Shown: one piece after another, positions 1 to 64,000 of the stretch
Layout of the letters: each line of letters starts with the position of its first letter
Numbering within the stretch: position 1 is the first letter of the stretch
IMG/VR virus record: IMGVR_UViG_3300032242_002041
Location: 124,001 to 188,000 of that record
Reading direction: 5' to 3' (one strand)
Length of the DNA stretch: 64,000 bases
Translations under genes and position numbers: made by a program
The notes under the pieces: generated by a model
What the model was told of the DNA's origin: nothing
What the model saw: the letters and a program-made list of their open reading frames with translations, nothing else
The model's database searches: none

Positions 1-364
1 TAGCAGCTTCGCCTTGCTTCATTTCGTTAAGCATCTTATTAAGTTCATCTAAACGAATCTTGGCATCTGGAGTTGGAGTTACAATGATATCACTAGTACG
101 CAACTTCTTGATCATGCGCTCTTGGTGCAGTGTTTCCAACACAGGACGACCGTCTGGCAAGTAACTACGATGTAATGCGTCAGCAAGTTCTTCGCTTTGC
201 TGTGCTACATCACTTTCCAGGGCCTTTTGAATTGAATCTTGCCAGTGTGCGTGTAAGGTGTCTGGATAGATGACCAAACACATGTGATCTTCACCGGGTA
301 CCTGACGGAACAGGATGCAAACCTTACGGTCTCCATGTTTTCCTACGTGTTTCATAAATGCCAT
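1..364 (-). CDS. Hypothetical phage protein, 3' end outside window
   Basis: Manual translation from ATG at 364: MAFMKHVGKHGDRKVCILFRQVPGEDHMCLVIYPD... open to position 1. Confidence 0.8.
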   Translation of the reverse strand, partial: MAFMKHVGKHGDRKVCILFRQVPGEDHMCLVIYPDTLHAHWQDSIQKALESDVAQQSEELADALHRSYLPDGRPVLETLHQERMIKKLRTSDIIVTPTPDAKIRLDELNKMLNEMKQGEAA

Positions 365-365
365 T

Positions 366-581
366 TTATTCTCCTTGAGTTTCGCCGGCTTCAGCGTTTG
401 CTGCTTCTTCGTTGGCTTTCGCCTGAGCTATTACTGCTTCTAAAAATGAGTTGAGCTTGTCAAAGACAGCGCCCACCTGACTAACTTCTGCACCACGGAA
501 TGCACCACGGGTGCAGGCCAGGTCAATAATGTTCTTGATAGTATCAAGATCTGCGACTGTAATTTGTGTAGTATTTTCCAT
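366..581 (-). CDS. Hypothetical protein (71 aa)
   Basis: ORF track; TAAATA motif 5 nt upstream of ATG (587-592). Confidence 0.75.
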   Translation of the reverse strand: MENTTQITVADLDTIKNIIDLACTRGAFRGAEVSQVGAVFDKLNSFLEAVIAQAKANEEAANAEAGETQGE

Positions 582-627
582 ATAGATATTTACGACTAAT
601 ATATGCCGTTAATTTATTTTTACAAAG

Positions 628-652
628 AAAAACACCCCATTTAGGGGTGTTT
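628..652 (-). terminator. Intrinsic terminator
   Basis: AAACACCCC-TAAAT-GGGGTGTTT hairpin followed by T-run on - strand. Confidence 0.7.
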
Positions 653-668
653 CGGTAAAACTGACCTG

Positions 669-836
669 CTACTTTTTGTTTAGATAGTAGTTGGCAAAGG
701 CCAGCACCGATGAAAACACAGCATCGGTATAATCACCTTTGCCCAGGCTGTCTAGTGCAGTCGCAATTAAAAAACCAATAATAAACCAAGCAATTTCTAC
801 GGTATTATTTAAATACCATTGTCTAAATTTATTCAT
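669..836 (-). CDS. Small membrane protein (55 aa)
   Basis: Manual translation MNKFRQWYLNNTVEIAWFIIGFLIATALDSLGKGDYTDAVFSSVLAFANYYLTKK; two hydrophobic segments; overlaps stop of upstream ORF. Confidence 0.65.
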   Translation of the reverse strand: MNKFRQWYLNNTVEIAWFIIGFLIATALDSLGKGDYTDAVFSSVLAFANYYLNKK

Positions 837-1020
837 CTTCTTCTCCATTTAATTCTAAATCTTGCCCAACCATATCTACCATACAACTGTAGCAGGTAGG
901 GCAAAATGCTACAGGTAATATTCCAAAGTGTCCTTGTATGCCGCCTTCATCGTCTGAAAAATCACAGGCACATACATTACACTTGTGGTCGGTACCCACA
1001 TGTTCAAATCCTATAATCAT
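829..1020 (-). CDS. Small Cys-rich (zinc-finger-like) protein
   Basis: CNVC and CPTC pairs. Confidence 0.65.
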   Translation of the reverse strand: MIIGFEHVGTDHKCNVCACDFSDDEGGIQGHFGILPVAFCPTCYSCMVDMVGQDLELNGEEDE

Positions 1021-1021
1021 G

Positions 1022-1141
1022 CTATATCTTTAAGCACTCGGCACGATAAATCACAGTATATTCTGGTATAGTGCGCCAACTAAGGAAACCAAGCCATACA
1101 ACCATGCATATTGTAAAACCATACCAAAATTGTTTGGTCAT
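1022..1141 (-). CDS. Small membrane protein (39 aa)
   Basis: Manual translation MTKQFWYGFTICMVVWLGFLSWRTIPEYTVIYRAECLKI; tight operon packing. Confidence 0.55.
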   Translation of the reverse strand: MTKQFWYGFTICMVVWLGFLSWRTIPEYTVIYRAECLKI

Positions 1142-1359
1142 TCTCCAACTCCAAAATATTCATGTAATTTAGTTCGTAATCCACCCTGGCCAAACTGTTG
1201 GTTGTAACCATTATATTCTGCTTGTTTAGCACACTCTTCTATAATTGACTCAGCAAACTTTTCTAGTGTGGTAGTGCTAACAGAATGAGTCCTGATATCC
1301 TTGTTATCTTCAAACCAAATACCAGATTGTTTGGCAAGTTCTTTAATGCGAGTGTTCAT
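1138..1359 (-). CDS. Hypothetical protein (MNTRIKELAKQSG...)
   Basis: ORF track; coupled start/stop overlaps. Confidence 0.7.
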   Translation of the reverse strand: MNTRIKELAKQSGIWFEDNKDIRTHSVSTTTLEKFAESIIEECAKQAEYNGYNQQFGQGGLRTKLHEYFGVGE

Positions 1360-1526
1360 TAGTAATTTTCTTTTACAATATAGAAAGCAGGTTTCTTGTA
1401 TTCTTCTAAGATATTATTTTCTTTGATAAAACGATTCATATCGGGTGCTGTAAAAAACATCTTGTGAATAACCGGCTTGTGGGTTGCAGTATCTACTACA
1501 CTTAGGTACCAGGATTTAACTGCCAT
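1359..1526 (-). CDS. Hypothetical protein (55 aa, MAVKSWYLSV...)
   Basis: Internal ATG of the 1359..1751 ORF, 1 nt after the vWA gene stop. Confidence 0.65.
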   Translation of the reverse strand: MAVKSWYLSVVDTATHKPVIHKMFFTAPDMNRFIKENNILEEYKKPAFYIVKENY

Positions 1527-1527
1527 A

Positions 1528-2823
1528 TTAATGTTTACTTTCTTCTTCGTAGTAGGCATACTGTCCGAATGGTGGAACAATGGTCTTGGTACCGTGCATA
1601 ATAAACACAGTATCACAGTACTGTTCATCACCCCATGAACCGTTGGGATAACCGTCTGTGAACATGATGTGACGCTTGGGTTCGATTTCGTTGGCTTTAA
1701 AGTATTCAAATACACAATTAAAGTCTGTACCACCACCACCCGCAATTTCATAGCCTGTAATATCGTCTAAGTTTTCACTATCAAACTGCTGTGGATTGTA
1801 CACTTGTGTATCAAACGATAAGACATGAATACGATAGTTAGGGAACTGTTCCATGATACCTGCTACTTCTGCTAGGAAGTCTTTGAGCATGCTGTCTAGC
1901 ATCGAACCCGACGCATCGATACTGATAGCAATATCAATCATGGGATCCAACTTCATACCGGGCATGACCGCATCCATGTGCCACCCTCTACGACTGTTAC
2001 GCATCCAAGTGTAGTCACTCTTAATAGTACTCTCTAATTGCATACGCAACAGTTCGCGCCAGTTCATCTTGGGTGCAGTCATATCTTCGATGATACGTTT
2101 GACACCTGCGGGCAAGTTACCTGCACCATCCGACGCCGCCGCAGCCGCTAGTACAGCTTCTTTGATTTCGTCCTTGATCTTTTGACGTTCTTCTGCAGAT
2201 AACTTAGGCCGACCAGAACCACCTTTTTTACCCTGCTCGCCCTCTTCGTCGCCAGCACCATCGTTGCCTTCGCCATCTAAGTGTTCATCTAGCATCTTGT
2301 CAATTAAGTCACTGATGTCAATTTTTTCAGCATTCTCGTACAAAATGTCATAGATCTCTTCCGAGCTCATGTCCTGATATTTTGCATCATATAGGCAAGG
2401 CACGGTAGTGATAAACTCACCCACGCGATGTTTCTTCAAGTCGGCATTGACACAATAATCATTGGCAATATTAAACAGCTGAGGGTCACGATCACCGCGA
2501 CGACCAAAGTGGTCATACACACAATGTAGGACCTCATGACCAAACAGGAACTCAATCTCTTTGGGCTTGAGCATTTCTACAAAACGGCTATTGTAGTAAA
2601 AATTACGCCCGTCGGTTGCGGCAGTAGGACACCATTCGTCAGCATTGACCAACTTCAAACGTGTGGCCAAGTTACCAAAAAAGCTGGCACGAAGTAGTAG
2701 ACCCACACGAGCAGTAATCAGTTTTTCGCGGATTTCACGATCTAGTTTAGGGTCAGTAGGACCCAACAAGTTCTTGTACTTGCTGGATTCTTTTTTATTT
2801 GCTGTAGTAGTGGCTGTGCTCAT
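1528..2823 (-). CDS. vWA-domain / putative metallopeptidase (DUF2201-like), partner of MoxR ATPase
   Basis: HEVLH (HExxH) in N-domain; MIDAS-like IDASGS, GGGTDF and MFTDG in C-domain; acidic Gly-rich linker. Confidence 0.85.
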   Translation of the reverse strand: MSTATTTANKKESSKYKNLLGPTDPKLDREIREKLITARVGLLLRASFFGNLATRLKLVNADEWCPTAATDGRNFYYNSRFVEMLKPKEIEFLFGHEVLHCVYDHFGRRGDRDPQLFNIANDYCVNADLKKHRVGEFITTVPCLYDAKYQDMSSEEIYDILYENAEKIDISDLIDKMLDEHLDGEGNDGAGDEEGEQGKKGGSGRPKLSAEERQKIKDEIKEAVLAAAAASDGAGNLPAGVKRIIEDMTAPKMNWRELLRMQLESTIKSDYTWMRNSRRGWHMDAVMPGMKLDPMIDIAISIDASGSMLDSMLKDFLAEVAGIMEQFPNYRIHVLSFDTQVYNPQQFDSENLDDITGYEIAGGGGTDFNCVFEYFKANEIEPKRHIMFTDGYPNGSWGDEQYCDTVFIMHGTKTIVPPFGQYAYYEEESKH

Positions 2824-2851
2824 ACTGGTCCTTATTATTAACTATACTACT

Positions 2852-2880
2852 ATTATACTACGAATGGAATTTCTGGTCAA
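2852..2880 (-). promoter_or_regulatory. Sigma70-type early promoter
   Basis: TTGACC-17 nt-TATAAT on - strand. Confidence 0.85.
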
Positions 2881-4589
2881 CCTACGTATTGATCGTAGTG
2901 TATTCCTTGCCCTACAAGCCCTACAGTTTGTGCCACATTTTCTGGGCTTTCGCTGAACCCAATCAATACATCAGCACGGCTAACACCATGATTAACACTA
3001 TTAACCCAGAAATCAAACCCATCTTTTTCCGGAGCACGGTGCAACACATTGTGATAAAGTGCCGTGACAAAAGTTGATGTTGACCCATCTCCGTAAAAAT
3101 TATTATGGAATTCTATGCTCTCTATAAATCCTCCGGCAACATTGTGCAGTGACACGCCATGATCCAAGGCATTGATCCAGTAGCCTAGCCCAGCGGTATC
3201 TGGCGCACGGCCCAATGCAGCAGTATATAGTCGATAAACTTCGCCAGTTGGTTGTCCTGCACTAGAATCAAATGCAACCACGGTGTCAGAAAATTCAAGA
3301 CGTTGAATATTAGTTAATGTATCGGATCCATTAAAGGTAGATGATACTGTTATACCATCGGTATTCTTAGTGATAGTAGCAGTTGATGATGGGCCATAAA
3401 ACACCGCAGTATTAATCACACCATTCTTACCAACAAAGACATCATTGTGTGGAGTACTAAAATAATAATTGGGCAAAGGATCTTGTGTAAATGCCTGGCG
3501 TAGTGCAGATTCGGCTGAAGTGTTCCCCCATAGGTTCCATCCAAGAATAGATGATTGATGCCAATATTCAGCAAAAGTGTTATTTGGTTTTTGTATCCAT
3601 GATGTTTGTTCCCACGGCATATACCCGTCTATGCCAACACCAGTATTTCCATCACCTAATAGGTGTTGAGCAACATATACATAAGCCCGAAGTGCCAAGG
3701 CCTGTTCACAATAATTGGGTGCTGGTAAACTTGTTAAACCCGATAAGTTTCCCGAATATAGTAAATCTGGAATTACTATGTTATTACCAATTCCGGGATT
3801 GGCAGTTTGTACATGAAAACCGTCAAGTATTAATGAATTACCATATTTTTGAATTAAATTTTGAATAGTCTCAATTACGTTACCATCATCTAAGGTGTGG
3901 TAATAGCCTTCTACAATCTGGGACAAGTTATACATTGGTACTGTAGAGATTAACGGATCAATAAAGTAATTTGCTGAATTTGTCAAAGACCAAACGGCAT
4001 TGTCCCACATAGCTTGATAGGCTATTTGCCCTGTGTAAACTGAATGAACAGAATCAATTAAATTTTGCCAAAGACCCAGGTAAGAAGTTGTATCCAATCC
4101 ATACATGTTTGATCCAACATAAATTCCTTCTATATTATGTTGTTGGGCTATTTTTGCAATGGCCAGGTCATATGGAATGATAGTATTATTAAATATTTTA
4201 TCAAATGTTACGCCGGCTCCAAGTGAAACGGTTGAAGTCAGATTTGGATCAGCACCATTTCTTGATCCATCCGCATTAAAAGCACCGCAAGGCAATATTT
4301 GAATTTTTACAGATAGTCCAATTGAATGAGCATAATCTACGACCTTCCAGGTGTCAGCAATCATTGACAAGTCTGAGCCACCGGGCTTGCCAAAATTAAC
4401 ACGGCCCGTGCTCAAATCAATTGGGATTTCAAGTGCAAGTGTAATTGTGTTAAACCCAACACTTTTTATGTGATTTAATTGTGGAGCCATTTCTGCAATT
4501 GAATTTATTGCATAACCATTAAGATCATATTCTCCTGGGCTACTAAATCGATAATCAATTAGGACATTTTTTTCTGGCATAATATTCAT
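2877..4589 (-). CDS. Glycoside-hydrolase-like TIM barrel (GH113/GTA-like) fused to C-terminal DUF4214 domain
   Basis: VGFNTITL, IEGIYVGSNM and YTGQIAYQAMWD resemble GH113/GTA barrel; DTLTNIQRLEFSD; RLYTAALGRAPDTAGLGYW and LYHNVLHRAPEKDGFDFW are DUF4214-like. Confidence 0.65.
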   Translation of the reverse strand: MNIMPEKNVLIDYRFSSPGEYDLNGYAINSIAEMAPQLNHIKSVGFNTITLALEIPIDLSTGRVNFGKPGGSDLSMIADTWKVVDYAHSIGLSVKIQILPCGAFNADGSRNGADPNLTSTVSLGAGVTFDKIFNNTIIPYDLAIAKIAQQHNIEGIYVGSNMYGLDTTSYLGLWQNLIDSVHSVYTGQIAYQAMWDNAVWSLTNSANYFIDPLISTVPMYNLSQIVEGYYHTLDDGNVIETIQNLIQKYGNSLILDGFHVQTANPGIGNNIVIPDLLYSGNLSGLTSLPAPNYCEQALALRAYVYVAQHLLGDGNTGVGIDGYMPWEQTSWIQKPNNTFAEYWHQSSILGWNLWGNTSAESALRQAFTQDPLPNYYFSTPHNDVFVGKNGVINTAVFYGPSSTATITKNTDGITVSSTFNGSDTLTNIQRLEFSDTVVAFDSSAGQPTGEVYRLYTAALGRAPDTAGLGYWINALDHGVSLHNVAGGFIESIEFHNNFYGDGSTSTFVTALYHNVLHRAPEKDGFDFWVNSVNHGVSRADVLIGFSESPENVAQTVGLVGQGIHYDQYVG

Positions 4590-4609
4590 TTAACTTTTAT
4601 AATATTAAT

Positions 4610-4638
4610 ATTATAAACAAAATGGAATTTCTGGTCAA
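4610..4638 (-). promoter_or_regulatory. Sigma70-type early promoter
   Basis: TTGACC-17 nt-TATAAT; shares 20 identical nt with the promoter at 2863-2882. Confidence 0.85.
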
Positions 4639-4641
4639 CCG

Positions 4642-4944
4642 TTAATTATTTAGGTATTTTAACACGAACCAAGACATCTGGGCTTCGTTGTAGAAGTCTA
4701 AATGTACTTGGTTTTCATAATGGTAACGATTATGGAATCCTTCGCCTTTCATTACTGCCCAAGTATCTTTGTCCATCTCTGACAGACCTTTGTGATGTCG
4801 GATGGTAAACCCTAGCTCGCGTTTCATACGCCAACTTACCAACATGGTAGCACGACCGTATTCGTTCAGCAAGCGATGATGCAGTTCTTCAAACTCACGC
4901 ACACTATGGAATACGATCAAGTTCTTTTTAACGGTTGTCTTCAA
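4642..4944 (-). CDS. Small paralog-family protein (C-terminal F..L[KR][WFY] motif)
   Basis: Ends LDFYNEAQMSWFVLKYLNN. Confidence 0.75.
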   Translation of the reverse strand: MKTTVKKNLIVFHSVREFEELHHRLLNEYGRATMLVSWRMKRELGFTIRHHKGLSEMDKDTWAVMKGEGFHNRYHYENQVHLDFYNEAQMSWFVLKYLNN

Positions 4945-5149
4945 CAGGTAGTCCTTTTACTGTATCTATGGCCTTGCGAGCATATTGTTTAATATTATCT
5001 TCCCTACTCATACGTTCAATATCTTCTAAGGCAGTCATCATAATTTCTGCTTCCTCGGCTTGTTTATAAACCTTGTTACGCAGATTGCCAGCATCTAACC
5101 ACGACATAACTGTGGTTAGTACTTTGGCAATGATCATGCTCCATATCAT
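4928..5149 (-). CDS. Hypothetical protein
   Basis: ORF track; coupled overlaps. Confidence 0.7.
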   Translation of the reverse strand: MIWSMIIAKVLTTVMSWLDAGNLRNKVYKQAEEAEIMMTALEDIERMSREDNIKQYARKAIDTVKGLPVEDNR

Positions 5150-5379
5150 AAGAATCTTAACCTAAACATTAAGGCATCACGGTCATTGTTAAACCAATAA
5201 CAATCCTCGTGCGGCCCTTGAGTAATTACTGCGGCCGCAACATCTGGAAAATCTTTCCACCAAGCTATATTCCATTCACCTATGTTGGCCAAACACCAAG
5301 GCTCACACTCACTATAGTGAGTATAAGTCTTTACAGGAATGGTCAAGTGTGGGTTACGATCTATGGCCATTATGCCCAC
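5146..5379 (-). CDS. Small paralog-family protein
   Basis: Ends YWFNNDRDALMFRLRFL. Confidence 0.75.
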   Translation of the reverse strand: MGIMAIDRNPHLTIPVKTYTHYSECEPWCLANIGEWNIAWWKDFPDVAAAVITQGPHEDCYWFNNDRDALMFRLRFL

Positions 5380-5591
5380 CTTAACAGGAATGATACATAA
5401 TCTTGATTGTCATAAAATACAAACTTTGCTCTATTGTTATACACTTCATATCGCATACAAGTTGCATAGTCTATGAACTCTCGTCGACACCATGCTAAAA
5501 TTTCATCTAAGTCAAGAAACTCCAATGGAATATCGTGTTCCCATTTACCTGATGGGTAATTGCTGTTCCAATGACCAGGCTTTAAACTCAT
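5370..5591 (-). CDS. Small paralog-family protein
   Basis: Ends FVFYDNQDYVSFLLRWA. Confidence 0.75.
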   Translation of the reverse strand: MSLKPGHWNSNYPSGKWEHDIPLEFLDLDEILAWCRREFIDYATCMRYEVYNNRAKFVFYDNQDYVSFLLRWA

Positions 5592-5836
5592 TTGAACTTT
5601 AACCTAAACAGTGTAGCATCTGCAGGATCAATAAAGTAGAAAGCCGCGGCTTCATCAAAGAAAACATTAACATCTGAATTTTCGACTAACTCTGACCATA
5701 CTAAACTCAGCTTGTTTTCTCGACAAAATTTCTTCATTGCCCACATACGAAACGCCGGATCGTCAATATAAACCGCATGGCATTGATCTAGTACTGATTC
5801 TGCGGGCCTAGGAAGTTCGTAATTGTTTACATGCAT
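5588..5836 (-). CDS. Small paralog-family protein
   Basis: Ends FYFIDPADATLFRLKFK. Confidence 0.75.
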   Translation of the reverse strand: MHVNNYELPRPAESVLDQCHAVYIDDPAFRMWAMKKFCRENKLSLVWSELVENSDVNVFFDEAAAFYFIDPADATLFRLKFK

Positions 5837-6117
5837 CAGCGACCAAACTTTAATAAAAAGATTGTGTACTTTTTTTCGTCAATGATAGCATAATCAATAT
5901 TGACACCACCTGTGTAGCTGTCTATTGTGAGTTTGATGCCATAGTATTCACGCACATAATCGTCAAAGGTAAGGAATCCTTGGCCAACAGGTACTGCCTC
6001 CGCCAGCAGATCCCATTCCTGTTTAGCTTCGTGTAAACGGGCAAAATTACGAGTATCACCACCAATAATAGTATCCAAGCGGGCCGCTGTATTGGCGTAA
6101 TATTCGTCCTTACTCAC
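5836..6117 (-). CDS. Small paralog-family protein
   Basis: Ends YAIIDEKKYTIFLLKFGR. Confidence 0.75.
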   Translation of the reverse strand: MSKDEYYANTAARLDTIIGGDTRNFARLHEAKQEWDLLAEAVPVGQGFLTFDDYVREYYGIKLTIDSYTGGVNIDYAIIDEKKYTIFLLKFGR

Positions 6118-6394
6118 CTGTCCACCATTTGATTGTTTTTGCTCTAAGTTTGACCATAGTAAACTCGTGCCTATCTACTCTGTGTCGTCGAGCATCCCAC
6201 TGTGGTTTAATCAAGTAAACACCATTGGCATTTTCCAACCATACCTTGGTGCTACGAGCTACAAAGTCATCGTGTGTTTTAAAACACATCTTGCCGTTGT
6301 CCGCAGGGCTACAGTTGTACATGCACCAATAGCGCCACTTATCGCCAAAGACAGTACCGTCATACTTGGGATCTATTTCGTAATAGTAGTTCAT
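6110..6394 (-). CDS. Hypothetical protein
   Basis: ORF track; operon packing. Confidence 0.7.
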   Translation of the reverse strand: MNYYYEIDPKYDGTVFGDKWRYWCMYNCSPADNGKMCFKTHDDFVARSTKVWLENANGVYLIKPQWDARRHRVDRHEFTMVKLRAKTIKWWTGE

Positions 6395-6403
6395 AGTATT
6401 TGT

Positions 6404-7258
6404 CTAAGTTAAATCAACGTATGCTCCAAAATCAGCAAGATGGCCTACACTGTACTGATAGTGGTTGTACACTAGATAGTATCTGGGAGGATTGTATAAA
6501 AGTTCTGGAGTTGGGTTGTCTACAAAACAATCGCCCAATAAATCATTCCTTACAAAAAAAGCATTAGAGCCAACCACATTGGTAGCAACAAGTGAATATC
6601 CTTTTAACTTGGCAACCTCCGTTAGTGCAGTAAGACTTGAGCCCATATAATCAGATACATTACTCCAAACATAGTTGCTGTCAAAAACAGGCTTTTTAGA
6701 TACCGGCGGCGGAAATTTAGCATTGTATTCAATGCAAACAACCTTGGGTTGAAAATCAAGTGTCTCTAACAAATAGATATCCATACCATCAATATCAATG
6801 GATATAAAATCAATATCAGCAGGTTGACTGTCAATGCATTCGCATACCTGTTGTATAACTTGGTTTATGTTATTGGGTGTAGCGTATCCAATCAATACAG
6901 CAAGCTGTTCTTTTTCAATAAGTGATGCAAATTTAGACTGTATTGGTGCCTGTTGACTTGAGTTGCCTTCTACCCAGACACCCTTCCATCCTTGGTGTAG
7001 TAGGAAAAACGTATTGCACTCCAATCCATTTTCAACGCCAATCTCACAAAAGACTCCTTGTTTGATATCCAGACGTTTAAATATTTCGTTGAGTATGCCG
7101 TCCTCGTCGCTTTGAGAGTACACTTTAAATCCGTACGGTTCAAGTCGTTTAGGGTCGGACTTGCAGAAATCTTTTACCTTTTCAATTTCCTGGCGAGCCA
7201 AATAACCAGAATTTTCTTGAATTGTGGCTCGAAGCTCAAGATATTCGATTCTATTCAT
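6404..7258 (-). CDS. FkbM/Methyltransf_21-like SAM-dependent methyltransferase
   Basis: FCEIGVENG SAM-binding motif; FISIDIDGMD; VCIEYN. Confidence 0.75.
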   Translation of the reverse strand: MNRIEYLELRATIQENSGYLARQEIEKVKDFCKSDPKRLEPYGFKVYSQSDEDGILNEIFKRLDIKQGVFCEIGVENGLECNTFFLLHQGWKGVWVEGNSSQQAPIQSKFASLIEKEQLAVLIGYATPNNINQVIQQVCECIDSQPADIDFISIDIDGMDIYLLETLDFQPKVVCIEYNAKFPPPVSKKPVFDSNYVWSNVSDYMGSSLTALTEVAKLKGYSLVATNVVGSNAFFVRNDLLGDCFVDNPTPELLYNPPRYYLVYNHYQYSVGHLADFGAYVDLT

Positions 7259-7479
7259 TATGTTTTGTTACTCCATTTTAATTGAAAATACGTTTCCCAT
7301 TGTTCGTCTTTAAAATCAAACTCTACTGTAGCCGGCGATATAGGAGAACTCAACCAGTCATTTACTGCTGGAGTATAACGCCAGGTATAGTCTTGATCCG
7401 CCTGCAGACCATGTGCGTCAACCTGTTCCTTATACAGCCAAACAATGTTATAGTTATTTACAAGAATCTTAAGTGACAT
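7258..7479 (-). CDS. Small paralog-family protein
   Basis: Internal ATG (MSLKILVNN); ends FDFKDEQWETYFQLKWSNKT. Confidence 0.7.
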   Translation of the reverse strand: MSLKILVNNYNIVWLYKEQVDAHGLQADQDYTWRYTPAVNDWLSSPISPATVEFDFKDEQWETYFQLKWSNKT

Positions 7480-7663
7480 CTTGTCCTTGTGCAAATCTGT
7501 AAAAGCGATCGTTAGTTTTGATTCTTTTTTGTTCCTCTTCGGTATACATCCACAGATACTCCAGCACATCACTGCCACATCTTGGGCAAAGATGATAATC
7601 CTGGCGCTCATTTTCGCGAGCAAATAACTCACATTCAACGCAGATTAACGGACCTAACCCCAT
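7469..7663 (-). CDS. Small zinc-ribbon protein
   Basis: CVEC...CPRC. Confidence 0.65.
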   Translation of the reverse strand: MGLGPLICVECELFARENERQDYHLCPRCGSDVLEYLWMYTEEEQKRIKTNDRFYRFAQGQDVT

Positions 7664-7872
7664 CGTAGCATAAACCAAGTGTAATCTTCATCACGATCAA
7701 AAATATAATAATAATCGCCAGGCGGACTCTTGCTGTCAACCCTACATCGAAACGCTTCACGCCAGCGTTGCCCGTATTGTCTGGGTAGTTCTAAATGTTC
7801 AACAGGCAAGGTGCGCTTGGCATTCCAATATGCACGATTAAAGGCATCATCTAACACACTGACTCTAATCAA
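7654..7872 (-). CDS. Small paralog-family protein
   Basis: Ends YIFDRDEDYTWFMLRWG. Confidence 0.75.
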   Translation of the reverse strand: MIRVSVLDDAFNRAYWNAKRTLPVEHLELPRQYGQRWREAFRCRVDSKSPPGDYYYIFDRDEDYTWFMLRWG

Positions 7873-8195
7873 CTTGGATCACCATAACGAATCTTAAACC
7901 ACGATAATTCCTCATCGCCCTGCAAGTAAACAATGCTACCACCAAGCCTGATATTAAAACTCCAGTGTGGATTATTCATAGTATCACGGTCAATATGTTC
8001 TGACATGCCGTAGGTCTGTGTTAACCATTTTCTTACGCTATCAAACTCTAGCATTCTTGCGACCCTAATAAAATACTTAAAATGGTCGTTTGCGACGGTT
8101 GCGTTTACAGTATAGTTCATTGTTGCAGCCATTTCTGCCATAACTTGATCGTGGGCTTCTTTCCAGTAGTCATATTGAGTTTTCACGATTGCCAT
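7869..8195 (-). CDS. Small paralog-family protein
   Basis: Ends YLQGDEELSWFKIRYGDPS. Confidence 0.75.
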   Translation of the reverse strand: MAIVKTQYDYWKEAHDQVMAEMAATMNYTVNATVANDHFKYFIRVARMLEFDSVRKWLTQTYGMSEHIDRDTMNNPHWSFNIRLGGSIVYLQGDEELSWFKIRYGDPS

Positions 8196-8401
8196 TTTAA
8201 ATTAAACATTGTGGCATGAGCATCTTCTTTGATTCTAATTTGGTAGCGTTGATACTGCCACTCGGGCAAGCATCTATCCATCCACAATCCTTTTTGTTCT
8301 GGCGTATGTTTGGGCCCTATATTTTCCAAACACCATGCTTGAATATTTTCAATATATGCTTTGTTAGTACTAATAAAGGTAAATTGTTTACAAGTTTCCA
8401 T
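8183..8401 (-). CDS. Small paralog-family protein
   Basis: Ends IRIKEDAHATMFNLKWQS. Confidence 0.75.
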   Translation of the reverse strand: METCKQFTFISTNKAYIENIQAWCLENIGPKHTPEQKGLWMDRCLPEWQYQRYQIRIKEDAHATMFNLKWQS

Positions 8402-8414
8402 AATATAAAAGGTT

Positions 8415-8463
8415 GGAGGGCGGTGCGAACACAGCCCTGTGTAATACCGCTACACCACCCTCC
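8415..8463 (-). other. GC-rich structured RNA element (tRNA-like lacking anticodon arm, or terminator)
   Basis: GGAGGGTGGTG/CACCGCCCTCC 11-bp closing stem with internal hairpins. Confidence 0.45.
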
Positions 8464-8471
8464 TTGGACTA

Positions 8472-9557
8472 CTAGGCGGATGCCTGCAAAATATACTTGC
8501 CATAGCGTTGATGAAACTCATCAAAGTTCTTGAGCTTGGTAGGCTGGAACGGTAAGTTGTATGTGGTAAGCGCAATTCTAGCACCCATTACAACCAACTC
8601 GGTTTCAAAGTTCTTCATCATATAACCAAAGAAGTTATCTGCCATTTCGTGGAACTGTTTGTCCGATACCTTGGCTTCGATAGCGGCCTTAAGCTCGTAA
8701 CACATACTGATCACTAGGCTGTACATGGCTGATACTTCTTTAACATTCAGCTCTTTCTCCTTGCCCGACAAGATGTCTTCTGGCTTGGGCATACGACCAG
8801 CAATCTTACGGTGTGCCATAAACTTAATAGCAAGTCCTTCGCCTACTGTGCCAGAGATCAAATTGGTAATTGTATCATCATCGCCTTCTTCGTCTTCTAG
8901 CAATTCACTCACAAATGACCATGAACGTGGTGTTGCAAAGGCACGACTTGCTGACTTAGCATCAAAATCATAGAGATCTTGTTTAGCGTAACTCAAGTAA
9001 CCAACCACGTCTTTATGGATGTTCTTGTTCACAGCCCACTCTTGCCAAGCGGCAAAGTCACATTTCATTTCTTGGTGAATGAAACGATTTGCCAGTGGAG
9101 TAGGCATACGATATGTAACACCTTTGTCACTCTCACGATTACCTGCGGCCACTAACACTACATTCTTAGGCAAAAAGTATTTGCCAATGCGTCGATTTAG
9201 AATCAACTGGTAAGCCGCGGCCTGTACACTAGGCGCAGATGAGTTCATCTCATCTAAAAACAATACCACGATTGGATACTGTGCGGCATACTCTTCGTCT
9301 GGCAAGTCAATTGGAGCCGCCCAGTCCATCTTACCTAATTCTTTATTGTAAAAAGGAATACCGCGAATGTCTGTGGGCTCCATTTGACCCAAACGAAGGT
9401 CGATCATCACTCCACCGAGTTCGGCGGTAATGTCTGCTACTAACTCACTTTTACCAATACCAGGAGGACCCCAGAGGAATAATGGGCGTTGTTTTTTGAA
9501 TGCTTTGAGTAGACTCTTGCGAGCTTGCACCGAAGTGACTGTTCTTGTTTCTGACAT
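8472..9557 (-). CDS. MoxR-like AAA+ ATPase
   Basis: Walker A GPPGIGKS, Walker B LFLDE, AAGNR, PLANRF. Confidence 0.9.
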   Translation of the reverse strand: MSETRTVTSVQARKSLLKAFKKQRPLFLWGPPGIGKSELVADITAELGGVMIDLRLGQMEPTDIRGIPFYNKELGKMDWAAPIDLPDEEYAAQYPIVVLFLDEMNSSAPSVQAAAYQLILNRRIGKYFLPKNVVLVAAGNRESDKGVTYRMPTPLANRFIHQEMKCDFAAWQEWAVNKNIHKDVVGYLSYAKQDLYDFDAKSASRAFATPRSWSFVSELLEDEEGDDDTITNLISGTVGEGLAIKFMAHRKIAGRMPKPEDILSGKEKELNVKEVSAMYSLVISMCYELKAAIEAKVSDKQFHEMADNFFGYMMKNFETELVVMGARIALTTYNLPFQPTKLKNFDEFHQRYGKYILQASA

Positions 9558-9604
9558 AAGGGCTGTGTCCTATAAATTGTGATTAAAATTAACTACTAAA
9601 CTAC

Positions 9605-9633
9605 ATTGTACTACAAAATAAATTACTGGTCAA
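9605..9633 (-). promoter_or_regulatory. Sigma70-type promoter
   Basis: TTGACC-17-TACAAT. Confidence 0.8.
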
Positions 9634-9841
9634 GTGCTACGGCCGCTTCGTAACCTTGTGCTTCTAAGATAATATCACGAACACATTCGCGGTCAATCGA
9701 GTCACCGCAGAATTCACCACCTGTTGTATATAGACGACACTTGTAAAGTTGGGTGGCTAGGTTAATTTGGGTAGCGGTAAAGCCATAATCATAGACGCCA
9801 TTAGGGCCATAAAATTCAAGCATATAACGAGTAAAGTCCAT
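9623..9841 (-). CDS. Hypothetical protein
   Basis: ORF track; AAGGAG SD upstream. Confidence 0.75.
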   Translation of the reverse strand: MDFTRYMLEFYGPNGVYDYGFTATQINLATQLYKCRLYTTGGEFCGDSIDRECVRDIILEAQGYEAAVALDQ

Positions 9842-9870
9842 TCTTGCTCCTTATTATTAACTATACAACT

Positions 9871-9899
9871 ATTATAGCAAATAAGGACTTTTTGGTCAA
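9871..9899 (-). promoter_or_regulatory. Sigma70-type promoter
   Basis: TTGACC-17-TATAAT. Confidence 0.85.
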
Positions 9900-11194
9900 C
9901 CAGCGTTTTTTGTGCTGTAGTGTAGGGCTTTTTCCAGCAGGATATCTGCCATTTCTTTGGATTTACTTTTTCTAGAAAATGGTTCAAGTTCTGGATTTGC
10001 TAGAAATATTTCACGACGAGACAAATACTGTTTACTGGTATTGGTTTGCTCTAATTGAGTAAATGCCGCGGTTAAATTTGTTTTTAGTTCGTCAACAATT
10101 AGATCAAAAAACTCTTGACTAAAAAAGTGTTTCTTATTGTACTCGGCTATGGCTTGAGCCTCGCGCATTTTTTGTTCTCGAAGCCATGGATGCCAGTTGG
10201 CAATCTGCTGCATAAGATGTGCAATCTTTGTTAAACGTTCTTCAGGATCTGTACACTCATCATAGCGTTCATCCCAAATCATTCCAAATGTTTTAAACCC
10301 GTAACTGCGTAAGTATTCTAAACTGCCTTGTGTACCCGCTAAAATAAATGGTTGGCCGCAGGCAATGGGTCTTAGACTTTTTTCAGTTAGGTGCAACCGA
10401 TTGTCATCAAACAAGGTTTCTAACACCACTTCTATATCTGTAGCCGCATAATCTTCAATGTCAAAGTCTGCACTATAACTACTGTGAGCGTCGCTAATAG
10501 GAAAGAAATTTTCTAATACAGTCCTGGGTCTCCATGCAGGATTATTAAATCGATGTATTTCGTAATGTATGTCTAGTTCAGGTTCAACAGGATTAACACT
10601 AGTACGACAATTGTCGGGTAACCCTAGTCTAATCAAATGCTCAGCAAACTTTAAACGATATTCTCTGGTTCCGGCCCACGCACGATTGTAAATTAAGAAT
10701 GTTTGATTGACTTGCTTACTTTGTTTAACATACTCAGCATACCTGAACCAGTCTCTAGCAATTATAGCATGACTCCAGTAGTAAACCGGAATGAACTGAC
10801 AGGATTGATATTGTTCAATGTCAACAGATCGTTTTTCACTGTGCAATAACAAGGCCTGATCCCATAATATAGCAACTTGCCCACGAAAATTAAATTTAGG
10901 AAATGTGATATTTTTTCTTTTGAGTATTTCTTGTACTTGGGCACTGGGTTGGCTGTGTCTGGCTATACATTCATTGTTGTTGTATAGCTCATAGTTTAAC
11001 GGTTCTTGATCGTTACAAAAAATTTCAGGACTTAGATATAGTTCGGATTCAGACAGGGGTTCTTTGGCAGAAATTATATTGTTAACATCTCTTGATCCGT
11101 GTGGATAAAAGAAATAAACAACGACCGAGTCTTGGTACACACTCTCGGCAACAGTTTTGATATATTGATAGAGTCGATCTAGTGGGATACTCAT
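9896..11194 (-). CDS. Putative glycosyltransferase (GT10/fucosyltransferase-like TEK motif family), paralog 1
   Basis: VVLETLF...HLTEKSLRPIACGQPFI...GFKTF...DERYD. Confidence 0.5.
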   Translation of the reverse strand: MSIPLDRLYQYIKTVAESVYQDSVVVYFFYPHGSRDVNNIISAKEPLSESELYLSPEIFCNDQEPLNYELYNNNECIARHSQPSAQVQEILKRKNITFPKFNFRGQVAILWDQALLLHSEKRSVDIEQYQSCQFIPVYYWSHAIIARDWFRYAEYVKQSKQVNQTFLIYNRAWAGTREYRLKFAEHLIRLGLPDNCRTSVNPVEPELDIHYEIHRFNNPAWRPRTVLENFFPISDAHSSYSADFDIEDYAATDIEVVLETLFDDNRLHLTEKSLRPIACGQPFILAGTQGSLEYLRSYGFKTFGMIWDERYDECTDPEERLTKIAHLMQQIANWHPWLREQKMREAQAIAEYNKKHFFSQEFFDLIVDELKTNLTAAFTQLEQTNTSKQYLSRREIFLANPELEPFSRKSKSKEMADILLEKALHYSTKNAG

Positions 11195-11219
11195 TGATTA
11201 CACAACTATTGCCTGTACA

Positions 11220-11537
11220 CTATCGGCCGCGACCAGCTGACCTAGTGGGTGGTTTTTTAGCAGGACCAGCTGAAGGTTTGACCTTGACTTTTTTTTCTAC
11301 TGTAGCTGTAGCATCACTACCGTCTACGTGAGTCTTGCCCTGTTTCTTTGCCAAGGCACGTGCTAGTGTTTCGGACATTTTTGACATTTTATCTTCCTCT
11401 TGTTTAGCGTATATACGATCTATCAAACCTAATAACTCTTTTTTTGTGAGAGTCTTGCCCCATCCCGCATCTTTGCTGACAGGCGCCATTGGGCGGCCGA
11501 CGGGTCTGCCTGGGTCTATGTTTTTCTTTATTACCAT
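11220..11537 (-). CDS. Basic low-complexity hypothetical protein
   Basis: ORF track; Lys/Arg-rich. Confidence 0.6.
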   Translation of the reverse strand: MVIKKNIDPGRPVGRPMAPVSKDAGWGKTLTKKELLGLIDRIYAKQEEDKMSKMSETLARALAKKQGKTHVDGSDATATVEKKVKVKPSAGPAKKPPTRSAGRGR

Positions 11538-11542
11538 ATTTT

Positions 11543-11618
11543 TGGTGCCCCCACCATGATTCGAACACGGGACAACCGGTTTACAAAACCGGTGCTCTAC
11601 CAGCTGAGCTATAGGGGC
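11543..11618 (-). tRNA. tRNA-Thr(TGT)
   Basis: Cloverleaf GCCCCTA...TGGGGGC-ACCA; anticodon loop TT-TGT-AA; GTTCGAATC T-loop. Confidence 0.95.
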
Positions 11619-11626
11619 ATACTACT

Positions 11627-11842
11627 TCATTCCGTTACTGTTTCTACTACTGGTGCACGATAACTAGGACGACTTTTCATCACAGCGATCCTGCGTTGAA
11701 TTTTTGGTGCGGTCTTTTTACGGGCCGTGGCCAATAACTTTTCTAACTGTGCTACATTTAATGGACCCAAGCGTTCTCGACCATTTTTGGTACGCATTGG
11801 ATCTGCCCGACGACTTTTTTGATTTCCACCTTTGGCTGCCAT
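11627..11842 (-). CDS. Small basic hypothetical protein
   Basis: ORF track; SD AAGGA. Confidence 0.7.
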   Translation of the reverse strand: MAAKGGNQKSRRADPMRTKNGRERLGPLNVAQLEKLLATARKKTAPKIQRRIAVMKSRPSYRAPVVETVTE

Positions 11843-11898
11843 GTTGTTTCCTTATGTTATCTTTTACTTATTTGTAGCAATACATAAGATTAAAATTC

Positions 11899-11991
11899 TG
11901 GAGGAGGGCTAGGGATTCGAACCCTAGATGGACTGTTAAGGCCCATGTCCGCTTAGTAGGCGGATGCCTTCGACCGCTCGGCCAGCCCTCC
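11899..11991 (-). tRNA. tRNA-Ser(ACT), long variable arm
   Basis: Stem TCCGC/GCGGA with loop CT-ACT-AA; long variable arm; encoded CCA; U73. Confidence 0.85.
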
Positions 11992-11999
11992 CAAAATCG

Positions 12000-12164
12000 T
12001 TACTTGTTTAGAAATATGCCTTGTTTAAAGGCCTTAATTTTAGCGTGGGTGCTTTTGTTTGCAGCCATAATGCTACGACTGGCTTCGGCTCGTTTTTCGC
12101 TCTTGCTCCATTGTCCTGCTAGAGTGCGACTGAGTTCACTTGCTGTTTGTTGTGCTTTTGCCAT
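12000..12164 (-). CDS. Small basic hypothetical protein (54 aa)
   Basis: Manual translation MAKAQQTASELSRTLAGQWSKSEKRAEASRSIMAANKSTHAKIKAFKQGIFLNK. Confidence 0.7.
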   Translation of the reverse strand: MAKAQQTASELSRTLAGQWSKSEKRAEASRSIMAANKSTHAKIKAFKQGIFLNK

Positions 12165-12165
12165 G

Positions 12166-12393
12166 TTATTTTACCTTTGCCAAGTAGTCAATCAAACTAA
12201 CCTGCCCTGCTTGTATTTCGTAGAGTGCATCTACGCAGGTTACATAACGGGTAGTATCTTCGCGATGAATACGCTTGAGTTCACGTAGGCGTTGTGCGCC
12301 AATTAGCACCATATCATAGCGTCCGCCGCCGGCTTGTTGAACACACTTTTCCATATTGATCTCTGGTCCACGACTTGCGATTCTTGGTTTCAT
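12166..12393 (-). CDS. rpoZ: RNA polymerase omega subunit homolog
   Basis: GRYDMVLIGAQRLREL matches RpoZ (S/N)RY.LV...A.RAR.L; 75 aa. Confidence 0.75.
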   Translation of the reverse strand: MKPRIASRGPEINMEKCVQQAGGGRYDMVLIGAQRLRELKRIHREDTTRYVTCVDALYEIQAGQVSLIDYLAKVK

Positions 12394-12416
12394 GATCTCT
12401 CCTGTTTTAAAAGTAT

Positions 12417-12445
12417 ATTATACAGCATAATTTGGTAGTTGTCAA
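12417..12445 (-). promoter_or_regulatory. Sigma70-type promoter
   Basis: TTGACA-17-TATAAT. Confidence 0.9.
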
Positions 12446-13572
12446 TTGAATTCTATTGCATTGAATTTAGAAATTGCTCGATCTTGATACCATTGATATA
12501 GTGTGGTTTGAGCAACTGCAATATTCTGTCCAAAACGAGTTTTACACAACTGCCATTTTTGTTTTACATAATCCAAATCCGTTAGTAATTGGCGGTTAGT
12601 TTCGATGGCAGCAACAACACGGTCAATTGGATTGGCAATCGTGTCATAGCTGTGATCAACAATGTCGTCAAACAGGTCAAATCCAACCTGTCGTAAGTGT
12701 TCAACTGCTCCTACTCCGCTCAGTAATATGGGAAAATTGCACCCGTACACACTGTTTAAAAATTTTTCGGTAATCATAAAACTTGGAGATTCAAATGAGC
12801 TTTCAGAAACAACTTCTACAAAACTATGTTGATATCGATTGCGTAGTTTGTTATTAAAATTTGCTACATTGTCGAATATAATATTGGTGTTATAAATTTC
12901 ATAGTTGTCAGTGATCAGTTGTTGATTTTGATTTATTTTTTGGTACCCATTGGCCAATACCTGTGTAAGTTCACTGTGCCTTTCGTCAAACTGCCAAGAA
13001 ATATAATCAAGAAATTCAGACTTTGGATGTTGATCTAAATATGAAATGTCGCCGTACTGATCATAACCCATTCCAAATAGATAACTTAGCAATACAATAC
13101 GATGTGATCTAGCGTGCCTGTTTAGGCTAATAAATGTGTGAGTGGATTTAAAATTTTTGTCCAGTACTGGATTTAGTGTAGGGTAGGAGTTGGACTGATT
13201 AGTAACGTCTCCTCCCCATGGCACAAATTGTATATTGCTATTAGTTGTTTCTAAACTAGCATTTTCAAGACTGGTAAAAATAATAAATGTTTTGCGCGAA
13301 TTCCTTTGCGCTAGATTGTTTAACAAATCAATTCCAGCATTGGCTGCGTCATTCCAATAATTGTATTCAACACCAAGATTTAATAAATCCTTAATCCCAA
13401 GTATTACATTAGACTTTGTAGGTTGTAATGTAGATAAAAAGGTTTTAAATTTTTCAAGATTGCTGGTCCAAATATAATATGCTTCATAGTCGCAATCAAC
13501 TTGGGATAATACATTTTGAAATAGGTCGTAGGTAAAATTATCGCTAGGTCCTCTACTGACAGTAGTAATCAT
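12442..13572 (-). CDS. Putative glycosyltransferase (TEK motif family), paralog 2
   Basis: VVSESSF...ITEKF...FPI...GFDLFDDIVDHSYD. Confidence 0.5.
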   Translation of the reverse strand: MITTVSRGPSDNFTYDLFQNVLSQVDCDYEAYYIWTSNLEKFKTFLSTLQPTKSNVILGIKDLLNLGVEYNYWNDAANAGIDLLNNLAQRNSRKTFIIFTSLENASLETTNSNIQFVPWGGDVTNQSNSYPTLNPVLDKNFKSTHTFISLNRHARSHRIVLLSYLFGMGYDQYGDISYLDQHPKSEFLDYISWQFDERHSELTQVLANGYQKINQNQQLITDNYEIYNTNIIFDNVANFNNKLRNRYQHSFVEVVSESSFESPSFMITEKFLNSVYGCNFPILLSGVGAVEHLRQVGFDLFDDIVDHSYDTIANPIDRVVAAIETNRQLLTDLDYVKQKWQLCKTRFGQNIAVAQTTLYQWYQDRAISKFNAIEFN

Positions 13573-14198
13573 TGTGGGCCCCTAACTGCAAACCAATCGT
13601 GGTATAGCGTTTTGGCAGCATCAACATCGGGTGTCAACGACATTTCTTGAGTAATTTTTAAGTATTCAACAACAAAATTATCTACCGATTCAAGCATACT
13701 AGTTAAATTGATTGGTTTCATTGAGTACTTTGTTTTTAGTTGGTTTAAATTGGATAACTCGACCTTGTAGGTTGGTCGATAGGTGTAATGTAATTTTTTT
13801 TGATTATCGAGAACCCATGGCAAAAACTTATCGTCTAATTCAACGTAATAAAAATCATGATCTGTGCTGGAGATATGCTGCTCAAGATCTAAAAATTCAG
13901 CCGGGTGTATTGCATAGGCTATATGAGAAAACGGTTTAGAAAATAATGTATTAAAATAATTGTATAGCTCACGATTATAAAAATCTGGCCACACTCTATG
14001 AAACTCCTGCCAATTGGGATAGCAGTCAGAGACCTTAGAAAAAGAATAATGCTCGGCTCTACTATTAAATTTAGGGATTTCTCCATCAATAAGATTTTGT
14101 AGGGTAACCTGAGGTATTGTTTCTGGACTCAAACTGAATAGTCTGGTTAGAAAGTTGCCAGCGTGTCCGGGCATATACAGGATAAAAATATGTTTCAC
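13569..14198 (-). CDS. Hypothetical protein, possible sulfotransferase/P-loop-like fold
   Basis: N-terminal ILYMPGHAGNFL; TATAAATA at 14205-14212. Confidence 0.5.
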   Translation of the reverse strand: MKHIFILYMPGHAGNFLTRLFSLSPETIPQVTLQNLIDGEIPKFNSRAEHYSFSKVSDCYPNWQEFHRVWPDFYNRELYNYFNTLFSKPFSHIAYAIHPAEFLDLEQHISSTDHDFYYVELDDKFLPWVLDNQKKLHYTYRPTYKVELSNLNQLKTKYSMKPINLTSMLESVDNFVVEYLKITQEMSLTPDVDAAKTLYHDWFAVRGPQ

Positions 14199-14204
14199 GT
14201 TGGA

Positions 14205-14235
14205 TATTTATAATACCATATAGAGCATATAAATA
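14205..14235. promoter_or_regulatory. Back-to-back T4-like late promoters (TATAAATA on both strands)
   Basis: tatttata 14205-14212 (-) and TATAAATA 14228-14235 (+), each 6-9 nt from a start codon. Confidence 0.65.
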
Positions 14236-14244
14236 TTACTATAT

Positions 14245-14856
14245 ATGTCACAGCCAATTAGAAAAATCAAGCTGCCGCCTCCATCGGCAAAATTAATTGC
14301 TATGTTTAAAGAAGTAGCAGAAAGCAATCTGGTACCACAACCATTGGCAGAACCAAATTTAGCAATAAATTCAACATTTACCTTTGCATCACAGGAAATT
14401 AACCGCCAAGTACAACTTGAATATCTACAGTATATTCCTAATACCAAATTTAGAGCTTTTTTTGGTGTGATGAAAAACACAATGCCTGGTCATCCAAGCT
14501 CTATATCGCCACATACAGACCGTCGTAGGTTGATGTCGTTAAATTACTACATTGACCTGGGCGGCTCTGCTGTTGAAACAGTGTTTTATACTTTTCGTCA
14601 AAATTTTTTTGATGCACGTAAAAGCACACAATTGACGTATTTGAAAGCAGGAAAAAAAACAAAATCTGTAATACTTGATCAAGGATGGTATGCGTTCGAC
14701 GGGGACTTAGCACACAGCGTAGAAAATATTCTTACTACTCGAACTATATTATCATTGAGAATTGTCGAAGGTGACACTGACGAAAACTCAGTTAATAAAT
14801 ATGGCCTGTCAGATTTAATTCGAGATTATCCAGAACTCATTGGCGAGGAAATCTGA
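14245..14856 (+). CDS. 2OG-Fe(II) oxygenase-like (DSBH) protein
   Basis: PHTD (HxD) ... AHSV distal His. Confidence 0.6.
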   Translation: MSQPIRKIKLPPPSAKLIAMFKEVAESNLVPQPLAEPNLAINSTFTFASQEINRQVQLEYLQYIPNTKFRAFFGVMKNTMPGHPSSISPHTDRRRLMSLNYYIDLGGSAVETVFYTFRQNFFDARKSTQLTYLKAGKKTKSVILDQGWYAFDGDLAHSVENILTTRTILSLRIVEGDTDENSVNKYGLSDLIRDYPELIGEEI

Positions 14857-15557
14857 GCCAATACAAGCTGGGCAAAGTTTTTATTAGTAGCTACACCAGA
14901 ATGGAATAAATCTCTTGCCAAATCGACTCTTGAGGTCATAAAGTATTCGGCATTTATTATTTTAAGTTCAATGCCAGCAGTATTACATAATTGCGTTATT
15001 GCCAGTGCATTTTTTGCCGCATTCATTTCTGAGTTTAAATCGTTGAGTATCCATTTTCTATAAAACGGTCTTAGCTCTGCAGGAATAACATTATTTCTTA
15101 ATGTGTCAACATTACATCGTATTAACATATCTTCGTCGATAACTTCGATTCTTCTAATGTTTGGACGACACAGGATAACAAGTTTTGGTTTTATCTTGTC
15201 TAACCAATAATATGCTAATCTAAAAGCAGTATCATTGGAACACCCAGGCATTCCAAGATTGTAATTTTTTAATTTTATTTCGGTTGACACCAAATGTGTC
15301 CAGGTCTTCTCTAGAGGTAATCCGACTCCAAATGTATGGCTGCATCCTAAAAACATCACCGACGGTTCGGCATTGGTAAACTCAGCACATCGAAAACCAT
15401 AACTATTAAGTTTGTAAGTAAATGCAGCATTGAGCCACCCGTTAGCTTCAAGCTCGTGGTACCTTGATTCTAAATGCTTGTTATAAAATTCAACAGAATC
15501 CATGGCAATCCAGGAAAGCTCTTGTCCAGCAAGATTAGAATAAAGACTACGATGCAT
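14826..15557 (-). CDS. SGNH/GDSL-like hydrolase or acyltransferase
   Basis: FLGCSHTFG, NLGMPGCSN, DLFH. Confidence 0.65.
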   Translation of the reverse strand: MHRSLYSNLAGQELSWIAMDSVEFYNKHLESRYHELEANGWLNAAFTYKLNSYGFRCAEFTNAEPSVMFLGCSHTFGVGLPLEKTWTHLVSTEIKLKNYNLGMPGCSNDTAFRLAYYWLDKIKPKLVILCRPNIRRIEVIDEDMLIRCNVDTLRNNVIPAELRPFYRKWILNDLNSEMNAAKNALAITQLCNTAGIELKIINAEYFMTSRVDLARDLFHSGVATNKNFAQLVLAQISSPMSSG

Positions 15558-15564
15558 TATGGGT

Positions 15565-16677
15565 TTAAAATGTTAGTGGATAATATTTTGATCGAATCAT
15601 TGGTATAGCAAACAAATTGTCGGTGGTCATTCCAAAGTATTTTCCAGCCGAATCGTGATAGACATTTAACATTGATTTAACATAATCTTTAAACCATTTA
15701 GTATCTCTAGCACTATCAAACACTTCTTTACTTTGGCCTTGAAGCCTAGCTGTAGTGTAGTCGTTAGGATTATCAACTATCAACTTACAACCCCAATTGG
15801 CTATGTGTGGGTTTTTGCTGTTGGCCAAATCGCCATACCTTCCGGAGGCCAGGCTATATTCTAACCAATCAAATTTAATTGGACTGTGTAAATCATTGTA
15901 GTCAGCTAGATCTCTTGCATCTCGAGCATTAGGATGCTTGTTTTTTATATATTTAAACAGCATGTAGGATTGCTTGACATGTAATTCTGGTAAATCTGAA
16001 GTAAGGAAAAAGCATTCCATGCTAGGGCAATTCATTGGCCTAACATAATTGATATCATCTTGAAAACTATATACTCGGCCGTCTTCATCAAACTGTAATC
16101 TAGGCTTTTCGTATCCAATAATGGACATCACATCTCGGCCCATCATTGTGCATATTTTGTCATGCTCTACTTTCATGCCGCCATGCAAGTTAAATGTATA
16201 ACGTTCTGCTGTGTCCCAAATCCAATCTTCAGAGTGATACTTTTTTTCTAAAAATCCTAACTCTTCGTCGTCAACCATGATTTGACAATGGGGATCGTAC
16301 AGTCCTTTGTCAAAAAATTCATATACTTGACGATACTGTGATTGATATCTCTCGCCTTTTCTAACTCTGGTATACAGCATATCAATGTGTATATTATTGC
16401 GTTCAAATACTTTGTAAATGGTGTAGGCATCTGTGCCGCCACTGAAGTGTAGAACAATTGGTTTGTCTTGTGCTCTTGCTTTTTCAGCAACTTGGTGAGC
16501 TCGTATATCTAATAAACTATCCCAGCTGAGACTGGGCTCAACTGCCCAATTGACTGCATCAAACGCTGATTCAAAAAGATTGAATTTTATTTTTTGATTG
16601 GTTTTGTATGCGTAATTGGCAGCTTGAAATTTATTGAGAAAAAATTGATTGCCAACTTGATAGTGCATTTCATTCAT
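15565..16677 (-). CDS. PP-loop (adenine nucleotide alpha hydrolase-like) enzyme, paralog A
   Basis: LHFSGGTD, IIGYEKP, SDLPELHVKQ; start refined to MNEMHYQVG. Confidence 0.7.
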   Translation of the reverse strand: MNEMHYQVGNQFFLNKFQAANYAYKTNQKIKFNLFESAFDAVNWAVEPSLSWDSLLDIRAHQVAEKARAQDKPIVLHFSGGTDAYTIYKVFERNNIHIDMLYTRVRKGERYQSQYRQVYEFFDKGLYDPHCQIMVDDEELGFLEKKYHSEDWIWDTAERYTFNLHGGMKVEHDKICTMMGRDVMSIIGYEKPRLQFDEDGRVYSFQDDINYVRPMNCPSMECFFLTSDLPELHVKQSYMLFKYIKNKHPNARDARDLADYNDLHSPIKFDWLEYSLASGRYGDLANSKNPHIANWGCKLIVDNPNDYTTARLQGQSKEVFDSARDTKWFKDYVKSMLNVYHDSAGKYFGMTTDNLFAIPMIRSKYYPLTF

Positions 16678-16732
16678 AAAAATACTTATGCTGGGCATAA
16701 TTTTGATAATTAAATATATCCCCGGAGAAAAC

Positions 16733-17683
16733 ATGAAATATTTACTATTACTGTTGGCATTAATGGCGCCAATTATTGCCAATGCATTTGAGCCGCAAAA
16801 AAATCCTATTCAAATTGTTGTTTCGGCAGCACCAGGCGGCCCGGCTGACCAATTTGCCAGACTGTTTTCAGAATTTTTAACAACCCGTGGATATCCTGCT
16901 ACGGTAGTTAACAAACCAGGCGCTAATCGTACCTTGGGTGGTAATTATATCGAGTCCATTCCAGGTAATAATTATACCTTAATAGTTGGCACCAAATCAG
17001 ATTCCTTAATTAACACCATTGTAAAACCAGCTGGAATTCGATATAACGAAACAACATACACCCCGCTGGGAATGATTGGTTATGATTCCAACGTTTTCCT
17101 AATTAATAAATCACAAATACACAGCAGAGATATTACCATGTTCTTAGAAGAATATCGAGTCAACAACAAAAAAATTAATTTTGGTGTTCCTGGAATAGTT
17201 GCCGAGCTTGCTATCAGGGATTTTGTGCGGCCAACAGGCATAGAACCAACTATCTTACAATTTAAATCTTCCTCCGAAGTCACTGCCGCAGTGGCCGCAG
17301 GAACTGTACAAGTAGGAGTAAACGAGCTCACGGCATCGTTGCCTATGATTCGTTCAGGGTATGTTGGTGCGTTGGCAATTACAGCCCCACTAGGATCCAT
17401 TCATAGAAGTCCAAGTTTGCCTAATATTGAAGTAGTTCAAGAAGTTAATAAAAAATTTAATCGACACCACAATCAATGGTTTGGATTTTTTGGTCCTCAT
17501 GACATGAAACCTGAGGCTGTTAAATTTTACTCTGATATGATTGTTGCGTGGCAAACAGATCCTGTTGCTAAGGAAAAAATAGCCTTGCTAATTAATCCTA
17601 AAATAATGAACTCTCAGCAGTTTGAATCGTTCTATAGAGATCAGTTCGTGCAAGCCAAGAAGCTACTGCAAACCAGTGAATGA
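16733..17683 (+). CDS. Bug/TctC tripartite tricarboxylate transporter substrate-binding protein
   Basis: Signal peptide MKYLLLLLALMAPIIANA; APGGPAD, VVNKPGA, QWFGFFGP. Confidence 0.8.
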   Translation: MKYLLLLLALMAPIIANAFEPQKNPIQIVVSAAPGGPADQFARLFSEFLTTRGYPATVVNKPGANRTLGGNYIESIPGNNYTLIVGTKSDSLINTIVKPAGIRYNETTYTPLGMIGYDSNVFLINKSQIHSRDITMFLEEYRVNNKKINFGVPGIVAELAIRDFVRPTGIEPTILQFKSSSEVTAAVAAGTVQVGVNELTASLPMIRSGYVGALAITAPLGSIHRSPSLPNIEVVQEVNKKFNRHHNQWFGFFGPHDMKPEAVKFYSDMIVAWQTDPVAKEKIALLINPKIMNSQQFESFYRDQFVQAKKLLQTSE

Positions 17684-18341
17684 CATAACTATCTTTTATC
17701 AGGGTGCATCCGGCGGGTTTGCTCTATACTACTATCTACTACTAAGCGGCAAGTATCAGTATGATATCCCCACAGTAAAACAGATGATCGGCCAACAGTT
17801 TCCTGACTCGTTAAACAAAAATCGTTCAAGCTGGAAATCAAATGAGTTTTGGCCCGACAACGCTCAACTTAAAGATACACAGGGTAAAAAAATATTTCTA
17901 ATATGTAATCCATTGTTTGTTGATTCCATGTATGATATGCATAAAACTGTTAGCAATGATACTTACAAAATTTTACTCTACACTGATATACATCTACAGC
18001 TTCGTATGGCCTATGATAAGCAGGCCTACTGGTTTACATCAATAAGTCGACAAATGTTTAACGCACCTCGTAGCACTAAAAAGTATCTAAAGCGAATTAT
18101 TAATTCTAGCCTAGACTACAGGGATATTCAAGTAGATCCAGTATTTTTGGATGTAGTAGAAAAATTTTCACCAGATCAATTAATTAGACTGGAAGATTTT
18201 GTTAATTCTGCAACGATAAATAATTTTGCACCACCAAATCAGGATCAACGTGATTTTTTGAAATATTGGTTATCGTTGCAATCTCCTAAGGCAATACAGT
18301 TGATTGAAAAATACTATCGCACTCCTTTTACATTATGTTAA
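17676..18341 (+). CDS. Hypothetical protein, possible sulfotransferase/P-loop-like fold
   Basis: GTG start overlapping upstream stop; IFYQGASGGF. Confidence 0.5.
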   Translation: MNDITIFYQGASGGFALYYYLLLSGKYQYDIPTVKQMIGQQFPDSLNKNRSSWKSNEFWPDNAQLKDTQGKKIFLICNPLFVDSMYDMHKTVSNDTYKILLYTDIHLQLRMAYDKQAYWFTSISRQMFNAPRSTKKYLKRIINSSLDYRDIQVDPVFLDVVEKFSPDQLIRLEDFVNSATINNFAPPNQDQRDFLKYWLSLQSPKAIQLIEKYYRTPFTLC

Positions 18342-18796
18342 ATTTTGAATACATTGATTTACCACCTATCCCAGAGATCTTATATCCGGACATTTATGCA
18401 TCGTTTAGCACTCCGCAGTATAATATTCATAGCTCAGGATACAAGATATGCAACTGCCCAGAATCTGTATACAAGTGGGTAGCTACGGTGTTTGATCCAA
18501 ACATATACAAATATGATTGTGTAAATGCACAGGAAATAACTGCGGACATGATTATACACAAGGACTGGCGAAGAAAGCTAGTATATAATTTTATTCTTGA
18601 ATCAGGAAACGACAGCGTTGAAACTTGCTTTTATCGAGAAAAAAATCCTGCTACCCTAATAGAACGCCATATAATTGAACCGGGTCGCTGGCATAGACTT
18701 AATGTTGATGCATGGCACAATGCTCAAGGATTAACTCCTGGCGATCGTAGAGTAGCCCTGTGCGTATTCAAACAAGCTAACCGCGACAGTTCATAA
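18335..18796 (+). CDS. 2OG-Fe(II) oxygenase-like protein
   Basis: IHKD ... WHRLNVDAWHN. Confidence 0.6.
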   Translation: MLNFEYIDLPPIPEILYPDIYASFSTPQYNIHSSGYKICNCPESVYKWVATVFDPNIYKYDCVNAQEITADMIIHKDWRRKLVYNFILESGNDSVETCFYREKNPATLIERHIIEPGRWHRLNVDAWHNAQGLTPGDRRVALCVFKQANRDSS

Positions 18797-18801
18797 TTAA
18801 T

Positions 18802-19365
18802 ATGACTCAACTTGATCAAACAATTGTTAATAATTTTTATCGGAACAGAATTGAACCTGTTGCTGACGCACTACAGCGATTAAAAAGTCTAAAGTATTCT
18901 GGGCTCGCCCTGGTTAATAAAATTAACGCAACAGAATCAGTTGTGGATATAGGTTGCGGTAATAATATCTTCAAACAATTTATACCCAACTTAACGGGCG
19001 TTGACCCAATGTATGAGTCAGCTGACTATCAAACAGATCTTCAAAGTTTTGTAACAGATAAAAAATTTGATGTGGCATTTTGTTTGGGTAGTATTAACTA
19101 TGGCACAGTAGACAACATCACACAACAAATACAAAAAGTTATTGACTTGCTAACACCCGGTGGAAGAATTTATTGGCGCATTAAGTTAGGTCCGCATGCG
19201 CCAGGGGATATCAATAGTGCCGCTAACAAGTATCCGTGGACTCTAGCAGATATCTACCGGTTTGCTGAGCAGTTTGGATTCCGTGTGGCAGAACTTCAAG
19301 AGGAAGTGATAACCACTGGCGAACCAAACCCAGAACGCATATATGCGGAATGGACTAGACTATGA
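18802..19365 (+). CDS. Class I SAM-dependent methyltransferase
   Basis: VVDIGCG motif I; FDVAFCLGS. Confidence 0.8.
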   Translation: MTQLDQTIVNNFYRNRIEPVADALQRLKSLKYSGLALVNKINATESVVDIGCGNNIFKQFIPNLTGVDPMYESADYQTDLQSFVTDKKFDVAFCLGSINYGTVDNITQQIQKVIDLLTPGGRIYWRIKLGPHAPGDINSAANKYPWTLADIYRFAEQFGFRVAELQEEVITTGEPNPERIYAEWTRL

Positions 19366-20930
19366 AACAGTACGAAGTTGTCTTAATGACAGATACGTTC
19401 AAATACCACTGGCCTGCTTCGCGTCCATTGGCTATCTATCGCTTGGCCAGCCATTTGCGGGACAATGATATCACTGTAAAAACTGCAAATAAATTTTTGC
19501 ATATGACCATGGATCAATTCAAACGATGTATTGATCTTTATGTCTCTGACGCTACCGTACTTGTAGGCATCAGTGCCACAGTAATGTTTGATTACCCAAA
19601 GGGATGGTTTTTTGGCATTTCAGACGAGGAAATGTTAGAACGAATTGCTTATATTAAAAGTCGCAATCCTGCCGTAAAAGTAGTGGTAGGCGGAGCACAA
19701 GCCGATATTATGGACAACGAATTTTTACAAACCTTTAAGACCATTGACTATGTTTGCCAAGGTCAAGGCGAAAACATTCTACTGGCCATTTATCGACATC
19801 TTAAGTGGGGAGAAAAGCTACGATCCAGCGGACTTGAGTCGCCAAAAATTATAACAGAAAATTTTTACAAATACGAGGATTTTTGTTCAAGTAAGAACAC
19901 TTTTACCGAAGACGATGACATTGTGCCCAGAGAAGCACTACCGTTAGAAATTGCCCGCGGCTGTATTTTTAAATGTAAATTTTGTGCCTACGATTTAACA
20001 CAGAAAAAGTTTATGGACTACACAAAGACTTTTGATAACCTACGAGCTGAATTTATTAATAATTACGAAAATTTTCAAACCCAGCACTACTATACTTCGG
20101 ATGATTTGATCAACGACAGCGTGGAAAAGGTCGATATGTTGTTGGCTGTTACTGAATCTTTGCCTTTTAAAATTTATCTTGGCGGCTACATTCGTTTAGA
20201 TTTGGTGCGCAGATATCCAGACATGATTGAAAAATTAAAACGCATTGGGCTAGTAGGAGGGTTTGTTGGCATTGAAACCATCAATGATAAGAGCGGCCGC
20301 GCTGTAGGCAAAGGGCTAGGACGTCAACGTATCGAAGAAGCACTACAACAATGCAAGGATGTCTGGCAAGGGGAAGTTTATATACAAGCCGGGTTTATAC
20401 TTGGGTTGCCACACGACACAGTCGAAACAGGACCCGAGCTATACGAGTGGGGCAAGGCGGCAATTGATAATAGCCTAATTCATAAATTAAATATACAGCC
20501 GTTAAAAATTAACCCCAACCTAGGAAAATCTGACATAAACGAACATCCTGAAACTTATGGCTATCAAATTGAGTTAGAAGGTGCAAAGACAATATTTGCT
20601 CATCAAGCCCTGGTCAAAAAACCCAAAGGCATACACGACACAGCTGAGTGGAAAACAGAAACATATAATTCTAAACAAGCTGTAACAGACGCCGCACGAT
20701 ATAATACAGAATTAACACAGAGACAAGTAATACCTGAGTATGCCATAAGTCCGTTTGGATTGCCTATGATTTTGGCACTGCTACCCAAGGATCTTGCCGA
20801 ACAGTTTGTACGATATAATACCAGATTCATACCAGCCACAGACGAAATGACCAATAGATTTAAATCTGCATTGACAAGAAACTATAATAATTACGAACAA
20901 GCGTATTTTAAAAAGTTGTTACAACTTTAA
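19362..20930 (+). CDS. B12-binding radical SAM protein
   Basis: N-terminal cobalamin-type domain (VVVGGAQA, GQGE); ARGCIFKCKFC; FVGIET. Confidence 0.85.
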   Translation: MKQYEVVLMTDTFKYHWPASRPLAIYRLASHLRDNDITVKTANKFLHMTMDQFKRCIDLYVSDATVLVGISATVMFDYPKGWFFGISDEEMLERIAYIKSRNPAVKVVVGGAQADIMDNEFLQTFKTIDYVCQGQGENILLAIYRHLKWGEKLRSSGLESPKIITENFYKYEDFCSSKNTFTEDDDIVPREALPLEIARGCIFKCKFCAYDLTQKKFMDYTKTFDNLRAEFINNYENFQTQHYYTSDDLINDSVEKVDMLLAVTESLPFKIYLGGYIRLDLVRRYPDMIEKLKRIGLVGGFVGIETINDKSGRAVGKGLGRQRIEEALQQCKDVWQGEVYIQAGFILGLPHDTVETGPELYEWGKAAIDNSLIHKLNIQPLKINPNLGKSDINEHPETYGYQIELEGAKTIFAHQALVKKPKGIHDTAEWKTETYNSKQAVTDAARYNTELTQRQVIPEYAISPFGLPMILALLPKDLAEQFVRYNTRFIPATDEMTNRFKSALTRNYNNYEQAYFKKLLQL

Positions 20931-22387
20931 GTTTTAGAAAAGTAGTCTAATTTTTTTTGCTTGTATTGATCAACAAATTTATTAGTGTTAACGGCCAGCA
21001 CTTCAAAAGGATTTATTGTTGATTGTGCAGGGTGATATTTTGTCCACCAGCTGATAGATTCATAAACCACAGACATATCAAATATCATCCACGGGTTGCA
21101 CTTGATATTACCGGCAGATTGACGGTTAAGCTCATCACACAGGCCAATTGCTTGAGGTAGTGTTAATTGATCATTTTCCCATGCAACTAAACTAAGCCCT
21201 CGATCTCGTAATCCTCTACCCGATGGTATAGTTGTCTGTTTAACAGTTTCTTTATAGCCATACTTTGCGTAGTCCTGTTCAATAGGACTTAACACTTCGC
21301 CAGACCCGTTGTTTTGTTTAATTGACAAAGGAAACCAATACCACATGTCCATGGGTCGTTCGGTGTTTAGCCACTCACATATTTCTCTTTGTTTTTCAAC
21401 TGTGTCTTTAGGTAGCCCAGCAATAAAAGTACCGTAGATGAACAAGTCAGGATATTGTAGTCGAATGTCTTTTAGGTATTGTACCAGCAGGGTTGGATCA
21501 ACTGTTTTGCCTATAAGTCGACCTGTATCTTTGTTTAAGGAATCAATTCCAAAATGCACAGCAACTACTCCGGCTTTGACTAGTTTGTCTAATAGCCCGG
21601 GCTGTTTGTATAATAAATCGAGCCGCAGGAAGCAAACCACTTGAATAGGTTCGGGAATAAGAGTTGAAATATGTAGTAGTAAGTTGGCTTTTTCGTCAGT
21701 GTCATTAAACGTGCTATCTATTATTGAAAATTTGGTAATACCATAGTGTTGATAGGCATACAGGAATTCGTCAACAATGGCCTGCTCGCTCTTTTCAAAA
21801 TCTTGTTTACGGACGCCAATTGCACTGTGGTTGCAAAATGAACATTTAAAAATACAACCTCTTGAAAAAGTCACAACCTGAAATTCGTTAGGATCAACAA
21901 AGTCAGTGGGCAAATATTTGATACTAAACGCACTGGCCTTCATGTCGTTAGGATAGTCACGACTGGCGTTTACCAGCTGATTGGCGGATTTAACTGTGCT
22001 AGGATTTTGAAGTATTTCTAGAACAGCAGTTTCGGCGAAACCCTCCACATAGTAATCGGCATTGGCATAGTTTAAGCGCAATACTCGTTCGCCAAAAATT
22101 ATAATTTTAGCATCGGGGACTATGATTTTGATCTTGGTGTAGAGCAACTCCCAGTCATTGTACCTTTTGTCCAGGGTAGAAACCATGCATATAAATTCTG
22201 GTTGGTTATTTTTGATTATGCTGGACAACTCATCCACAGTAAAATCATGAAGAAAATCAACTACATCTACTTGAATGTTGTGCCCTCTAAGAAAGCTGGC
22301 CATGACATGTGCAGCAGAATTACGTTTAATTCCTTGACGATATCCGTTGTATTGATTCCAATTGTCTGAGAATATTAAACCGTGCAT
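20927..22387 (-). CDS. B12-binding radical SAM protein (paralog of 19362..20930)
   Basis: SRGCIFKCSFC; IDSTFN; HFGIDS; TAAATA 7 nt upstream. Confidence 0.85.
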   Translation of the reverse strand: MHGLIFSDNWNQYNGYRQGIKRNSAAHVMASFLRGHNIQVDVVDFLHDFTVDELSSIIKNNQPEFICMVSTLDKRYNDWELLYTKIKIIVPDAKIIIFGERVLRLNYANADYYVEGFAETAVLEILQNPSTVKSANQLVNASRDYPNDMKASAFSIKYLPTDFVDPNEFQVVTFSRGCIFKCSFCNHSAIGVRKQDFEKSEQAIVDEFLYAYQHYGITKFSIIDSTFNDTDEKANLLLHISTLIPEPIQVVCFLRLDLLYKQPGLLDKLVKAGVVAVHFGIDSLNKDTGRLIGKTVDPTLLVQYLKDIRLQYPDLFIYGTFIAGLPKDTVEKQREICEWLNTERPMDMWYWFPLSIKQNNGSGEVLSPIEQDYAKYGYKETVKQTTIPSGRGLRDRGLSLVAWENDQLTLPQAIGLCDELNRQSAGNIKCNPWMIFDMSVVYESISWWTKYHPAQSTINPFEVLAVNTNKFVDQYKQKKLDYFSKT

Positions 22388-22404
22388 GTTTTGATATTTA
22401 GCCC

Positions 22405-22434
22405 AAAAAACCCTGCGATTTTTACATCGCAGGG
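22405..22434 (-). terminator. Intrinsic terminator
   Basis: CCCTGCGAT/ATCGCAGGG stem followed by TTTTTT. Confidence 0.8.
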
Positions 22435-23027
22435 CCGTTGCCGTTCTTGAAACCTACTTCACCACCTTCTGCCTCGATACGTTTGATAACGTCTTCAAAC
22501 AAGATAGGTGCAAAGTCCGGGGTTTGTTCTACGCATACGCAATGGTAGCGTGGATCAATCTCATCATTGTAAAGAAGTTCACCTGTTTTAACATTAACAC
22601 CACGAATTTTCTTTACGCGATTAGCGTGAAGGTGTCCGTGAATATTAACACCAAAGCGACCAAGACTTTCTGGGTGAACCGGAATATGACTAAGAATCAT
22701 CCCATTCATCACATGGTATCCACGTAGACTTCTAAAGTAAGGAGTATAGTCCTCATCCTTAAAGATGTCGTGATTGCCACGTATGAGAACTTTGTCACCG
22801 TTTAGCCTATCCAGAATAGGCAAGGCTTTGCGGTTAATAACCACATCACCCAAATGGTAAACCTTGTCATTTGGACGGACACGTTCGTTCCATGCGGCAA
22901 CCATGGCTTCGTCCATTTCCTTGGGATCAGTCCATGGGCGAAGTTTTGTAACACCATCCGTGCGGGTGAAGCGACACACACCAGCATGACCAAAGTGTGT
23001 ATCGCTTGTTAAAAATACTGCTGGCAT
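22422..23027 (-). CDS. Calcineurin-like metallophosphoesterase
   Basis: SDTHFGH, HLGD, GNHD, HGHLH. Confidence 0.9.
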   Translation of the reverse strand: MPAVFLTSDTHFGHAGVCRFTRTDGVTKLRPWTDPKEMDEAMVAAWNERVRPNDKVYHLGDVVINRKALPILDRLNGDKVLIRGNHDIFKDEDYTPYFRSLRGYHVMNGMILSHIPVHPESLGRFGVNIHGHLHANRVKKIRGVNVKTGELLYNDEIDPRYHCVCVEQTPDFAPILFEDVIKRIEAEGGEVGFKNGNGPAM

Positions 23028-23059
23028 ATTCGGCTCCTTTCTTCGATGATCTATACGCT

Positions 23060-23088
23060 ATTGTACTACAACTGGTAAAACTTGTCAA
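23060..23088 (-). promoter_or_regulatory. Sigma70-type promoter
   Basis: TTGACA-17-TACAAT. Confidence 0.85.
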
Positions 23089-23090
23089 TC

Positions 23091-23167
23091 TGGTGCCCCT
23101 GGTAGGATTCGGACCTACAGATCCCGCCCTCTTAAAGCGGTGACTTTACCAGTTTGTCTACAGGGGT
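23091..23167 (-). tRNA. tRNA-Leu(AAG)-like, atypical (short variable loop, A1:C72 mismatch, TCCGAAT T-loop)
   Basis: Stem CCGCT/GGCGG with loop TT-AAG-AG; encoded CCA. Confidence 0.6.
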
Positions 23168-23171
23168 ATGA

Positions 23172-23203
23172 TGGATATAAGAGGCAGATTTGAACTGACA
23201 ATT
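23172..23203 (-). pseudogene. 3' tRNA remnant (T-arm + CCA)
   Basis: GTCAG-TTCAAAT-CTGCC-TCTTATA-T-CCA; 5' half replaced by the CDS ending at 23204. Confidence 0.45.
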
Positions 23204-24298
23204 TTACAAATTATGTATGCGGTGGTGTAACCAATTTCGCAGAGGGCCAATAAAGTGCTCACGATTTTGAATCCACCAATGATTGTGATCTAACACATTT
23301 TTTAATTTTCTGTAAACAATAAAAGAATCTTTTCTGGCCAGATCAAGCATGGATTGCCAGGCCGCTTGCCATCGTTCACCATCATCGGTTATTTGATCAT
23401 ACGATTCATCTATTATAGAATCAAATGTTTGAAACCCTAGTTGATTTAGGTTGTAAAGGAAATTAGCTGAGCCGAATACTATAAATGGTCTTTTGGCAAA
23501 TAACGGCTTGGCTGTTTTTTCTGTAGGAAAAAAATGATCGTTATTAAAATATGGGGTTCTTGCGGTAGTTTCGGCTACAACACTATAATTCGAGTCGGCA
23601 TAAATTTTCCATGGCACACGGTTTGATTCTCTTTGTTGAAAGGGTACTCCATGACTTCCAGTTATATAACTATGAAAAGAAAGTCCACCGTTGAGTTTTT
23701 CACATACTTGATCTGTTTCGTATTTTTCAAGTCCAGGAGTACGATAAATTGTTTTGCAATTAATATCAGCATTGTTGGAGGTGTAGTTTACAAAACTTTT
23801 TGTTAACAAAGAAGATTGTTTTAGTTGATTAAACAAATAATCTCTATGAGGTTTTTTCAAGCCCAGCAATATATCAAATATATTTTCTTTTGATGTAGAG
23901 TAATTTTGATCTTCAAATTTGTTAAAAGGTGTGCCTACTTCTAACAACATCCAGGGAACCATGAAATAATTTTGATTGTTTATTTTGTCTCCGGTTACTA
24001 AAAGTATATTAGAATTAATATAATATTTTGCAAGTCTATCTTCATAATCGGGCCAAGGAATCCATTCTTTACTAAACACAATAACTAAATCAAACAAAGA
24101 CAAATCAAGTGCTAGTTGTGTAAAAGACTGGCATTGAACTACTGCTATTTTTTTACCGCAATTAAATCGAAATCGAGTATAATTACTGTAGTAATACTTG
24201 CTGTCGATTGGCAGGATATCGTAATGAGGAAATAATTCTCCTGGGCGAATTTCAAACGATTCTAAACAGTGGTCAATATTATATATTTGATTAAACAT
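23204..24298 (-). CDS. Putative glycosyltransferase (TEK motif family), paralog 3
   Basis: VVAETT...FPTEKTAKPL...PFIVFG...GFQTFDSIIDESYD; TAAATA at 24309-24314. Confidence 0.5.
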   Translation of the reverse strand: MFNQIYNIDHCLESFEIRPGELFPHYDILPIDSKYYYSNYTRFRFNCGKKIAVVQCQSFTQLALDLSLFDLVIVFSKEWIPWPDYEDRLAKYYINSNILLVTGDKINNQNYFMVPWMLLEVGTPFNKFEDQNYSTSKENIFDILLGLKKPHRDYLFNQLKQSSLLTKSFVNYTSNNADINCKTIYRTPGLEKYETDQVCEKLNGGLSFHSYITGSHGVPFQQRESNRVPWKIYADSNYSVVAETTARTPYFNNDHFFPTEKTAKPLFAKRPFIVFGSANFLYNLNQLGFQTFDSIIDESYDQITDDGERWQAAWQSMLDLARKDSFIVYRKLKNVLDHNHWWIQNREHFIGPLRNWLHHRIHNL

Positions 24299-24323
24299 AG
24301 CAGAAACATATTTAATATAGAGT

Positions 24324-24401
24324 TGGAGCAACGGGTAGGATTTGAACCTACGGTGTTAGGGATTTGCAGTCTCTCGCATTGGGCCACTCTGCCACCGTTG
24401 C
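24324..24401 (-). tRNA. tRNA-Cys(GCA)
   Basis: Cloverleaf, loop CT-GCA-AA, U73-CCA. Confidence 0.95.
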
Positions 24402-24407
24402 ATTGTT

Positions 24408-24482
24408 TGGCTCCCCTCGACAGATTCGAACTGCCACGATCGGTTTTGGAGACCGACATGCTACCGTTAACATCAAAGGGGA
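24408..24482 (-). tRNA. tRNA-Trp(CCA)
   Basis: Cloverleaf, loop CT-CCA-AA. Confidence 0.95.
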
Positions 24483-24487
24483 ATACT

Positions 24488-24561
24488 TGGAGCGGGATAA
24501 GAGAATCGAACTCTTGACCGAAGATTGGAAATCTGCTGTTTTACCATTAAACTAATCCCGC
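24488..24561 (-). tRNA. tRNA-Gly(TCC)
   Basis: Cloverleaf, loop TT-TCC-AA. Confidence 0.95.
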
Positions 24562-24580
24562 TTAGGATTTTACTACAATT

Positions 24581-24656
24581 TGGCTCCGGTCCCTGGAATC
24601 GAACCAGGCTTCATGGATTAACAGTCCACCGCCTACACCGTGTTTGCTTGACCGGA
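24581..24656 (-). tRNA. tRNA-Asn(GTT)
   Basis: Cloverleaf, loop CT-GTT-AA. Confidence 0.95.
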
Positions 24657-24662
24657 TTTGTC

Positions 24663-24864
24663 TAGTGTTAAAATTACTATTCTATGTTTAAGAGACTCTG
24701 GCCTGTGCTGGTTAACCCAGTCATTGCGCGGATCTCTCCTTGTTGCGTCGTTTACACAGCATCAGCAGGCTGTGGTTTCCTGGATTACAGGCTGACTTGA
24801 CAAGGATGGTTATCTTCCTTAACAGTTAGGATTGCTTACTCTTTCGCACACAATCTTAACACTA
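24663..24864 (-). ncRNA. Unassigned ~200-nt structured RNA inside the tRNA array
   Basis: 13-bp terminal stem TAGTGTTAAGATT/AATTTTAACACTA; internal GCCTGT/ACAGGC, CACAGC/GCTGTG, CTGG/CCAG, TCCT/AGGA. Confidence 0.55.
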
Positions 24865-24870
24865 AACAAC

Positions 24871-24946
24871 TGGCGCTCCCAGCGAGATTCGAACTCGCGT
24901 ACTCACCGTGAAAGGGTGATGTCCTAGGCCTCTAGACGATGGGAGC
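24871..24946 (-). tRNA. tRNA-Glu(TTC)
   Basis: Cloverleaf, loop CT-TTC-AC. Confidence 0.95.
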
Positions 24947-24963
24947 ATCTAAACAATAATTCT

Positions 24964-24992
24964 ATTATACAACTACAAATTACATTTGTCAA
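24964..24992 (-). promoter_or_regulatory. Sigma70-type promoter of tRNA array
   Basis: TTGACA-17-TATAAT. Confidence 0.9.
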
Positions 24993-25036
24993 CTAGATAA
25001 AAATTTTTATAGTCGATTAAGCCAATAAATAAATTT

Positions 25037-25807
25037 ATGTCCACATATAACATAGAAGTACATGATAATTTAATAGCTCCAGATTTGCATGAAAAAATTT
25101 ATCAATATATAAAAACACTTACCTTTACAGGAGTTTGGTTGGAAGCCAAACGAGTTGAATTTGATTATAGTCTCAACAGTCCCAAAAATCCAGCCGACTG
25201 GATGTTGTATCAAAGTATGGGCAGAGAACTACAATTACATCGGTGCCCGTTAGCCAGCGACGAGCACAGTTTAAAGGCCTTTCCGCCAATTTATTTGTTA
25301 TGGAAAGAGATAAATCGTCGACTAGACAATCAATTTGAGTTAGCTGGGAATCCAGAAGGCATGGCTACTCCGTTAAAAATTCCAACTCCGCAAGATTCTA
25401 ATTTAAAAACAGGATGGCGTGCCTATATAAATGCCCACTATAATACACACGCAGGACACGGCGGCGACGGTTATGCACATCGAGATACACCGTTAGAATA
25501 TAATGATGAAAACACTGTTACTATGCTGTATATTGCTAATCCAGATTGGTATCCATCATGGTCGGGCGATTTAAAATTCTACGGCGAAGATCCCGAAGGA
25601 CTATCCAAAGATCATCAACAGTTTAATCGTGGTATACAGCAACGACGAAATTACAATGTTGGGTGGTTAGATCAAGGACGTGTAGTAAGTCCAGTTCCCG
25701 GACGTTTGATTGTATATGATGGACGTTGTCTACACGGAACTACTTTACCAAGTTCTCCTCTTGAAACACCAATTATTAAAATAGCATTTCGTGCTAGACG
25801 AAAATAA
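25037..25807 (+). CDS. 2OG-Fe(II) oxygenase (prolyl-hydroxylase-like)
   Basis: AHRD, WSGDL, LHG, KIAFR; TAAATA at 25026-25031. Confidence 0.8.
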   Translation: MSTYNIEVHDNLIAPDLHEKIYQYIKTLTFTGVWLEAKRVEFDYSLNSPKNPADWMLYQSMGRELQLHRCPLASDEHSLKAFPPIYLLWKEINRRLDNQFELAGNPEGMATPLKIPTPQDSNLKTGWRAYINAHYNTHAGHGGDGYAHRDTPLEYNDENTVTMLYIANPDWYPSWSGDLKFYGEDPEGLSKDHQQFNRGIQQRRNYNVGWLDQGRVVSPVPGRLIVYDGRCLHGTTLPSSPLETPIIKIAFRARRK

Positions 25808-25809
25808 TT

Positions 25810-25894
25810 TGGTGGGCCAGGAAAGATTCGAACTTTCGTACTCAGAGAGGGGAGATTTACAGTCTCCTGGTTTTAGCCACTCACCCACCGACCC
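25810..25894 (-). tRNA. tRNA-Tyr(GTA)
   Basis: Cloverleaf with variable arm, loop CT-GTA-AA. Confidence 0.95.
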
Positions 25895-25895
25895 A

Positions 25896-25967
25896 TATAG
25901 TAAAACGCACTGGCCACTTTTGTGTTTGCTTCCAGAATAATCGGACCGTCCAATGCGCTTTACTATA
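25896..25967 (-). ncRNA. Long-stem structured element directly 5' of tRNA-Tyr
   Basis: 18-bp stem TATAGTAAAGCGCATTGG/CCAGTGCGTTTTACTATA; its G-U pairs work only on the - strand. Confidence 0.5.
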
Positions 25968-26034
25968 CTATCATCTATACTAGGTTGTTGCCGCCAACTG
26001 TTCATCCGATAGCCCGCCCGTTTGTGTTGTTTAT

Positions 26035-26063
26035 AGTATAACACAGGTCCTCGTTACCTGCAA
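26035..26063 (-). promoter_or_regulatory. Sigma70-type promoter
   Basis: TTGCAG-17-TATACT. Confidence 0.6.
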
Positions 26064-26076
26064 CCACTTTGAACCA

Positions 26077-26247
26077 TTAATCTTCTATTTGATGATAAAC
26101 TGTATCACGTGCCTGAAGCATTTCTGTTGCACGACGAATCTTATTCTGAAACAGTCTTGTTTTCATTTCTTCGGTTAGTGTTAAATTACTAACTTCCCAA
26201 GCCTGTTTGACAATACGATCATTTAGTTTACTATAATCTGTGTCCAT
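26077..26247 (-). CDS. Hypothetical protein (56 aa)
   Basis: Manual translation MDTDYSKLNDRIVKQAWEVSNLTLTEEMKTRLFQNKIRRATEMLQARDTVYHQIED; AAGGA SD. Confidence 0.65.
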   Translation of the reverse strand: MDTDYSKLNDRIVKQAWEVSNLTLTEEMKTRLFQNKIRRATEMLQARDTVYHQIED

Positions 26248-26264
26248 GTTCTTTCCTTTAAAAT

Positions 26265-26301
26265 AAAAAACCCCGGAGTGTTTAAAGTTCCGGGGTTTTT
26301 T
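26265..26301. terminator. Intrinsic terminator (bidirectional), candidate attenuator
   Basis: AAAAAACCCCGGA-11 nt-TCCGGGGTTTTTT. Confidence 0.85.
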
Positions 26302-26325
26302 GAATAAAAATTAAAAACTTACTAT

Positions 26326-26424
26326 TCAATCGTCCCATCCCTCTGTTTCTAGTCCACAGCCATTGACCCACGCCCAAATCATATTTGGTAGTGTGGCTAA
26401 GAGTAGATAGTTCGAATGTTTCAT
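26326..26424 (-). CDS. Putative leader peptide (32 aa)
   Basis: MKHSNYLLLATLPNMIWAWVNGCGLETEGWDD; starts 11 nt after a -10 box and precedes a terminator. Confidence 0.45.
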   Translation of the reverse strand: MKHSNYLLLATLPNMIWAWVNGCGLETEGWDD

Positions 26425-26434
26425 GTTAGTAAGT

Positions 26435-26463
26435 ATTATACACGGTTATTTATCTCTTGTCAA
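26435..26463 (-). promoter_or_regulatory. Sigma70-type promoter with nested TAAATA
   Basis: TTGACA-17-TATAAT; TAAATA in spacer. Confidence 0.9.
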
Positions 26464-26528
26464 CCCCTGTCAGACAACAAATTTGTTTTAATTGTCAGCC
26501 AAGTTACCTGCTACTAAATATTGGCTCA

Positions 26529-27737
26529 ATGCAAGCAACTCACCCTGTTCTTTTTGCAGACTCTAAAGCGCCATTTGATACTGTTGCTAAAAATGGCTAT
26601 TATCAAGTTGGCAATCAATTTTTTAATCATAAGATATCAGCTTTGATAGAAGCTACAAAAACCAATCAATCCGTACAATGGCATTTCAATGATCCGGTAT
26701 GGAATAAAATAAACTGGCGCAGCAATGATTCAATACCGGTTACATATTGGTATCAAGAACGAGCAAAACAATTAAGAGACAAATATGATTATCTGATCTT
26801 GGCATTCAGCGGAGGCAGAGACAGTCATAATGTATTACATAGTTTTATTGATAATGATATTCATTTAGATGAAGTCTGGTGCGATTGGCCGCTTCAACAT
26901 ACTGAAGGAAAGTTTGATTTAAATCCACATGATTGTTCTCCAGAGAACATGCCAAGCGAGTGGACCTATAGTATTAAACCAGAACTAGATCGACTGGCTC
27001 AATCGCATTCTCTTACAAAAATTACCATAACTGATTCTACTTCTACATTGGCTGACGAAAATGCCGAAGATACTTTGATGATATCTCAATACGCATTTTA
27101 TGCCACTGTCAAACGTTTTAGAGAATTAGATACTATTGTTCGACAGCGCAGTAAAAAATACGCTCGGGTAGGAGTCATTGTAGGCATTGAAAAACCACAA
27201 TATCTAATAATCAACGGCTTTATGTCATTGTTTTTTAGCGACAGCACCATGCAGATAAAATCTGACAGCATTGGAGACTGTACTAGAGAAGTTGAATATT
27301 TCTATTGGTCAGCTGATCTGCCCGAGTTGGTTAGATCGCAAGGACATGCAATCCTTGATTACCTAAGAGCCAATCCATGGGCACAGCAATTGCAATCTTT
27401 TGCATCAATTAAAAATAATCTTACAGTTACCATTGATACTCCAGAACAAAGCCAGGCCTGGAGAAATTTAATAAACTACGCAATTTATCCACAATGGGAC
27501 AATAAATTTCAAGTAGCTAAACCTATTGATTTTTTATACAATAATGAATATTATTCTTGGCTGACCAGTCATCAAGATCTCAGGGCATTACAAAGTCATC
27601 GTAATGCCTTGGATAACTCACTAAAATTGGTAGATCACAGATTTTTTAAAAAAGCACACAATAATGCAATTTTAAATTATAAACCTTTTACTACAAAATT
27701 TTTACCAGTTGGAAAACTAGAAAATTTACTAGATTAG
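26529..27737 (+). CDS. PP-loop enzyme, paralog B
   Basis: LAFSGGRDS, IVGIEKP, EYFYWSADLPE; TAAATA at 26515-26520. Confidence 0.75.
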   Translation: MQATHPVLFADSKAPFDTVAKNGYYQVGNQFFNHKISALIEATKTNQSVQWHFNDPVWNKINWRSNDSIPVTYWYQERAKQLRDKYDYLILAFSGGRDSHNVLHSFIDNDIHLDEVWCDWPLQHTEGKFDLNPHDCSPENMPSEWTYSIKPELDRLAQSHSLTKITITDSTSTLADENAEDTLMISQYAFYATVKRFRELDTIVRQRSKKYARVGVIVGIEKPQYLIINGFMSLFFSDSTMQIKSDSIGDCTREVEYFYWSADLPELVRSQGHAILDYLRANPWAQQLQSFASIKNNLTVTIDTPEQSQAWRNLINYAIYPQWDNKFQVAKPIDFLYNNEYYSWLTSHQDLRALQSHRNALDNSLKLVDHRFFKKAHNNAILNYKPFTTKFLPVGKLENLLD

Positions 27738-27738
27738 T

Positions 27739-28671
27739 TTACCGAGTTTCTGATATTTGTTTTTCGTAACGATGTACCAAGGCTTTTATTTGCAGTACAC
27801 GCAAATTAAAAAATTCTTCGGTTGACATTTTTGGTTTCCTAAACATAGGAGGACTCATATCCGATGAACTGCTTATGTAATCTGCTCCAAGTTTTTCTTG
27901 TGCTTGATCTAAGATGCGGGCAATTTCCTGTCGCTTGGCCACAGGCATTTTAACATTTGCTACAGTGCTCATAAAAATTGTTGGAGTATTAAATCCTTGC
28001 TCGGATAACGTTTTAATTTCGGGAACTAACGGATTTCTAGTAGGGCAACTGATTCCTAATATTTTTAAGTTGGGATTTTTTGATTTGAAGATTTGATAAT
28101 TTGATACTCGCTCAATTACAAAGTTAATAGGCTCTCCAGCAGCCATTTGAGTCAACGCATCATAGTTGGCTTTATAAACAATATACCTAACTTTAAATCC
28201 TAACTTTTCGCCAATAATAAGTGCAGTTAAATGTGTGGCATTTCCGTAGCCGGTTCCGCCAACAGTAATTTCTTTTTGACCTTTTAGGCTAGCGATTCCT
28301 TGTTGAGTATTACCGATGTTAGTGATTACCGCCCAACAAGCATCACCTTGGGTAGCAACAGGAACATAATCGGATTCATTAATTAACCCCTGTCTTGCAT
28401 TTTCAACAAACGACGGCGCTACTGTGGCCAACCGTGTTTGTGGATTTTGATCCATGGTTTTCAATGCAATGACACCTTGTGCCCCTGGTTTAAATTCTAA
28501 TATAAATTCATATTTATTTTGGCTTCGATTGGCTATGTCCAGCATTTTAATATATGGTGTTGCATTTGGTTGATTGGCGGCAGCTCCAAATTCAATAACA
28601 ATTGTTTCTTGCGCCAACACAGATTGAAATGCTGTTATACAAGCTAATAGACTCAATATTTTTTTAATCAT
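27739..28671 (-). CDS. Bug/TctC-like substrate-binding protein
   Basis: Signal peptide MIKKILSLLACITAFQSVLA; EFKPGAQG, GGTGYGNATHL, IKTLSEQG. Confidence 0.75.
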   Translation of the reverse strand: MIKKILSLLACITAFQSVLAQETIVIEFGAAANQPNATPYIKMLDIANRSQNKYEFILEFKPGAQGVIALKTMDQNPQTRLATVAPSFVENARQGLINESDYVPVATQGDACWAVITNIGNTQQGIASLKGQKEITVGGTGYGNATHLTALIIGEKLGFKVRYIVYKANYDALTQMAAGEPINFVIERVSNYQIFKSKNPNLKILGISCPTRNPLVPEIKTLSEQGFNTPTIFMSTVANVKMPVAKRQEIARILDQAQEKLGADYISSSSDMSPPMFRKPKMSTEEFFNLRVLQIKALVHRYEKQISETR

Positions 28672-28715
28672 AACATTAATAGTTAGTCGACCTTTGCACA
28701 AGCTATAAATATTCC

Positions 28716-29762
28716 ATGCTTAATATACAAGACATTCGTCAAGTACAGATAGAACTCACCACTCGGTGCAATGCTCGTTGCCCGATGTGCATGAGAAATT
28801 ATCGCGGCCTGGATTTCAATTCTGGATATCCTGAAACAGAACTTACTTTAGATAACATAAAACAAATTTTGCAACCAGAATTTTTAAAGCAATTAACTAA
28901 AGGAATAAGCTTCAACGGCAATTTAGGCGATTTTGGGCTAGCCCGAGATGCACAAGAAATAGTACAATGGTTAACAGATCAAGGTGTTCCAGTATACATC
29001 AATTCTAACGCTAGTATGCGTACACCAGACTGGTGGGCCCGACTGGCCCGTCCTGGAGTCAGAATTGGATTTGCCATTGATGGATTAGCGGATACGCACA
29101 GTTTGTACAGACAAGATACCGATTGGCACCGAGTAATAGCCAATGCAACTGCATTTATTCAAGCAGGCGGGCATGCTATTTGGCGCTTTATTCCTTTTGA
29201 TCATAACCAACATCAAGAACAAGCCTGTAAAGATTTAGCTAAAGAACTAGGTTTTTTTCAATTTGAAAATATTAACGAAGGCCGCAACCGCGGGCCTGTA
29301 TATTCTAGACTAGGAGAGTTCAGTCATTGGCTTGGCGAACCTTTTACCGATCAAGAAAAACTAAACCCACCTGATATAAAATCAATGTTAGAAAGTCATG
29401 TTACTTGGTTTGACTATCGTACGGTTAAATCTAACAAAGACACCCAGCCATTAAATTTAATCTGTAATCATAAGCGTATTAAAGAAATTTATATTGCAGC
29501 AGACGGAACTGTTTACCCATGTTGCTTTTTGGGCTTTTATCCCACAACAATGAATCATCCTGGTAATAAAGAATTAAAACCAATGATTAAAAATAACAAC
29601 GCCCTAGAATATCCATTGGAAGAATGCATTAATTGGTTTAACGAAGTTGAAAAATCTTGGGATCGTTCCAGTATTGCCGACGGTAGATTATACACTTGTG
29701 TTAATACTTGTGGGCAACATGACACTCCTATTTTTGCAAAACACAAACAAGAGATAATATGA
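28716..29762 (+). CDS. Radical SAM protein with C-terminal SPASM/Twitch-like domain
   Basis: CNARCPMC; YIAADGTVYPCC; CVNTC; TATAAATA 4 nt upstream. Confidence 0.85.
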   Translation: MLNIQDIRQVQIELTTRCNARCPMCMRNYRGLDFNSGYPETELTLDNIKQILQPEFLKQLTKGISFNGNLGDFGLARDAQEIVQWLTDQGVPVYINSNASMRTPDWWARLARPGVRIGFAIDGLADTHSLYRQDTDWHRVIANATAFIQAGGHAIWRFIPFDHNQHQEQACKDLAKELGFFQFENINEGRNRGPVYSRLGEFSHWLGEPFTDQEKLNPPDIKSMLESHVTWFDYRTVKSNKDTQPLNLICNHKRIKEIYIAADGTVYPCCFLGFYPTTMNHPGNKELKPMIKNNNALEYPLEECINWFNEVEKSWDRSSIADGRLYTCVNTCGQHDTPIFAKHKQEII

Positions 29763-30637
29763 CCAATAGAATAGTAATAGATAAATTAGAATTTTACATC
29801 ACTAACGTATGTAATCTGACTTGTAGTGGATGTAATAGATATAATAATTATAAGTTTGCTGGCTGGGAAAATTGGAATGATTATGAAAAGATTTTTGAAC
29901 AATGGGCAGAAAAAATTGACATTATTAAACCGGTAATATTAGGTGGAGAACCTTTGCTTAATCCCACTATCAACGAGTGGATCAACGGAATTCAGCGAAT
30001 ATGGCCCGCCCACTACTCGCCACAAATTCAAAGCAATGGAACACGTATAGATTTGGTTGACGGGTTATACAACGCATGTCGTAAATCGGGTACATGGATT
30101 GGCATTAGCCTTCATGTGCAAGACGATAGAGATGCTATTTTTAATCGTATTAGAAATTTTTTAGTGCATCCAATTAACGAAACAACTGACAGTAGCTCAC
30201 AACACGGATCAAATTGTCAATTTGTTGATGCAAATAACGTACAAGTGCATGTATGGTTATCTGATCATTTTACACAAAACAATATTATAGAAGGCCCTAT
30301 GGGAGAATTTAAACTATACAATAGTGATCCTATTCTGGCACACAATAACTGTGCATTTGTTAAATTTAAAAATTATCATTTTATCAATGGAAAAATTCAC
30401 AAGTGTGGACCAGCTCCCCTAATGCAACAATTTGATCAGCAGTATCCTTTTAGTATATCAGATGAGGATCGTGCGCTTATACACAGTTATCGAGGGTTAT
30501 CGGTAGATGAATTTGACGAGCGTGGTGAAGAATTTTTCCGTACCATAGATGATCCTATACCACAGTGTAAATTTTGTCCTGAATCATATGAGTATAAAAA
30601 AATACAATTTTCAAATCTAAAGCCTAACAAAATTTAA
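29759..30637 (+). CDS. Radical SAM protein
   Basis: CNLTCSGC; LGGEPLL; C-terminal CKFC. Confidence 0.85.
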   Translation: MTNRIVIDKLEFYITNVCNLTCSGCNRYNNYKFAGWENWNDYEKIFEQWAEKIDIIKPVILGGEPLLNPTINEWINGIQRIWPAHYSPQIQSNGTRIDLVDGLYNACRKSGTWIGISLHVQDDRDAIFNRIRNFLVHPINETTDSSSQHGSNCQFVDANNVQVHVWLSDHFTQNNIIEGPMGEFKLYNSDPILAHNNCAFVKFKNYHFINGKIHKCGPAPLMQQFDQQYPFSISDEDRALIHSYRGLSVDEFDERGEEFFRTIDDPIPQCKFCPESYEYKKIQFSNLKPNKI

Positions 30638-30642
30638 TCAAT

Positions 30643-30667
30643 AAAAAAGGCACCAAAGTGCCTTTTT
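30643..30667. terminator. Bidirectional terminator between convergent genes
   Basis: AAAAAAGGCAC-CAAA-GTGCCTTTTT. Confidence 0.8.
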
Positions 30668-30687
30668 AAACTCTAATTGGAATCTAA

Positions 30688-31140
30688 TTAGAATGAGTAC
30701 TTAACACCGGCTGTTACAATGTTACCATTGTAGGCTTTGGTAATGTTGTTGCCCTTTTGGTAAGCATAGTCTGCAACCAAATTGATTTTAGAAGTAACTG
30801 GATACGCAACACCAGCACCAGCGAACCCAGCGCCGCCATTGGAAGTCTTTGGACTTTGTGGATCAATATAAGCAACACCAGCACGAACATTGGTTTGTAC
30901 AGGACCTAGTTTAATTACATCGTAGCTGACACTTGCTGTGTAACGATTAACGTCAACACGTTGAGTTGTGCTACGATCTGCAGTAGCTTGAATACCAACT
31001 TTGCCAAAAGATTGACCTGCAGAGATACCAACCAAGTTACTGTCGGAACCCATGTTGCGTCCGCCATATACACCAACATCGGCGGCACTGACCAGCCCAG
31101 CGGATACAGTTAATGCTACTGCTAAAAATAGTTGTTTCAT
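30688..31140 (-). CDS. Small outer-membrane beta-barrel protein (OmpA/Ail/Lom-like)
   Basis: Signal peptide; alternating beta-strands; C-terminal GVKYSF. Confidence 0.8.
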   Translation of the reverse strand: MKQLFLAVALTVSAGLVSAADVGVYGGRNMGSDSNLVGISAGQSFGKVGIQATADRSTTQRVDVNRYTASVSYDVIKLGPVQTNVRAGVAYIDPQSPKTSNGGAGFAGAGVAYPVTSKINLVADYAYQKGNNITKAYNGNIVTAGVKYSF

Positions 31141-31261
31141 TTGATTTATTTCCTTTTAAGAATGGGCACAGATTTATGTCCCGTGAATAATATTTAGTGG
31201 GTTTTACTGATGGACAGCAAAAATGCCAACTTTTTGTTAGTTTTTGGAGTTAACGGCGTAT

Positions 31262-31288
31262 AAAAAGAAACCCGCCGAAGCGGGTTCT
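31262..31288 (-). terminator. Intrinsic terminator downstream of tmRNA
   Basis: AACCCGC-TTCG-GCGGGTT followed by TCTTTTT. Confidence 0.85.
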
Positions 31289-31289
31289 A

Positions 31290-31645
31290 CTATTTTCTGT
31301 TACGAGGTATAATTACCCTAAGCAGTGATTAAACTGCTAAAGATTGACGTTGTGCTGTACGAGCAGAGAACTTAACGTTCTTACCTGAAACAGTTACTTC
31401 GCCTGTATTTGCGTTTGCATTTACGAGATTTGCTTCTTCGACCGAGCTTCCCCAGTCCTAACGGCTTTAGCTTTGCCGATTCTCCAATAGCCCTTGTGTG
31501 CCAATCGATACCAAATTCATCCCCACCGAAGCATACTGTTTTCACCCTCCGAACTTCACGCTGGGTAACGCATCACAATACACTTCGGTGGAGATGTCGG
31601 GGCTTGAACCCGAGTCTTGCTCACCCTACTTCTATCTTCAACGAA
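31290..31645 (-). ncRNA. ssrA: Circularly permuted (two-piece) tmRNA
   Basis: Acceptor piece GACTCGGGTTCAAGCCCCGACATCTCCA (to 31589) precedes 5' piece GGGGATG (31524); intervening self-complementary stem; tag ORF 31418-31329 ANANTGEVTVSGKNVKFSARTAQRQSLAV; outer ends approximate. Confidence 0.85.
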
Positions 31646-31777
31646 TTTTATTTTGTGGCATACTTTTTTAAGTCGACCACTACTAAACCCTTTATGTTGG
31701 ACAAGAGTTCGACCAACTTTTACTCTAAGACACAGTTTGCCTTCACTACGAAGGAATTACAACAATTCTTTTAAAAC

Positions 31778-32020
31778 TTAAATAATCTGGACCAGAGCTT
31801 GAGCTGGCGGCGGTGTAAAAGTGTTTAACAAGGCAATCCACTCGTCGGCTGCTGCTTCTGTAGTCCAAATTCTAACACCGGCTGAGTGATCTATATTGCG
31901 AGCACCGGTACCATTTGTTGTTCCAGCACTAACGCATTCGTCTAGTTTTTGAGACATAGTGTCAGTTTCTGCGGGAGTAGCGTCGCGACCAAACGATACT
32001 ACTGTAATAATTGTAGACAT
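31778..32020 (-). CDS. Hypothetical protein, tandem duplicate 1
   Basis: Shares RIWTTEAAADEW...PPPAQA with 32040..32297. Confidence 0.75.
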   Translation of the reverse strand: MSTIITVVSFGRDATPAETDTMSQKLDECVSAGTTNGTGARNIDHSAGVRIWTTEAAADEWIALLNTFTPPPAQALVQII

Positions 32021-32039
32021 ATAAATTCCTTTTTAATTT

Positions 32040-32297
32040 TTAAGAACCAACCGTAATCACCATTGCTTGTGCAGGTGGCGGAACGATTGCATTAACCGAT
32101 GTTAGCCACTCGTCGGCTGCTGCTTCTGTAGTCCAAATTCTAATCGTTGGACCAGTTAAAGGCGTAGTACTAGCAGTAGCCCTAGAGCCATTGGTAGTAC
32201 CGGCAGCTATGCAATTGGCCAGTTCATTTTCAATTGCAGTACTTTCTGCTGCAGTCAACACTCGTCCTAAGATGACATAAGTTGTAATTATAGACAT
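32040..32297 (-). CDS. Hypothetical protein, tandem duplicate 2
   Basis: As above; identical upstream SD region. Confidence 0.75.
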   Translation of the reverse strand: MSIITTYVILGRVLTAAESTAIENELANCIAAGTTNGSRATASTTPLTGPTIRIWTTEAAADEWLTSVNAIVPPPAQAMVITVGS

Positions 32298-32337
32298 ATA
32301 AATTCCTTTTTAATTTTAATGCTTAATACTAAACAAT

Positions 32338-32505
32338 TCAGTTGTATCCTTTAACTGCTTTTCCGTCAATTTTAGGATTACCACGGGCACACACTTCTAA
32401 ATACTTTTCACGGTTGCGCTCTTCGGGTAACGGACCACAACCTAAGCGATCCCACTCTTTGTCAGAATAAAAAAACTGTTTTACAGGTTTGTTGTTTTGC
32501 TCCAT
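32338..32505 (-). CDS. Hypothetical protein (55 aa)
   Basis: Manual translation MEQNNKPVKQFFYSDKEWDRLGCGPLPEERNREKYLEVCARGNPKIDGKAVKGYN. Confidence 0.6.
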   Translation of the reverse strand: MEQNNKPVKQFFYSDKEWDRLGCGPLPEERNREKYLEVCARGNPKIDGKAVKGYN

Positions 32506-32580
32506 ACCCGAGTATTTAGCGTATTATTTGATTTTAATCTTAAAACTTAATTTGAGTACAGGGCCGTAAGCAAAAATATT

Positions 32581-32622
32581 ATTATACAGGTTAGTGCTAG
32601 GGGTTGCAACCCCTAGCTAACC
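32581..32622 (-). promoter_or_regulatory. Sigma70-type promoter with -35 centred in a 22-bp perfect palindrome
   Basis: TTGCAA-17-TATAAT; GCTAGGGGTTGCAACCCCTAGC at 32596-32617. Confidence 0.7.
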
Positions 32623-32625
32623 ATT

Positions 32626-33564
32626 TTAACTACGTTTGATTTGATCAACTAATCCAGGAGTGAAATAGTCTTGATACTTGTCATATACCACCTGTGTTGC
32701 CTGAGCAAAACGAGCTTGCTCTTGGGTTGACATTTTAACAACTTCAATGCCATCCGCTATGCAACGGTCTTGCACCAATTTGATATCAGCAACACTTAAA
32801 TCACGCTCGTGACTGGCAGCAACTCGAGCAGCATCGGCTACAACTGTTTGCAATTCTGGGCTTAATGTATTCCAAAAATCTGTGCCAACCAAAATACTAG
32901 TTAAAAACAAACTGTGCTCTGTGTGGTTTACAACCTTGGATACTCGATCTTGACCTAGGGCATAAACACGTGGGTAGGTACTTTCACCAACAGTAACATC
33001 GGCTTGTTCTAAACCTGTGGCTAACTCTTCTAACTCCATTGGCACTACATCGGCGCCAACTGCTTTAAATGTGTCAATAGCAACAGGGCTATGACTTGTG
33101 CGAATTTTCAAACCGCGCAGATCTTCAATCTTGGCAACTGTTTCGTTTCCTGGAATAATGCGGAAGCCGCCTGAGTATGTAAATGCCAGACCTTTAACCT
33201 TCTTGGACTCTTGAAGACTGTCCAATAACTGTTGGCCCACTGCTCCTTCAAATACACGACTAGCATGATCGTGATCAGTGAACAAGAATGGTAAGTCTAA
33301 TGCAAAAAAGTCTTTGTTTACTTTGCCCAGGGTAATGGTGTAGGTTTGACTCATTTCAATTTTACCAGCATCCAATAAATCTAACAATTCGTGTTTGGTC
33401 ACTACGACATTGTTGTTATATTTTTTTGAGTATTCGCCCATGGTCATAACTTCGATATCTAATTGGCCTGGCGCACGAGCATTTACTTCTGCGGCAAATA
33501 CCTTAGCTGCGCGAATGAATAGTTCAATTGGTTCGTGGGCCAATACCCATTTAATATGTTTCAT
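32626..33564 (-). CDS. TRAP transporter substrate-binding protein (DctP-like), no signal peptide
   Basis: ALDLPFLF, GFR, DLRGLKIR, VVPM, TEHS. Confidence 0.85.
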   Translation of the reverse strand: MKHIKWVLAHEPIELFIRAAKVFAAEVNARAPGQLDIEVMTMGEYSKKYNNNVVVTKHELLDLLDAGKIEMSQTYTITLGKVNKDFFALDLPFLFTDHDHASRVFEGAVGQQLLDSLQESKKVKGLAFTYSGGFRIIPGNETVAKIEDLRGLKIRTSHSPVAIDTFKAVGADVVPMELEELATGLEQADVTVGESTYPRVYALGQDRVSKVVNHTEHSLFLTSILVGTDFWNTLSPELQTVVADAARVAASHERDLSVADIKLVQDRCIADGIEVVKMSTQEQARFAQATQVVYDKYQDYFTPGLVDQIKRS

Positions 33565-33700
33565 GTAATCTCCGTTTGATTTTAGAGCTTGCGAAAGATT
33601 TCGCTTACGGGCGGCGTTCCACGTGTAACACAGTGGTAAAAGGGTCGTACCCTAGGCGTCTGCTGAATCCGACGTCAACTGGCTGTTGGCGTTGCTAGTT
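33565..33700 (-). promoter_or_regulatory. Structured 5' leader (candidate riboswitch) of the dctP-like gene
   Basis: Starts just after TATAAATA (33702-33709); hairpins CAAC/GTTG, AGGGT/ACCCT, CCAC/GTGG, GCGAAA/TTTCGC; GC-rich relative to the genome. Confidence 0.45.
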
Positions 33701-33709
33701 TTATTTATA

Positions 33710-34894
33710 TTAAAATTTTGAAAAGTTATTAATTCCGGTATCTTGATAATCTGCAGGTCCTAGGCAATAAAACGGGCTTAAAAATCCTACAAATCCTACA
33801 GGGTTACCTAATTCATGATTAAAAAACTTGTCATCAATATTATCGACTAGTAATTTAAGTCCGGCCTGCCAGGCTCGATATGCGTCAGTTTCTTTAAAAT
33901 TGGTGTAAAACCAAAAATCCATTTCATTATAAAAACTATTGGTAGGTTTGGCTGTTTGAAATGTGGCCGGATCATAGTCGGGATAGATCAACGGTTTAAC
34001 CATCTGTTCGTAGGCTGTCCTATGAGCAATACTATGGTTGGGCCAACGTACTAGATACTGTAAAAATTTATTCTGCGGCAACATAAACCAATTTTTAATA
34101 ATATGGGCTTGTTTATGCACGATCTCCGGCAGGTCAGGAGTCCAGTAAAAATACTCGTTGGTAATGTTATCGTAATCGCCCATGACCGAATTACTATGGT
34201 TGGCCTGTAGATCCATAAAATACACATACCATTTACCATCTCGAATGCACATTTTGGGTTTATCTATTCCGTACAATACACAGATACGCTTGCCACGGTC
34301 AGCATCACGGCGGTGATCAATATAGCCTACATTGTCGTGTTTGAAAGCATGCCCGGGTTGGAAATAATCCTTGCTTTTAAACACCCAGGTTTCGTCTAGC
34401 TCGCCTTTTAACATGTTTTCTGAATAGTCGTGCATGGTAACTTTTACAGCAGGATGATTAACAGTGATCCAGTTCAACAAGGGCTTTGCAGCAAATTCCC
34501 ATTCGCTTAGTGTGTTTTCGCACTTGGTGTTGTAGGGATCATTGTGTACATTCTTTTCACCGGTTTTAGGATAACGGAATACTACTTCGTCAAGATGTAT
34601 GCCATTGTTAAGAAAACTATAGATAGCTGTGGTACTGTCCCCACCGCCCGATGCTTCTACACGTATCCAGTCGTACTGTTCTCTAAGTTGTTGGGCCCGC
34701 AGGCGATACAATTCTTTAATTGATAACTGCGGTTCAATTTCCCAATTAATTTTATCAAACACATCACGATTAAATTGCCACTCAGGAAAATGCCTGGTCT
34801 TGGTAGACTCAATTAACGCTTCTACTTTACCATAGAATGTTTTGTCACCTACGTGATAGTAACCTAATTTGCGATTGTTTTCTAATTTAAACAT
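33710..34894 (-). CDS. PP-loop enzyme, paralog C
   Basis: VEASGGGDS, LYGIDKP, EYFYWTPDLPEIVHKQ. Confidence 0.75.
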   Translation of the reverse strand: MFKLENNRKLGYYHVGDKTFYGKVEALIESTKTRHFPEWQFNRDVFDKINWEIEPQLSIKELYRLRAQQLREQYDWIRVEASGGGDSTTAIYSFLNNGIHLDEVVFRYPKTGEKNVHNDPYNTKCENTLSEWEFAAKPLLNWITVNHPAVKVTMHDYSENMLKGELDETWVFKSKDYFQPGHAFKHDNVGYIDHRRDADRGKRICVLYGIDKPKMCIRDGKWYVYFMDLQANHSNSVMGDYDNITNEYFYWTPDLPEIVHKQAHIIKNWFMLPQNKFLQYLVRWPNHSIAHRTAYEQMVKPLIYPDYDPATFQTAKPTNSFYNEMDFWFYTNFKETDAYRAWQAGLKLLVDNIDDKFFNHELGNPVGFVGFLSPFYCLGPADYQDTGINNFSKF

Positions 34895-34929
34895 ATTTTA
34901 TATTTGGTGGGCTGAGAAGGAAAGATGCT

Positions 34930-35004
34930 TGGTGGGCCTTGCTGGGAACGATCCAGCGACCAAGGTCTTATGAGGACCCTGCTCTACCACTGAGCTAAAG
35001 GCCC
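34930..35004 (-). tRNA. tRNA-Ile2(CAT) (lysidine type), atypical T-loop ATCGTTC
   Basis: Loop CT-CAT-AA; body resembles enterobacterial ileX (TTGGTCGCTGG...CCAGCA..GCC-ACCA). Confidence 0.8.
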
Positions 35005-35046
35005 ACAAAACACCCTTGTCTGATTTGCTTTATTTCAGCTTCTTTA

Positions 35047-35075
35047 ATTATACGGAGTTTCTTAGGAAATGTCAA
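35047..35075 (-). promoter_or_regulatory. Sigma70-type promoter
   Basis: TTGACA-17-TATAAT. Confidence 0.9.
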
Positions 35076-35123
35076 CCATTTAGCCCGGTCTCGATCGGTT
35101 TCGTCTGCTTTAACCAGAAAACA

Positions 35124-35495
35124 CTAAGGCTCGTAGTTGTCAAGAAACTGTTGTAAATTACCGTAAAGATTGACCATTACCGCTTCCCGACTACCAAAAA
35201 ATACAATCTTTTTAGGCACACCCTTGACTGCATGAATATAGTAAGGCATTTGCATTTTACGATCTAACTTTAAAATAGTTGTTTGATTAAACAGTAACGG
35301 ATTATCAATAGCGTACGAGTAATGTTCTAGTGCTAGGTCGTCTACAAATACCTGATATCCAAGTCCAGTTAATCTCATGCCACCGTCACGGCGAATATTA
35401 AACCACCAAGCTGGCAAGGCCGACGCCCCACTGATACGTTGCTCGTCAGGTAGTAATGCTATTAATTCTTCTGTAAGTTTCTTTTTATCGCGCAC
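35124..35495 (-). CDS. Hypothetical phage protein
   Basis: ORF track; operon packing. Confidence 0.75.
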   Translation of the reverse strand: MRDKKKLTEELIALLPDEQRISGASALPAWWFNIRRDGGMRLTGLGYQVFVDDLALEHYSYAIDNPLLFNQTTILKLDRKMQMPYYIHAVKGVPKKIVFFGSREAVMVNLYGNLQQFLDNYEP

Positions 35496-35496
35496 A

Positions 35497-35784
35497 TTAA
35501 GGATAAATTTGATCGCCTGACTTTAATAGAACCACCGTAAATTTATCAGTTTTAAATTGCGTGTTGAGTTTACGGGCTAAATTTTTAGCATGTCCGGGAT
35601 TACTAAATGAAACCTTTTTATACTTGGGTCCAGGGTACTGAACCAGTATATTTGAGGTTTTAAGATTGATGGGCTTGGTATCATAGAATACAGCCCATAC
35701 ACCTTCGCTGGCCAATACTTGCTCAGTCTTGTAAGTGGCCTTGTTGGTGTGCTCAATTAACACGTTGGGTTTTGGTCTTGACAT
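35497..35784 (-). CDS. Hypothetical phage protein (MSRPKPNVL...)
   Basis: ORF track; TAAATA at 35790-35795. Confidence 0.8.
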   Translation of the reverse strand: MSRPKPNVLIEHTNKATYKTEQVLASEGVWAVFYDTKPINLKTSNILVQYPGPKYKKVSFSNPGHAKNLARKLNTQFKTDKFTVVLLKSGDQIYP

Positions 35785-35833
35785 AAAGTTATTTATGCCA
35801 AAATATAGGTATATTTAGAATGTTTTACACAGG

Positions 35834-36049
35834 TTAAAACTGTCCGCCACTCATGTGTACTGTAATTACTTCTTCTTCTTTTTGAGAAATTTTAGCTGTT
35901 TGCTCACGTAGATCATGCAGTTCTAACAATAATCTAGTGATATCGGCATGTAGATCTTTGGCATCGGTCATGGTCATAACAAAATCTCTGGCTCCGCGAG
36001 CTTCGTGCCCACGCACACGATCAACAAACTTAGTGAGATGTATGGTCAT
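35834..36049 (-). CDS. Hypothetical protein
   Basis: Internal ATG MTIHLTKFVDRV. Confidence 0.7.
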   Translation of the reverse strand: MTIHLTKFVDRVRGHEARGARDFVMTMTDAKDLHADITRLLLELHDLREQTAKISQKEEEVITVHMSGGQF

Positions 36050-36485
36050 GGGCTTCTTGTTCGGAATAGAATGGACCTTGATATGGATATCGTTGTAGCA
36101 CAATCAGCTTTGGTGCTTGCACTGTGCGCCAGTGGCGACCTTTTTTAACATTATACCAACCTGCGGCAAGCCACGACTTACTTTTATTTGTTTTGGTATA
36201 AACAGGTAACTGTTGCGGAACGTCCCACATGGGATTATATATACGACCGGTGACAGGATAGCCGTGTACATGATTTACAGTTACACTTGGTTTGGCTTTT
36301 TTAACTGGCGTCTCAAACTCAATATTAACTTGCCGAGCAACCATTTTTATAGTTTTAAATTGTGCTATTTGGTTATTGATTTTAACTTGATAACCACCGT
36401 CGCAAGCTTCGATGTTGCCAATTTTTTGGTTGTCTTTTTGCAAGATCCAAAACTGTTTGTCGATTACGGGTTTTGCTATAATCAT
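36030..36485 (-). CDS. Hypothetical protein
   Basis: MIIAKPVIDKQFWIL...; coupled overlap. Confidence 0.75.
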   Translation of the reverse strand: MIIAKPVIDKQFWILQKDNQKIGNIEACDGGYQVKINNQIAQFKTIKMVARQVNIEFETPVKKAKPSVTVNHVHGYPVTGRIYNPMWDVPQQLPVYTKTNKSKSWLAAGWYNVKKGRHWRTVQAPKLIVLQRYPYQGPFYSEQEAHDHTSH

Positions 36486-36676
36486 TTGTTTAACTCCTTT
36501 TTTCTGCATTCTTCTTGCACCTTAACTGGTATGTCTGGGTGCCATCCGCCCATTAGTTGGCGGCAATCATACGTTACAACAACTACCTCACCTTTACTAG
36601 TTGGCCAAAAAGCTAACACTAGCACTACAAGTATAATACCAAATGTTGTAGTCGTCCAGAATAGATCCTTAGCCAT
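36482..36676 (-). CDS. Small membrane-anchored protein
   Basis: TFGIILVVLVLAFWP hydrophobic segment; two Cys. Confidence 0.65.
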   Translation of the reverse strand: MAKDLFWTTTTFGIILVVLVLAFWPTSKGEVVVVTYDCRQLMGGWHPDIPVKVQEECRKKELNK

Positions 36677-37670
36677 TGAGCACTCCTTTGTAGGTTTCAT
36701 TCATCCAACGACCAAAACTATCTGCCGACTCACTGCACTTGTTCAATTCGTACTTGCCACAAAATTGCATAAAACGCACACCCACTTGCCCAATGTCCTT
36801 GTGACTAATCTGTTCACGAATACATTGATCAACTACAGCCTTAACTTCTTCGGGCTGTGCTGTAAGATCAATTAATGTACGATTACGTTCATAATCGTCT
36901 AGCACACGATGTTCTACACCGTCTGGATCAGTCCAGCGTTGTAACATCATGTTGTTCCATGAGTAGCCTTGTTTCGCACGATCCTCAAACGCCTCCGTAA
37001 GGCCAACCTTGTTCTTAGTGCCCTTAGTGCGGACACCCGGGTAAGCCGAGAACACGTTATCCGACGAATCGCCGCGCATACACTTCTCGAAGAGTAACCA
37101 TTCTGGGTTAGGAATTTGCTTAGGTTCTTTAGTTTTCTTATCGATGACTGCTTTTCCTTTAGCATCAAAGATTCCTTCTATTGTAATTAATTCGTCTGTG
37201 ATACCGTTGTACTGTTTGACATTTTGTGCTACTAATTGAACAAAGTCAGTATCACTGCTGATAATAACGTGTTCGTCTTGGGGGTGTAATGCAATCCAGC
37301 GAGCAATGATATCGTCGCCTTCTGCTGTAGGACATCTAATGACTGAGCAATTAGTCCTTTCAGACAAGTATTTAGTCAAATTATCGTACGTTTCCCAGAA
37401 CATTTTATCTTCTTCTGCTTGCTCTTCGGTTAGAGCCGCACGGGCCACAGCACGGTTATTTTTGTAGGGCTTGTACATGTCCTTGCGCCAACTGCGCCCT
37501 TCTAGAGCAAAGACCACGTGATTTGCTTCGAATCTACGGGCCATTTTGTTGGCTGCCATTAGGGTGATGTGTAGAGCAAATCCAATCTTTTCCCAGGTGT
37601 CGCTGGCACGAAATGCTCCATGCCGGGCTCTAAAGAATAAGTTAGCTGTATCTATAAGGACATATTTCAT
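36669..37670 (-). CDS. rnh: T4 RNase H-like 5'-3' exonuclease / flap endonuclease
   Basis: LIDTAN, EGDDIIA, SSDTDF, GDSSDNV. Confidence 0.9.
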   Translation of the reverse strand: MKYVLIDTANLFFRARHGAFRASDTWEKIGFALHITLMAANKMARRFEANHVVFALEGRSWRKDMYKPYKNNRAVARAALTEEQAEEDKMFWETYDNLTKYLSERTNCSVIRCPTAEGDDIIARWIALHPQDEHVIISSDTDFVQLVAQNVKQYNGITDELITIEGIFDAKGKAVIDKKTKEPKQIPNPEWLLFEKCMRGDSSDNVFSAYPGVRTKGTKNKVGLTEAFEDRAKQGYSWNNMMLQRWTDPDGVEHRVLDDYERNRTLIDLTAQPEEVKAVVDQCIREQISHKDIGQVGVRFMQFCGKYELNKCSESADSFGRWMNETYKGVLNG

Positions 37671-37676
37671 ACTAAC

Positions 37677-37705
37677 AGTATAGCAGAAATCGTGCTAAAG
37701 GTCAA
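37677..37705 (-). promoter_or_regulatory. Sigma70-type promoter
   Basis: TTGACC-17-TATACT. Confidence 0.8.
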
Positions 37706-38406
37706 ATGAATTTGTTAGATATAATATAATCGAGCATAAAACGGTGAAAAGCACTATGCCCGTCTCGACCAAAATGCCAAGAACCGGGCATAACTGTGTC
37801 TATACCTCGTGAGCGAATAATAGCATCATAAGTTTGACCAGGGTCGTATGGTCCAATGTAATTGGTGCCCCAGTTGTGTTGGTTTTTTATTTTTGAAAAG
37901 TCGTTGTTGCCATTAAAAAATATATGACGTATATTTTGGTCAGTCAGTTCCTGATGAAAGGCCCAAATTTCGTCATGTGCCTGTTGGGTTTTTTCCTGCC
38001 AATCAACATCGGCAATAAAATGTTTGTATCGTTCTTGTAACCCCACATGAACGTCGTCTAGTCCACTGGCGCCTATTTGGTAAGTTCTACCATCGTAGGT
38101 CCATTCTTCGCGTTCCCAAGTGCTCCATTGTATGATAATTAACAAATCTGGATGATCTCGCCCAGCACCAGCTAGCCATTCACGTGTGGTTCGTATAATA
38201 CGACTATTACTACTGGCACTCTCAGCATCACATCTAAATGCTGATTTTAGAGTCAGACTTAACAATCGCCCCCAACTGACTGCAAGATTTGCTGGGTGTG
38301 GACTACGTCCTAGATAAAACAAACTAGGATCGTCTTCAGCAAATGCATGTGGATTTACTGCTTCTGCGCCGGCGGTATGGCTGTCACCGTTTACGTATAG
38401 TATCAT
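37702..38406 (-). CDS. SGNH-like hydrolase/acyltransferase
   Basis: YVNGDSH, SSN, HFGRDGH. Confidence 0.7.
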   Translation of the reverse strand: MILYVNGDSHTAGAEAVNPHAFAEDDPSLFYLGRSPHPANLAVSWGRLLSLTLKSAFRCDAESASSNSRIIRTTREWLAGAGRDHPDLLIIIQWSTWEREEWTYDGRTYQIGASGLDDVHVGLQERYKHFIADVDWQEKTQQAHDEIWAFHQELTDQNIRHIFFNGNNDFSKIKNQHNWGTNYIGPYDPGQTYDAIIRSRGIDTVMPGSWHFGRDGHSAFHRFMLDYIISNKFI

Positions 38407-39038
38407 AATAATTTGTTTTCCTGAATATACTTATACAACACATCGGCCCATTGAGCTTGTGCTGTTTCTGGATAGTGATTAAGTTTTGTATGGGTGTAGC
38501 CAGCTTTTTTGAGATACCAATAGTAACTTAAATCATTCTCGTATGGACCTAAAAAATTACCATGCCAATCATACTGTTTTCCGGCATGTAAAAATGGCAT
38601 GACTGCATTAAAAAATAAGTGCCTTACATTGTTTTCTTTATAGTGGCAATGAAGTTTGTAAATATGCTCATGTGTTGATTGACTTTTAAATTCTCTTGTT
38701 GCTTGATTCTGATCTATCACCCAAGTTTTATATTTCTGTGCCAAGTCTGGAGGTAAGCTATCGTGCCCTCCGGCATTGACATCATAATAACTGTTGCCTT
38801 TTTGCCACTCTTCTCTTTCCCAGCTGGTCCATCCAATTATTACAAATATGTCTTTTAAATTTGCCTGTGCAATAAAGTTGCTAGCAGTTCTTAAAATTCT
38901 AGGATTACTACCGCCTTGTTTGGCATTGTTAACTAATCTTAGTCCTAAACGACTGGTTAGTAAACGGGGCCAAGCCTGTGCTGGATCGTCTAGTTCAGCG
39001 CCGGCGCTGTGACTGTCACCGTTGACATACAATATCAT
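38403..39038 (-). CDS. SGNH-like hydrolase/acyltransferase (tandem paralog)
   Basis: YVNGDSH, GGSN, NHY. Confidence 0.7.
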   Translation of the reverse strand: MILYVNGDSHSAGAELDDPAQAWPRLLTSRLGLRLVNNAKQGGSNPRILRTASNFIAQANLKDIFVIIGWTSWEREEWQKGNSYYDVNAGGHDSLPPDLAQKYKTWVIDQNQATREFKSQSTHEHIYKLHCHYKENNVRHLFFNAVMPFLHAGKQYDWHGNFLGPYENDLSYYWYLKKAGYTHTKLNHYPETAQAQWADVLYKYIQENKLL

Positions 39039-39421
39039 GATACTTCAGATCTGCCGTCCCCAATGTCGCGAGTTTTAACCACACGATCTCGTTCTGGATT
39101 CATAGCTTCGTATTGTTCGTAGGTTTCTAAAACCACGTTACGACATACAGCAGTAAACCAACGATCTACTATGTCGGCATCACTATCTTTGGGATCCATT
39201 TGATATCCGGCACGAACCAAATTGGCTACAAATTTATCATTCCAATCTAGTTCAAATGCACCGTTTTGCATGTTCTCTGGATCTACTTCCATACTAAGAA
39301 TATTAACATAAGGCTCGCCCTTTTCGGTAGCAATTTCTTTTTCAGTCTTTGCTACTTTTTTTGGCTTGGGTTCGGCCTTGACTTCCGGCGCCTTCTTTTT
39401 GAATCGATCAAATATGCCCAT
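39035..39421 (-). CDS. Hypothetical phage protein
   Basis: ORF track. Confidence 0.75.
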   Translation of the reverse strand: MGIFDRFKKKAPEVKAEPKPKKVAKTEKEIATEKGEPYVNILSMEVDPENMQNGAFELDWNDKFVANLVRAGYQMDPKDSDADIVDRWFTAVCRNVVLETYEQYEAMNPERDRVVKTRDIGDGRSEVS

Positions 39422-39429
39422 TGGGTCCT

Positions 39430-40665
39430 TTAGAGTCTTGTGTTACCGTAGTGAATCACACGGTAGTTGTCAGTGGATGTTAATTTACGCCACGGATCAA
39501 CAATAATACTTCCTGGTAGTATTGGGCAATATGGTTGTGTATCTAATTGATCACCTGTGTATTCGTAAGTGATTTTACGATTGTGTGCCCATAAAAACAC
39601 TGCTGGGTAATCTACTGTGTCTACTACTTCGTCTTTATTGTCAGCAAGTGGATCAACATACGCAACAGGCAAGCCCGCTTCTTTGACATAGAAACCAACA
39701 AGAGTTGAATAACTACCGATACAGTATTCAACATCTGGCTTGTAGGCCTTGCCATGGATAACAACGGGCAACCCAGACTTCTTGGCTTCTTCAACCAAAA
39801 ACAAGGCCAAGTTTTTTGCTTGAATTTCTCTAGCATGCATAACAGTATCAAACAAGTCATAGCCTACTTGGTATTCTTCAGCTAACCAACGTAGAGCAAT
39901 ATTATCACGTGGATGGCAAGCACCGGCATCACCCATACCAGCTGTCATATACTTAGGACCCATGATACGCATTGTACTCTTAGCCAGCGCATCTGTAACA
40001 ACATCAACGTTGATGTTGCCAATTTTCAAAGCAAAGTCTTGAATCATATTTACTAGACCAACCTTGGCACTGATAAATGTGTTATAGAAAATCTTAATAG
40101 CTTCGCACTCGTCCCATGTGCCAACTTCGTAGCGTGGATTGTTCTGCATAATGGTGTCGTACAATGCTCTAAGTTCGCCTGCAACACCTGTCAAGCTACC
40201 GTCCTCGGTGCCCAACATAATCATCTCTGGATTGACCATGTCCCACTTGACACTGCCCATGGCGATCAAATAAGGATTGTAAACAAATTCGTGTTTGGAA
40301 TCTAACAGGGGAATAAACTTCTTGCGAGTAGTTCCGGGCAATACTGTACTAATTAACACTACTTTTTTAGGAGTTGTAGCATACTGATTTACATTATTGA
40401 TAGCATCAATAACGGCATCATGTCCAAAGTCTCGAGGAGTCATATGACTTGATGGAACTGACCCATCATATCCTTCGGTGTGCGGAGTAGGAACAGCAAT
40501 AAAAATCCACTCGCTTTCGTTAACAAGTTCTTCGATACTGCATACTTTTACACTATCGCTAGTGCGTGGATAGATATCAAAACCGCGTACTTCGTGCTTT
40601 TCAGCAAATACTTCTGCACAATCTAATCCTAATTTTCCAATTCCTATGAAGCCAATCTTAGCCAT
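39430..40665 (-). CDS. ugd: UDP-glucose/GDP-mannose 6-dehydrogenase
   Basis: GIGKLG Rossmann, IAVPTP, STVLPG, YNP, EAIK, GACHPRD, GKAYK. Confidence 0.9.
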   Translation of the reverse strand: MAKIGFIGIGKLGLDCAEVFAEKHEVRGFDIYPRTSDSVKVCSIEELVNESEWIFIAVPTPHTEGYDGSVPSSHMTPRDFGHDAVIDAINNVNQYATTPKKVVLISTVLPGTTRKKFIPLLDSKHEFVYNPYLIAMGSVKWDMVNPEMIMLGTEDGSLTGVAGELRALYDTIMQNNPRYEVGTWDECEAIKIFYNTFISAKVGLVNMIQDFALKIGNINVDVVTDALAKSTMRIMGPKYMTAGMGDAGACHPRDNIALRWLAEEYQVGYDLFDTVMHAREIQAKNLALFLVEEAKKSGLPVVIHGKAYKPDVEYCIGSYSTLVGFYVKEAGLPVAYVDPLADNKDEVVDTVDYPAVFLWAHNRKITYEYTGDQLDTQPYCPILPGSIIVDPWRKLTSTDNYRVIHYGNTRL

Positions 40666-40721
40666 GAGTTTCCTTTAATATTGAATGCTACAGACTAATT
40701 TATCTGGGTTTGGGCAGGGTG

Positions 40722-41471
40722 TCAAGATTTTTTAAACACTGGAATAGGATTCATTTTGTGTAGACTGCGAGCACGTATCTCTTGATATTTTTGTAGGCGT
40801 TCAAGTTCCAAGCTATTTTTTACTAAAATAGTGCCTTCGTCTTGTTGCATGGCAAGTTCCAAATCAACATAAGTCATTCCGCCTAGTTGATCTTCGTCTG
40901 TACGTCCATCATCCCATAAACCGTCTGTAGGAGGAGCATCAATGATGTCTTTGAGTACACCTAGTTCACGACCCATTTGCCATACTTCTGTTTTGTAGCA
41001 ATCAGCAATAGGACTGATATCCACACCGCCATCACCGTATTTGGTATAAAAACCTACACCAAAGTCTTCTACTTTGTTACCTGTACCTACCACAATACCC
41101 GAAACACTTTGAGCAATTTGATAAAGTGTAACCATACGCAAGCGACTGCGACTGTTGGCAAATCCTAACAAGTTGTTGTAGGTGGCCAAGCGGCCTTCAA
41201 ACTCATCAAAGACAGTGGTTAAGTCAATGATCTCGTGACGCACATTGTCAAAGCGTTCAGCAAGCCAGGCACCTTGGCGCATACTAAGATCGTGTAGTTC
41301 TGGACGCTGACGAATAGGCATGGTTACTGCCACAGTATTCAACCCAGTGCGAGCGCAGAGTGCGCTGACTACAGCACTGTCAATGCCGCCACTAATGCCA
41401 ACTACCAATGATTTTATATTGGCTTGTTGAGCATAGTTCTTAATCCAGGCTGTAATTTGATCTTGTAACAT
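40722..41471 (-). CDS. nadE: NH3-dependent NAD+ synthetase
   Basis: GISGGIDS, RSRLRM, GTGN, FYTKYGDG, PTDGL, TDEDQLG. Confidence 0.92.
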   Translation of the reverse strand: MLQDQITAWIKNYAQQANIKSLVVGISGGIDSAVVSALCARTGLNTVAVTMPIRQRPELHDLSMRQGAWLAERFDNVRHEIIDLTTVFDEFEGRLATYNNLLGFANSRSRLRMVTLYQIAQSVSGIVVGTGNKVEDFGVGFYTKYGDGGVDISPIADCYKTEVWQMGRELGVLKDIIDAPPTDGLWDDGRTDEDQLGGMTYVDLELAMQQDEGTILVKNSLELERLQKYQEIRARSLHKMNPIPVFKKS

Positions 41472-41475
41472 TATT

Positions 41476-41739
41476 TTAATATCCTTTTAATTTTAATACC
41501 AACATTTCTTTTGTACTGTACCAACGAGTCCATATCGCACGATCACCAGGACCAGAAATAATATACTGAGCACGATAGGCTAGAGTAAGCCATAACCACC
41601 GACCACTGGCATGGCAACGTCTTGGCCATAGCGACCATTTTAAATCAGTACAGGCCCGTTTTAAAAATCGTTCTTCGCTATAATGATCTGGCATACTGAG
41701 ATCCGGAATTGGCATACTATAACTAAATCCTGGCCACAT
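41476..41739 (-). CDS. Hypothetical protein
   Basis: ORF track. Confidence 0.65.
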   Translation of the reverse strand: MWPGFSYSMPIPDLSMPDHYSEERFLKRACTDLKWSLWPRRCHASGRWLWLTLAYRAQYIISGPGDRAIWTRWYSTKEMLVLKLKGY

Positions 41740-42077
41740 TATGTAATATTATGTTCCCAAAATTGAACCTTCAACCGAGTTTCAGGATCAAGTGTTGCCG
41801 GATCCTTTGCTTGCATTAATTCAACCCATTTCATGTAAGCCTTCCTGCCATCGCCTTGTGCTTTGGCACGCCGCCCACATTCTTCACACACGTGAAATGC
41901 CTGAACTAAAATTTTTCCATCTTTTTTAGGATAGACTTCAAAATCTTCTTTAGTAAATTTATCCACACACCCATTAAATGTGCAAACCACTTCCATGGTC
42001 ACTGGGTCTAAAAAAGCTACATCAACTTTCTTTTTTGACATTTTTTTAATCATTACTTGCCCCAACCATTGCCCCAC
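41739..42077 (-). CDS. Hypothetical protein
   Basis: ORF track; CEEC; exact start uncertain. Confidence 0.6.
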   Translation of the reverse strand: MGQWLGQVMIKKMSKKKVDVAFLDPVTMEVVCTFNGCVDKFTKEDFEVYPKKDGKILVQAFHVCEECGRRAKAQGDGRKAYMKWVELMQAKDPATLDPETRLKVQFWEHNIT

Positions 42078-42919
42078 AAGTCTACATGTAAACGTGGACT
42101 ATAATTAAATCCACGTTCACAGCAAATATTGGCAATGTTTAGTTTATTTGATTCATACGGATCTACAACACCGCCTTGTGGCATTAGATAGACAACACCT
42201 GTAAATCCACCTGCACGAAAAGCATCAACGGCCCGAACAGCTTCATTGACATGATCTTCAGTTTCAACAACAAACTTAAGATATACGTGTCCGTATGTTT
42301 GATATTCGGCAACAATATCAGGACAAATGGCATCTTCCCAACGTTCGCCACTGGCACTTAGTTTAGCACTGACACTAAAGGTAACTTCTTTGTCTTCACA
42401 ACCATAGGTCCAAAAATTGTCAACCAAAAACTTTTTAAAATCTTCAGATAATGCTTGGGTGCCATTGGTTTCAAATGTAAGATTTTTTAAATCTGCCATA
42501 CGAGGATGACTCAACAATTCACCATAAGCACGTTGCCAACCTAGCAACGGCTCTCCACCTGTAATAACCAAGTGTACATCATTGCCGTTGTTCTGTGCCC
42601 ACTGACGATTGGGAGTTAGATCTGTCATATGTGTTACAAGTTCTTCTGTAGTGTAACTAGGCGATAAATGCTTAAATGCAGGATGCCACGACGCATAGCT
42701 GTCACATCCTGTTTCTACCAAGGGCAAGTCCAAAAAGTTATTGTACATATGGACAACTTCGGCTACATCGTCGGCACCTGTGCTCTTCTCACCTGGCTTA
42801 CAACCAAACCCACTACAGGTAAAGTTACAGCCATAAGTGCGTAAGAACACACTAGGCACACCAACAAAGCGTCCTTCGCCTTGTAAACTATAAAATATTT
42901 CGCTTACTTTTATTTTCAT
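42053..42919 (-). CDS. queE: 7-carboxy-7-deazaguanine synthase (radical SAM)
   Basis: SEIFYSLQGEG, FLRTYGCNFTCSGFGC, ITGGEP, ETNG, PRLHVDLW. Confidence 0.9.
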   Translation of the reverse strand: MKIKVSEIFYSLQGEGRFVGVPSVFLRTYGCNFTCSGFGCKPGEKSTGADDVAEVVHMYNNFLDLPLVETGCDSYASWHPAFKHLSPSYTTEELVTHMTDLTPNRQWAQNNGNDVHLVITGGEPLLGWQRAYGELLSHPRMADLKNLTFETNGTQALSEDFKKFLVDNFWTYGCEDKEVTFSVSAKLSASGERWEDAICPDIVAEYQTYGHVYLKFVVETEDHVNEAVRAVDAFRAGGFTGVVYLMPQGGVVDPYESNKLNIANICCERGFNYSPRLHVDLWGNGWGK

Positions 42920-43413
42920 TTCCACCAATCTTCCCAAGGAAAAACAATCCACACGTCTTCTTCAGCCTTATTTAGGTCAACGGCTGAGTAGCTAACATTT
43001 AATTCACTAGTACTCGCTTCATTATCTACTAACACAGCAACACGAACAGTATCGCCCCAGATCTCTTGCCACTTTGGATTGTCCGGTAAACTACTACTCA
43101 TCCAATCTTCTCGGATCCAATTTAGTGTAGCACCCGAGTCGTTAATATCGTCCACAATAAGAATACGCCGTTGTTCAAAGGCATCTTCACTCATCCATAG
43201 GTTCGATTCGGGTTGGCTAGTATCATCACGCAAACTAACCTTAAGACATTCCATTGGACATTCTAAGTACTGACTAATTAGATTAGCTGGCACTAGTCCG
43301 CCACGAGTAAGTCCAACTACATAATCAGGCCGCCATGGATCCAGTGCCATTTGACGTAGGATTTCTTGTGTTTGTGCTTCGACATCTTGCCAGGTATAAT
43401 ATACTTTTTTCAT
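42916..43413 (-). CDS. Purine phosphoribosyltransferase (type I PRTase)
   Basis: GLTRGG, ILIVDDINDSGAT, WIVFPWE. Confidence 0.88.
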   Translation of the reverse strand: MKKVYYTWQDVEAQTQEILRQMALDPWRPDYVVGLTRGGLVPANLISQYLECPMECLKVSLRDDTSQPESNLWMSEDAFEQRRILIVDDINDSGATLNWIREDWMSSSLPDNPKWQEIWGDTVRVAVLVDNEASTSELNVSYSAVDLNKAEEDVWIVFPWEDWWK

Positions 43414-43419
43414 GTTACA

Positions 43420-43448
43420 ATTATACAATACTTGCCAACACTTGTCAA
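43420..43448 (-). promoter_or_regulatory. Sigma70-type promoter
   Basis: TTGACA-17-TATAAT. Confidence 0.9.
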
Positions 43449-43451
43449 GAA

Positions 43452-44165
43452 TTATTCTATATGTAATTGATCGTTTATGTTTTTAATGATTTGTAATTTG
43501 GCATCGGCATTTCGACTACCATGCCAATGAACGATTCTGGATTCCTCAAGACGGCAACCATTCCAATTATCGGTATAGTCCTTGGCATCTTGTGGCCCAG
43601 GCAACCAAGGTCCTTGATAGGCCATGTGTGGCATGCGAGCCTGTTCTATAGTTAGTCCTTGCTCCCACATCATTTTGTTCAGAATAACCTGTTCGGTATT
43701 CCATTCTTCCATGTCCCAATTTTCTGCCATGTTCAAACCAAAATTCCAAATGTCTTGACTCATTTCGGCTGGATAGTATCTAACATCGGCGTTGAAGAAA
43801 TGTGGTATGTCTTGGAACTGTCTTGGATCAGTGTAGTTGAACATACGGAATTCTTTGAAATGGCCAAAGAAATCGACCGGTGCAATGGCCTGCACGTCTA
43901 TGCCACAGTATAAAATATTACAAGGCTCACTGCGCCACAGATCGTAAATTTCAAAAAAGTTTTTACGGAATGTATCTCTAATGTTATCGGTTTCTTCGTT
44001 GTAAAAAACCAATTCCCAATCACCTTGAACAAAGCGTTTTAAACTTTTCAAAGTAATTTCGTGCATCTCCATATATTTGGAGTATATGTCACCTTCGTCA
44101 CTGCGATCCTTAAACCATTCTGGACTTTTAATTTTATGTAAACTGCGAACTAGATAATTTTTCAT
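43452..44165 (-). CDS. Putative GT-A nucleotide-diphospho-sugar transferase
   Basis: ILYCGID, NTEQVILN, IVHWHG; inside sugar operon. Confidence 0.55.
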   Translation of the reverse strand: MKNYLVRSLHKIKSPEWFKDRSDEGDIYSKYMEMHEITLKSLKRFVQGDWELVFYNEETDNIRDTFRKNFFEIYDLWRSEPCNILYCGIDVQAIAPVDFFGHFKEFRMFNYTDPRQFQDIPHFFNADVRYYPAEMSQDIWNFGLNMAENWDMEEWNTEQVILNKMMWEQGLTIEQARMPHMAYQGPWLPGPQDAKDYTDNWNGCRLEESRIVHWHGSRNADAKLQIIKNINDQLHIE

Positions 44166-45109
44166 TGTTGTAACCATTCTGTATGTTGAGAAGACCATTG
44201 AACAAATTGTTCAATGCCTGATGTGCCGGTATATTTAGGTTCAAATCCTGCGGCAAGTATTTTTTTGTTGCTGACGCTATACCTGGCACCGTGCCCTGGG
44301 CGATCTGCCGACTTTACTTCATACCGTAAATCTTGACCAAACAACTGACTGATATATTGAGCGGTGGTCAACAAAGGTTGCTCAGAGTCACCACCCAGGT
44401 TATAAGTATCTACAAATCCGTTCAATGGGCTATACAACAAGAACTGTATGGCTTGGGCACAATCTTCCACATGTAACCAAGCACGTTGATCGGTGTTGCC
44501 GTTGTGGTCTCCGTGTAAAGTTATGGTTTCTTGCTGTAATATAGAACGAACCACCAAACTAAAAAACTTGCCAGGCAATTGTCTGGCACCGTAGATATTT
44601 TGTGCTCGCAATATAGTACAAGGAATTTTATAACTTTGTGCCCAGGCCGATACCAACATTTCGCCTGCGGCTTTGGTGCCACTATAAGGACTACGACAAT
44701 TTAGTGGGTCTTGTTCGGTCCAAGAATCGTTGTTGACGTTTGGGCCATACACTTCTCCGCTGGAAACGTAAATGAATCTTTTTAAATTTTTACTGGTATG
44801 TGCGTATTCCAACATGTTGGCAGTCAAAACTACATTGTCCTCAACTGCCTTGAGTGGATCTTGTAACGTATCTCCTACCTGTGCATTGGCTGCACAATGC
44901 ACAATGTAATCAATTGCTATTGTTGTGGGAAGTTTTTGAACTAGGTCAACTCGGTCAGCAAAATCAGGATGGCTGTCAATGACCCACTGTAATCGTTTGC
45001 TGATGTTTCTAATGACGCATACAATGTGGTAGTCTGTTTCTTTTAAAAAATAATCCAGTGCATGATGCCCCAGGAATCCTGTAGCGCCGGTTAGCAATAG
45101 AGTTGTCAC
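44162..45109 (-). CDS. NAD-dependent epimerase/dehydratase
   Basis: GATGFLG, SSGEVYG, YSGTK; GTG start. Confidence 0.88.
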   Translation of the reverse strand: MTTLLLTGATGFLGHHALDYFLKETDYHIVCVIRNISKRLQWVIDSHPDFADRVDLVQKLPTTIAIDYIVHCAANAQVGDTLQDPLKAVEDNVVLTANMLEYAHTSKNLKRFIYVSSGEVYGPNVNNDSWTEQDPLNCRSPYSGTKAAGEMLVSAWAQSYKIPCTILRAQNIYGARQLPGKFFSLVVRSILQQETITLHGDHNGNTDQRAWLHVEDCAQAIQFLLYSPLNGFVDTYNLGGDSEQPLLTTAQYISQLFGQDLRYEVKSADRPGHGARYSVSNKKILAAGFEPKYTGTSGIEQFVQWSSQHTEWLQQ

Positions 45110-45627
45110 AGTGATTCCTGATCTACAAATTTGGGCCAAGCACGGTCTTTGTCACTGACTACCGCAGGTTCATGAAGCCAAGGCAGGCCAAGATCTGAAT
45201 CGTTCCAGACAATGCCTGTTTCTGCGGTTGGTGCATAGTAGCCATCCAAGTGATACTGTATAACAGTGTCTGGCTCCAAGGTCAATACACCATGATAGCA
45301 ACCGGGTGGAACTATTAACATACTAGGGTCTTGGTCAGTTAAAGTAAAACTAAAAATCTTACCGTAATTTGGACTATTTCGACGACCATCGACAAATATG
45401 TCCTGTATGGTACCTTTGATCACTGAGATAGCTTTACAAGTGCGATTGGGCTGGCGCTGTGCGTGTAGGCCTCTAAGCGTATATGCTTTTTTGGTATAAG
45501 AAGTGTTGGTCTGCAAAAAGTCGTTAGCAAATCCTGCATCGGCAAGACGTTGCTTGTTATAAGTTTCACTAAACCATCCGCGATTGTCATGAAACTTTGT
45601 TAGGTTTACTAGTAGGTGATCTTGCAT
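45106..45627 (-). CDS. rmlC: dTDP-4-dehydrorhamnose 3,5-epimerase
   Basis: FHDNRGWFSE, LRGLH, PPGCYHG, VSDKD. Confidence 0.9.
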   Translation of the reverse strand: MQDHLLVNLTKFHDNRGWFSETYNKQRLADAGFANDFLQTNTSYTKKAYTLRGLHAQRQPNRTCKAISVIKGTIQDIFVDGRRNSPNYGKIFSFTLTDQDPSMLIVPPGCYHGVLTLEPDTVIQYHLDGYYAPTAETGIVWNDSDLGLPWLHEPAVVSDKDRAWPKFVDQESL

Positions 45628-46667
45628 TAGATTTTAAGCCAGCGATCGTTTTTGAGTGTCCAAGTAACCATTTGTTTGATACGGGTGTCAAAATCATACT
45701 TGGGTTCCCAACCTAACCCTTTCATGTATTCGCCACTGAGACTGTAACGAAAATCGTTACCAGGACGCTCTGGATCGTGTCCTACCATGACATATTTTAA
45801 TTCTCGTCCTAGTAAGGTAGCAATTTTCTGGGCCACAACTAAATTACTAATTTCCAATTGACCAACAATGTTAAACTTGGGGCAAGTGGCACCGCCAAAG
45901 TCACTGGCCAGTGGAAAGCCCTTGTGTGGCAAGTCCATAATGAACATGGTGGCATCGGCTACATCTGCGGCATGCACCCAGTGGCGCAGTCCACTTTGAG
46001 TTCCTGTGGCTTCGTCACAGTAGATGACAACAGTTTCATCTGCCAATACCTTACGCACAACCAATGGAATAAACTTTTCTGGACTTTGACGCTCGCCAAA
46101 CACGTTCATGGTGTGCGTACAGTAGATAGGCATGCCAAAGGTGTTTTCGTAGGCAATGCACAATTCTTCACCGCCGGCCTTGGTGGCACTATAAGGACTG
46201 CGACTGTTGTAGCGATCCCACTCTTGGTACTCCACACCTTCGGGGGCATCTCCAAACACTTCGTCTGTACCAAAATATATAAACTTTTCTAATTTGGGCA
46301 AATAATGTCTAGCGTAGTCCAACAGGTTACAGGTTCCTACCACGTTGTCTTGCACAAACATCATAGGGTTTTCGATCGAACGAGTAACGTGGCTACCTGC
46401 GGCCATGTGAATGATAAAATCAACAGGACCAATTTGATGTGCCAACTGTGGGTTAATTTCGGCACGTAAATCATGATAAATGAACTTTAGGCGGCTCATG
46501 GCATCTGTGCCAAACTCTTGACTCAATTCATACAGTCGATTTAGATTGCCTGAAAAGTCCAAACGATCTAGACAGGTAATTTCATATTCTTCGTGTTTGA
46601 GCAAGCGACGAATCATATGGTGCCCAATGAATCCTGCACCACCGGTTACTAATACAGTTTTTTTCAT
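45627..46667 (-). CDS. rmlB: dTDP-glucose 4,6-dehydratase-like
   Basis: GGAGFIG, AAGSHV, TDEVFG, PYSATK, EKFIP, RPGNDFRY. Confidence 0.88.
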   Translation of the reverse strand: MKKTVLVTGGAGFIGHHMIRRLLKHEEYEITCLDRLDFSGNLNRLYELSQEFGTDAMSRLKFIYHDLRAEINPQLAHQIGPVDFIIHMAAGSHVTRSIENPMMFVQDNVVGTCNLLDYARHYLPKLEKFIYFGTDEVFGDAPEGVEYQEWDRYNSRSPYSATKAGGEELCIAYENTFGMPIYCTHTMNVFGERQSPEKFIPLVVRKVLADETVVIYCDEATGTQSGLRHWVHAADVADATMFIMDLPHKGFPLASDFGGATCPKFNIVGQLEISNLVVAQKIATLLGRELKYVMVGHDPERPGNDFRYSLSGEYMKGLGWEPKYDFDTRIKQMVTWTLKNDRWLKI

Positions 46668-47488
46668 CGTTGAGTTCTTATTTCAAATTGTTGCATTTGG
46701 CCATTTACATCGTTTTCTCGTAGCACTTGCCAAGGATCTTGTTTACCAGATTTGACATTGTCCCAGAATGTAGGATTTAATCCTTGACTTTTTAAATACT
46801 CATTGAGTTTGTCGCATTCCTTGAATCGTATCTGTGATGTTGGAGGGTAGTGAAAATCTCTAGGATTGCTAGGATTACCTTCTAATAACTCACGTTCTTT
46901 ATAAGTAGCATCTAAGTTATTACCAGTGAGGTCGGCACGATCGTGCAGGACATCGACTTCAATACGCTGATAAATGTCTACACAATATGCATTTTGACTT
47001 AACCAAGCATCGTTCATACTATGTAAACTCAAATGACCGATTACATCTAGCCAGGCCCTGGGCACAATGGGAAATATACTGTAGGGATGATCGTTGTGAG
47101 TATGAACTGCCAGGAGTTTAAACTGGCCGGTGTACTTGCAAATTTCAGTATCCCAGCCTTGTGTTTCCATTACAGCATCATCGTTCCAGAAAAACATCCA
47201 ATCTGCTGAACTAGCGTGTGCCAAGGTGTTTACATAATCGTGTAATCGACTATACCCCATTGGGTCAAAACTCATGGCAGTATAATGCACTCCCATGTCA
47301 TCCAATTTGGGCTGTAGTTTTTCTTGAAAATGTTCAATACCGACAGTATCATCGGTATCTAGTCCTAACAAAACCTGTATACTATCTAGGTCTGTGGTTA
47401 ATTCTAGCAACCCAACAAGGCTACGATCCAATGCCGCTGTGCGGCCTCGTGTGGGTAATAATATGGCTATTTTGTATTCGTTTGTCAT
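46664..47488 (-). CDS. GT2-family glycosyltransferase
   Basis: ILLPTRGR, FFWNDD; TATAAATA at 47497-47504. Confidence 0.8.
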   Translation of the reverse strand: MTNEYKIAILLPTRGRTAALDRSLVGLLELTTDLDSIQVLLGLDTDDTVGIEHFQEKLQPKLDDMGVHYTAMSFDPMGYSRLHDYVNTLAHASSADWMFFWNDDAVMETQGWDTEICKYTGQFKLLAVHTHNDHPYSIFPIVPRAWLDVIGHLSLHSMNDAWLSQNAYCVDIYQRIEVDVLHDRADLTGNNLDATYKERELLEGNPSNPRDFHYPPTSQIRFKECDKLNEYLKSQGLNPTFWDNVKSGKQDPWQVLRENDVNGQMQQFEIRTQR

Positions 47489-47534
47489 CGTGCGAATATT
47501 TATATGCGTATATTATTAGGCAAATAAATCTTCA

Positions 47535-48050
47535 TTAGTCTTCGTAAGTAGCTGAATTAGCACCATGTTCAAACACTTCTACAGATTTAATCCTAACTGT
47601 TGGATTGATCGGATAACGCATGTCGCCACTAGCCAACAGTTCAGCCATTTTGTTATAGGCCAGTTTGGCAAACATTTCACAGCCTACTCCGGGCACAATG
47701 CGCAGATCACACAAGGCACCGCGTTCATACGGCAACTTGCTTAGATGATTTTTGCTGTCAACATTTACAATTTCGTTCATGTGTTTGAAAAAATCTAACA
47801 TTGGATCGTCTTCGGCCACGACCAAAGTATGATCAAACATATAGTCTGCCCATGCTTTGAATTCTTTCAAACCACCAAAGTCCATACACCAGTTTTTGTC
47901 ATCTAGTGTATCACATTCAAAGATTAATTTGATACCAATTGAGTATCCGTGAAGTGTTGAGCAGTGACTATGAGTCGCTCTCCACTGTCTAAAACAGCAT
48001 GAAAGTCCGCGATCGTTGCCGTAAGTTTTTGTTGAATAGTACTTTGCCAT
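47535..48050 (-). CDS. queD: 6-carboxy-5,6,7,8-tetrahydropterin synthase
   Basis: CSTLHGY, MDFGGLKEFK, FDHT, FEHGANSA. Confidence 0.88.
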   Translation of the reverse strand: MAKYYSTKTYGNDRGLSCCFRQWRATHSHCSTLHGYSIGIKLIFECDTLDDKNWCMDFGGLKEFKAWADYMFDHTLVVAEDDPMLDFFKHMNEIVNVDSKNHLSKLPYERGALCDLRIVPGVGCEMFAKLAYNKMAELLASGDMRYPINPTVRIKSVEVFEHGANSATYED

Positions 48051-48054
48051 TTGT

Positions 48055-48133
48055 TTCTCCTATGTTAGATTATAGCATAGGCGGCAGAGTTTGTAAAGCG
48101 GGAGTGACGCCAAGACCGCTGTGAATCTATTTA
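48055..48133 (-). promoter_or_regulatory. queD leader: preQ1-I-like pseudoknot, anti-SD hairpin and overlapping promoters
   Basis: TAAATA 48128-48133; P1 AGCGG/CCGCT; TTTACA-17-TATAAT (48069-48097); CCTATG/CATAGG hairpin covers the SD. Confidence 0.55.
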
Positions 48134-48288
48134 TTATCGCTGTTTGGTGCTTCTGGTTTTGTTGATGGCATTACCTTATCTATAGCAGGATTGATATAGG
48201 GTTCTACCACAGTTTTTTGGGCAGTGCCCCAACCAATGGCAGAGAAGAAGCCAATTACTATCCAGGTTCCAATCAATTCAATGATCAT
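48127..48288 (-). CDS. Small membrane protein (53 aa)
   Basis: Manual translation MIIELIGTWIVIGFFSAIGWGTAQKTVVEPYINPAIDKVMPSTKPEAPNSDNK. Confidence 0.65.
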   Translation of the reverse strand: MIIELIGTWIVIGFFSAIGWGTAQKTVVEPYINPAIDKVMPSTKPEAPNSDNK

Positions 48289-48653
48289 TTTTTATAATTA
48301 CCTTTACCCGGTATTGTATTTCGTACACCGCCCACCGGATCCTCGACATCACCCGTTCTGCGTGGAATAAGATGAATATGGGGATACATAACAGTCTGTC
48401 CAGCAGCCGTGCCACTGTTATACCCAATGTTGAAACCATCGCATTCTCCTTGTTCAACCATGTGATTACCATCGGCTAGTGCTTGTTCCATGGCCTGCAC
48501 AATCCAATTTGGATTGTCATGTTTGGGAACATATAATCTATGACCCGGAGTACACGGATACCGGTCTAGGAATACTGCAACCAATGGACGTTCTTTGATC
48601 TTTTCAGTCCATGGTGCTATTCCGGCTTGTTGTGCTTCTAGTAGTGTTGTCAT
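48285..48653 (-). CDS. HIT-family nucleotide hydrolase
   Basis: AGQTVMYPHIHLIPR histidine triad. Confidence 0.9.
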   Translation of the reverse strand: MTTLLEAQQAGIAPWTEKIKERPLVAVFLDRYPCTPGHRLYVPKHDNPNWIVQAMEQALADGNHMVEQGECDGFNIGYNSGTAAGQTVMYPHIHLIPRRTGDVEDPVGGVRNTIPGKGNYKK

Positions 48654-48654
48654 T

Positions 48655-51306
48655 TTAATCTATCCAAAATCTAAGTTCGTGCATTAGTCGATATTGATTC
48701 TGCTGGGTTCCCATAACACTGAAACGATACATGGTCTTTTTATCAATCATGTTAGTGTATAATGCTCTAACATACGCTGTAGTTTGATTCTGTATTGCTA
48801 GTTTTTTGTTAGTGTACACTATATTGCCGCTGTTGTCAACACCAGTCGGCATCTTTGCCTCCACATTGCCTGATAATACCACAGGCTTGACACCAGCATA
48901 TACTCCAAGATCACCAAACTGATCTTCGGTATAACGATATCCGGTTTCAGCCCAAGCACCGACTATGTTATTAACCTTGGTTATTAATCCTGGAGTAATG
49001 TTGGTTGTAACGTGCATCAAGCTGGCCTGTGTGCTAAAGCCACCATCTCGGTAAGTGGCCACATTGTCTAGGATGCCTGAATTGGTAACAGTGCCCCAAG
49101 CACCACCAAACGCCATCCAGGGATTGGTGTTTAGGTTGGTAAACTGAGCACCATAGGTAAACTTACCGTTTTTATAAATTTCTGGAATACCTACAGAGTA
49201 TTGTGTGGGCTTTTGTAGCATTCCAGGTCCTTGATCGTTACCAAAAAATGCATTACGATTTTCTGTAGCAACACGCATATTGCCATAGGTTACTGGTGTG
49301 CCATTAACCAGATATTCTGCGTGGCTAGTTAAATTGTATTGATCAGTGTGTTCAGTGTTATAACCAAAACTATTCATGCCTGACACATTCATAAATTTAA
49401 GGTTGGTTGTAAACCCACGACCTACACTGTCAGTGACCAATGTATCGCTATCATCAAGCCCTAGACCCATTACGTATCCACGTATTGGTGCAAATCCTTT
49501 GCCACCACTTAGTGGTATTGACATATCGCCCACGGGCTGAAATACTTTAGTCGTGTCTAGTAAATTAAAACCAAAATAGTTAGTTGAGCTGGCTGCCAGC
49601 ACGGTGTTGACTTGTGCATTACTCATCCACGGCCATACCTGTTTAATCGCCGTAACAGTTGCCTGAGTAGTGGTACTGGCCGTGTCTCCTAATTTGCTGA
49701 GATAGATAGCTTTTTGTTGTGTACCATTGCCGCTATAACTGATTGCTGTAGCAAGATACATGCTATTATCTGGCCCTTTAACAAACACAATACCATTGGC
49801 ACCGCCGGCTGCACTGGCATTAATTGCCTTTTCAAGAGCCACCGATTGTCCTACAAAAGCATCAATGATGGCGGCATAGCTGGCCACATATTTGTTTTCT
49901 TTAGTGTGTATTAATACTTGTGCGCCGGTAGTACTTCCCCAACCAGTTGCGGCTAATACGATGTCAGTTAACCCGTCGCCGTTAACGTCTACAAGTTTAG
50001 GATTATAGTTTGCAGAAGTTTTAGTATCATACCCAACCAGGGTAGTATCAGTAACATCTATAAATGTGCCACCACCTTTGTTTTTTAAGAATTGTATCTC
50101 ACTGAAGTCAGGCCATGCTCCATTAGTAAACCAAGGTCTACTAAAAATAACAGCACTAGTTAATCCAGAGTTGTCAAAGTCAAACGCTAACGCTCTATAA
50201 TCGGTCGCTCCGCTAAAACCGTAACTATCCCATTTAGGTAAAAAGAATCTTGAGCCTGGCAAAGTACTGATCTTGGTTATTTCAAAGTCTAGTGTGCCGC
50301 GATTGGTGTCGGTCATAGCCCAGCTATATAAATTTGTGCTACAAGTTTTGCAACTAGTTACTCCAGAGTCTGTTAGAATAACCGTACTAGTGCCGTTGCC
50401 CATAAAATCAGCAATAGCTACTGAAGCAGCAGATCCACCATAATCCAGCCCCGACACAGTATGAGCAACAAAATTATTAGTACGCGAACCAAATACAACC
50501 TTACTACCTGTTGTAAAGATATCGTCAATGCCATCACCGTTGATGTCGTAGACTGCACTGTCATGACCATTAATACCGAGTCCTAAATCAACTCTAGTAA
50601 AACTTGAACCGTTATTAAGAAATAACCAACCAGATCCAATATTAGCACCATTATCTGTATTTGGTGAAACGTACATACTTTTTCTTCCACTACCATTAAA
50701 GTCACCAAACTTTACACTAGGTTCTGTACCTAAAATTACATTATCCGTTCCTGTGAACCATTTACTAGTTTTGTTTACTAACTGACCGTTTTCCCAATCA
50801 AAAATGTTCAAATTATATGTAGGATAACTACCGCCATTGGTTGTACCAGAGCGACCTGCTGTAACAAGTTGTTGACCCGTTCCGGCAAGATTTTCAGCGT
50901 ATAATGCACTTGAATCGTATTCGTACACTGCACTATTAATCGGAGTAACTGATCCAACACGAACCGGCGTGGCATATGGAACATAGGTATTTGTGGGTGT
51001 AGTGGTTGTGGGTGTAGTAGTGGGTGTAGTGGTTGTGGGTGTAGTGGTTGTAGTGGGTGCGGTAGTGGGTGTAGTGGTTGTAGTGGTTGTGGGTGTAGTA
51101 GTGGGTGTAGTGGTTGTGGGTGTAGTAGTGGGTGTAGTAGTAGGTGTGGTGGTTGTGGGTGTAGTAGTGGGTGTAGTAGTAGGTGTGGTAGGACCTGTAC
51201 CTTGGGTAGGGGGCGCAGATGTACCTGGATTGTTTGCGCCTCCACCGCCGCCAGCACAAGCTACTAATTGTAGTACTACTGTTGCTAAAAGCAAAATCCG
51301 TTTCAT
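48655..51306 (-). CDS. Large lipoprotein: Thr/Pro linker + FG-GAP/VCBS repeats + probable C-terminal beta-barrel
   Basis: Lipobox LVAC; GDFNGSG, DINGDGIDD, DVNGDGLTD repeats; beta-rich C-terminus. Confidence 0.75.
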   Translation of the reverse strand: MKRILLLATVVLQLVACAGGGGGANNPGTSAPPTQGTGPTTPTTTPTTTPTTTTPTTTPTTTPTTTTPTTTPTTTTTTTPTTAPTTTTTPTTTTPTTTPTTTTPTNTYVPYATPVRVGSVTPINSAVYEYDSSALYAENLAGTGQQLVTAGRSGTTNGGSYPTYNLNIFDWENGQLVNKTSKWFTGTDNVILGTEPSVKFGDFNGSGRKSMYVSPNTDNGANIGSGWLFLNNGSSFTRVDLGLGINGHDSAVYDINGDGIDDIFTTGSKVVFGSRTNNFVAHTVSGLDYGGSAASVAIADFMGNGTSTVILTDSGVTSCKTCSTNLYSWAMTDTNRGTLDFEITKISTLPGSRFFLPKWDSYGFSGATDYRALAFDFDNSGLTSAVIFSRPWFTNGAWPDFSEIQFLKNKGGGTFIDVTDTTLVGYDTKTSANYNPKLVDVNGDGLTDIVLAATGWGSTTGAQVLIHTKENKYVASYAAIIDAFVGQSVALEKAINASAAGGANGIVFVKGPDNSMYLATAISYSGNGTQQKAIYLSKLGDTASTTTQATVTAIKQVWPWMSNAQVNTVLAASSTNYFGFNLLDTTKVFQPVGDMSIPLSGGKGFAPIRGYVMGLGLDDSDTLVTDSVGRGFTTNLKFMNVSGMNSFGYNTEHTDQYNLTSHAEYLVNGTPVTYGNMRVATENRNAFFGNDQGPGMLQKPTQYSVGIPEIYKNGKFTYGAQFTNLNTNPWMAFGGAWGTVTNSGILDNVATYRDGGFSTQASLMHVTTNITPGLITKVNNIVGAWAETGYRYTEDQFGDLGVYAGVKPVVLSGNVEAKMPTGVDNSGNIVYTNKKLAIQNQTTAYVRALYTNMIDKKTMYRFSVMGTQQNQYRLMHELRFWID
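50995..51195 (-). repeat. Coding tandem repeat (PTTT/PTTTT)n
   Basis: Imperfect 12-15 nt units such as CCCACAACCACTACA and CCCACTACTACA. Confidence 0.9.
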
Positions 51307-51337
51307 TGTATAACCTAGATTAATTAACAATACTAGT

Positions 51338-51366
51338 ATTATACAAGAAACGGATTTTCAGGTCAA
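51338..51366 (-). promoter_or_regulatory. Sigma70-type promoter
   Basis: TTGACC-17-TATAAT. Confidence 0.85.
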
Positions 51367-51396
51367 ACGGTAAATCTGTAGCTTTTTTACAACGGT

Positions 51397-52203
51397 TTAT
51401 CTAGGCGCAAAGTCCTGTTGTAGTTTAATATTATCCATAAATTCTTTTTTAGTTCCAGGATCTGTATTAAACGCACCTTTAAGTACTGTAGTCTGTGTTA
51501 GACTACTGTGCGCCATAATGCCTCGGTTTTCGCAACAACCGTGTGTAGCTTGAATATAAACTCCAACATTCTCACTGTCGGTTGCCCGCATTATTTCTCT
51601 CGCGATGTCATTGCATAGCTCTTCTTGCAAAGTACCACGCCTAGCGCACCACTGAGCTATCCTAGTATATTTGCTAAGACCAATGAGTTTATTTGCGGCA
51701 ATAATACCAATATAAGCAACACCACTGACAGGTTGATGGTGATGACTACACATGCTACGGAGCTCACTACGAACCACAAGCATACCTTCGTAACGATCCG
51801 CTGAGTCATTTGGAAAAGCTGTTGCATCTGGTGCTGGATCATATCGACCTCCCATAATTTCGTTATAATACATTTTAGCTAGACGTCTAGCGGTACCTTT
51901 ACTGTTAGGATCATTTTCACGATCAATTAATAGTGTGTCCAGTACCTGTTCAAATGCCACCGTGGCTTCATTGATTAGTTGTTCTTTATCACCTTCATGT
52001 AAATAATCACTGATATTATCGCCTGCCCAGAAACGCTTCTTATCACGTTTCATCTTAAAGCGGATAGCATCGGCTAAATTTGCTTCTTTATAGCCCTTAT
52101 CGTCCATGCCAACATCTTCATAGCCTGGGTGATACGGTGCTTCTTCTACTAATTTAGAATTAGCCAATGCGTTTTTTAAGTCTTCTGATGTAAATGTTGT
52201 CAA
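51397..52203 (-). CDS. folE: GTP cyclohydrolase I
   Basis: DPNSKGTARR, SMCSHH, GLSK, LQEEL, HGCCENRG; TTG start. Confidence 0.95.
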   Translation of the reverse strand: MTTFTSEDLKNALANSKLVEEAPYHPGYEDVGMDDKGYKEANLADAIRFKMKRDKKRFWAGDNISDYLHEGDKEQLINEATVAFEQVLDTLLIDRENDPNSKGTARRLAKMYYNEIMGGRYDPAPDATAFPNDSADRYEGMLVVRSELRSMCSHHHQPVSGVAYIGIIAANKLIGLSKYTRIAQWCARRGTLQEELCNDIAREIMRATDSENVGVYIQATHGCCENRGIMAHSSLTQTTVLKGAFNTDPGTKKEFMDNIKLQQDFAPR

Positions 52204-52211
52204 TTCTTTTT

Positions 52212-52279
52212 CTCCGAGTTATAGGGTCGTGGATGACCAGTCTTGTTACTATTGTAACAGTTATTTAGACCGTTGTCTA
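52212..52279 (-). promoter_or_regulatory. folE promoter and preQ1-I-like leader pseudoknot
   Basis: TAGACA-17-TACAAT with nested TAAATA; GGTC-ATCCAC-GACC-CTATAACTC-GGAG. Confidence 0.55.
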
Positions 52280-52283
52280 CAAG

Positions 52284-52877
52284 TTAATCAATTATTTTAA
52301 TTTTTCGGCAATCTGGATATGCTATGAATTTAGGCGCTTCGTTAACCAGTGGCAGTAATTGACTTCCTAATTCTGCTTCTTCCGTTGTGGGTTTATAGTG
52401 ATAACCTACGTGGAACACTTCTTGTGCTTGCCAGGGCACAATCCTCAGGTCACGACCATCATAGCGTTGAGCCAACATTACCTTGTAGGCCACAGGATCA
52501 TCTAGCAAGATAGCACCACAGCGACCAATCTCTAATGGCTTGGTGCGCCCAAAACTTACACAAGTTAATGTGCCAGGACGATACATGTTGCGCTCTAATC
52601 TGCGAGCACTATCCCAAATCCTAGTAAATTCAAATTTATATTCACCAATCCATTCTTGTCTGTTTGGGTGTTCGTGATAACTGTACTTGATACCCAGCTT
52701 GTGCATGGTCATAGGCACACTCAAATATGTAAAAGGAGTAAAACAAGTTTCTTTTACACGGTCGTATCTCATACATAATTCAATAGCATGAGTACAACAG
52801 TCAGTCATTACAGTATAAGGAGCACCTGTGTACTCGGCTAACTCTTGTTCAAATTTTAGTATACTGTCAAAGCTCAT
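52284..52877 (-). CDS. Short DegT/DnrJ-like PLP-dependent sugar aminotransferase
   Basis: CCTHAIEL, WDSA, SFGRTKPL, GAI. Confidence 0.75.
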   Translation of the reverse strand: MSFDSILKFEQELAEYTGAPYTVMTDCCTHAIELCMRYDRVKETCFTPFTYLSVPMTMHKLGIKYSYHEHPNRQEWIGEYKFEFTRIWDSARRLERNMYRPGTLTCVSFGRTKPLEIGRCGAILLDDPVAYKVMLAQRYDGRDLRIVPWQAQEVFHVGYHYKPTTEEAELGSQLLPLVNEAPKFIAYPDCRKIKIID

Positions 52878-53824
52878 TGATTATACCACTTCCATACATG
52901 GTTAATTATATCTGTCATAACAAATTTTGGTTGCCAGCCACTGACCTTTGTAAACTTGCCAGCATCAGCTGTTAGAATAGCTGGGTCACCTTCGCGCTTT
53001 GGTCCATGTAACATGGGAATATTAACGCCGGTAATCTGTGCAGACGCACGAACAATTTCAAGATTACTATATCCAGTGTTAGTACCGAGATTATAGATGT
53101 CGCTAGGAATAGTTCGATCCATTGCCAAGATATGTGCCTCGGCCAAGTCTTCCACGTGAATATAATCACGAATACAAGTGCCATCTGGTGTAGGATAATT
53201 AGTTCCATACAAAGTAAAATCTTGTTTGTTTTTAACTGATTCTAATACTCGAGCAATAATATGTGTTGCACCTGCGGCTTGTCCATGCCGGGCTAGGCTA
53301 TCTGCACCACACGCATTAAAATAACGAAAACTCACATAGTCTAAACCATAAGCACGATGATAACTGGCCAACATCCAATCAATCATCAACTTGCTTTCGC
53401 CATACGGGCTGATCGGTTCTTTGGGATCAATTTCCTGCACAGGAGTTATGACGGGATTGCCGTAGGTTGCAGCACTGCTACTAAAAATAAATCTAACTTG
53501 TTTATCGTGATTCCTAATCAAATAGTCTAGTAGGATTTTAGTTTTGATAAAATTGTTGTTGTAGTACTCTTGAGGATCTTGCATACTAGGACCAACTAAG
53601 CTGGTACCAGCACAATGAATAACAGCGTCTGGACAAAATCGCTTGATAGCATCCAGCCCTAGCTCAGCTGCAAAGTCTCCAGTATGCCACTGGCACGGAA
53701 CAGGAATCAAGTTACCAGGAGGCATTACCCGATCAATCGCTAATACATCGTGCCCGTCATCCACTAATTTTAATAATGTTTCCCCGCCAATGAATCCAGC
53801 AGCACCAGTGACTACTACTTTCAT
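52874..53824 (-). CDS. galE: UDP-glucose 4-epimerase
   Basis: GAAGFIG, SSSAATYG, PYGESK, RYFNACG, DGTCIRDYIHVEDLA. Confidence 0.9.
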   Translation of the reverse strand: MKVVVTGAAGFIGGETLLKLVDDGHDVLAIDRVMPPGNLIPVPCQWHTGDFAAELGLDAIKRFCPDAVIHCAGTSLVGPSMQDPQEYYNNNFIKTKILLDYLIRNHDKQVRFIFSSSAATYGNPVITPVQEIDPKEPISPYGESKLMIDWMLASYHRAYGLDYVSFRYFNACGADSLARHGQAAGATHIIARVLESVKNKQDFTLYGTNYPTPDGTCIRDYIHVEDLAEAHILAMDRTIPSDIYNLGTNTGYSNLEIVRASAQITGVNIPMLHGPKREGDPAILTADAGKFTKVSGWQPKFVMTDIINHVWKWYNQ

Positions 53825-55026
53825 CCTTCAATTTTCCTTACGTGATACTTGGCTTGGCTTACATGATCGCGATAACGATTGCCTGCACGATTCCACTGTT
53901 CACCGTTACCTTCTAAGATGTCCACAATACGATCCACAGTGCCATCAGTCCAGTCACTGATCAGGCCTGTATTGTGATGTAATTCACCTAACAAGTTTTC
54001 TAACTTGTGATAAGCGTCATCAATGCTCCAAGGAACATATAACCTGTTAGGATCGTCAGCAAAAGTTTCAGGGAAACTGCGATAAGCAGGATAAAGCACA
54101 TTAGAGCCAAGTGTGTCTGCTTCCGAGACGGTGTTGCTGACCCAGTCTTGTAAAGCACAATTAAACAATACCCGAGTATCATTGAGCAAATTATAGTAAT
54201 CATTTTTCTTTAAGTTTTCATAGATTGTAAGTTTACCTTCGCTTTGCAAAACTCTTGCTCTAGTTACATATTCTGAATTATTACTACGCAATGGACCACC
54301 TTGGAATATGGCAAATTCAATATCTTTATGACGACCTTGGCTATAGTACATGTCAATCAAATCCATAAAGAAACCTGGTTGTTTCTCTTGGTCAAATCTA
54401 GCTGCAAACCCCACTCGGATCTTACGTTCATTAAATGGTTTAATATTTTGAGCGCCACCAATGCGTTCTAGCACCTCTTCTTTGCCAAAAGCAAGTCCAG
54501 AGATATTGTAGATTGGAGCCGACCAACCTGCAATACGCATATGAGCCACCATCTCTTCGTTAGTGGCCAACACACCTGTTACGAACTCATTGACCATCTT
54601 CTCATATAAGTCCATCCACTTGGCCATACCCCAGACATGAACAAAGTCGTCTGGATCAATTGCTTGTGCCAGACAACGCACAAAGACCTTAGGACGTTGC
54701 TCCGCTGGAATTTGATCCATAATGTATGGCAACGATTCGATGCCTGGCTGGAACATGTCTTCAAAGTAGATAACGTCTTCACTAGTTACATCACCGTTAC
54801 GCATCATTTGAACCAAGTTCATCATTTGACTCATGCCAAAGTAACTGCGACCGTGTGCGTCTAGCACCTGTCCAACACTAATACTTTGCGTGTTGTCAAT
54901 AGTATTGCCAGGAACATAGACTACATCTAGTCCACGACGATCAAATACACGCCGATTCCATTCTGTAAGTTGTAGAGTGTAGCGAGCCTCATATGACTCC
55001 AAGCCCATATAGAATAATTTACGCAC
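53821..55026 (-). CDS. GT-B (GT4-like) glycosyltransferase
   Basis: GTG start VRKLFYMGLE; FAARFDQEKQP; EADTLG; YRSFPE. Confidence 0.7.
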   Translation of the reverse strand: MRKLFYMGLESYEARYTLQLTEWNRRVFDRRGLDVVYVPGNTIDNTQSISVGQVLDAHGRSYFGMSQMMNLVQMMRNGDVTSEDVIYFEDMFQPGIESLPYIMDQIPAEQRPKVFVRCLAQAIDPDDFVHVWGMAKWMDLYEKMVNEFVTGVLATNEEMVAHMRIAGWSAPIYNISGLAFGKEEVLERIGGAQNIKPFNERKIRVGFAARFDQEKQPGFFMDLIDMYYSQGRHKDIEFAIFQGGPLRSNNSEYVTRARVLQSEGKLTIYENLKKNDYYNLLNDTRVLFNCALQDWVSNTVSEADTLGSNVLYPAYRSFPETFADDPNRLYVPWSIDDAYHKLENLLGELHHNTGLISDWTDGTVDRIVDILEGNGEQWNRAGNRYRDHVSQAKYHVRKIEG

Positions 55027-55246
55027 GGCGATATCCTGAGAATCTACGAGTATCTTCTTCCCACATGTTTTTGGCATTCTTGCCTTGAGTAAATTTGTTA
55101 TACTGTTGCCAGGCATAAGAACGGAAGTTGTAGAGATCTTCTTCTCTATAACGGTATCCGTAGTCACGACAGAATTCCAAGTAGTTTGACAAATCTTCTA
55201 ATGCTTGAAGAGCTCTTGGGTTTACACGATGTTGGGGTTTGCCCAT
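55019..55246 (-). CDS. Hypothetical protein
   Basis: ORF track. Confidence 0.7.
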   Translation of the reverse strand: MGKPQHRVNPRALQALEDLSNYLEFCRDYGYRYREEDLYNFRSYAWQQYNKFTQGKNAKNMWEEDTRRFSGYRRA

Positions 55247-55256
55247 GATAGTTCCT

Positions 55257-55718
55257 TTAAATTACAGTTGATTGTGTTGGACGAGTAAGATTATAACTAA
55301 TGGAGCATCCGTTCTCGCCGTCTTCGGATACTTCAATTACTACAGCACGACCGGGATAGCGTTCGGCTATCTTTAAATATAAATCATCGGCAATCATTTC
55401 ACATGATTTCCAGTCTAGTTCTAAAACGGGATTCGAAACAATTCCGTTATTGGAATAGAGATTTTCAAGCCACCGTTTGAATTGGATGAATTCGATATCT
55501 CTGTCGTTATGGAAGACATCGATTGACACCCGGAAATGAAAGATATGGCGATGAGGACTGGCCAAAAACGATACATCATATTCTCCTGCTGTGCATAATG
55601 CTGGGTCTGTTGCAGCCGCTGGATAGCGATGAATGCCTTCCTTACGGAATGTAACCCAAATTTGTCTCTGGGCTGCCGCTTTAATGCGTTCAATAGTTTC
55701 GCGTTCTTGTTGTATCAT
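55257..55718 (-). CDS. T-fold QueD paralog, DpdL-like (candidate CDG decarboxylase)
   Basis: LASPHRHIF fits the LxxxHRHxF signature recalled for DpdL; SCEMIA, SEDGENG. Confidence 0.6.
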   Translation of the reverse strand: MIQQERETIERIKAAAQRQIWVTFRKEGIHRYPAAATDPALCTAGEYDVSFLASPHRHIFHFRVSIDVFHNDRDIEFIQFKRWLENLYSNNGIVSNPVLELDWKSCEMIADDLYLKIAERYPGRAVVIEVSEDGENGCSISYNLTRPTQSTVI

Positions 55719-56890
55719 TTCTGGTGGCTTTCTATATTAGTATTATTAAACGAGTCAATGGCATCATACATATCTGGAAAAATTGCACGACTATTTAATT
55801 TTCTATCTTGGTCTAATTTGTTAAATTCTTCTACTGTATATTCAAGTCCGTCCCAATTGGATTTATAGGGAGTTCGATCGTCGTTTAACGAGGCAATTAC
55901 GTTGTCAATGCCAAGAATATTTGAATAATCATTTTTAGAAATTCGCTGTCTAACCAACTCTCTCTGGTGATCAGTTAGTCGTTGAATTGCCCACGGACCA
56001 CCATTATCTCTCAGATTGTAGATATTAATAGTTATTGCTCGATGAGATATATTCAAAGTTTGATGCACCAAATCAATAAAATCCCAAATTGACAACGAGT
56101 TAATATTCATAAACACCATGTTAAAACTAAGGTGATGCTTTGCAATCAAGTTAATTGTGTGTAAATTTTCTAAGAAAACATTCCATTTTCCGGGCCAACG
56201 AATATATTCATATTGTTCTGCAATTGATTCTCCGCTAACTAACCATTGTACATTACTAAACTGTTTCAACAATTCAAAAATTTTATTTTCGTGTATTAGG
56301 CTAAGATTAGTATTAACACAAATACGACAAGATTTATTAACTTCTAATAATTTTCTTAAGACTATTTCGTTTTCTTTTATCATCAACGGCTCGCCACCAG
56401 CAAGATATATTTCTTTAAGGTCGGCAGCAGATTCTAAAACATAATCTAACAAATCTCCTTTGGCTTCTTTCATCTTAACTACTTGATATTTCTGTTCGGC
56501 CCATAGTGAGCTGAGCTCAGGGTCACAATATATGCAGGCAAAATTGCAGGTATTGTTCCAACGCAAATCAAGATATTTTAAATTAAAGTTATCAATATTG
56601 TTGTAAAACTCATCACCAAGATGGTTATATTTCTTTTTAAAATGATGTTGTAAAGTATGAGTACCAATCTGAGAGTGGCAATTTTTACACCCTTCAACCG
56701 GAATATCATTTAACATCATTGTTTTGATATCGAGATTATTAGAGCCGCTTATTGTGTCTTTGATTGCAGGAGTTTTATTAATATTACCTAATTTATTTTT
56801 ACTCACACAACAATTTTCTATATTGCCTTGGGGGTCAATATACAGTGAAACCCACGGCGCTGGACAGAAATGTTTATTATCTATGGTCAT
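55715..56890 (-). CDS. Twitch-domain radical SAM protein
   Basis: N-terminal CPAPW...CC; CNFACIYC; AGGEPL. Confidence 0.85.
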   Translation of the reverse strand: MTIDNKHFCPAPWVSLYIDPQGNIENCCVSKNKLGNINKTPAIKDTISGSNNLDIKTMMLNDIPVEGCKNCHSQIGTHTLQHHFKKKYNHLGDEFYNNIDNFNLKYLDLRWNNTCNFACIYCDPELSSLWAEQKYQVVKMKEAKGDLLDYVLESAADLKEIYLAGGEPLMIKENEIVLRKLLEVNKSCRICVNTNLSLIHENKIFELLKQFSNVQWLVSGESIAEQYEYIRWPGKWNVFLENLHTINLIAKHHLSFNMVFMNINSLSIWDFIDLVHQTLNISHRAITINIYNLRDNGGPWAIQRLTDHQRELVRQRISKNDYSNILGIDNVIASLNDDRTPYKSNWDGLEYTVEEFNKLDQDRKLNSRAIFPDMYDAIDSFNNTNIESHQK

Positions 56891-57216
56891 TTTTGTAGCA
56901 ATTCCATAGTTACAATTTTACCAATTGATTCAGATAAGTTTTCATCAGGGGTAACAATGTGTAGTTTAATCCGTTCTTCGTCTTTTTTGTGGTCATAATA
57001 TTTGGTTTCAATTACTGTACCACCCGATACCTGTTGTACACGGAAGCGTATTGGATCCGGAAGTTCGAGACAATCTTTCGTCTCAACGTCACAGTCATCA
57101 AAACTGACGCTAATACTTCCACGTCCAATCCTAGCAGGTTTACTTTTTTCTTCACTTAATTCGTAACTAAAATCCCAACCCCATGCAACTATCTTTGCCC
57201 ATAACCATCTAATCAT
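56887..57216 (-). CDS. Hypothetical protein
   Basis: ORF track. Confidence 0.65.
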   Translation of the reverse strand: MIRWLWAKIVAWGWDFSYELSEEKSKPARIGRGSISVSFDDCDVETKDCLELPDPIRFRVQQVSGGTVIETKYYDHKKDEERIKLHIVTPDENLSESIGKIVTMELLQK

Positions 57217-57728
57217 TTGATAACCTCGTCCTTTGTGTATTTAGACCAGTCAGTAAACACCTCACGTTTTTGTAAATCGTGTAACGAGTGGCACCAGACG
57301 CCTGGGTTTGTTGCTGCAAAATCTCGGTCATCAATTTTAAGAGTAGCATTGTATCCAAACTGTTTAATATAAGGAAGTTTAACGCTAATCATTGGAATGA
57401 AGTTATGGAATTCTACCAGTGCGGATTCAAGTAATCCTTCTGCCTGTTGAATATCTAAATCCAAAGTACATAACCAGCCAGCTTCCAAGCAGTCTTGTAC
57501 CATGACTTCCCAATCACGCCATGCATCACCGTCATTTTTATCCAATGCTGGAAAACTCTGATTGGCACCAAAGTAGATATGTTCAATGTTGTTATTCTTT
57601 GCTTCCTGTTGGACGATTTGTGAATCCTGTACACCTACTACAAATAGTGTACGGCGTCCAAACGCAGGGGTATGTTCTACTTCGGTTCCTGTAAAGAAAC
57701 TTACTTCTTCGTGTCCTGCTCTAATCAT
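57213..57728 (-). CDS. Hypothetical protein in the deazaguanine cluster
   Basis: MIRAGHEEVSFFTGTEVEH...HIYFGANQSF...TNPGVWCH. Confidence 0.75.
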   Translation of the reverse strand: MIRAGHEEVSFFTGTEVEHTPAFGRRTLFVVGVQDSQIVQQEAKNNNIEHIYFGANQSFPALDKNDGDAWRDWEVMVQDCLEAGWLCTLDLDIQQAEGLLESALVEFHNFIPMISVKLPYIKQFGYNATLKIDDRDFAATNPGVWCHSLHDLQKREVFTDWSKYTKDEVIK

Positions 57729-57927
57729 TTTGTTCTGTATTATAATGGGTGGATGGATTATTTTCTTGTTTAAGTATAACAATTTGTTTTTTTAATTGCA
57801 ACCTTTGTTTCTTCAAATCAGTTAGTTCAACATCATCAAACACACCGGTGCTTTCCAAACCGTCAATTCTTTTGTTGAGTGCGTGGTGTGCTTCTTCTAA
57901 ATGTTTAATTCTTCTTTCCCAAGACAT
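57721..57927 (-). CDS. DUF465/YdcH-like coiled-coil protein
   Basis: HLEEAHHALNKRI...LKKQRLQLKKQI. Confidence 0.65.
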   Translation of the reverse strand: MSWERRIKHLEEAHHALNKRIDGLESTGVFDDVELTDLKKQRLQLKKQIVILKQENNPSTHYNTEQND

Positions 57928-59627
57928 TAGGCCTCCAGATTATCTAGTTTTGATTCATCTAAATCGGCATCATCTCCATCAATGCCATCGTTTGATTCCT
58001 CTACTTCAAATAATGCATTAAATTGACTGTGTGCGTTTTTGGCTTTTTTACCTTTGAATCCGCGTGTGCCTACAATGTCCATCCAGTAACGATCATAAGA
58101 CTCAATAATGGCTTCGGCTTCGGCACGATCAGGCGTAGCAAAGATGGCTTCTACAATGTCTTTAAATCGTGTATGATCTCCGTTTTGATCCCACATCATG
58201 GCGGGCCAAGATCCGTTGTCATATTCACGATTAGCTCTTTGTACAGCTTCTAGGTGCATCCAAACATTATGGCCCATTAGTAATGCATAACTAAAACTAT
58301 CCCACGATGTCTTGCCTTCTTTGCCAATCTTGTTCAACATACCAGGTTGATAGTAACAAACATCCTTCATTTGTAACTGTAGACTGATTGGACTCTCGTC
58401 AAAGTGATCAACAAGACCATCGGCTACTACCGCTTGTCCATACGGACGAGTATCTGTTGAATACTTTTTATCGTCCGCAATTGGACTCATTCGATAGCAC
58501 CACTTTTCGTTGTGTGGAAGGTCGATGTGGTGGTAGACTTGCCCATTTGCTGTAGCCAAAAACGGCGAAGCACAATCAAAACTAATAGTAAAAGAAGGAT
58601 TAACATACTTACGAACTGCACGTTGAATGTCTGTAAGTAATACTGCCCACTCTAATTTACTTGTGCCCAAGAAGTGCATCCAATCATGCACACCTTCTTT
58701 TAACAAGCCATCGTGGCGTAATGCTACAAGTCTACGCAGGACCAAATGCACATCGCACATGTTCTGACCACCCATTGACCAACCATCAAAGTGTGTGTCT
58801 GGGTATATGGCAGGGTCACAATAGTGTTTCATTGTTTCATACCAACGATCTGCGTCAGCGTGATTGGCACCTTGTAAAACATTAAGAACTTTCATGCCAC
58901 CATTCTTGGCGCCCTTGCGGTGCTTCATGTAATAGTCATTATTATATTTGGTAGCAGCCACAGCTTCTTCTAGTGTAGTAATGCCACACTTGGCGCTGGC
59001 GTGTTTGTCATGTATGACCCAGGTTGGTATATCAAGTGTCATACCATAGTCGGCAACACCATCTAACCATTTGAGTACAGCTTCACGTTTCTTCTGTGCA
59101 GCATCTAATAGATTTTGATAATTTTTAACATGATCAATCTTAATGTATTTGGTATTACCATTCTTATCGTGCTTGGGGGTACCATCGGGTTTAAGATCCG
59201 GCACATGCTCAACACCCTTGGCCCGGAGCTCGGCCATCTTGGCCAACACCACTGGACTTGTTGGGTCGCGCCACTCACCTTCCCATAGACCTTTGGCAAT
59301 TTGGAATCCACCTGAGTCGCCTAGCATTACAGTGCCAGGTTCACGATTACGAACCATATCCTCTGACCAGTCTTGTTTGGTTAGATCCAAGTTGGCATGT
59401 CCACCCGAATACAAAGACCACTTATATGGAAATAAGCTCTTGGCGCTGTTAAGCCAGTTCATCATTTCCATATCTTTCATGCCAGCTGGCATACGAGTTT
59501 TTGGGTCTACATACGGTCCGTTTACTGGATCTCGTTGTTTACCTATGTAAGTGGCATAGAAACCACTAATAGCTGGCAAGAACACAGCATAATCGTTTTG
59601 TTTGGCTGTAAGATTATCTTGAGTCAT
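57927..59627 (-). CDS. TGT-superfamily guanine transglycosylase (DpdA-like)
   Basis: LGDSGGFQ, MTLD, VLQG, HFLG, SFDCASP; co-located with folE/queD/queE. Confidence 0.8.
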   Translation of the reverse strand: MTQDNLTAKQNDYAVFLPAISGFYATYIGKQRDPVNGPYVDPKTRMPAGMKDMEMMNWLNSAKSLFPYKWSLYSGGHANLDLTKQDWSEDMVRNREPGTVMLGDSGGFQIAKGLWEGEWRDPTSPVVLAKMAELRAKGVEHVPDLKPDGTPKHDKNGNTKYIKIDHVKNYQNLLDAAQKKREAVLKWLDGVADYGMTLDIPTWVIHDKHASAKCGITTLEEAVAATKYNNDYYMKHRKGAKNGGMKVLNVLQGANHADADRWYETMKHYCDPAIYPDTHFDGWSMGGQNMCDVHLVLRRLVALRHDGLLKEGVHDWMHFLGTSKLEWAVLLTDIQRAVRKYVNPSFTISFDCASPFLATANGQVYHHIDLPHNEKWCYRMSPIADDKKYSTDTRPYGQAVVADGLVDHFDESPISLQLQMKDVCYYQPGMLNKIGKEGKTSWDSFSYALLMGHNVWMHLEAVQRANREYDNGSWPAMMWDQNGDHTRFKDIVEAIFATPDRAEAEAIIESYDRYWMDIVGTRGFKGKKAKNAHSQFNALFEVEESNDGIDGDDADLDESKLDNLEA

Positions 59628-59630
59628 CTA

Positions 59631-60353
59631 TTATTTAGACTGTGCTGGAATGATATAAGTGTAAGTAGCCAATCCAGAATCAACAGTAATCTGTGCTGCG
59701 CCATCGTCGCTGATCTTCATAACTTTATCGCCGGTTAAATCTAAAATACTAATAACTGTTTTAATTGGCCAACTCCAAGCACGTTTAAGAGTACCTGTTA
59801 CACCTGGGTGGAACACAAAGTTACCTGCGTGTGTTGAATGGTCGCCGAAGAAGAATTTTAAATCGCCGTCTTCTGTTTTTGCTTGAAAGTTAACTTCTTC
59901 GGCATTGGCACTGGCCTGCATCTTCAATCGTTGAATAGCTGCTACAGTTGGTTCAAACTCAACGTGCCAAGGAACGCCTTTAAATTTAACTGTTTTGGCC
60001 TTTTGATCAACATGTTCGGCAGCCATAAAGCGATAATTATTTTTAAAGTCGCCGGTGGCATTTTTAAAATTAATACCATCTAGTGCCCCGGTATCTTTCT
60101 TTGTTACACCAAGTTCTGCACCTTCTTTATACTCTGGCAAGTTTAATAAAATATTAAGTTTAGCCAAATTTGGCATGCCAAACAAACCAATAAACTCTGG
60201 CACCGGGTTGGTATATTTGCCTTCTACAATTACGCTACGATCTTCAGCAATACCAAATATTTCGGTTGCCTTGTCATCGCCTGTAATTTTAACTAGGTCA
60301 ATACAGCCTAATTTGTGTGTGTGTTCTACTAAGTCTAGTAAATGATCTTTCAT
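59631..60353 (-). CDS. Probable sliding clamp (T4 gp45-like)
   Basis: 240 aa, size and alpha/beta pattern of gp45; near DNA polymerase; weak motif support. Confidence 0.6.
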   Translation of the reverse strand: MKDHLLDLVEHTHKLGCIDLVKITGDDKATEIFGIAEDRSVIVEGKYTNPVPEFIGLFGMPNLAKLNILLNLPEYKEGAELGVTKKDTGALDGINFKNATGDFKNNYRFMAAEHVDQKAKTVKFKGVPWHVEFEPTVAAIQRLKMQASANAEEVNFQAKTEDGDLKFFFGDHSTHAGNFVFHPGVTGTLKRAWSWPIKTVISILDLTGDKVMKISDDGAAQITVDSGLATYTYIIPAQSK

Positions 60354-60372
60354 ATAATTCTCCTTGTTGTTG

Positions 60373-60401
60373 ATTGTACGTGGTTTATTTAGATTCTGCA
60401 A
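60373..60401 (-). promoter_or_regulatory. Sigma70-type promoter with nested TAAATA
   Basis: TTGCAG-17-TACAAT. Confidence 0.65.
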
Positions 60402-61344
60402 CGGGTTTAGGTAATATTTGTGCCAAGGCCTGGCCACCACGGTATGATTGCCATTTTCCTGGTTTACGAAATTCTATCCAGGTCCACGGCCCGTTGTCGT
60501 GATAGGTAAAGTGTTGTTCAAATCCTAAACTTTCAGCAAACGATAGAATCAGTGACCCCGGTGTGTACAGCCCTGTTGTTGCTTCAACTGCTTTGACCCC
60601 TTCCCATCGATCACAGTCATTAAAGGTCATTAAGAGCATGCCCCCTGGGCGCATCTTTCTATAAAGTTCTATTAGGTATTGACGAATTATTTCAAAAGGT
60701 CTATGGTTAAAATAATTCCAAGCAAGTACTAATCCAAATTGATTATTGGGCAATTGCCACAATATATCCTGATCTTGATCTTCTCGTATTGTGTAAGTTC
60801 GTAATCTACGTTGATATGCTTCATTGAACTGTGATAAAACTGGTTTTAACAGTTCATAATCTTCGTCAACAAGATATATAGGATCATTGTTAACCATGTT
60901 GTGTATCCAAGATTCTACTCCAGGACGCAAAATCATAGTTGTATTTTGCCAACCAGAAACTCGCGTAATGCGATTTATGAGAAGTTCTCGAGTCTGGTCT
61001 GATACAGGCAAACGACTACTAAGAACATTATTAACATACTCGTTTGGGTCTCTCCATTTGTACCAACTATATCGATAAGAACGAAATTCTTCATATGTTT
61101 TATAACTATTTTGTAGGTATGGCTGTTCTTCTTTTCTAATTTGATCGTATACTTGACGTTTAATAGTGTTGAATGCACTTTCAAATTGATCAAATGAATT
61201 TAGTACATCGGAACGCAGATTTTCTAATTCTGAATGCTGAGATATTTGAATAATTTTTTGTAATTCTGCGTCAGCAAACCGTTTGGCATCTATTGCGGTT
61301 ATAGAACACAGTTGATTGTAGTAGTTAACTAGATCGCTTAACAT
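60385..61344 (-). CDS. Coiled-coil + degenerate SAM-methyltransferase-like protein
   Basis: FGLVLAWNYFNH...MRPGGMLL. Confidence 0.55.
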   Translation of the reverse strand: MLSDLVNYYNQLCSITAIDAKRFADAELQKIIQISQHSELENLRSDVLNSFDQFESAFNTIKRQVYDQIRKEEQPYLQNSYKTYEEFRSYRYSWYKWRDPNEYVNNVLSSRLPVSDQTRELLINRITRVSGWQNTTMILRPGVESWIHNMVNNDPIYLVDEDYELLKPVLSQFNEAYQRRLRTYTIREDQDQDILWQLPNNQFGLVLAWNYFNHRPFEIIRQYLIELYRKMRPGGMLLMTFNDCDRWEGVKAVEATTGLYTPGSLILSFAESLGFEQHFTYHDNGPWTWIEFRKPGKWQSYRGGQALAQILPKPVAESK

Positions 61345-61345
61345 A

Positions 61346-64000
61346 TTACCACTCAAATAAAGTTTGGAAGGTATTTTCGGTGTTAGTAGCTGCCGCTAGA
61401 TCCCATTCCAACACACCTAACAAATTGTCTAATTTTTGATCTACCACTGTGGCTTCCATTTCGCTGTCATCAAATGGTAGTTCTTTAAACCACGTAGGAA
61501 GATGTGTTTCATCAGTAGGATAACCTATTGACGTCCAGCCCAGTGGGTTTGCTTTAAGTTTGCAAACAATAGTTTTCATGCCATCTACAATTTGCATACT
61601 ATACTTGTCACTGTTCATACGACGCAAATTGTTCCAGTTAAGTGCGGCACGGACATGTCCTGGCATGTTGGCTTTGCCTAGGCGTTCTTCTTCCTTGCCA
61701 TATTTGGTCAAGTTGTTTACACGCTTAGGACTACCCTTTTCCCAACCTGGACGTTCTTTGAACTTGTACTTGAACTCGCGAATCTTTTCAATGATTTCTT
61801 CACGACTTGTGCCAATTAGTACCTCATCAAGAATTTGACTTAGGAATTCTTGAATAACCTTAGGAGTATCACTACGCTTGAGATCTAATCCCATGGCTTT
61901 TACTTTACCCGGTGATCCGTGTGTGTCTACACGCTTGTTTTCTTTGTCGTAGTACATGACAGCATACCGCTTTTTAGTAATAAACAAGCCTTTACTGGCA
62001 ACAATCTCACGTCCACCTTTAATAACATCGCCCATCTCCCTAGGCACGTGAAATGCTTGTTCCATAAAACCTGGAAAGCTATCGTTAACTTGATCAGCAA
62101 TACTGTTATACAGTCGAACGGCAATTTCACGACTCCAGGTCATGTTGCCTGCTTCTATTTCTTTTTGTAGTACAGGATACGCTGTAAAATAACACGAGTC
62201 TGTATCACCATATATAATTGCCTCGCCTACGTGATCATACACACCTGTGATACATTCGTTCACATACGCATCCATATGCCGGGCAATTGCACGACCAGTA
62301 AGAGTTGTGGATTGACCAATACGCTTATCAAAGAAACGGCAACCAGGATTAAGAATAGCACCATAGAGACTGTTGAGGTTAATCTTTTTAACAAGTTGAC
62401 GCTTGTCCCAGTATTCTTCATCTTCTGCATTTTTACACTCCTTTAATCGGGCCTGCATCTCTTTACGTTCAGCATACCAACGTTTTAACAATCCTGGAAT
62501 AACAGCTTCCTTCTCATAGGTAAAGATAGTACCGTTAGCGGTAATCATCCAAGGATGATTGCTATCAAAAATTATCTTCCATATGTCAGCGGCACTGTGT
62601 ACACTCTCCTCACCGTCTTTCCAGTCAATGGTAATTTCTGTACCTACTTCGGTATTCATGACTGCTTCGTATTCTAAACTTCCAAACAGGCCTTCCCATG
62701 CCCCGGCAAATGAGCTACCTGCTCGCATCTTATCACCAATATAGCGTTCAGTCATTATAGGTCGGAGTTGTCCTACAATAGTTTCAGGTCCCATATTAAG
62801 TGCTCTAATAGCACTTGGATACAGTGAGTTAATATCTATACTACCTACATACTCGTGTATGCCTTTTTTTGGAAACGCAACATAGGCACCTGCGGCTTGT
62901 GTGTCTTCATCCGAATAGCGTTCCTTGCGATTAGGCACAACCATACCACGCTCGTGTGCTTCGTTAATAATTGCTTGTTCTGTTACAGCTACAGCACCCA
63001 TTGTAGTTTGTAGTAACACTGTGTTTTCGTGTGCTAGGGTATTGGCCAAATCCAAGAACTTTAATTTCTTATCCAGCTTGGCAAGAATCATTGTGTCCTG
63101 ACGGTTATATTCGATAAACTTTTTAAAGTTTTGATTGTACAATTGATCAAGTGTGCCTTCAAACACCGTCTTGGTTTCTTGTAACTCATATTCAGCAATA
63201 GCATCCAAACTATAACTATGGCGTTCTTCGTATGTGTACTTGCGATACAGTTGCATATAGTCCATATGCACACGACCAATTAAATCGTAGGTTTCGTTTT
63301 CTGCACCAAAGCGTTCGAACATACGTTTCTTAGGGTACTGGTTCCACAGGCAAAATCTGCGTGTATCATCCTTGCTGAGAATACGTGTAACACGATTTAC
63401 TGTGTAGGGTATATCATAACCCTCTGAGTTCCAACCGGATAGTGCATCGGCGTCTTCGATAAGGTCCAAGAATGTTTTTAACATTTCATCTTCACGCTCA
63501 AAGACGACGCAGTTTTCAAACTCCTTGGCAATTTCGTTCGCAGTTGCACGACTCATATGCTTGGGCGGAACAACTAGCGTGACCATTTGATCGAGCCATT
63601 GCAAGTAGACCGAGATTGCAGTGATAGCATTAAATGGATCTGTTGTTGGTGAGAAACCACGTTCGGGATCAAAGTCTACTTCAATGTCAAAGAATGCTAC
63701 GTTTAACTTGGGACCATCTTGCCCTTTGTAGTTTTCTTCTAAGCACCGAAAGATTGGATTGATATCACTCTCATACAGTTGCTTGCCTGACTGTATGCGA
63801 ATTTCTTTACGAAACTCTTTGTTGTTGCGTGTGCTGAATCTACTGACAGGTGTGCCGAATAGGCTTAGGAATTTACCACGAGGATCCTCGTAATAAAATA
63901 CATAGTTGGCCGGATATTCTTGATAGGTTCTACGTCCATCCTTCCGTTCAACTACATGAATACGATCGTGTTCACGATCAAATAGTGCATCTACATAACT
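61346..64000 (-). CDS. Family B DNA polymerase (T4 gp43-like); start just beyond window
   Basis: Frame open from 64000 (SYVDALFDREH); FFDIEVD, SIDINSLYPS, KINLNSLYG, YGDTDS. Confidence 0.97.
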   Translation of the reverse strand, partial: SYVDALFDREHDRIHVVERKDGRRTYQEYPANYVFYYEDPRGKFLSLFGTPVSRFSTRNNKEFRKEIRIQSGKQLYESDINPIFRCLEENYKGQDGPKLNVAFFDIEVDFDPERGFSPTTDPFNAITAISVYLQWLDQMVTLVVPPKHMSRATANEIAKEFENCVVFEREDEMLKTFLDLIEDADALSGWNSEGYDIPYTVNRVTRILSKDDTRRFCLWNQYPKKRMFERFGAENETYDLIGRVHMDYMQLYRKYTYEERHSYSLDAIAEYELQETKTVFEGTLDQLYNQNFKKFIEYNRQDTMILAKLDKKLKFLDLANTLAHENTVLLQTTMGAVAVTEQAIINEAHERGMVVPNRKERYSDEDTQAAGAYVAFPKKGIHEYVGSIDINSLYPSAIRALNMGPETIVGQLRPIMTERYIGDKMRAGSSFAGAWEGLFGSLEYEAVMNTEVGTEITIDWKDGEESVHSAADIWKIIFDSNHPWMITANGTIFTYEKEAVIPGLLKRWYAERKEMQARLKECKNAEDEEYWDKRQLVKKINLNSLYGAILNPGCRFFDKRIGQSTTLTGRAIARHMDAYVNECITGVYDHVGEAIIYGDTDSCYFTAYPVLQKEIEAGNMTWSREIAVRLYNSIADQVNDSFPGFMEQAFHVPREMGDVIKGGREIVASKGLFITKKRYAVMYYDKENKRVDTHGSPGKVKAMGLDLKRSDTPKVIQEFLSQILDEVLIGTSREEIIEKIREFKYKFKERPGWEKGSPKRVNNLTKYGKEEERLGKANMPGHVRAALNWNNLRRMNSDKYSMQIVDGMKTIVCKLKANPLGWTSIGYPTDETHLPTWFKELPFDDSEMEATVVDQKLDNLLGVLEWDLAAATNTENTFQTLFEW

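What the first reader, a model, noticed from the sequence alone, without database searches (positions are those of the whole stretch)
11899..11991. tRNA-Ser with the near-forbidden ACT anticodon
Seen: intact Ser-type cloverleaf with long variable arm, loop CU-ACU-AA and U73. Known: bacteria generally have A34 only in tRNA-Arg(ACG), where TadA converts it to inosine. An I34 ICU tRNA could misread AGA (Arg), so the AGY box normally uses GCU. Inference: the phage uses unmodified A34 to speed AGU decoding in its AT-rich genes, to evade an anticodon nuclease targeting Ser(GCU), or to cause deliberate Ser-for-Arg mistranslation in the host.
Basis: partly seen in the sequence, partly recalled or inferred. 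Interest (0 to 1): 0.6.

Follow-up and report, generated by a model that had tools for sequence, protein, structure and literature searches.

The report
Phage serine tRNA with forbidden anticodon
A giant freshwater phage carries an intact serine tRNA whose anticodon begins with adenosine, a type that reviews call absent from all life; the same tRNA is conserved in more than fifty related phage contigs and arose at least three times, so it is a selected gene and not an error.

Summary
Window 11899-11991 (-) encodes a 93-nt class II tRNA-Ser with anticodon loop CUACUAA (anticodon ACU), U73 and an encoded CCA (ARAGORN; Rfam 52.4 bits).

It is not an assembly error or recent drift:
- The source run's contig matches exactly, and no variant is listed at the anticodon in four runs.
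- 54 other viral contigs carry a Ser(ACT) tRNA.
- Across 25 distinct sequences, 99.8% of stem cells pair and 18 of 24 pairs show compensatory changes.
- With the anticodon left open, 26 of 26 close relatives read ACT.
- More distant relatives have GCT at the same place. A tree of 104 tRNA bodies forces at least 3 G34/A34 switches.

In cellular genomes the pattern is very rare: 11 hits across 185,579 species, mostly accessory copies in Polynucleobacter.

Best explanation (inferred): host SerRS charges the tRNA, A34 stays unmodified because TadA needs G36, and the tRNA reads AGU only. AGU is the phage's commonest serine codon (40%). Published E. coli experiments with ACU anticodons fit this.

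Expression, charging and modification state are untested.

This is a new variant of a known kind: a split-box A34 tRNA retained over evolutionary time, against the "prohibited anticodon" rule.

The parts
11899..11991 (-). tRNA-Ser with anticodon ACU: 93 nt, class II, long variable arm, U73 at 11902, encoded CCA at 11899-11901
   Evidence: ARAGORN; Rfam tRNA 52.4 bits; covariation among 25 homologues; exact match to the run contig
11955..11957 (-). anticodon A34 C35 U36 (plus strand AGT; A34 is the complement of T at 11957)
   Evidence: sequence; no variant listed in 4 runs; ACT in 26 of 26 contigs found with the anticodon left open
12417..12445 (-). promoter-like site with a perfect sigma-70 consensus (TTGACA, 17 nt, TATAAT). 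It lies upstream of two small ORFs and the tRNA and is a possible start of a shared transcript.
   Evidence: consensus scan, 12 of 12 matches; function not shown
12166..12393 (-). 75-aa ORF (weak RNA polymerase omega/Rpb6 likeness), a conserved upstream neighbour of the tRNA cluster
   Evidence: Pfam PF01192 E 9e-4, below cut-off; homologues in 31 of 48 ACT loci; 378 viral stretches encode a relative
12000..12164 (-). 54-aa ORF directly upstream of the tRNA-Ser, conserved neighbour, no family match
   Evidence: homologues in 23 of 48 ACT loci at 50-80% identity; no Pfam or PHROG match
11627..11842 (-). 71-aa basic ORF between tRNA-Ser and tRNA-Thr, conserved neighbour, no family match
   Evidence: homologues in 12 ACT loci; no Pfam or PHROG match
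11543..11618 (-). tRNA-Thr(UGU), the usual partner of Ser(ACU) in related contigs; it reads ACA, the phage's commonest Thr codon
   Evidence: ARAGORN and Rfam 67.4 bits; a Thr(tgt) gene is called in 24 of the 44 loci; ACA is 40% of Thr codons

Best explanation
This is a working serine tRNA whose first anticodon base is a plain adenosine. Shown: the gene is intact. Its cloverleaf has been kept by compensatory changes across a diverged group of freshwater phages with contigs up to about 357 kb. The ACT anticodon is fixed in all close relatives. The G34-to-A34 switch (or its reverse) happened at least three times on different tRNA-Ser bodies. Inferred: (1) Host SerRS charges it, because bacterial SerRS reads the long variable arm and acceptor stem, not the anticodon. 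(2) Host TadA does not convert A34 to inosine, because TadA needs U33-A34-C35-G36 and this loop has U36. (3) With A34 unmodified, the tRNA reads AGU by three Watson-Crick pairs and leaves AGC to the host's tRNA-Ser(GCU) and AGA/AGG to tRNA-Arg. It therefore supplies a dedicated decoder for the serine codon the phage uses most. AGU is 40% of serine codons and 26 per 1000 codons, about twice the rate in the candidate host genus. This parallels the neighbouring tRNA-Thr(UGU) and ACA. Whether A34 is favoured over G34, or merely costs nothing in a phage that can rely on the host's GCU tRNA, is not settled. The repeated origin and long retention argue for an advantage.
For: Gene and structure. Not an error: exact contig match and no variant listed at the anticodon. 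Spread: 44 viral contigs with a loose pattern, 4 more from open-anticodon scans and 6 more from a search that did not use the tRNA sequence. Selection on structure: 99.8% of cells paired, 18 of 24 pairs with double changes, 0 of 500 shuffles as high. Anticodon kept: 26 of 26 ACT with NNN left open. Recurrence: the tree of 104 unique AGY-type tRNA-Ser bodies needs 7 changes, well-supported branches force at least 3, and the shuffled mean is 25; L246 has the same body as GCT tRNAs with exactly G34 to A. Addition rather than replacement: L001 and L226 carry both Ser(GCT) and Ser(ACT). Codons: AGT 1849 against AGC 852; AGT 26.3 per 1000 against 12.6 in Polynucleobacter-genus loci; within the related phage group, ACT loci have AGT/AGY 0.66 against 0.56 and AGC 11.5 against 15.2 per 1000 (nominal p 0.004 and 0.002). 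TadA specificity: UACG core, strict G36 (PMC11472039 and PMC10586758). E. coli experiments: an ACU anticodon read AGU at 9.4%, AGC and AGA below detection, AGG 0.36%, with no inosine (PMC11066159). Ser-tRNA(ACU) in its native body improved growth and had a low estimated mistranslation risk, unlike most other split-box ANN tRNAs (bioRxiv 10.64898/2026.05.15.725136).
Against: There are no data on expression, processing, charging or modification; no RNA run holds the stretch. The window's copy has U73 where 21 of 25 homologues have G73, which may weaken serylation. The host is not identified; the Burkholderiales/Polynucleobacter link rests on shared tRNA sequence and tmRNA-tag likeness. Unrelated phages of the same GC content that carry Ser(GCT) use AGT just as much (32% against 33% of Ser codons, p 0.53), so codon demand alone does not explain A34 over G34. 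The decoding and TadA data come from E. coli and partly from an archaeal tRNA body. The p-values ignore relatedness of the contigs.
Confidence: 0.62

Rival explanations
1. A34 is deaminated to inosine by host TadA or by a phage enzyme. The tRNA would then read AGU and AGC (and AGA), replacing rather than complementing tRNA-Ser(GCU).
For: The loop CUACUAA differs from the TadA substrate loop CUACGAA at position 36 only. Some bacterial TadA enzymes have widened their range to Leu(AAG). The phage encodes one uncharacterised CDA-fold protein, L045:1222-1860.
Against: TadA shows a strict preference for G36 and a UACG/UAMG core. An ACU anticodon was not deaminated in E. coli. The phage has no TadA-type (PF14437) gene in the 66% of the genome held. 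Its CDA-fold protein has the long PC-x10-C spacing, and its best, weak match is the RibD deaminase. Inosine would put serine at AGA, which the phage uses 566 times. L001 and L226 keep a separate Ser(GCT).
Confidence: 0.08
2. The main benefit is escape from a host tRNA-cleaving defence or toxin that recognises G34 of tRNA-Ser(GCU). The phage copy still reads AGU but survives cleavage.
For: Phage tRNAs with anticodon-loop changes that block nucleases are documented (PMC10264068). Repeated independent G34-to-A34 switches would suit an arms race. Codon usage alone does not separate ACT phages from GC-matched GCT phages.
Against: No nuclease against tRNA-Ser(GCU) is known; that paper lists Ser(GCU) as the serine tRNA not targeted. 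Two phages carry GCT and ACT side by side. No defence gene was linked to the locus here.
Confidence: 0.12
3. A34 carries another, unknown modification, made by host or phage, that tunes pairing.
For: The modification state is wholly untested. The phage has unassigned enzymes, including the CDA-fold protein.
Against: No such A34 modification is known in bacteria. Nothing in the locus points to one. The plain-A reading already fits the E. coli data.
Confidence: 0.05
4. The tRNA serves deliberate Ser-for-Arg mistranslation of host proteins, or it is a non-functional relic or assembly error.
For: A34 can weakly misread AGG: 0.36% in E. coli.
Against: Misreading would hit the phage's own 680 AGR codons. 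The cloverleaf is under strong purifying selection, and the anticodon is fixed in 26 of 26 close relatives. Reads agree with the assembly.
Confidence: 0.03

Closest known systems
Bacterial and phage tRNA-Ser(GCU), the normal AGY decoder
   Same: Class II cloverleaf with long variable arm, 3-bp D stem, G1-C72/G2-C71/A3-U70 and loop YU-NCU-AA. On the tree the ACT tRNAs sit among GCT tRNAs, and one (L246) differs from its GCT kin at position 34 only.
   Different: A34 instead of G34, so Watson-Crick pairing with AGU and no G:C pair with AGC. The window's copy also has U73 instead of G73.
tRNA-Arg(ACG) with TadA (I34), the one near-universal A34 tRNA of bacteria
   Same: Genomically encoded A34; the loop is identical at six of seven positions (CUAC-AA).
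   Different: U36 instead of G36, which TadA requires. The tRNA serves a split codon box, where inosine would cross into arginine codons. Serine identity.
Natural unmodified or expanded A34 tRNAs of four-codon boxes: Mycoplasma tRNA-Thr(AGU) and Firmicute tRNA-Leu(AAG)
   Same: ANN anticodons retained over evolutionary time in AT-rich genomes.
   Different: Those serve family boxes, where misreading is harmless. The 2026 survey found split-box ANN tRNAs only sporadically (5 of 132 ANN genes at high score) and always beside the GNN tRNA. Here a split-box ANN is kept across a clade, usually as the only AGY tRNA seen in the held part of the phage contig (GCT alongside only in L001 and L226).
Engineered Ser-tRNA(ACU) and orthogonal tRNA(ACU) in E. 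coli (Raval et al. 2026 preprint; Schmitt et al. 2024)
   Same: Same anticodon. Shown to be matured, active, not deaminated and AGU-specific, and neutral or beneficial on overexpression.
   Different: Laboratory constructs in E. coli. The present tRNA is a natural gene of uncultured phages and has no experimental data.
Phage tRNAs that evade anticodon nucleases through loop changes (van den Berg et al. 2023)
   Same: A phage-encoded tRNA that differs from the host isoacceptor within the anticodon loop.
   Different: There the changes flank the anticodon and keep the decoding. Here the wobble base itself changes, and no nuclease for this tRNA is known.

Membership tests
tRNA (Rfam RF00005) | Cloverleaf scoring above the family's gathering score | tested here: met
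   52.4 bits against 29, full model 1-71; ARAGORN call; 24 stem pairs 99.8% paired with covariation
Bacterial class II tRNA-Ser | Long variable arm with its own stem | tested here: met
   21-nt arm with a 6-bp stem; four arm pairs covary in 25 sequences
Bacterial class II tRNA-Ser | Acceptor and D-stem identity pairs of E. coli tRNA-Ser (G2-C71, A3-U70, C11-G24; the identity set is recalled from established knowledge) | tested here: met
   Present in the window's sequence. G1-C72, G2-C71 and the three D-stem pairs, which include C11-G24, are invariant in 25 homologues; A3-U70 is kept in 24 of 25.
Bacterial class II tRNA-Ser | Discriminator G73 | tested here: not met
   U73 in the window (coordinate 11902); G73 in 21 of the 25 aligned sequences. 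This is a minor identity element in E. coli as far as I recall, so it lowers but does not remove the case for serine identity.
Bacterial class II tRNA-Ser | Aminoacylation with serine by SerRS | not testable with these tools
   Needs a charging assay. No phage SerRS N-domain is found in the held genome, so host SerRS would have to act.
AGY-decoding tRNA-Ser(GCU) isoacceptor | G34 C35 U36 anticodon | tested here: not met
   A34, fixed in close relatives
AGY-decoding tRNA-Ser(GCU) isoacceptor | Body homologous to GCU-type tRNA-Ser genes | tested here: met
   ACT tRNAs nest among GCT tRNAs on the tree built with position 34 removed. One subfamily shares its anticodon arm with UGA/CGA-type tRNA-Ser instead.
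TadA substrates (I34 tRNAs of bacteria) | U33-A34-C35-G36 in a 7-nt loop on a stem | tested here: not met
   The loop has U36; the G36 requirement is taken from PMC10586758 and PMC11472039
Nuclease-evading phage tRNAs | Loop change at a position that a known host nuclease needs for cleavage | tested here: inconclusive
   Position 34 differs from the host-type GCU tRNA, but no nuclease that cuts tRNA-Ser(GCU) is on record

The most novel reading that the evidence does not exclude
[quoted passage not shown] It arose at least three times and has been kept through deep divergence. It gives the phage an AGU-only decoder that no cell supplies. This would be the first natural case of a split-box ANN anticodon retained over evolutionary time, and a natural test bed for why such anticodons are otherwise missing from life.
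Probability: 0.5. Interest if true: 0.8.

Novelty: new variant of a known kind. Interest (0 to 1): 0.7.

Why it matters
Reviews state that ANN anticodons of split codon boxes are missing in all domains and in phages, and call them prohibited (PMC8007984). A 2026 study found that such tRNAs work in E. coli and called their absence a sharpened paradox. It singled out Ser(ACU) as the one that helps rather than harms.

Here nature supplies that very tRNA, conserved and repeatedly evolved. This turns an open question about the wobble rules into something testable on real genes with real codon usage:
- Is unmodified A34 tolerated where misreading risk is low?
- Does it speed U-ending codons?
- Why is it found in phages and not in cells?

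It also gives a marker for a large group of uncultured freshwater phages and a lead to their hosts (Polynucleobacter and kin).

Tried and rejected
- Megablast of 2 kb around the tRNA against cultured phages found no match.
- blastn of the tRNA against the same collection found only two Acidovorax phages. ACF1, the one checked, carries GCT. No cultured phage with this tRNA was found.
- Literature searches for a phage Ser(ACU) found nothing.
- No TadA-type gene (PF14437) is in the held genome. The one CDA-fold ORF looks weakly RibD-like, not TadA-like.
- No SerRS N-domain is in the held genome.
- No RNA run holds the stretch, so expression could not be checked.
- Codon usage of ACT loci against unrelated GC-matched GCT loci does not discriminate.
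- ARAGORN's Phe(AAA) calls in relatives were rejected. L008 and L014 read better as a short-arm Leu(UAA), because that register keeps one base at position 26 and a 5-nt variable loop. The 96-nt calls in L020 and L041 lack CCA and look spurious.
- The Pseudophaeobacter hit is a truncated tRNA fragment, not a gene.
- Host inference from the permuted tmRNA type failed. Polynucleobacter has a standard tmRNA and scores below the cut-off for the permuted family. Only the tag resembles that of some relatives.
- I considered that Polynucleobacter uses ACT as its core AGY tRNA and rejected it. Each of the five genomes searched also has Ser(GCT), and only 4 of 121 sampled genomes of the genus hold the ACT gene.

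Full report
**1. What is there.**
The window is bases 124001-188000 of a 228,286-bp linear IMG/VR virus record that CheckV rates about 66% complete. That implies a genome near 345 kb. GC content is about 40%. All ten tRNA genes and a permuted tmRNA of the record lie in the window, all on the minus strand.

At 11899-11991 (-) ARAGORN calls tRNA-Ser(act), and Rfam's tRNA model scores 52.4 bits against a cut-off of 29. The gene has these features:
- a 7-bp acceptor stem (G1-C72, G2-C71, A3-U70)
- a 3-bp D stem with C11-G24
- a 5-bp anticodon stem and the 7-nt loop CUACUAA
- a 21-nt variable arm with a 6-bp stem
- a standard T arm
- U73 and an encoded CCA

**2. Not an error.**
The contig of the probable source run covers 11545-13000 without a single difference. 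No alternative letter is listed at the anticodon (plus strand 11955-11957) in four metagenome runs, two of them labelled freshwater. Those runs include contigs of diverged relatives. The tool printed only its best-supported differences.

**3. Relatives.**
Three kinds of scan were run on the viral collection.
- A scan with the window's anticodon arm and the anticodon left open found four contigs, all reading ACT.
- A looser pattern (Ser-type D arm plus CTACTAA) found 44 contigs of up to 357 kb, with 23 distinct tRNA sequences counting the window's own.
- Two further open-anticodon scans gave 26 of 26 ACT for the window's subfamily. For a second subfamily they gave 10 ACT, 3 TGA, 2 CGA and no GCT.

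On an alignment of 25 distinct sequences, 99.8% of stem cells pair. Eighteen of 24 pairs show changes on both sides, no shuffle reaches this, and sliding the partners destroys it. The tRNA is under purifying selection for its fold.

The genes around it are shared by many of these contigs at 32-93% protein identity. The module reads, in order: a 75-aa omega-like ORF, a 54-aa ORF, tRNA-Ser, a 71-aa ORF, tRNA-Thr(UGU) and a 105-aa ORF. Most carriers therefore form one diverged phage lineage. The nearest cultured phages by an ATPase gene are the Pseudomonas PA5oct group (50%), Sinorhizobium Phosso (45%) and Agrobacterium Atu_ph07 (37%).

**4. A search that does not depend on the tRNA.**
I aligned the omega-like ORF and fetched 80 viral loci that encode a relative; 378 stretches exist in all. 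Among the 44 loci with an AGY-type tRNA-Ser, 22 read ACT and 22 read GCT.
- The closest relatives (79-93% protein identity) read ACT.
- The exceptions are L233, where the ACT gene of that contig lies outside the stretch fetched, and L243, which is cut short and has no tRNA-Ser.
- A sister set at 72-80% identity reads GCT at the same place.
- Distant relatives mostly read GCT.

New ACT bodies appeared in this search. L246 has the body of a GCT family and differs from it in the anticodon loop at position 34 only. L240 belongs to a third body type.

An ML tree of 104 unique AGY-type tRNA-Ser sequences, built without column 34, needs 7 changes of the label. Well-supported branches force at least 3. 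Shuffled labels need 25 on average, and 0 of 500 shuffles are as low. ACT clades of 10, 6 and 5 rows each have 95% support. The tree rests on about 90 columns, so the exact number of switches is unsure, and the root is not known.

In all, 54 viral contigs besides the window's record carry Ser(ACT).

**5. Cellular genomes.**
The same pattern over one genome for each of 185,579 species hit 11 places:
- eight loci in five Polynucleobacter species
- two uncultured betaproteobacterial MAGs
- one Succinatimonas MAG
- one truncated fragment in Pseudophaeobacter

In Polynucleobacter the gene sits with Gly(CCC) and Thr(CGT), next to panD and an Rrf2 regulator. Mobile-element genes lie nearby: a T4SS coupling protein, an HNH protein and a P63C-domain protein. 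Several copies are degraded. Each of the five genomes searched also has a normal Ser(GCT), and only 4 of 121 sampled genomes of the genus hold the ACT gene. It is therefore accessory there.

A near-identical copy on a viral-collection contig taken from an isolate genome (L029; 98% identical to one of the uncultured betaproteobacterial MAG copies, L055, and 93-97% to the Polynucleobacter copies) nests inside a phage ACT clade. The Polynucleobacter tmRNA tag ANDERFALAA resembles the tag ANDAQFALAA of two phage relatives. Freshwater Burkholderiales are thus plausible hosts, but this is inference.

**6. How it most likely works.**
Bacterial SerRS does not read the anticodon (established knowledge), and the identity pairs are present. 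The exception is G73, which is U in this copy.

TadA recognises U33-A34-C35-G36 with a strict need for G36. Natural editing sites follow UACG, or UAMG in Streptococcus pyogenes. The loop here has U36, so A34 should stay adenosine.

In E. coli an orthogonal tRNA with anticodon ACU showed no inosine. It read AGU at 9.4%, AGC and AGA below detection, and AGG at 0.36%. A 2026 preprint found that Ser-tRNA(ACU) in its native body is matured and active. Unlike most other split-box ANN tRNAs, it improved growth, and its estimated miscoding risk is low.

The phage uses AGT for 40% of its serine codons: 1849 AGT against 852 AGC, or 26.3 per 1000 codons. AGG is its rarest arginine codon. Loci of the candidate host genus use AGT at 12.6 per 1000. 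The same contrast holds for ACA, which the neighbouring tRNA-Thr(UGU) reads.

Two relatives carry Ser(GCT) and Ser(ACT) together, which fits an added AGU specialist. Within the related phage group, ACT loci use relatively more AGT and less AGC than GCT loci (nominal p-values, contigs not independent).

A perfect sigma-70 consensus lies about 430 nt upstream, before the two small ORFs. Its function is not shown.

**7. What speaks against it, and the rivals.**
- Nothing is known about expression, charging or modification.
- GC-matched unrelated phages with Ser(GCT) use AGT as much, so codon demand does not by itself explain A over G.
- Deamination to inosine is unlikely for the reasons above. 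The phage would also mistranslate its own 566 AGA codons. No TadA-type gene is present in the held genome, and the single CDA-fold ORF is weakly RibD-like.
- Escape from a nuclease is possible, but no enzyme is known that cuts tRNA-Ser(GCU).
- Deliberate mistranslation, a relic gene or an assembly error are contradicted by the conservation.

**8. Comparison with what is known, and novelty.**
A review lists split-box ANN anticodons as universally missing, and prohibited in phages too. The 2026 survey of GtRNAdb found them only sporadically, always beside the GNN tRNA. At a strict score only 5 of 132 ANN genes were of this kind, and phages were not surveyed. I found no paper that reports a phage Ser(ACU), within the limits of the held library.

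The thing itself is an ordinary kind of molecule, a tRNA-Ser. Its anticodon, its retention across a clade and its repeated origin are new. I file it as a new variant of a known kind and score interest at 0.7.

Noticed in passing
window 23091-23167 (-): A second A34 tRNA, called Leu(AAG). It is 77 nt with a short variable arm (not the class II form of bacterial tRNA-Leu), A1 opposite C72 (A1-U72 in most relatives), A73 and T-loop TCCGAAT (C at 55). The loop is UUAAGAG here but CCAAGAA, with C33, in most relatives. The family was called in at least 13 different viral contigs (19 locus calls, some of them the same contig fetched twice); a sister form reads UAA. Its amino-acid identity and function are unknown.
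   Followed up: partly
window 31238-31678 (-): A permuted (two-piece) tmRNA: Rfam RF04321, 70.5 bits. Its predicted tag of 29 residues ends in SLAV, and the tag is conserved in relatives L009, L025 and L042. Other relatives carry a short tag, ANDAQFALAA, like the ANDERFALAA of Polynucleobacter.
   Followed up: partly
window 12166-12393 (-): A 75-aa ORF with a weak match to RNA polymerase omega/Rpb6 (PF01192, E 9e-4, below cut-off). It is conserved just upstream of the tRNA cluster, and 378 viral stretches encode a relative. It may be a phage-encoded omega-like subunit.
   Followed up: partly
L045:1222-1860 (-), = G000:C1:190591-191229, just outside the window: A 212-aa CDA-fold protein (PF00383, 33.6 bits) with HAE and a PC-x10-C zinc motif. 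Its best, weak likeness is to the RibD deaminase domain, and it has no PHROG family. The substrate is unknown. It is the only deaminase-fold gene found in the held genome.
   Followed up: partly
L025:13498-13573 and L028:3905-3980: tRNA-Asn(ATT) in two related contigs (identical sequence). It has an E. coli-like tRNA-Asn body with A34 in place of G34, so it is a second split-box ANN tRNA in this phage group. Its D stem looks weak.
   Followed up: no
L052, L054, L056, L053, L051, L046 (Polynucleobacter genomes): An accessory tRNA cluster Ser(ACT)-Gly(CCC)-Thr(CGT) lies beside mobile-element genes. One genome holds up to four copies, some with broken acceptor or T stems. This pattern suggests an integration hot spot.
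   Followed up: partly
window 12417-12445 (-): A perfect sigma-70 consensus promoter (TTGACA, 17 nt, TATAAT) in a phage whose other promoters were not examined.
   Followed up: no
L226:2111-10912: A 201.7-kb related contig with 27 tRNA genes in 9 kb. These include Arg(ACG), Ser(GCT), Ser(TGA) and Ser(ACT), the last directly after Arg(TCT). Arg(TCT) also lies near Ser(ACT) in L030 and L037.
   Followed up: no

What the first reader, a model, noticed from the sequence alone, without database searches (positions are those of the whole stretch)
12442..30637. Dense tailoring-enzyme battery with individual late-type promoters and almost no 5' leaders
Seen: 2 B12-radical SAM, 2 other radical SAM, 3 2OG-Fe(II)-like, SGNH, methyltransferase, sulfotransferase-like and GT-like genes in alternating orientation. 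Many starts have (TA)TAAATA only 4-10 nt upstream and no SD (14198, 14245, 22387, 24298, 25037, 26529, 28716; also 581, 35784, 47488). Known: TATAAATA is the T4 gp55 late promoter, and transcription starts just downstream of it. Inference: near-leaderless late mRNAs encode a biosynthetic toolkit that decorates the virion or a late product. Self-contained promoters would let each gene insert in either orientation.
Basis: partly seen in the sequence, partly recalled or inferred. Interest (0 to 1): 0.6.

Follow-up and report, generated by a model that had tools for sequence, protein, structure and literature searches.

The report
Leaderless late promoters on phage enzyme genes
An uncultivated jumbo phage distantly related to T4 places its late-promoter core (TAAATA), and also its sigma-70-type early promoters, so close to start codons that dozens of genes are predicted to give mRNAs with little or no leader, among them an unusually large set of radical-SAM, sugar-handling and other modifying enzymes.

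Summary
The motif observation holds. The window is part of a 228-kb virus contig (about 66% complete, 41.6% GC).

- **Enrichment:** TAAATA is the second most enriched hexamer 3-12 nt upstream of ATGs that open long ORFs (24 of 146 copies against a 2.7% background, p 2e-12). None of these starts has a Shine-Dalgarno sequence.
- **Promoter identity:** the genome encodes a gp55-type late sigma factor. The motif precedes the portal, sheath, tail and virion genes, with no conserved -35 region.
- **Spacing:** in T4 and in the cultured relative PA5oct, the motif lies 13-35 nt from start codons. Here the spacing is bimodal. One group lies at 4-10 nt (peaks at 4 and 5) without SD, and another at 15-33 nt with SD.
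- **Early promoters:** strong sigma-70-type promoters also peak with the -10 box 6 nt from the ATG. Both peaks place the A of ATG at or next to the predicted +1. I infer leaderless or near-leaderless mRNAs; no RNA data were available.
- **Enzyme calls:** four radical SAM enzymes (two B12-type), a methyltransferase, two GT-B glycosyltransferases and two AsnB-like PP-loop enzymes are supported. The "sulfotransferase-like" label and two of the three 2OG-like labels are not.
- **Wider context:** the contig carries 16 radical-SAM-domain ORFs.

The target of the enzymes (virion glycan, DNA or other) remains inferred.

The parts
12442..13572 (-). GT-B fold glycosyltransferase, paralogue A
   Evidence: AF2 model has pLDDT 91. 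Foldseek finds GT-B enzymes at E 1e-4. VIA-align top hit is T4 beta-glucosyltransferase (Z 11.8), effectively tied with protein N-/O-glycosyltransferases; T4 alpha-glucosyltransferase scores Z 10.5. More than 326 homologues, all unnamed.
13569..14198 (-).
   Evidence: No Pfam, NCBIfam, PHROG or PDB-profile hit. It is fused N-terminally to the GT-B protein in relatives such as P0126, 590 aa. Homologues begin MKxIxILYMPGHAGNF, which supports the GTG start at 14198.
14205..14212 (-). TATAAATA late-promoter element, 6 nt before GTG 14198
14228..14235 (+). TATAAATA late-promoter element, 9 nt before ATG 14245; divergent partner of the element at 14205-14212, 15 bp away
   Evidence: The orthologue in L012 has TAAATA 5 nt before the same start codon.
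14245..14856 (+). Small protein with an HxD...H pattern (2OG-like A, unverified)
   Evidence: No family hit. Only 4 homologues in 5.8 billion proteins. The motif was read from the translation.
14826..15557 (-). SGNH-motif protein
   Evidence: Blocks GCSHT, GCSND and DLFH read. DUF6473 hit at E 0.0016, below the cut-off.
15565..16734 (-). AsnB-like PP-loop ATP pyrophosphatase, paralogue A
   Evidence: 24% identical to paralogue B, E 8e-13. SGGTD PP-loop seen.
16739..16744 (-). TAAATA, 4 nt before ATG 16734; lies inside the first codons of the divergent TctC gene
   Evidence: The two start codons overlap in CATG at 16732-16735.
16711..16716 (+). TAAATA of the ordinary class, 16 nt before ATG 16733, with GGAG at 16724-16727
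16733..17683 (+). TctC-family periplasmic binding protein A (signal peptide); first gene of an apparent plus-strand run ending at 20930
   Evidence: PF03401, E 2e-19
17622..18341 (+). P-loop-motif protein B (17% identical to A); start codon uncertain
18335..18796 (+). Small protein with an HxD...H pattern (2OG-like B, unverified)
   Evidence: Weak similarity to 2OG-like A around HxD (E 5e-4). No family hit.
18802..19365 (+). SAM-dependent methyltransferase
   Evidence: Methyltransf_23, E 1.8e-6, over the cut-off
19362..20930 (+). Class B (B12-binding) radical SAM enzyme 1
   Evidence: PF02310 and PF04055, both over their cut-offs. Only sub-threshold matches to named B12-rSAM families. CxxxCxxC seen.
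20927..22387 (-). Class B radical SAM enzyme 2
   Evidence: PF04055, E 1e-13. Matches B12-rSAM families across residues 18-349. 25% identical to enzyme 1 along its whole length.
22395..22400 (-). TAAATA, 7 nt before ATG 22387, directly after a terminator-like hairpin and T-run (about 22405-22434)
   Evidence: The same layout occurs in L012 and, before a different gene (a PP-loop homologue), in L030.
22422..23027 (-). Metallophosphoesterase with a sigma-70-type promoter (11 of 12, at 23060-23088) and an SD: an early-type unit set inside the cluster
23204..24298 (-). GT-B glycosyltransferase paralogue B
   Evidence: Related to paralogue A. 22% identical to A in alignment A2.
24309..24314 (-). 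TAAATA, 10 nt before ATG 24298 and 10 nt after the 3' end of tRNA-Cys
24324..24946 (-). tRNA cluster (Cys, Trp, Gly, Asn, Glu) behind a perfect sigma-70 promoter at 24964-24992. tRNA-Leu (23091-23167) and tRNA-Tyr (25810-25894) lie nearby.
25026..25031 (+). TAAATA, 5 nt before ATG 25037 (A of ATG at the predicted +1)
25037..25807 (+). 2OG-Fe(II) oxygenase (P4H/FlmC-like)
   Evidence: 2OG-FeII_Oxy_3, E 5e-4. FlmC-family 2OG oxygenase, E 2e-9, sub-threshold. Best PDB sequence hit is a prolyl 4-hydroxylase, E 0.23.
26515..26520 (+). TAAATA, 8 nt before ATG 26529
   Evidence: Conserved in L012.
26529..27737 (+). AsnB-like PP-loop ATP pyrophosphatase, paralogue B
   Evidence: AF2 model has pLDDT 89. 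VIA-align gives Z 11.3 to E. coli asparagine synthetase B over residues 6-386, followed by beta-lactam and carbapenam synthetases. S94 G95 G96 D98 are invariant in the family and S99 nearly so. More than 536 homologues, all unnamed.
27739..28671 (-). TctC-family periplasmic binding protein B
   Evidence: PF03401, E 4e-9
28704..28711 (+). TATAAATA, 4 nt before ATG 28716
   Evidence: Conserved in L012.
28716..30637 (+). Two overlapping radical SAM genes: 28716-29762 with a SPASM remnant, and 29759-30637
587..592 (-). TAAATA, 5 nt before ATG 581
35790..35795 (-). TAAATA, 5 nt before ATG 35784
   Evidence: Conserved in L012.
47497..47502 (-). TAAATA, 8 nt before ATG 47488
59632..59637 (-). TAAATA, 4 nt before ATG 59627 (566-aa protein)
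43420..43425 (-). -10 box TATAAT of a 12-of-12 sigma-70 promoter, 6 nt before ATG 43413: early-type promoter flush on a start codon
37677..37682 (-). -10 box TATACT (with TTGACC at -35), 6 nt before ATG 37670 of the 5'-3' exonuclease gene

Best explanation
The window belongs to an uncultivated jumbo phage distantly related to T4. The full genome is about 345 kb; its nearest cultured relatives are the PA5oct and Atu_ph07 group.

(1) [A/C]TAAATA is this phage's late promoter. It is read by host RNA polymerase carrying the phage's gp55-type sigma factor, and it needs no -35 element.

(2) In roughly half of the late units, the element ends 4-10 nt (mostly 4-5 nt) before an ATG with no Shine-Dalgarno sequence. 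By the T4 geometry (motif at -13..-6), transcription should then start on or within a few bases of the A of AUG. These mRNAs would be leaderless or near-leaderless and would be translated by the leaderless route. The other half are ordinary, with a 15-33 nt gap containing an SD.

(3) The same design is used at sigma-70-type early promoters, where the -10 box lies 6 nt before the ATG. Promoters flush on the start codon are therefore a genome-wide habit, not a peculiarity of this cluster.

(4) Each such gene carries its whole expression signal in under 20 bp. Units can therefore sit back to back, abut terminators and tRNA genes, and move between genomes in either orientation.

(5) The cluster at 12.4-30.6 kb is a set of late-expressed modifying enzymes. 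It holds 4 radical SAM enzymes, a methyltransferase, 2 GT-B glycosyltransferases each next to a P-loop partner, 2 AsnB-like amide-forming enzymes, at least one 2OG oxygenase and an SGNH-type enzyme. Together with the NDP-sugar genes further along, these most likely build and tailor a glycan or other decoration on a macromolecule made late. My first choice is virion surface proteins.

Steps 1 and 4 rest on sequence statistics and comparison. Steps 2 and 3 are geometric inference without RNA data. Step 5 is inference from folds and gene context.
For: **Promoter identity**
- The gp55 homologue matches T4 gp55 at E 4.5e-8. It matches phrog_12791 'sigma factor for late transcription' at E 2e-72. 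It lies next to gp46/gp47-like genes (gp47-like ORF adjacent), broadly as in T4.
- TAAATA precedes the portal, tail and virion structural genes and the sheath gene.
- No positions upstream of the motif are conserved.
- TAAATA is also the top-enriched hexamer 13-35 nt before ATGs in T4 (p 6e-10) and PA5oct (p 5e-6).

**Flush geometry**
- 24 of 146 copies lie at 3-12 nt (p 2e-12). T4 has 8 of 225 there and PA5oct 9 of 611, both at background.
- T4 TATAAATA lies 13-34 nt from the ATG and never 4-10 nt (Fisher p 1e-4).
- The spacer histogram is 4:7, 5:10, 6:1, 7:4, 8:2, 9:1, 10:1, none at 11-14, then 15-33. The far group carries GGA/GGAG words.
- 0 of 29 flush starts have an SD-like word.
- A terminator hairpin or a tRNA abuts the motif at 22400, at 24314 and at genome position 204949, and likewise in relative L030. 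This leaves no room for another promoter or leader.
- Sigma-70-type promoters peak at -10 plus 6 nt. Nine of 32 lie at 5-9 nt, against 3 of 85 in T4 plus PA5oct (p 4e-4).
- The motif and start codon are conserved at orthologous genes in a relative with 77-95% aa identity, although gene order differs.

**Enzymes**
- Family and fold evidence.
- The P-loop protein and the GT-B protein are fused in relatives.
- UDP-glucose dehydrogenase-like and two NDP-sugar dehydratase/epimerase-like genes lie in the window.
- A carbamoyltransferase and more radical SAM genes lie elsewhere; the contig has 16 rSAM-domain ORFs.
- Very large Ser/Thr/Gly-rich proteins are possible acceptors.
- 7 of the 26 flush late sites lie in this 18 kb, where about 2 are expected.
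Against: - No transcript data.
- Spacer 4 needs a start 5 nt after the motif, one base closer than the T4 rule.
- Spacers of 7-10 give 2-5 nt leaders rather than none.
- One unit starts with GTG (14198). Leaderless GUG starts work poorly in E. coli (from my own knowledge).
- The start of PP-loop A could instead be a downstream ATG.
- Cultured relatives PA5oct and Atu_ph07 lack the flush pattern. Some metagenomic relatives have a different word (ATTTTTCA) before the homologous gene.
- T4 gp45 was not found, and T4 gp33 gave no local BLAST hit. However, only 66% of the genome is in hand.
- The host is unknown. If its lineage routinely uses leaderless mRNAs, the design is less surprising.
- For the enzymes' target, the best structural match of the GT is a DNA glucosyltransferase. 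Nothing ties the enzymes to virion proteins directly.
Confidence: 0.6

Rival explanations
1. The promoter reading is right, but the enzymes hypermodify phage DNA before packaging. This could be base glycosylation with further tailoring of the sugar or base, rather than decoration of virion proteins.
For: - The top structural match of the GT-B protein is T4 beta-glucosyltransferase (Z 11.8). T4 alpha-glucosyltransferase ranks fourth (Z 10.5).
- The PA5oct group is reported to have modified G in its DNA (10.1101/2025.03.31.646159).
- A PTPS (QueD-like) gene and a twitch radical SAM lie in the window.
- P-loop proteins, radical SAM enzymes and 2OG oxygenases occur in known phage DNA hypermodification pathways (from my own knowledge).
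- Late-expressed DNA modification has a precedent in Mu mom (from my own knowledge).
Against: - Z scores of protein N-/O-glycosyltransferases are within about 1 unit of T4 BGT, which counts as tied.
- No thymidylate-synthase-family hydroxymethylase, ThyX or TGT/DpdA was found in the 228 kb.
- The 'QueC-like' hit is NadE, and the 'QueE-like' hit is a twitch rSAM of another family.
- No DNA methyltransferase was recognised in the cluster.
- The 2OG oxygenase is nearest to the FlmC (flagellin-modification) and P4H families.
Confidence: 0.2
2. The enzymes act on the infected cell or on a small molecule rather than on the virion. Targets could be the envelope polysaccharide, LPS or peptidoglycan, for example to block superinfection. 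They could also make a peptide or natural product (RiPP-like).
For: - The mix of class B radical SAM, SPASM radical SAM, SAM methyltransferase, 2OG oxygenase and AsnB-like enzymes recalls RiPP and antibiotic pathways. Sub-threshold matches include the RiPP C-methyltransferase, PhpK and sactipeptide maturase families. Structural matches include beta-lactam and carbapenam synthetases.
- Phage-encoded periplasmic binding proteins (TctC x2, DctP) and an outer-membrane barrel show that the phage does place proteins in the host envelope.
- LPS-type gene clusters are known in T4-like cyanophages (from my own knowledge).
Against: - No precursor peptide, transporter or polymerase/flippase gene was recognised.
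- Co-regulation with structural genes fits a virion target at least as well.
- All matches to named pathway families are far below their cut-offs.
Confidence: 0.15
3. TAAATA next to the ATG is not a promoter. It would be an AT-rich translation signal or simply an unstructured region, with the genes transcribed from promoters further upstream.
For: - AT-rich sequence before start codons is common, and overlapping words (AAATAT, ATAAAT) are also mildly enriched.
- No RNA data exist.
Against: - The exact hexamer stands out from all 14 same-composition permutations and is strand-specific.
- The same hexamer also sits 15-33 nt upstream of SD-led genes, where it cannot be the ribosome site.
- It is the hallmark hexamer upstream of genes in T4 and PA5oct, and a cognate sigma factor is encoded.
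- Terminators and tRNA ends directly precede it.
- Divergent pairs leave no other promoter space.
- Sigma-70 -10 boxes show the same flush placement at their own characteristic distance.
Confidence: 0.05

Closest known systems
T4 late promoters (TATAAATA at -13..-6) read by gp55 with gp33 and the gp45 clamp
   Same: - Same core hexamer.
- No -35 element.
- Cognate gp55 homologue encoded next to gp46/gp47-like genes.
- The motif precedes the portal, sheath, tail and virion genes.
   Different: - The full octamer is rare here (8 copies).
- In T4, the motif lies 13-34 nt from the ATG with an SD-bearing leader and never 4-10 nt. Here about half the sites are 4-10 nt from the ATG without an SD.
- gp45 and gp33 were not detected in the 66% of the genome in hand.
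Aeromonas phage Aeh1 late promoters (CTAAATA from -12; Nolan et al. 2006, PMC1524935)
   Same: A T4-related phage whose late element has lost the first T of the octamer and favours C before TAAATA. Many sites here do the same: A in 11, C in 8 of 26.
   Different: Nothing in that paper places the Aeh1 motif flush on start codons. Aeh1 is a close T4 relative, whereas this phage is far from T4 (portal about 31% identical).
Leaderless mRNAs with the -10 box 6-8 nt before the start codon (lambda cI from PRM; many genes of Actinobacteria, Deinococcus and archaea; GeneMarkS-2 'group C' genomes)
   Same: A promoter element sits where a ribosome site would be, there is no SD, and an AUG start lies at the predicted +1. 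The sigma-70-type sites here (TTGACA-N17-TATAAT-N6-ATG) have exactly that layout.
   Different: - Here the design is also applied to a phage-specific, gp55-type late promoter.
- It coexists with a full set of SD-led genes in the same genome.
- My literature searches did not find it described for a T4-related or jumbo phage. The phiKZ dRNA-seq study found no leaderless early transcripts (PMC8244752).
Virus-encoded glycan machinery and hypervariable enzyme islands: T4 alpha/beta-glucosyltransferases, LPS/2OG-oxygenase islands of T4-like cyanophages, virion glycosylation in chloroviruses, mimiviruses and mycobacteriophages (mostly from my own knowledge)
   Same: GT-B enzymes of T4-BGT-like size and fold. 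NDP-sugar enzymes, a methyltransferase, a carbamoyltransferase and a 2OG oxygenase are encoded by the virus itself.
   Different: - No membership in a named GT family was shown.
- The density of radical SAM genes is unusual: 16 domain hits in 228 kb.
- AsnB-like paralogues are an unusual addition.
- Substrate and product are unknown.

Membership tests
T4-type (gp55-dependent) late promoter | Conserved -10-like element TATAAATA or its TAAATA core | tested here: met
   Exact TAAATA at about 54 gene-proximal sites. The full octamer occurs at only a few of them (8 copies in the genome).
T4-type (gp55-dependent) late promoter | No -35 element | tested here: met
   No conserved column from -40 to -2 upstream of the motif across 26 sites.
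T4-type (gp55-dependent) late promoter | Cognate gp55-family sigma factor encoded by the phage | tested here: met
   Genome 64281-65372(-): E 4.5e-8 to T4 gp55; phrog_12791, E 2e-72.
T4-type (gp55-dependent) late promoter | Precedes structural or late genes but not replication genes | tested here: met
   Portal, tail, sheath and virion proteins carry the motif. gp46-, gp47- and gp44-like genes do not; the gp46- and gp47-like genes carry sigma-70-type boxes instead.
T4-type (gp55-dependent) late promoter | Co-activator gp33 and sliding clamp gp45 | tested here: inconclusive
   T4 gp45 gave no match, and no T4 gp33 hit appeared in local BLAST. A gp44 clamp-loader homologue is present. One third of the genome is missing.
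T4-type (gp55-dependent) late promoter | Initiation about 6 nt after the motif, late in infection | not testable with these tools
Leaderless mRNA | 5' end at, or within a few nt of, the start codon | not testable with these tools
   Inferred only from geometry: late motif plus 4-5 nt and sigma-70 -10 box plus 6 nt.
Leaderless mRNA | No Shine-Dalgarno sequence | tested here: met
   0 of 29 flush starts have an SD-like word. 99 of 230 called genes have one at some candidate start.
Leaderless mRNA | AUG start codon | tested here: met
   26 ATG starts. One credible GTG exception at 14198.
Class B (B12-binding) radical SAM | N-terminal B12-binding domain plus CxxxCxxC radical SAM core | tested here: met
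   19362-20930 hits PF02310 and PF04055 over their cut-offs. 20927-22387 hits PF04055 and matches B12-rSAM families from residue 18; it is 25% identical to the first enzyme over its full length. The Cys motif is visible. No named subfamily reaches its cut-off.
GT-B glycosyltransferase | Two Rossmann-like domains of the GT-B fold | tested here: met
   pLDDT 91. Foldseek probability 1.0 to OtsA and glycogen synthase. VIA-align Z 9-11.8 to about 40 GT-B enzymes over residues 1-376.
GT10 fucosyltransferase (my lead from an FxxxSE...TEK-like motif and the atlas) | Match to Glyco_transf_10 or a closest fold match to FucT | tested here: not met
   No Pfam hit. The atlas lead scored only 0.79. FucT structures (Z 10.0, 9.7) are not better than many other GT-B enzymes.
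AsnB / beta-lactam synthetase-like PP-loop enzymes | SGGxDS PP-loop and synthetase-domain fold | tested here: met
   S94 G95 G96 D98 are invariant and S99 nearly so. Z 11.3 to AsnB with 296 residues aligned, followed by ASNS, TsnB9, beta-lactam synthetase and carbapenam synthetase.
AsnB / beta-lactam synthetase-like PP-loop enzymes | N-terminal Ntn glutaminase domain with Cys1 | tested here: not met
   Only about 65 residues precede the PP-loop domain, and they do not begin with Cys. The protein is at most a synthetase-only relative.
2OG-Fe(II) oxygenase | Profile match to the double-stranded beta-helix domain with HxD...H | tested here: inconclusive
   25037-25807 has sub-threshold hits (PF13640, E 5e-4; FlmC family, E 2e-9). 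14245-14856 and 18335-18796 have no hits, only the residue pattern.
Sulfotransferase | Profile or fold match; PAPS-binding motifs | tested here: not met
   No Pfam, NCBIfam or PHROG hit. A family profile against PDB sequences found nothing.
SGNH hydrolase | Blocks I, II, III and V with Ser, Gly, Asn and His | tested here: inconclusive
   Blocks can be read in the translation. The only profile hit is DUF6473 at 18 bits, below its cut-off of 27.

The most novel reading that the evidence does not exclude
A clade of uncultivated phages of about 330-345 kb, distantly related to T4, runs a large share of both its early and late programme on leaderless mRNAs. It fuses either a sigma-70 -10 box or the gp55-type late element directly to the AUG. 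Each gene then becomes a self-contained cassette of under 20 bp of signal that can be shuffled in either orientation. This would have allowed the accumulation of an exceptional arsenal of radical SAM and glycan-tailoring enzymes that are co-expressed with the virion. It would imply that the host, or the infected cell after phage takeover, translates leaderless messages efficiently.
Probability: 0.45. Interest if true: 0.72.

Novelty: new variant of a known kind. Interest (0 to 1): 0.62.

Why it matters
gp55-type late transcription is a textbook system, and T4 late messages have ordinary leaders with ribosome-binding sites. A relative in which the late element (and the early -10 box) is set flush on the start codon would be a natural test case in two respects. 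It bears on how a minimal promoter and leaderless translation can be coupled, and on how a phage could favour its own messages late in infection. It would also matter practically. Gene callers that look for ribosome sites will mis-place starts in such genomes, whereas the motif gives a cheap way to mark late genes in metagenomic jumbo phages. The enzyme set (16 radical-SAM-domain ORFs, AsnB-like paralogues, GT-B enzymes fused to a P-loop partner) consists of large virus-only families with no assigned function, so it is a good hunting ground for new virion or DNA chemistry.

Tried and rejected
- **RNA evidence:** No reads were laid, and I did not try another route.
- **Close relatives of the B12 radical SAM:** none in isolate phages, and none in IMG/VR with a single-protein query.
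- **Single-sequence PDB searches** of the PP-loop, GT-like and 2OG-like proteins gave only noise.
- **'Sulfotransferase-like' label:** no family hit, and nothing from a family-profile search of PDB sequences.
- **GT10 membership:** considered from a motif and an atlas lead, then dropped.
- **A preQ0 / 7-deazaguanine pathway in the window:** the 'QueC' hit is NadE, the 'QueE' hit is a twitch rSAM of another family, and no TGT/DpdA is present. Only PTPS remains.
- **Pyrimidine hydroxymethylase or ThyX:** none in the contig.
- **Phage ribosomal protein S21** as a helper for SD-independent initiation: none.
- **TAA of the motif as the stop codon of an upstream gene** (translational coupling): true in only 1 of 26 sites.
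- **Collagen-like repeats** as targets of a P4H-like enzyme: none.
- **Host inference** from an NDP-sugar enzyme: only about 35% identical hits in unrelated MAGs, so uninformative.
- **Generality in cultured relatives:** PA5oct and Atu_ph07 show no excess of TAAATA-N4-5-ATG (20 against 30 controls, and 17 against 26).
- **Literature searches** for leaderless gp55-type late mRNAs or radical-SAM-rich jumbo phages found nothing on point.
- **Genetic code:** no alternative code was needed or used.

Full report
**Setting**

The window is bases 124,001-188,000 of a single 228,286-bp IMG/VR virus contig. CheckV rates it 66% complete, and its GC content is 41.6%. Proteins identical to those of the window also occur on a 345,271-bp contig, which fits that completeness estimate.

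The phage has a T4-type family B DNA polymerase. It has homologues of T4 gp44, gp46, gp47, gp18, gp20, gp21 and gp23. By portal protein, its nearest cultured relatives are the PA5oct group (Arenbergviridae) and Atu_ph07, at about 50% identity. No close relative exists among isolate phages.

**Is the motif observation real?**

Yes.

I ran an unbiased scan of all hexamers over both strands of the whole contig. TAAATA is the second most enriched word 3-12 nt before ATGs that open at least 80 codons. The count is 24 of 146 copies against a background of 2.7% (p 2e-12). Only the SD word AAAGGA ranks higher.

- The 14 other hexamers of the same composition score 2.7-7.6%.
- The reverse complement scores 4 of 146.
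- The TAA within the motif is the stop codon of an upstream long ORF in only 1 of 26 cases.
- None of the 29 flush starts has an SD-like word.

The T4 octamer itself is rare (8 copies). The conserved element is TAAATA with A or C before it and nothing conserved further upstream.

**Is it a late promoter?**

The evidence is comparative but consistent.
- The contig encodes a gp55 homologue. It matches T4 gp55 at E 4.5e-8 and phrog_12791 'sigma factor for late transcription' at E 2e-72. It lies beside gp46/gp47-like genes, broadly as in T4.
- The motif precedes the portal gene, a tail protein, two virion structural proteins and the sheath gene.
- The gp46- and gp47-like genes instead carry sigma-70-type boxes, and the gp44-like gene has no TAAATA.
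- The same hexamer is the top-enriched word 13-35 nt before ATGs in T4 (p 6e-10) and in PA5oct (p 5e-6).
- Aeh1, another T4 relative, is reported to use CTAAATA (PMC1524935).

**What is unusual: the distance**

In T4, the 32 TATAAATA copies lie 13-34 nt from the ATG of a long ORF and never 4-10 nt. In T4 and PA5oct, TAAATA is at background in the 3-12 nt window (8 of 225; 9 of 611).

In this phage the distribution is bimodal:
- 26 sites at 4-10 nt (4:7, 5:10, 6:1, 7:4, 8:2, 9:1, 10:1), with no SD.
- No sites at 11-14 nt.
- About 28 sites at 15-33 nt, nearly all with a GGA/GGAG word between motif and ATG.

The shift relative to T4 is significant (Fisher p 1e-4).

The T4 motif occupies -13..-6 (PMC1524935), so transcription starts at the sixth base after it. 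A 5-nt spacer therefore puts the A of ATG at +1. A 4-nt spacer puts it one base closer.

I then found the same habit at early promoters. Among strong TTGACA-N16-18-TATAAT sites, the distance from the -10 box to the ATG peaks at 6 nt. Nine of 32 lie at 5-9 nt, against 3 of 85 in T4 plus PA5oct (p 4e-4). With the -10 hexamer at -12..-7 (established knowledge), 6 nt again puts the A of ATG at +1. One example in the window is a 12-of-12 consensus promoter at 43420-43448, with the ATG at 43413.

Two promoter classes with different geometries each peak at the distance that makes the AUG the first transcribed bases. The range in between, which suits neither mode of initiation, is empty. This is my main argument for leaderless or near-leaderless mRNAs.

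**Local anatomy supports the reading**

- At 22400, the motif follows directly on the terminator hairpin and T-run of the preceding early gene.
- The same layout occurs at genome position 204949, in relative L012 and, before a PP-loop homologue, in L030.
- At 24314, the motif lies 10 nt after the 3' end of tRNA-Cys.
- At 14205-14235, two TATAAATA octamers face away from each other 15 bp apart, each serving one gene.
- At 16732-16735, the start codons of a minus-strand and a plus-strand gene overlap in the palindrome CATG. Each gene's TAAATA lies inside the first codons of the other.

The region is a mosaic:
- Perfect sigma-70 promoters (12 of 12) on the minus strand lie just upstream of the tRNA cluster (24964-24992) and a small omega-like protein (12417-12445). 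A third perfect site (26435-26463) lies about 540 nt upstream of tRNA-Tyr. An 11-of-12 promoter plus an SD precedes the metallophosphoesterase.
- The modifying enzymes hang on TAAATA elements in both orientations.
- Seven of the 26 flush ATG sites of the contig (plus the GTG one) lie in these 18 kb, where about 2 are expected.

**Conservation and mobility**

A 93-kb ENA contig (L012) encodes the same proteins at 77-95% identity. It keeps TAAATA before the same start codons, although the flanking bases and even the spacer differ (5 against 9 nt for the 14245 orthologue). Its gene order also differs. The convergent pair corresponding to 14245-15557 sits between the two B12 radical SAM genes there, and an extra radical SAM gene is inserted elsewhere.

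More distant relatives are mixed. Some have TAAATA close to the ATG of the PP-loop gene (L016, L022, L028, L030), while others have a different word, ATTTTTCA. Over about 210 kb of relatives' fragments, the flush patterns are about twofold over controls.

The cultured relatives PA5oct and Atu_ph07 show no excess, against 20 versus 3 controls here. The published PA5oct study reports only sigma-70-like promoters (PMC7318152). The flush design is therefore specific to this lineage.

**The enzymes**

Supported:
- Two class B (B12-binding) radical SAM enzymes, 25% identical to each other.
- Two further radical SAM enzymes.
- A SAM methyltransferase.
- Two GT-B glycosyltransferases. The model has pLDDT 91. 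Foldseek finds OtsA and glycogen synthase at E 1e-4. VIA-align puts T4 beta-glucosyltransferase first at Z 11.8, effectively tied with protein N-/O-glycosyltransferases; T4 alpha-glucosyltransferase scores Z 10.5.
- Two paralogous PP-loop enzymes. Their full-length fold is closest to asparagine synthetase B and the beta-lactam and carbapenam synthetases (Z 11.3 over 296 residues), but they lack a glutaminase domain.

Weakly supported:
- One 2OG oxygenase (25037-25807), nearest to the FlmC and P4H families.
- An SGNH-type protein.

Not supported:
- The 'sulfotransferase-like' label.
- The 2OG label for the two small proteins, one of which has only three relatives in 5.8 billion sequences.

The P-loop-motif protein and the GT-B protein overlap by 4 nt here. 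In many relatives they are a single 590-aa protein, so they work together. Both the GT-B and PP-loop families have hundreds of members, all unnamed and almost all viral.

**Wider complement**

- The contig has 16 radical-SAM-domain matches, 11 of them over the Pfam cut-off.
- These include a second cluster at 99.7-116.5 kb. There, tandem paralogues have the SPASM domain before the radical SAM core, and a NodU-type carbamoyltransferase is present.
- The window also holds a UDP-glucose-dehydrogenase-like gene and two NDP-sugar 4,6-dehydratase/epimerase-like genes.
- Elsewhere there are very large Ser/Thr/Gly-rich proteins, up to 34% Ser+Thr.

**What the battery does**

No tool result decides this.

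I favour a glycan or similar decoration built late on a macromolecule, with virion surface proteins as first choice. The reasons are:
- The enzymes are co-signalled with structural genes.
- A uronic-acid-forming dehydrogenase sits with amide-forming AsnB-like enzymes.
- Methyl-, carbamoyl- and acyl-type tailoring enzymes are present.
- The nearest families include protein glycosyltransferases and a flagellin-modification oxygenase.

DNA hypermodification is a serious rival. T4 BGT is the top fold match, and modified G has been reported in the PA5oct group. However, no hydroxymethylase, ThyX or DpdA was found in the part of the genome in hand. A host-envelope or small-molecule product cannot be excluded.

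**Novelty**

gp55-type promoters and leaderless mRNAs are both well known. What I did not find described is their fusion, at genome scale and alongside flush sigma-70 promoters, in a T4-related jumbo phage. The phiKZ dRNA-seq study detected no leaderless transcripts (PMC8244752).

I file this as a new variant of a known kind. The host is unknown. The permuted tmRNA, the TctC and DctP binding proteins and an outer-membrane barrel point to a Gram-negative, perhaps alpha- or betaproteobacterial, host. If that lineage commonly uses leaderless messages, the finding is less surprising.

Noticed in passing
window 31386-31646 (-): A permuted (two-piece) tmRNA gene encoded by the phage. It matches Rfam RF04321 at 70.5 bits against a cut-off of 47. 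ARAGORN also calls it, with a long and atypical tag peptide.
   Followed up: partly
window 11543-35004: Ten tRNA genes (Thr, Ser, Leu, Cys, Trp, Gly, Asn, Glu, Tyr, Met), all on the minus strand. A perfect TTGACA-N17-TATAAT promoter lies just upstream of the Cys-Trp-Gly-Asn-Glu cluster.
   Followed up: partly
window 12166-12393 (-): A 75-aa protein that resembles the RNA polymerase omega subunit. The Pfam RNA_pol_Rpb6 hit has E 9e-4, below the cut-off, and there is no NCBIfam hit. It is expressed from a 12-of-12 sigma-70 promoter with an SD. A phage-encoded omega would be unusual.
   Followed up: partly
genome 99.7-116.5 kb (L007/L008), plus 57.7, 62.0, 180.1 and 188.3 kb: The contig has 16 radical-SAM-domain ORFs. 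A second cluster contains tandem paralogues with SPASM placed N-terminal to the radical SAM core, plus a NodU-type carbamoyltransferase.
   Followed up: partly
window 16732-16735: Start codons of two divergent genes (PP-loop A on the minus strand, TctC A on the plus strand) overlap in the palindrome CATG. Each promoter lies inside the other gene.
   Followed up: yes
window 16733-17683, 27739-28671, 32626-33564, 30688-31140: Three phage-encoded periplasmic solute-binding proteins (two TctC, one DctP/TRAP) and an outer-membrane beta-barrel protein, all with signal peptides.
   Followed up: no
window 39430-48050: Metabolic genes: a UDP-glucose-dehydrogenase-like gene, NAD+ synthase NadE, two NDP-sugar 4,6-dehydratase/epimerase-like genes and a PTPS (QueD-like) gene. 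A twitch-domain radical SAM (over the NF033640 cut-off) lies at 55715-56890.
   Followed up: partly
genome 19905-40276 and 77153-90517: Four very large Ser/Thr/Gly-rich ORFs (830-1779 aa, 25-34% Ser+Thr) and one open frame of 4454 aa. These are possible fibre or surface proteins and candidate glycosylation targets.
   Followed up: no
L015, L017, L018, L019 (IMG/VR relatives): Homologues of the PP-loop gene in another branch are preceded by ATTTTTCA directly before the ATG instead of TAAATA. This may be a different flush signal.
   Followed up: no
window 1528-2823 (-); genome 44706-45566 (-): An HNH endonuclease (phrog_1314) and a homing-endonuclease-like gene. The second is itself preceded by TAAATA plus 5 nt.
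   Followed up: no
window 12442-12498: A 57-bp stretch 93% identical to Burkholderia phage FLC9. It was the only megablast hit of the 18-kb region among isolate phages and has no annotated feature under it.
   Followed up: no

Follow-up and report, generated by a model that had tools for sequence, protein, structure and literature searches.

A clear association between a previously unannotated enzyme, predicted to belong to the PP-loop ATP-pyrophosphatases, and organic-acid-binding transport proteins was found in an uncultured freshwater giant phage, which carries three copies of the gene pair. The same linkage, sometimes with the membrane permease as well, recurs across many related phages and points to a virus-encoded pathway, not described so far, in which an organic acid would be imported and chemically captured. 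The analysis started from a window of 64,000 nucleotides (positions 124,001 to 188,000 of IMG/VR record IMGVR_UViG_3300032242_002041), for which an earlier note had described three paralogous enzymes, each neighboured by a gene for a solute-binding protein. That observation was borne out by our analysis. The open reading frames exist as described (Table 1), and the paralogy is significant (PP2-PP3 E 1e-54, PP1-PP3 3e-16, PP1-PP2 3e-13), whereas no fourth copy was found in the window. The sequence motifs listed in the note proved to be invariant columns of the three-way alignment: Y13, V15, G16, F20, K23 and A26; S82, G83, G84 and D86; G209, K212 and P213; and E247, F249, D254, L255, P256 and E257. 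With about 70 genes in random order, the probability that three enzyme genes each lie next to a different binder gene is about 1.3e-4.

Table 1. Position and arrangement of the module genes and related features (coordinates refer to the 64,000-nt window)
Feature	Position	Strand	Length	Arrangement and remarks
PP1	15565-16677	-	370 aa	Most divergent paralogue of the new PP-loop family; loop reads SGGTDA, with the last Ser replaced by Ala
TctC1	16733-17683	+		TTT solute-binding protein with export signal; divergent from PP1, 55 nt apart
PP2	26529-27737	+	402 aa	PP-loop family paralogue
TctC2	27739-28671	-		Divergent TTT solute-binding protein with export signal; convergent with PP2, one base between the stops
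DctP	32626-33564	-		Leaderless DctP-type (TRAP family 7) binding protein, predicted to be cytoplasmic; in tandem, 145 nt downstream of PP3
PP3	33710-34894	-	394 aa	Best-conserved paralogue and the one modelled
Promoter and tRNA-Met	34930-35075	-		Perfect sigma-70 consensus promoter (35075-35047; 12/12 match) followed by tRNA-Met (35004-34930), directly upstream of PP3 and DctP; likely transcription start of that module (promoter function inferred only)
UDP-sugar dehydrogenase	39430-40665

The enzyme matches no Pfam, NCBIfam, PHROG or PDB-sequence family. Its assignment rests on a confident AlphaFold (AF2) model of PP3 (pLDDT 93.7, pTM 0.92), in which the SGGxDS loop lies between strand 76-81 and helix 85-95, i.e. 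at the N-terminus of the helix that follows the first core strand. In an alignment of 143 diverse members S82, G83, D86 and S87 are at least 90% conserved and G84 is invariant. A Foldseek comparison gave probabilities of 0.99-1.0 to the Rossmann-like core of known superfamily members, namely carbapenam synthetase (E 1.8e-4 over 374 columns), the ATP-PPase domains of GMP synthetase, the N-acetyl-sugar amidotransferase 8wex, LarE, NAD synthetase and beta-lactam synthetase, although for most hits only about 160 residues of core could be aligned, at TM 0.2-0.34. Phage 'asparagine synthases' followed in BFVD. Nevertheless, the enzyme does not classify as an asparagine synthetase B: neither the three paralogues nor 124 members scanned at E up to 1 gave a Pfam Asn_synthase hit, and only about 60-75 residues precede the PP-loop strand, which leaves no N-terminal glutaminase domain. 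The family is large (1683 clusters at 50% identity, almost all from uncultured phages). PP3 alone has 867 homologues, the clade of PP1 exists elsewhere (family member P0246, and related phage locus L077 at 47% identity), and PP2 is the sister of family member P0121 in the family tree.

The solute-binding proteins are genuine members of their families. TctC1 and TctC2 matched Pfam TctC at 2e-19 and 4e-9 (70.4 and 36.8 bits against a cut-off of 27). The best PDB match of TctC1 is 2dvz at 5e-20, with the APGGxxDxxAR loop kept, whereas the AF2 model of TctC2 (pLDDT 94.4) had all of its 17 best PDB matches in TTT binders (TM 0.65-0.78), including TphC/TBP, BugD, Bug27, MatC and AdpC. DctP matched Pfam DctP at 3e-54 (184.5 bits), NCBIfam NF037995 at 138.9 bits against a cut-off of 50, and PDB 4p47 at 1e-30. 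The two types differ in their predicted location. TctC1 has an N-terminal hydrophobic leader ending in ANA, followed by FEP, and TctC2 has a signal-like N-terminus. Using a crude heuristic for signal peptides (not SignalP), we found such an N-terminal segment in 79 of 85 TctC homologues, but in 0 of 55 DctP homologues and in only 2 of 129 enzymes. In fact, the DctP protein of the window starts directly at the first strand of the fold, which corrects the earlier picture: leaderless, it cannot act as a periplasmic receptor. Both the enzyme and DctP are under strong purifying selection (dN/dS of 0.03 for PP3 and 0.06-0.09 for DctP).

Whether homologues of the enzyme elsewhere are also enriched for adjacent binder genes had been set as a test beforehand, and in the related phage loci this proved to be the case. 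In 67 dereplicated related phage loci, 63 of 95 enzyme genes directly abut a binder gene, against 19.2 +/- 3.6 when gene order is shuffled (maximum of 33 in 2000 shuffles). TctC and DctP are the families most often co-located with the enzyme, with 59 loci each against 32 for the best syntenic neighbour. Same-strand pairs of TctC and the enzyme mostly overlap or lie within 10 nt (24/29 with TctC upstream and 16/27 with TctC downstream), often with overlapping stop and start codons, and although the gene order within the trio is shuffled among phages the linkage is kept. It should be noted that most of these statistics come from one phage lineage, so that shared ancestry inflates the counts, and that the gene calls, like the signal-peptide and transmembrane calls, were based on crude heuristics. 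Of the 32 clades of the enzyme that share less than 45% identity, 19 show adjacency, including clades sampled independently from metagenomes.

The note had pointed out that cognate membrane subunits are lacking and had called the binders orphans, which holds for the window only. Within the window no ORF of at least 70 aa has more than three TM-like segments, and thus neither TctA nor DctM is present. Among 92 loci, the only proteins with six or more TM segments are TctA, one MFS transporter and Bax1-I, so that DctQ/DctM partners for DctP were not found. In contrast, TctA (Pfam 4e-29 to 2e-69) lies directly beside the enzyme in three related loci (L012, L019 and L039). A reciprocal scan seeded with TctA revealed TctA-TctC-enzyme operons in, among others, loci L114, L129 and L133. 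The enzyme lies within 5 kb of TctA in 13 of the 24 phage loci recovered in this way, whereas 11 of them lack it. Beside the phage TctA our crude TM scan showed no consistent ORF with two or more TM segments that could represent TctB, a subunit that is poorly conserved (PMC5812351).

Considering these data, we favor the reading that each module is a phage-borne accessory piece of a tripartite-tricarboxylate-transporter (TTT) uptake route, joined to a cytoplasmic enzyme of a new PP-loop family; we would give it a probability of about 0.5. In this view, the exported TctC-like protein binds an organic acid in the host periplasm and delivers it to a TctA permease, which would be that of the host in this phage and is phage-encoded in some relatives. 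Inside the cell the enzyme would use ATP to adenylate an oxygen of the compound, most likely of a carboxylate, after which AMP would be displaced by a nitrogen nucleophile as in AsnB, beta-lactam synthetase and sugar amidotransferases, thereby converting and trapping the imported molecule. The leaderless DctP-like protein would be a cytoplasmic binder in the same pathway that holds substrate or product. What the analysis itself establishes are the (modelled) folds, the motifs, the export signals as far as the heuristic allows, the purifying selection and the gene linkage including TctA; that binder and enzyme share a ligand, the substrate-dependent cleavage of ATP to AMP and PPi and the adenylation chemistry as such, the role of DctP and the benefit to the phage are all inferred, and a sugar acid or another small carboxylate is only a lead for the ligand. 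Some observations argue against a strict coupling. The enzyme and the exported binder are in different compartments, and thus any coupling is indirect. About 40% of the enzyme clades sampled, including a chromosomal clade in Bacteriovoracaceae, have no adjacent binder, and the enzyme therefore does not need one. Moreover, the Arg of the carboxylate clamp is lost in 14 of 46 phage DctPs, and PP1 has the Ala at the last PP-loop position. On the other hand, there is precedent for the arrangement, as orphan Bug/TctC genes placed next to the enzyme that consumes the imported carboxylate are known in beta-proteobacteria (PMC5812351).

The interpretation given in the earlier note was thus supported in part. 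The note had proposed a functional partnership of PP-loop enzyme and binder, and this partnership is much stronger than could be seen from the window alone. Its suggestion that the binder captures a carboxylate that the enzyme activates is the best-supported mechanism, although it remains an inference. Its further suggestions, i.e. ligation onto a virion, tRNA or DNA target, or an enzyme that makes a signal sensed by the binder, found no support.

The analysis defines a large PP-loop enzyme family without annotation and provides it with a concrete and testable context in TTT-type organic-acid uptake. TTT transporters are among the least understood systems that depend on solute-binding proteins. 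An enzyme partner of TctA/TctC, a phage-encoded TTT system, or a family of leaderless, cytoplasmic TRAP-type binders is not known to us, and our literature searches revealed none. If the coupling is real, it shows that giant freshwater phages remodel the nutrient import of the host and immediately commit the imported acid by ATP-dependent chemistry, and the compact TctA-TctC-enzyme operons could be expressed and assayed directly. A bolder version, which we consider unlikely, would be a phage-encoded import-and-activate machine in which the enzyme docks on TctA and adenylates the solute as it emerges, a step resembling group translocation for a secondary transporter, with the leaderless DctP as a cytoplasmic acceptor that mirrors the periplasmic TctC donor. 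This would be a four-part system with binding proteins on both faces of the membrane, diversified into several ligand-specific paralogue sets per phage genome.

The main alternative, although in our view clearly less likely, is that the genes travel together without a shared ligand. The enzyme would then act on an endogenous substrate, for example by amidating or ligating a sugar acid or nucleotide sugar for glycan or envelope modification, and the binders would be independent nutrient-uptake genes that cluster with it only because the hypervariable, tRNA-rich island expands and shuffles its gene families. Indeed, the bacterial clade of the enzyme sits with an NAD-epimerase/dehydratase, a DegT aminotransferase, glycosyltransferases and a spermine-synthase-like membrane protein, and with no binder. 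In addition, Foldseek hit an N-acetyl-sugar amidotransferase of similar length, a UDP-sugar dehydrogenase lies in the window (Table 1), a sugar-nucleotidyltransferase recurs in 14 related loci, and the island is rich in radical SAM genes, methyltransferases and tRNAs. However, adjacency far exceeds that of shuffled gene order within the same loci, TctC-enzyme pairs are usually translationally overlapped, the linkage survives repeated reordering and reappears from the TctA side, and the binders are more tightly linked to the enzyme than any other neighbour.

It is less likely still that the PP-loop protein is an ATP-sensing regulatory subunit of the transporter rather than a catalyst, comparable to the universal stress protein TeaD, which is encoded with, and regulates, the TRAP transporter TeaABC and belongs to the same adenine-nucleotide alpha-hydrolase superfamily. 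The operon linkage with TctA and TctC, the fold shared with USPs (at the level of the superfamily only) and the degenerate last loop residue of PP1 would be in line with such a role. Yet the complete SGGxDS loop is at least 90% conserved across the 143 members, the best structural matches are synthetases and not USPs, the protein of about 390 aa has conserved acidic and Lys residues outside the loop and is more than twice the size of a USP, and one clade works without any transporter genes. Modification of a macromolecule, in analogy to the action of TilS, MnmA, TtcA or QueC-type enzymes on tRNA, or of DNA or a virion protein, with the binders supplying or sensing the small-molecule donor, appears very unlikely. 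Ten tRNA genes and a tmRNA are interleaved with the modules and there are weak hits to QueC, but these cover only the loop motif, the family is mildly acidic (median pI 6.5; 13% of members above 8), no RNA-binding domains were detected in the domain searches, and the tRNA thiolases rank below the small-molecule synthetases in the fold search. Finally, a role of the binders in defence or exclusion or as decoys, i.e. as exported proteins that block a host uptake route or receptor with the enzyme being unrelated, appears the least likely of these readings, for although the TctC homologues are exported, numerous and fast-diverging (18 clades at 40% identity), some phages encode the permease TctA next to them, which argues for transport, and the ligand-loop motifs are kept in TctC1.

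A comparison with known systems shows where the modules agree with them and where they depart. The AsnB-type synthetase-domain enzymes without active glutaminase, carbapenam synthetase CarA (1q19) and beta-lactam synthetase (1jgt, 1m1z), adenylate a carboxylate and form an amide; they share the PP-loop Rossmann-like core, give the longest structural alignments to the PP3 model and have a strand followed by a G-x-D motif after the core (GxDKP here). However, there is no sequence-level match to Pfam Asn_synthase, TM is only about 0.3, PP3 has a 60-residue N-terminal mini-domain instead of the Ntn domain of roughly 200 aa, and its C-terminal domain is distinct, with conserved FYWTPDxPE and IYPxWD...FQxxKP motifs. 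The N-acetyl sugar amidotransferase of LPS biosynthesis from Legionella (PDB 8wex; WbpG-like) is, like the phage enzyme, a stand-alone PP-loop protein of about 380 aa (Foldseek E 2.5e-3), and the bacterial relatives of the phage enzyme also lie among sugar-modifying genes, but TM is 0.24-0.30, an NCBIfam or Pfam match is absent and the phage enzymes are linked to transport genes and not to O-antigen genes.

With the TTT transporters (TctCBA) and the orphan Bug/TctC binders that lie beside substrate-consuming enzymes in beta-proteobacteria (PMC5812351; Bug27/69, PMC11452294) the modules share the exported TctC binders, the frequent lack of an adjacent permease, the position of the binder gene next to a gene for a cytoplasmic enzyme and the presence of TctA in some loci. 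They differ in being encoded by phages, in having a new PP-loop family as the partner enzyme, in the short TctA (about 430-445 aa) and possibly in the lack of TctB, as the crude TM scan showed no TctB-like gene beside the phage TctA. The TRAP DctP solute receptors, including the hexuronate binders (4n15, 4mhf; PMC7660916), are clearly of the same family as the phage DctP, and the copy in the window keeps both Arg positions that align with the carboxylate-binding site. In contrast to these receptors, the phage homologues examined have no signal peptide, no DctQ/DctM in the loci, losses of the Arg, and an association with TTT rather than TRAP genes. More distant parallels are phage auxiliary binding-protein genes such as cyanophage pstS and the vectorial acylation by FadL/FadD, where a phage supplies a periplasmic binder to boost a host transporter and where uptake is coupled to an immediate adenylate-forming activation that traps the solute, although the transporter class, the enzyme superfamily and the multi-paralogue organisation all differ.

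The window is part of the 228-kb IMG/VR contig UViG_3300032242_002041, which comes from an uncultured large phage that encodes a family-B DNA polymerase, a 5'-3' exonuclease and many unknown proteins, and that carries ten tRNA genes and a permuted tmRNA. A comparison with the GenBank phages revealed no close relative at the DNA level and no protein match to PP3, the third of the enzyme paralogues (PP1 to PP3). A 57-nt match to Burkholderia phage FLC9 falls on tRNA-Glu. The TctA and DctP proteins matched only low-identity, apparently bacterial or unannotated GenBank records. Homologues of PP3 occur on contigs of up to 365 kb that are labelled 'uncultured Caudovirales phage'.

The observation made in the earlier note, that three paralogous enzyme genes each neighbour a solute-binding protein gene, was confirmed. 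All six ORFs are present in the divergent, convergent and tandem arrangements described, the three enzymes are significantly related (E 1e-54, 3e-16 and 3e-13), and there is no fourth copy in the window. The motifs that had been listed for the paralogues (Y.VG...F..K..A, SGGxD(S), G.[ED]KP and [EY]F[FY]...DLPE) correspond to invariant columns in the three-way alignment. The neighbours are a TctC (2e-19), a second and more divergent TctC (4e-9) and a DctP (3e-54, also above the NCBIfam cut-off). The divergent TctC2 was modelled at pLDDT 94.4, and its 17 best PDB matches are all TTT binders (TM 0.65-0.78). In line with the note, no ORF in the window looks like a polytopic permease. The probability that three enzyme genes each lie beside a different binder gene by chance was estimated at about 1e-4 under random gene order.

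The three enzymes did not match any model in scans of Pfam, NCBIfam and PHROG, a per-member Pfam scan of 124 diverse relatives gave noise only, and PDB sequence profiles found only the loop of QueC, at E 1.5. The family is nevertheless large, as 867 close homologues of PP3 were found and a profile search gave 1683 representatives at 50% identity, which form many deep clades. The genome collection gave only 8 hits, all in MAGs. On basis of a 143-sequence alignment, AlphaFold2 yielded a confident model (pLDDT 93.7, pTM 0.92) that Foldseek places in the PP-loop ATP-pyrophosphatase superfamily. The longest alignments are to carbapenam synthetase and beta-lactam synthetase, followed by core-only alignments to GMP synthetase, LarE, NAD synthetase and TtuA, and a stand-alone N-acetyl-sugar amidotransferase (8wex) is also hit. 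The TM scores are low (0.2-0.34), the core being shared whereas the 60-residue N-terminal domain and the C-terminal domain are the family's own. In BFVD only uncharacterised proteins of uncultured phages match well, and phage 'asparagine synthases' come next. The SGGxDS loop is at least 90% conserved, there is no glutaminase domain, PP3 is under strong purifying selection (dN/dS 0.03) and the family is mildly acidic.

TctC1 keeps the APGGxxDxxAR loop that is typical of Bug proteins, and its best PDB match is 2dvz. The best PDB relatives of the DctP homologue are TRAP binders, of which only 4n15 and 4mhf were confirmed as hexuronate binders (PMC7660916), and at about 25-30% identity this is only a lead. 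The carboxylate-clamp arginine is kept in the window's DctP and in 32 of 46 phage homologues. The partners differ in predicted location. Across the fetched loci, 79 of 85 TctC homologues have an N-terminal hydrophobic leader, compared to none of 55 DctP homologues and 2 of 129 enzymes, as scored with a simple signal-peptide heuristic of our own. So the TctC partners are predicted to be exported, while the DctP partner and the enzymes are predicted to stay in the cytoplasm. In at least 10 related phages (L001, L032, L049, L056, L057, L062, L064, L069, L073, L074 and L086, where L numbers denote the related loci retrieved) one DctP paralogue is encoded as two overlapping ORFs of about 160 aa each, with a frame offset of +1 in some and -1 in others, which could represent a conserved split gene or a frameshift.

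A lack of enrichment for adjacent binder genes among homologues had been named beforehand as an outcome that would overturn the proposed partnership, and the gene context was studied in other genomes. IMG/VR holds 436 loci that encode a relative of the enzyme, of which the best 80, all PP3 orthologues at 51-100% identity, were fetched. ORFs were called with a simple procedure of our own and scanned with iteratively built HMMs, which were derived from the same loci that they scored. TctC and DctP are the families most often found with the enzyme, in 59 loci each, against 32 for the most frequent syntenic neighbour. In 67 dereplicated loci, 63 of 95 enzyme genes have a binder as immediate neighbour, whereas the figure is 19.2 +/- 3.6, with a maximum of 33 in 2000 shuffles, when gene order is shuffled within each locus. 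It should be noted that most loci belong to one phage lineage, so that the counts are not independent events. TctC-enzyme pairs lie on the same strand and mostly overlap or are within 10 nt of each other, and DctP follows the enzyme after about 150 nt. The order of the trio differs among phages (DctP-TctC-PP3, PP3-TctC-DctP, PP3-DctP-TctC), yet the linkage is kept, and genomes often carry three to five enzyme paralogues and as many binders (e.g. L078-L081). Contexts sampled from other deep clades in metagenomes again show TctC directly adjacent (clade members P0242, P0246 and P0134), although one does not (P0176), and two further contexts lay on contigs too short to be informative. Overall, 19 of 32 clades that share less than 45% identity have a member immediately next to TctC, DctP or TctA.

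A scan of the loci for polytopic proteins, which relied on an equally simple detection of TM segments, uncovered TctA homologues directly beside the enzyme. More specifically, L039 has PP3 and then TctA after 2 nt, L019 has PP3-DctP-TctA, and L012 has TctA, then an exported protein of about 300 aa, then the enzyme. A new IMG/VR scan seeded with these TctAs returned 24 loci at 21-100% identity. The arrangements included TctA-TctC-enzyme (L114, L129, L133), TctA-enzyme (L116), enzyme-TctA with or without TctC (L112, L113, L117), TctA-TctC with the enzyme further on (L118, L119), and TctA-TctC-DctP without the enzyme (L121-L124, L131). Thirteen of the 24 loci have the enzyme within 5 kb of TctA. 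The seed TctAs came from enzyme-linked loci and hence this test is not fully independent. Nevertheless, the retrieved TctAs are very divergent. No TctB-like gene was evident beside the phage TctA in a crude scan for TM segments. Related loci also carry further small PP-loop-like proteins, an MFS sugar transporter beside DctP, and Bax1-I family membrane proteins.

The association is not absolute, as some enzyme genes have no binder nearby (L008, L104, L107). In addition, a chromosomal clade exists in Bacteriovoracaceae-like bacteria (L099, L134), on contigs of up to 2.17 Mb, where the gene lies next to a spermine-synthase-like membrane protein of roughly 700 aa and, in L134, with an NAD-epimerase/dehydratase, a DegT-type aminotransferase and glycosyltransferases. 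The enzyme therefore does not require a binder. Sugar-acid or amine chemistry is a reasonable lead, considering that relatives carry a sugar-nucleotidyltransferase nearby and that the window encodes a UDP-glucose/GDP-mannose dehydrogenase homologue 4.5 kb from PP3, which would make a sugar acid and is a possible source of an endogenous carboxylate substrate.

The ten tRNA genes, all on the minus strand, are interleaved with the modules, and three perfect 12/12 sigma-70 consensus sequences (TTGACA-17-TATAAT), putative promoters, each lie just upstream of a tRNA gene, one of them also heading PP3-DctP. The permuted tmRNA gene is of the two-piece type, ARAGORN gives a tag peptide for it and Rfam RF04321 scores 70.5 bits, and the 121-aa ORF that overlaps it is probably spurious. 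Five radical SAM genes include two that resemble B12-binding types (of which only the first hits Pfam B12-binding), a SPASM type and a twitch-domain type. They lie alongside a methyltransferase, a 2OG-Fe(II) oxygenase and a metallophosphoesterase. NCBIfam did not assign the radical SAM genes to any specific family. A radical SAM family also recurs in 21 related loci. A gene for a 150-aa outer-membrane beta-barrel lies between the radical SAM pair and the tmRNA, and a DUF2201 protein and an AAA ATPase are encoded a few kb apart, a pairing that may form its own system.

Coordinates of features in the window and in related loci
Sequence	Position	Strand	Feature
window	1528-2823	-	DUF2201 metallopeptidase/VWA-like protein
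window	8472-9557	-	AAA (MoxR-like) ATPase
window	11543-35004	-	Region with ten tRNA genes
window	18802-19365		Methyltransferase
window	19362-20930	+	Radical SAM gene
window	20927-22387	-	Radical SAM gene
window	22422-23027		Metallophosphoesterase
window	24992-24964		Sigma-70 consensus promoter, putative
window	25037-25807		2OG-Fe(II) oxygenase
window	26463-26435		Sigma-70 consensus promoter, putative
window	28716-29762	+	Radical SAM gene
window	29759-30637	+	Radical SAM gene
window	30688-31140	-	Outer-membrane beta-barrel (OMP_b-brl)
window	31238-31678	-	Permuted tmRNA
window	31409-31774	+	ORF of 121 aa, probably spurious
window	35075-35047		Sigma-70 consensus promoter, putative, heading PP3-DctP
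window	39430-40665	-	UDP-glucose/GDP-mannose dehydrogenase homologue
window	55715-56890	-	Radical SAM gene
L001	8068-9019		DctP paralogue in two overlapping ORFs
L099	8004-9083		Enzyme of the chromosomal clade
L134	7001-8089		Enzyme of the chromosomal clade
L104; L039; L008	269-1180 and 2695-3606; 12705-13988; 1322-2041	+ and - (L104)	Small PP-loop-like proteins (weak QueC and PAPS-reductase hits), MFS sugar transporter beside DctP, Bax1-I family membrane proteins

The best-supported reading is an accessory TTT uptake route coupled to ATP-dependent capture in the cytoplasm. In this view, the exported TctC would bind an organic acid, the TctA of the host or a phage-encoded one would import it, the PP-loop enzyme would adenylate it and form an amide or a related product, and the leaderless DctP would bind substrate or product. 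The folds, motifs, localisation signals, selection and linkage follow directly from the analysis, whereas a ligand shared by binder and enzyme, the chemistry, the role of DctP and the benefit to the phage are inferred from sequence, predicted structure and gene context alone. The interpretation given in the earlier note was thus supported in part, as its proposal that the binder captures a carboxylate that the enzyme activates agrees with this reading, whereas a tRNA or DNA target was set aside. Of the alternatives, independent accessory genes that merely travel together remain the main rival, a regulatory role like that of USP/TeaD and a macromolecular target were considered and set aside, and so was a decoy role.

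Four elements appear to be new, i.e. the enzyme family itself, its systematic coupling to TTT components, phage-encoded TctA and a leaderless DctP lineage. Literature searches on phage TctC, TRAP or PP-loop links found nothing relevant and no description of any of these. The general kind of system, a binder gene beside a substrate-processing enzyme or a phage-borne binder gene, is however known. In fact, the proposed route mirrors a layout in beta-proteobacteria, where orphan Bug binders sit next to the enzyme that consumes the imported carboxylate (PMC5812351). It also resembles adenylation-coupled uptake such as FadL/FadD.
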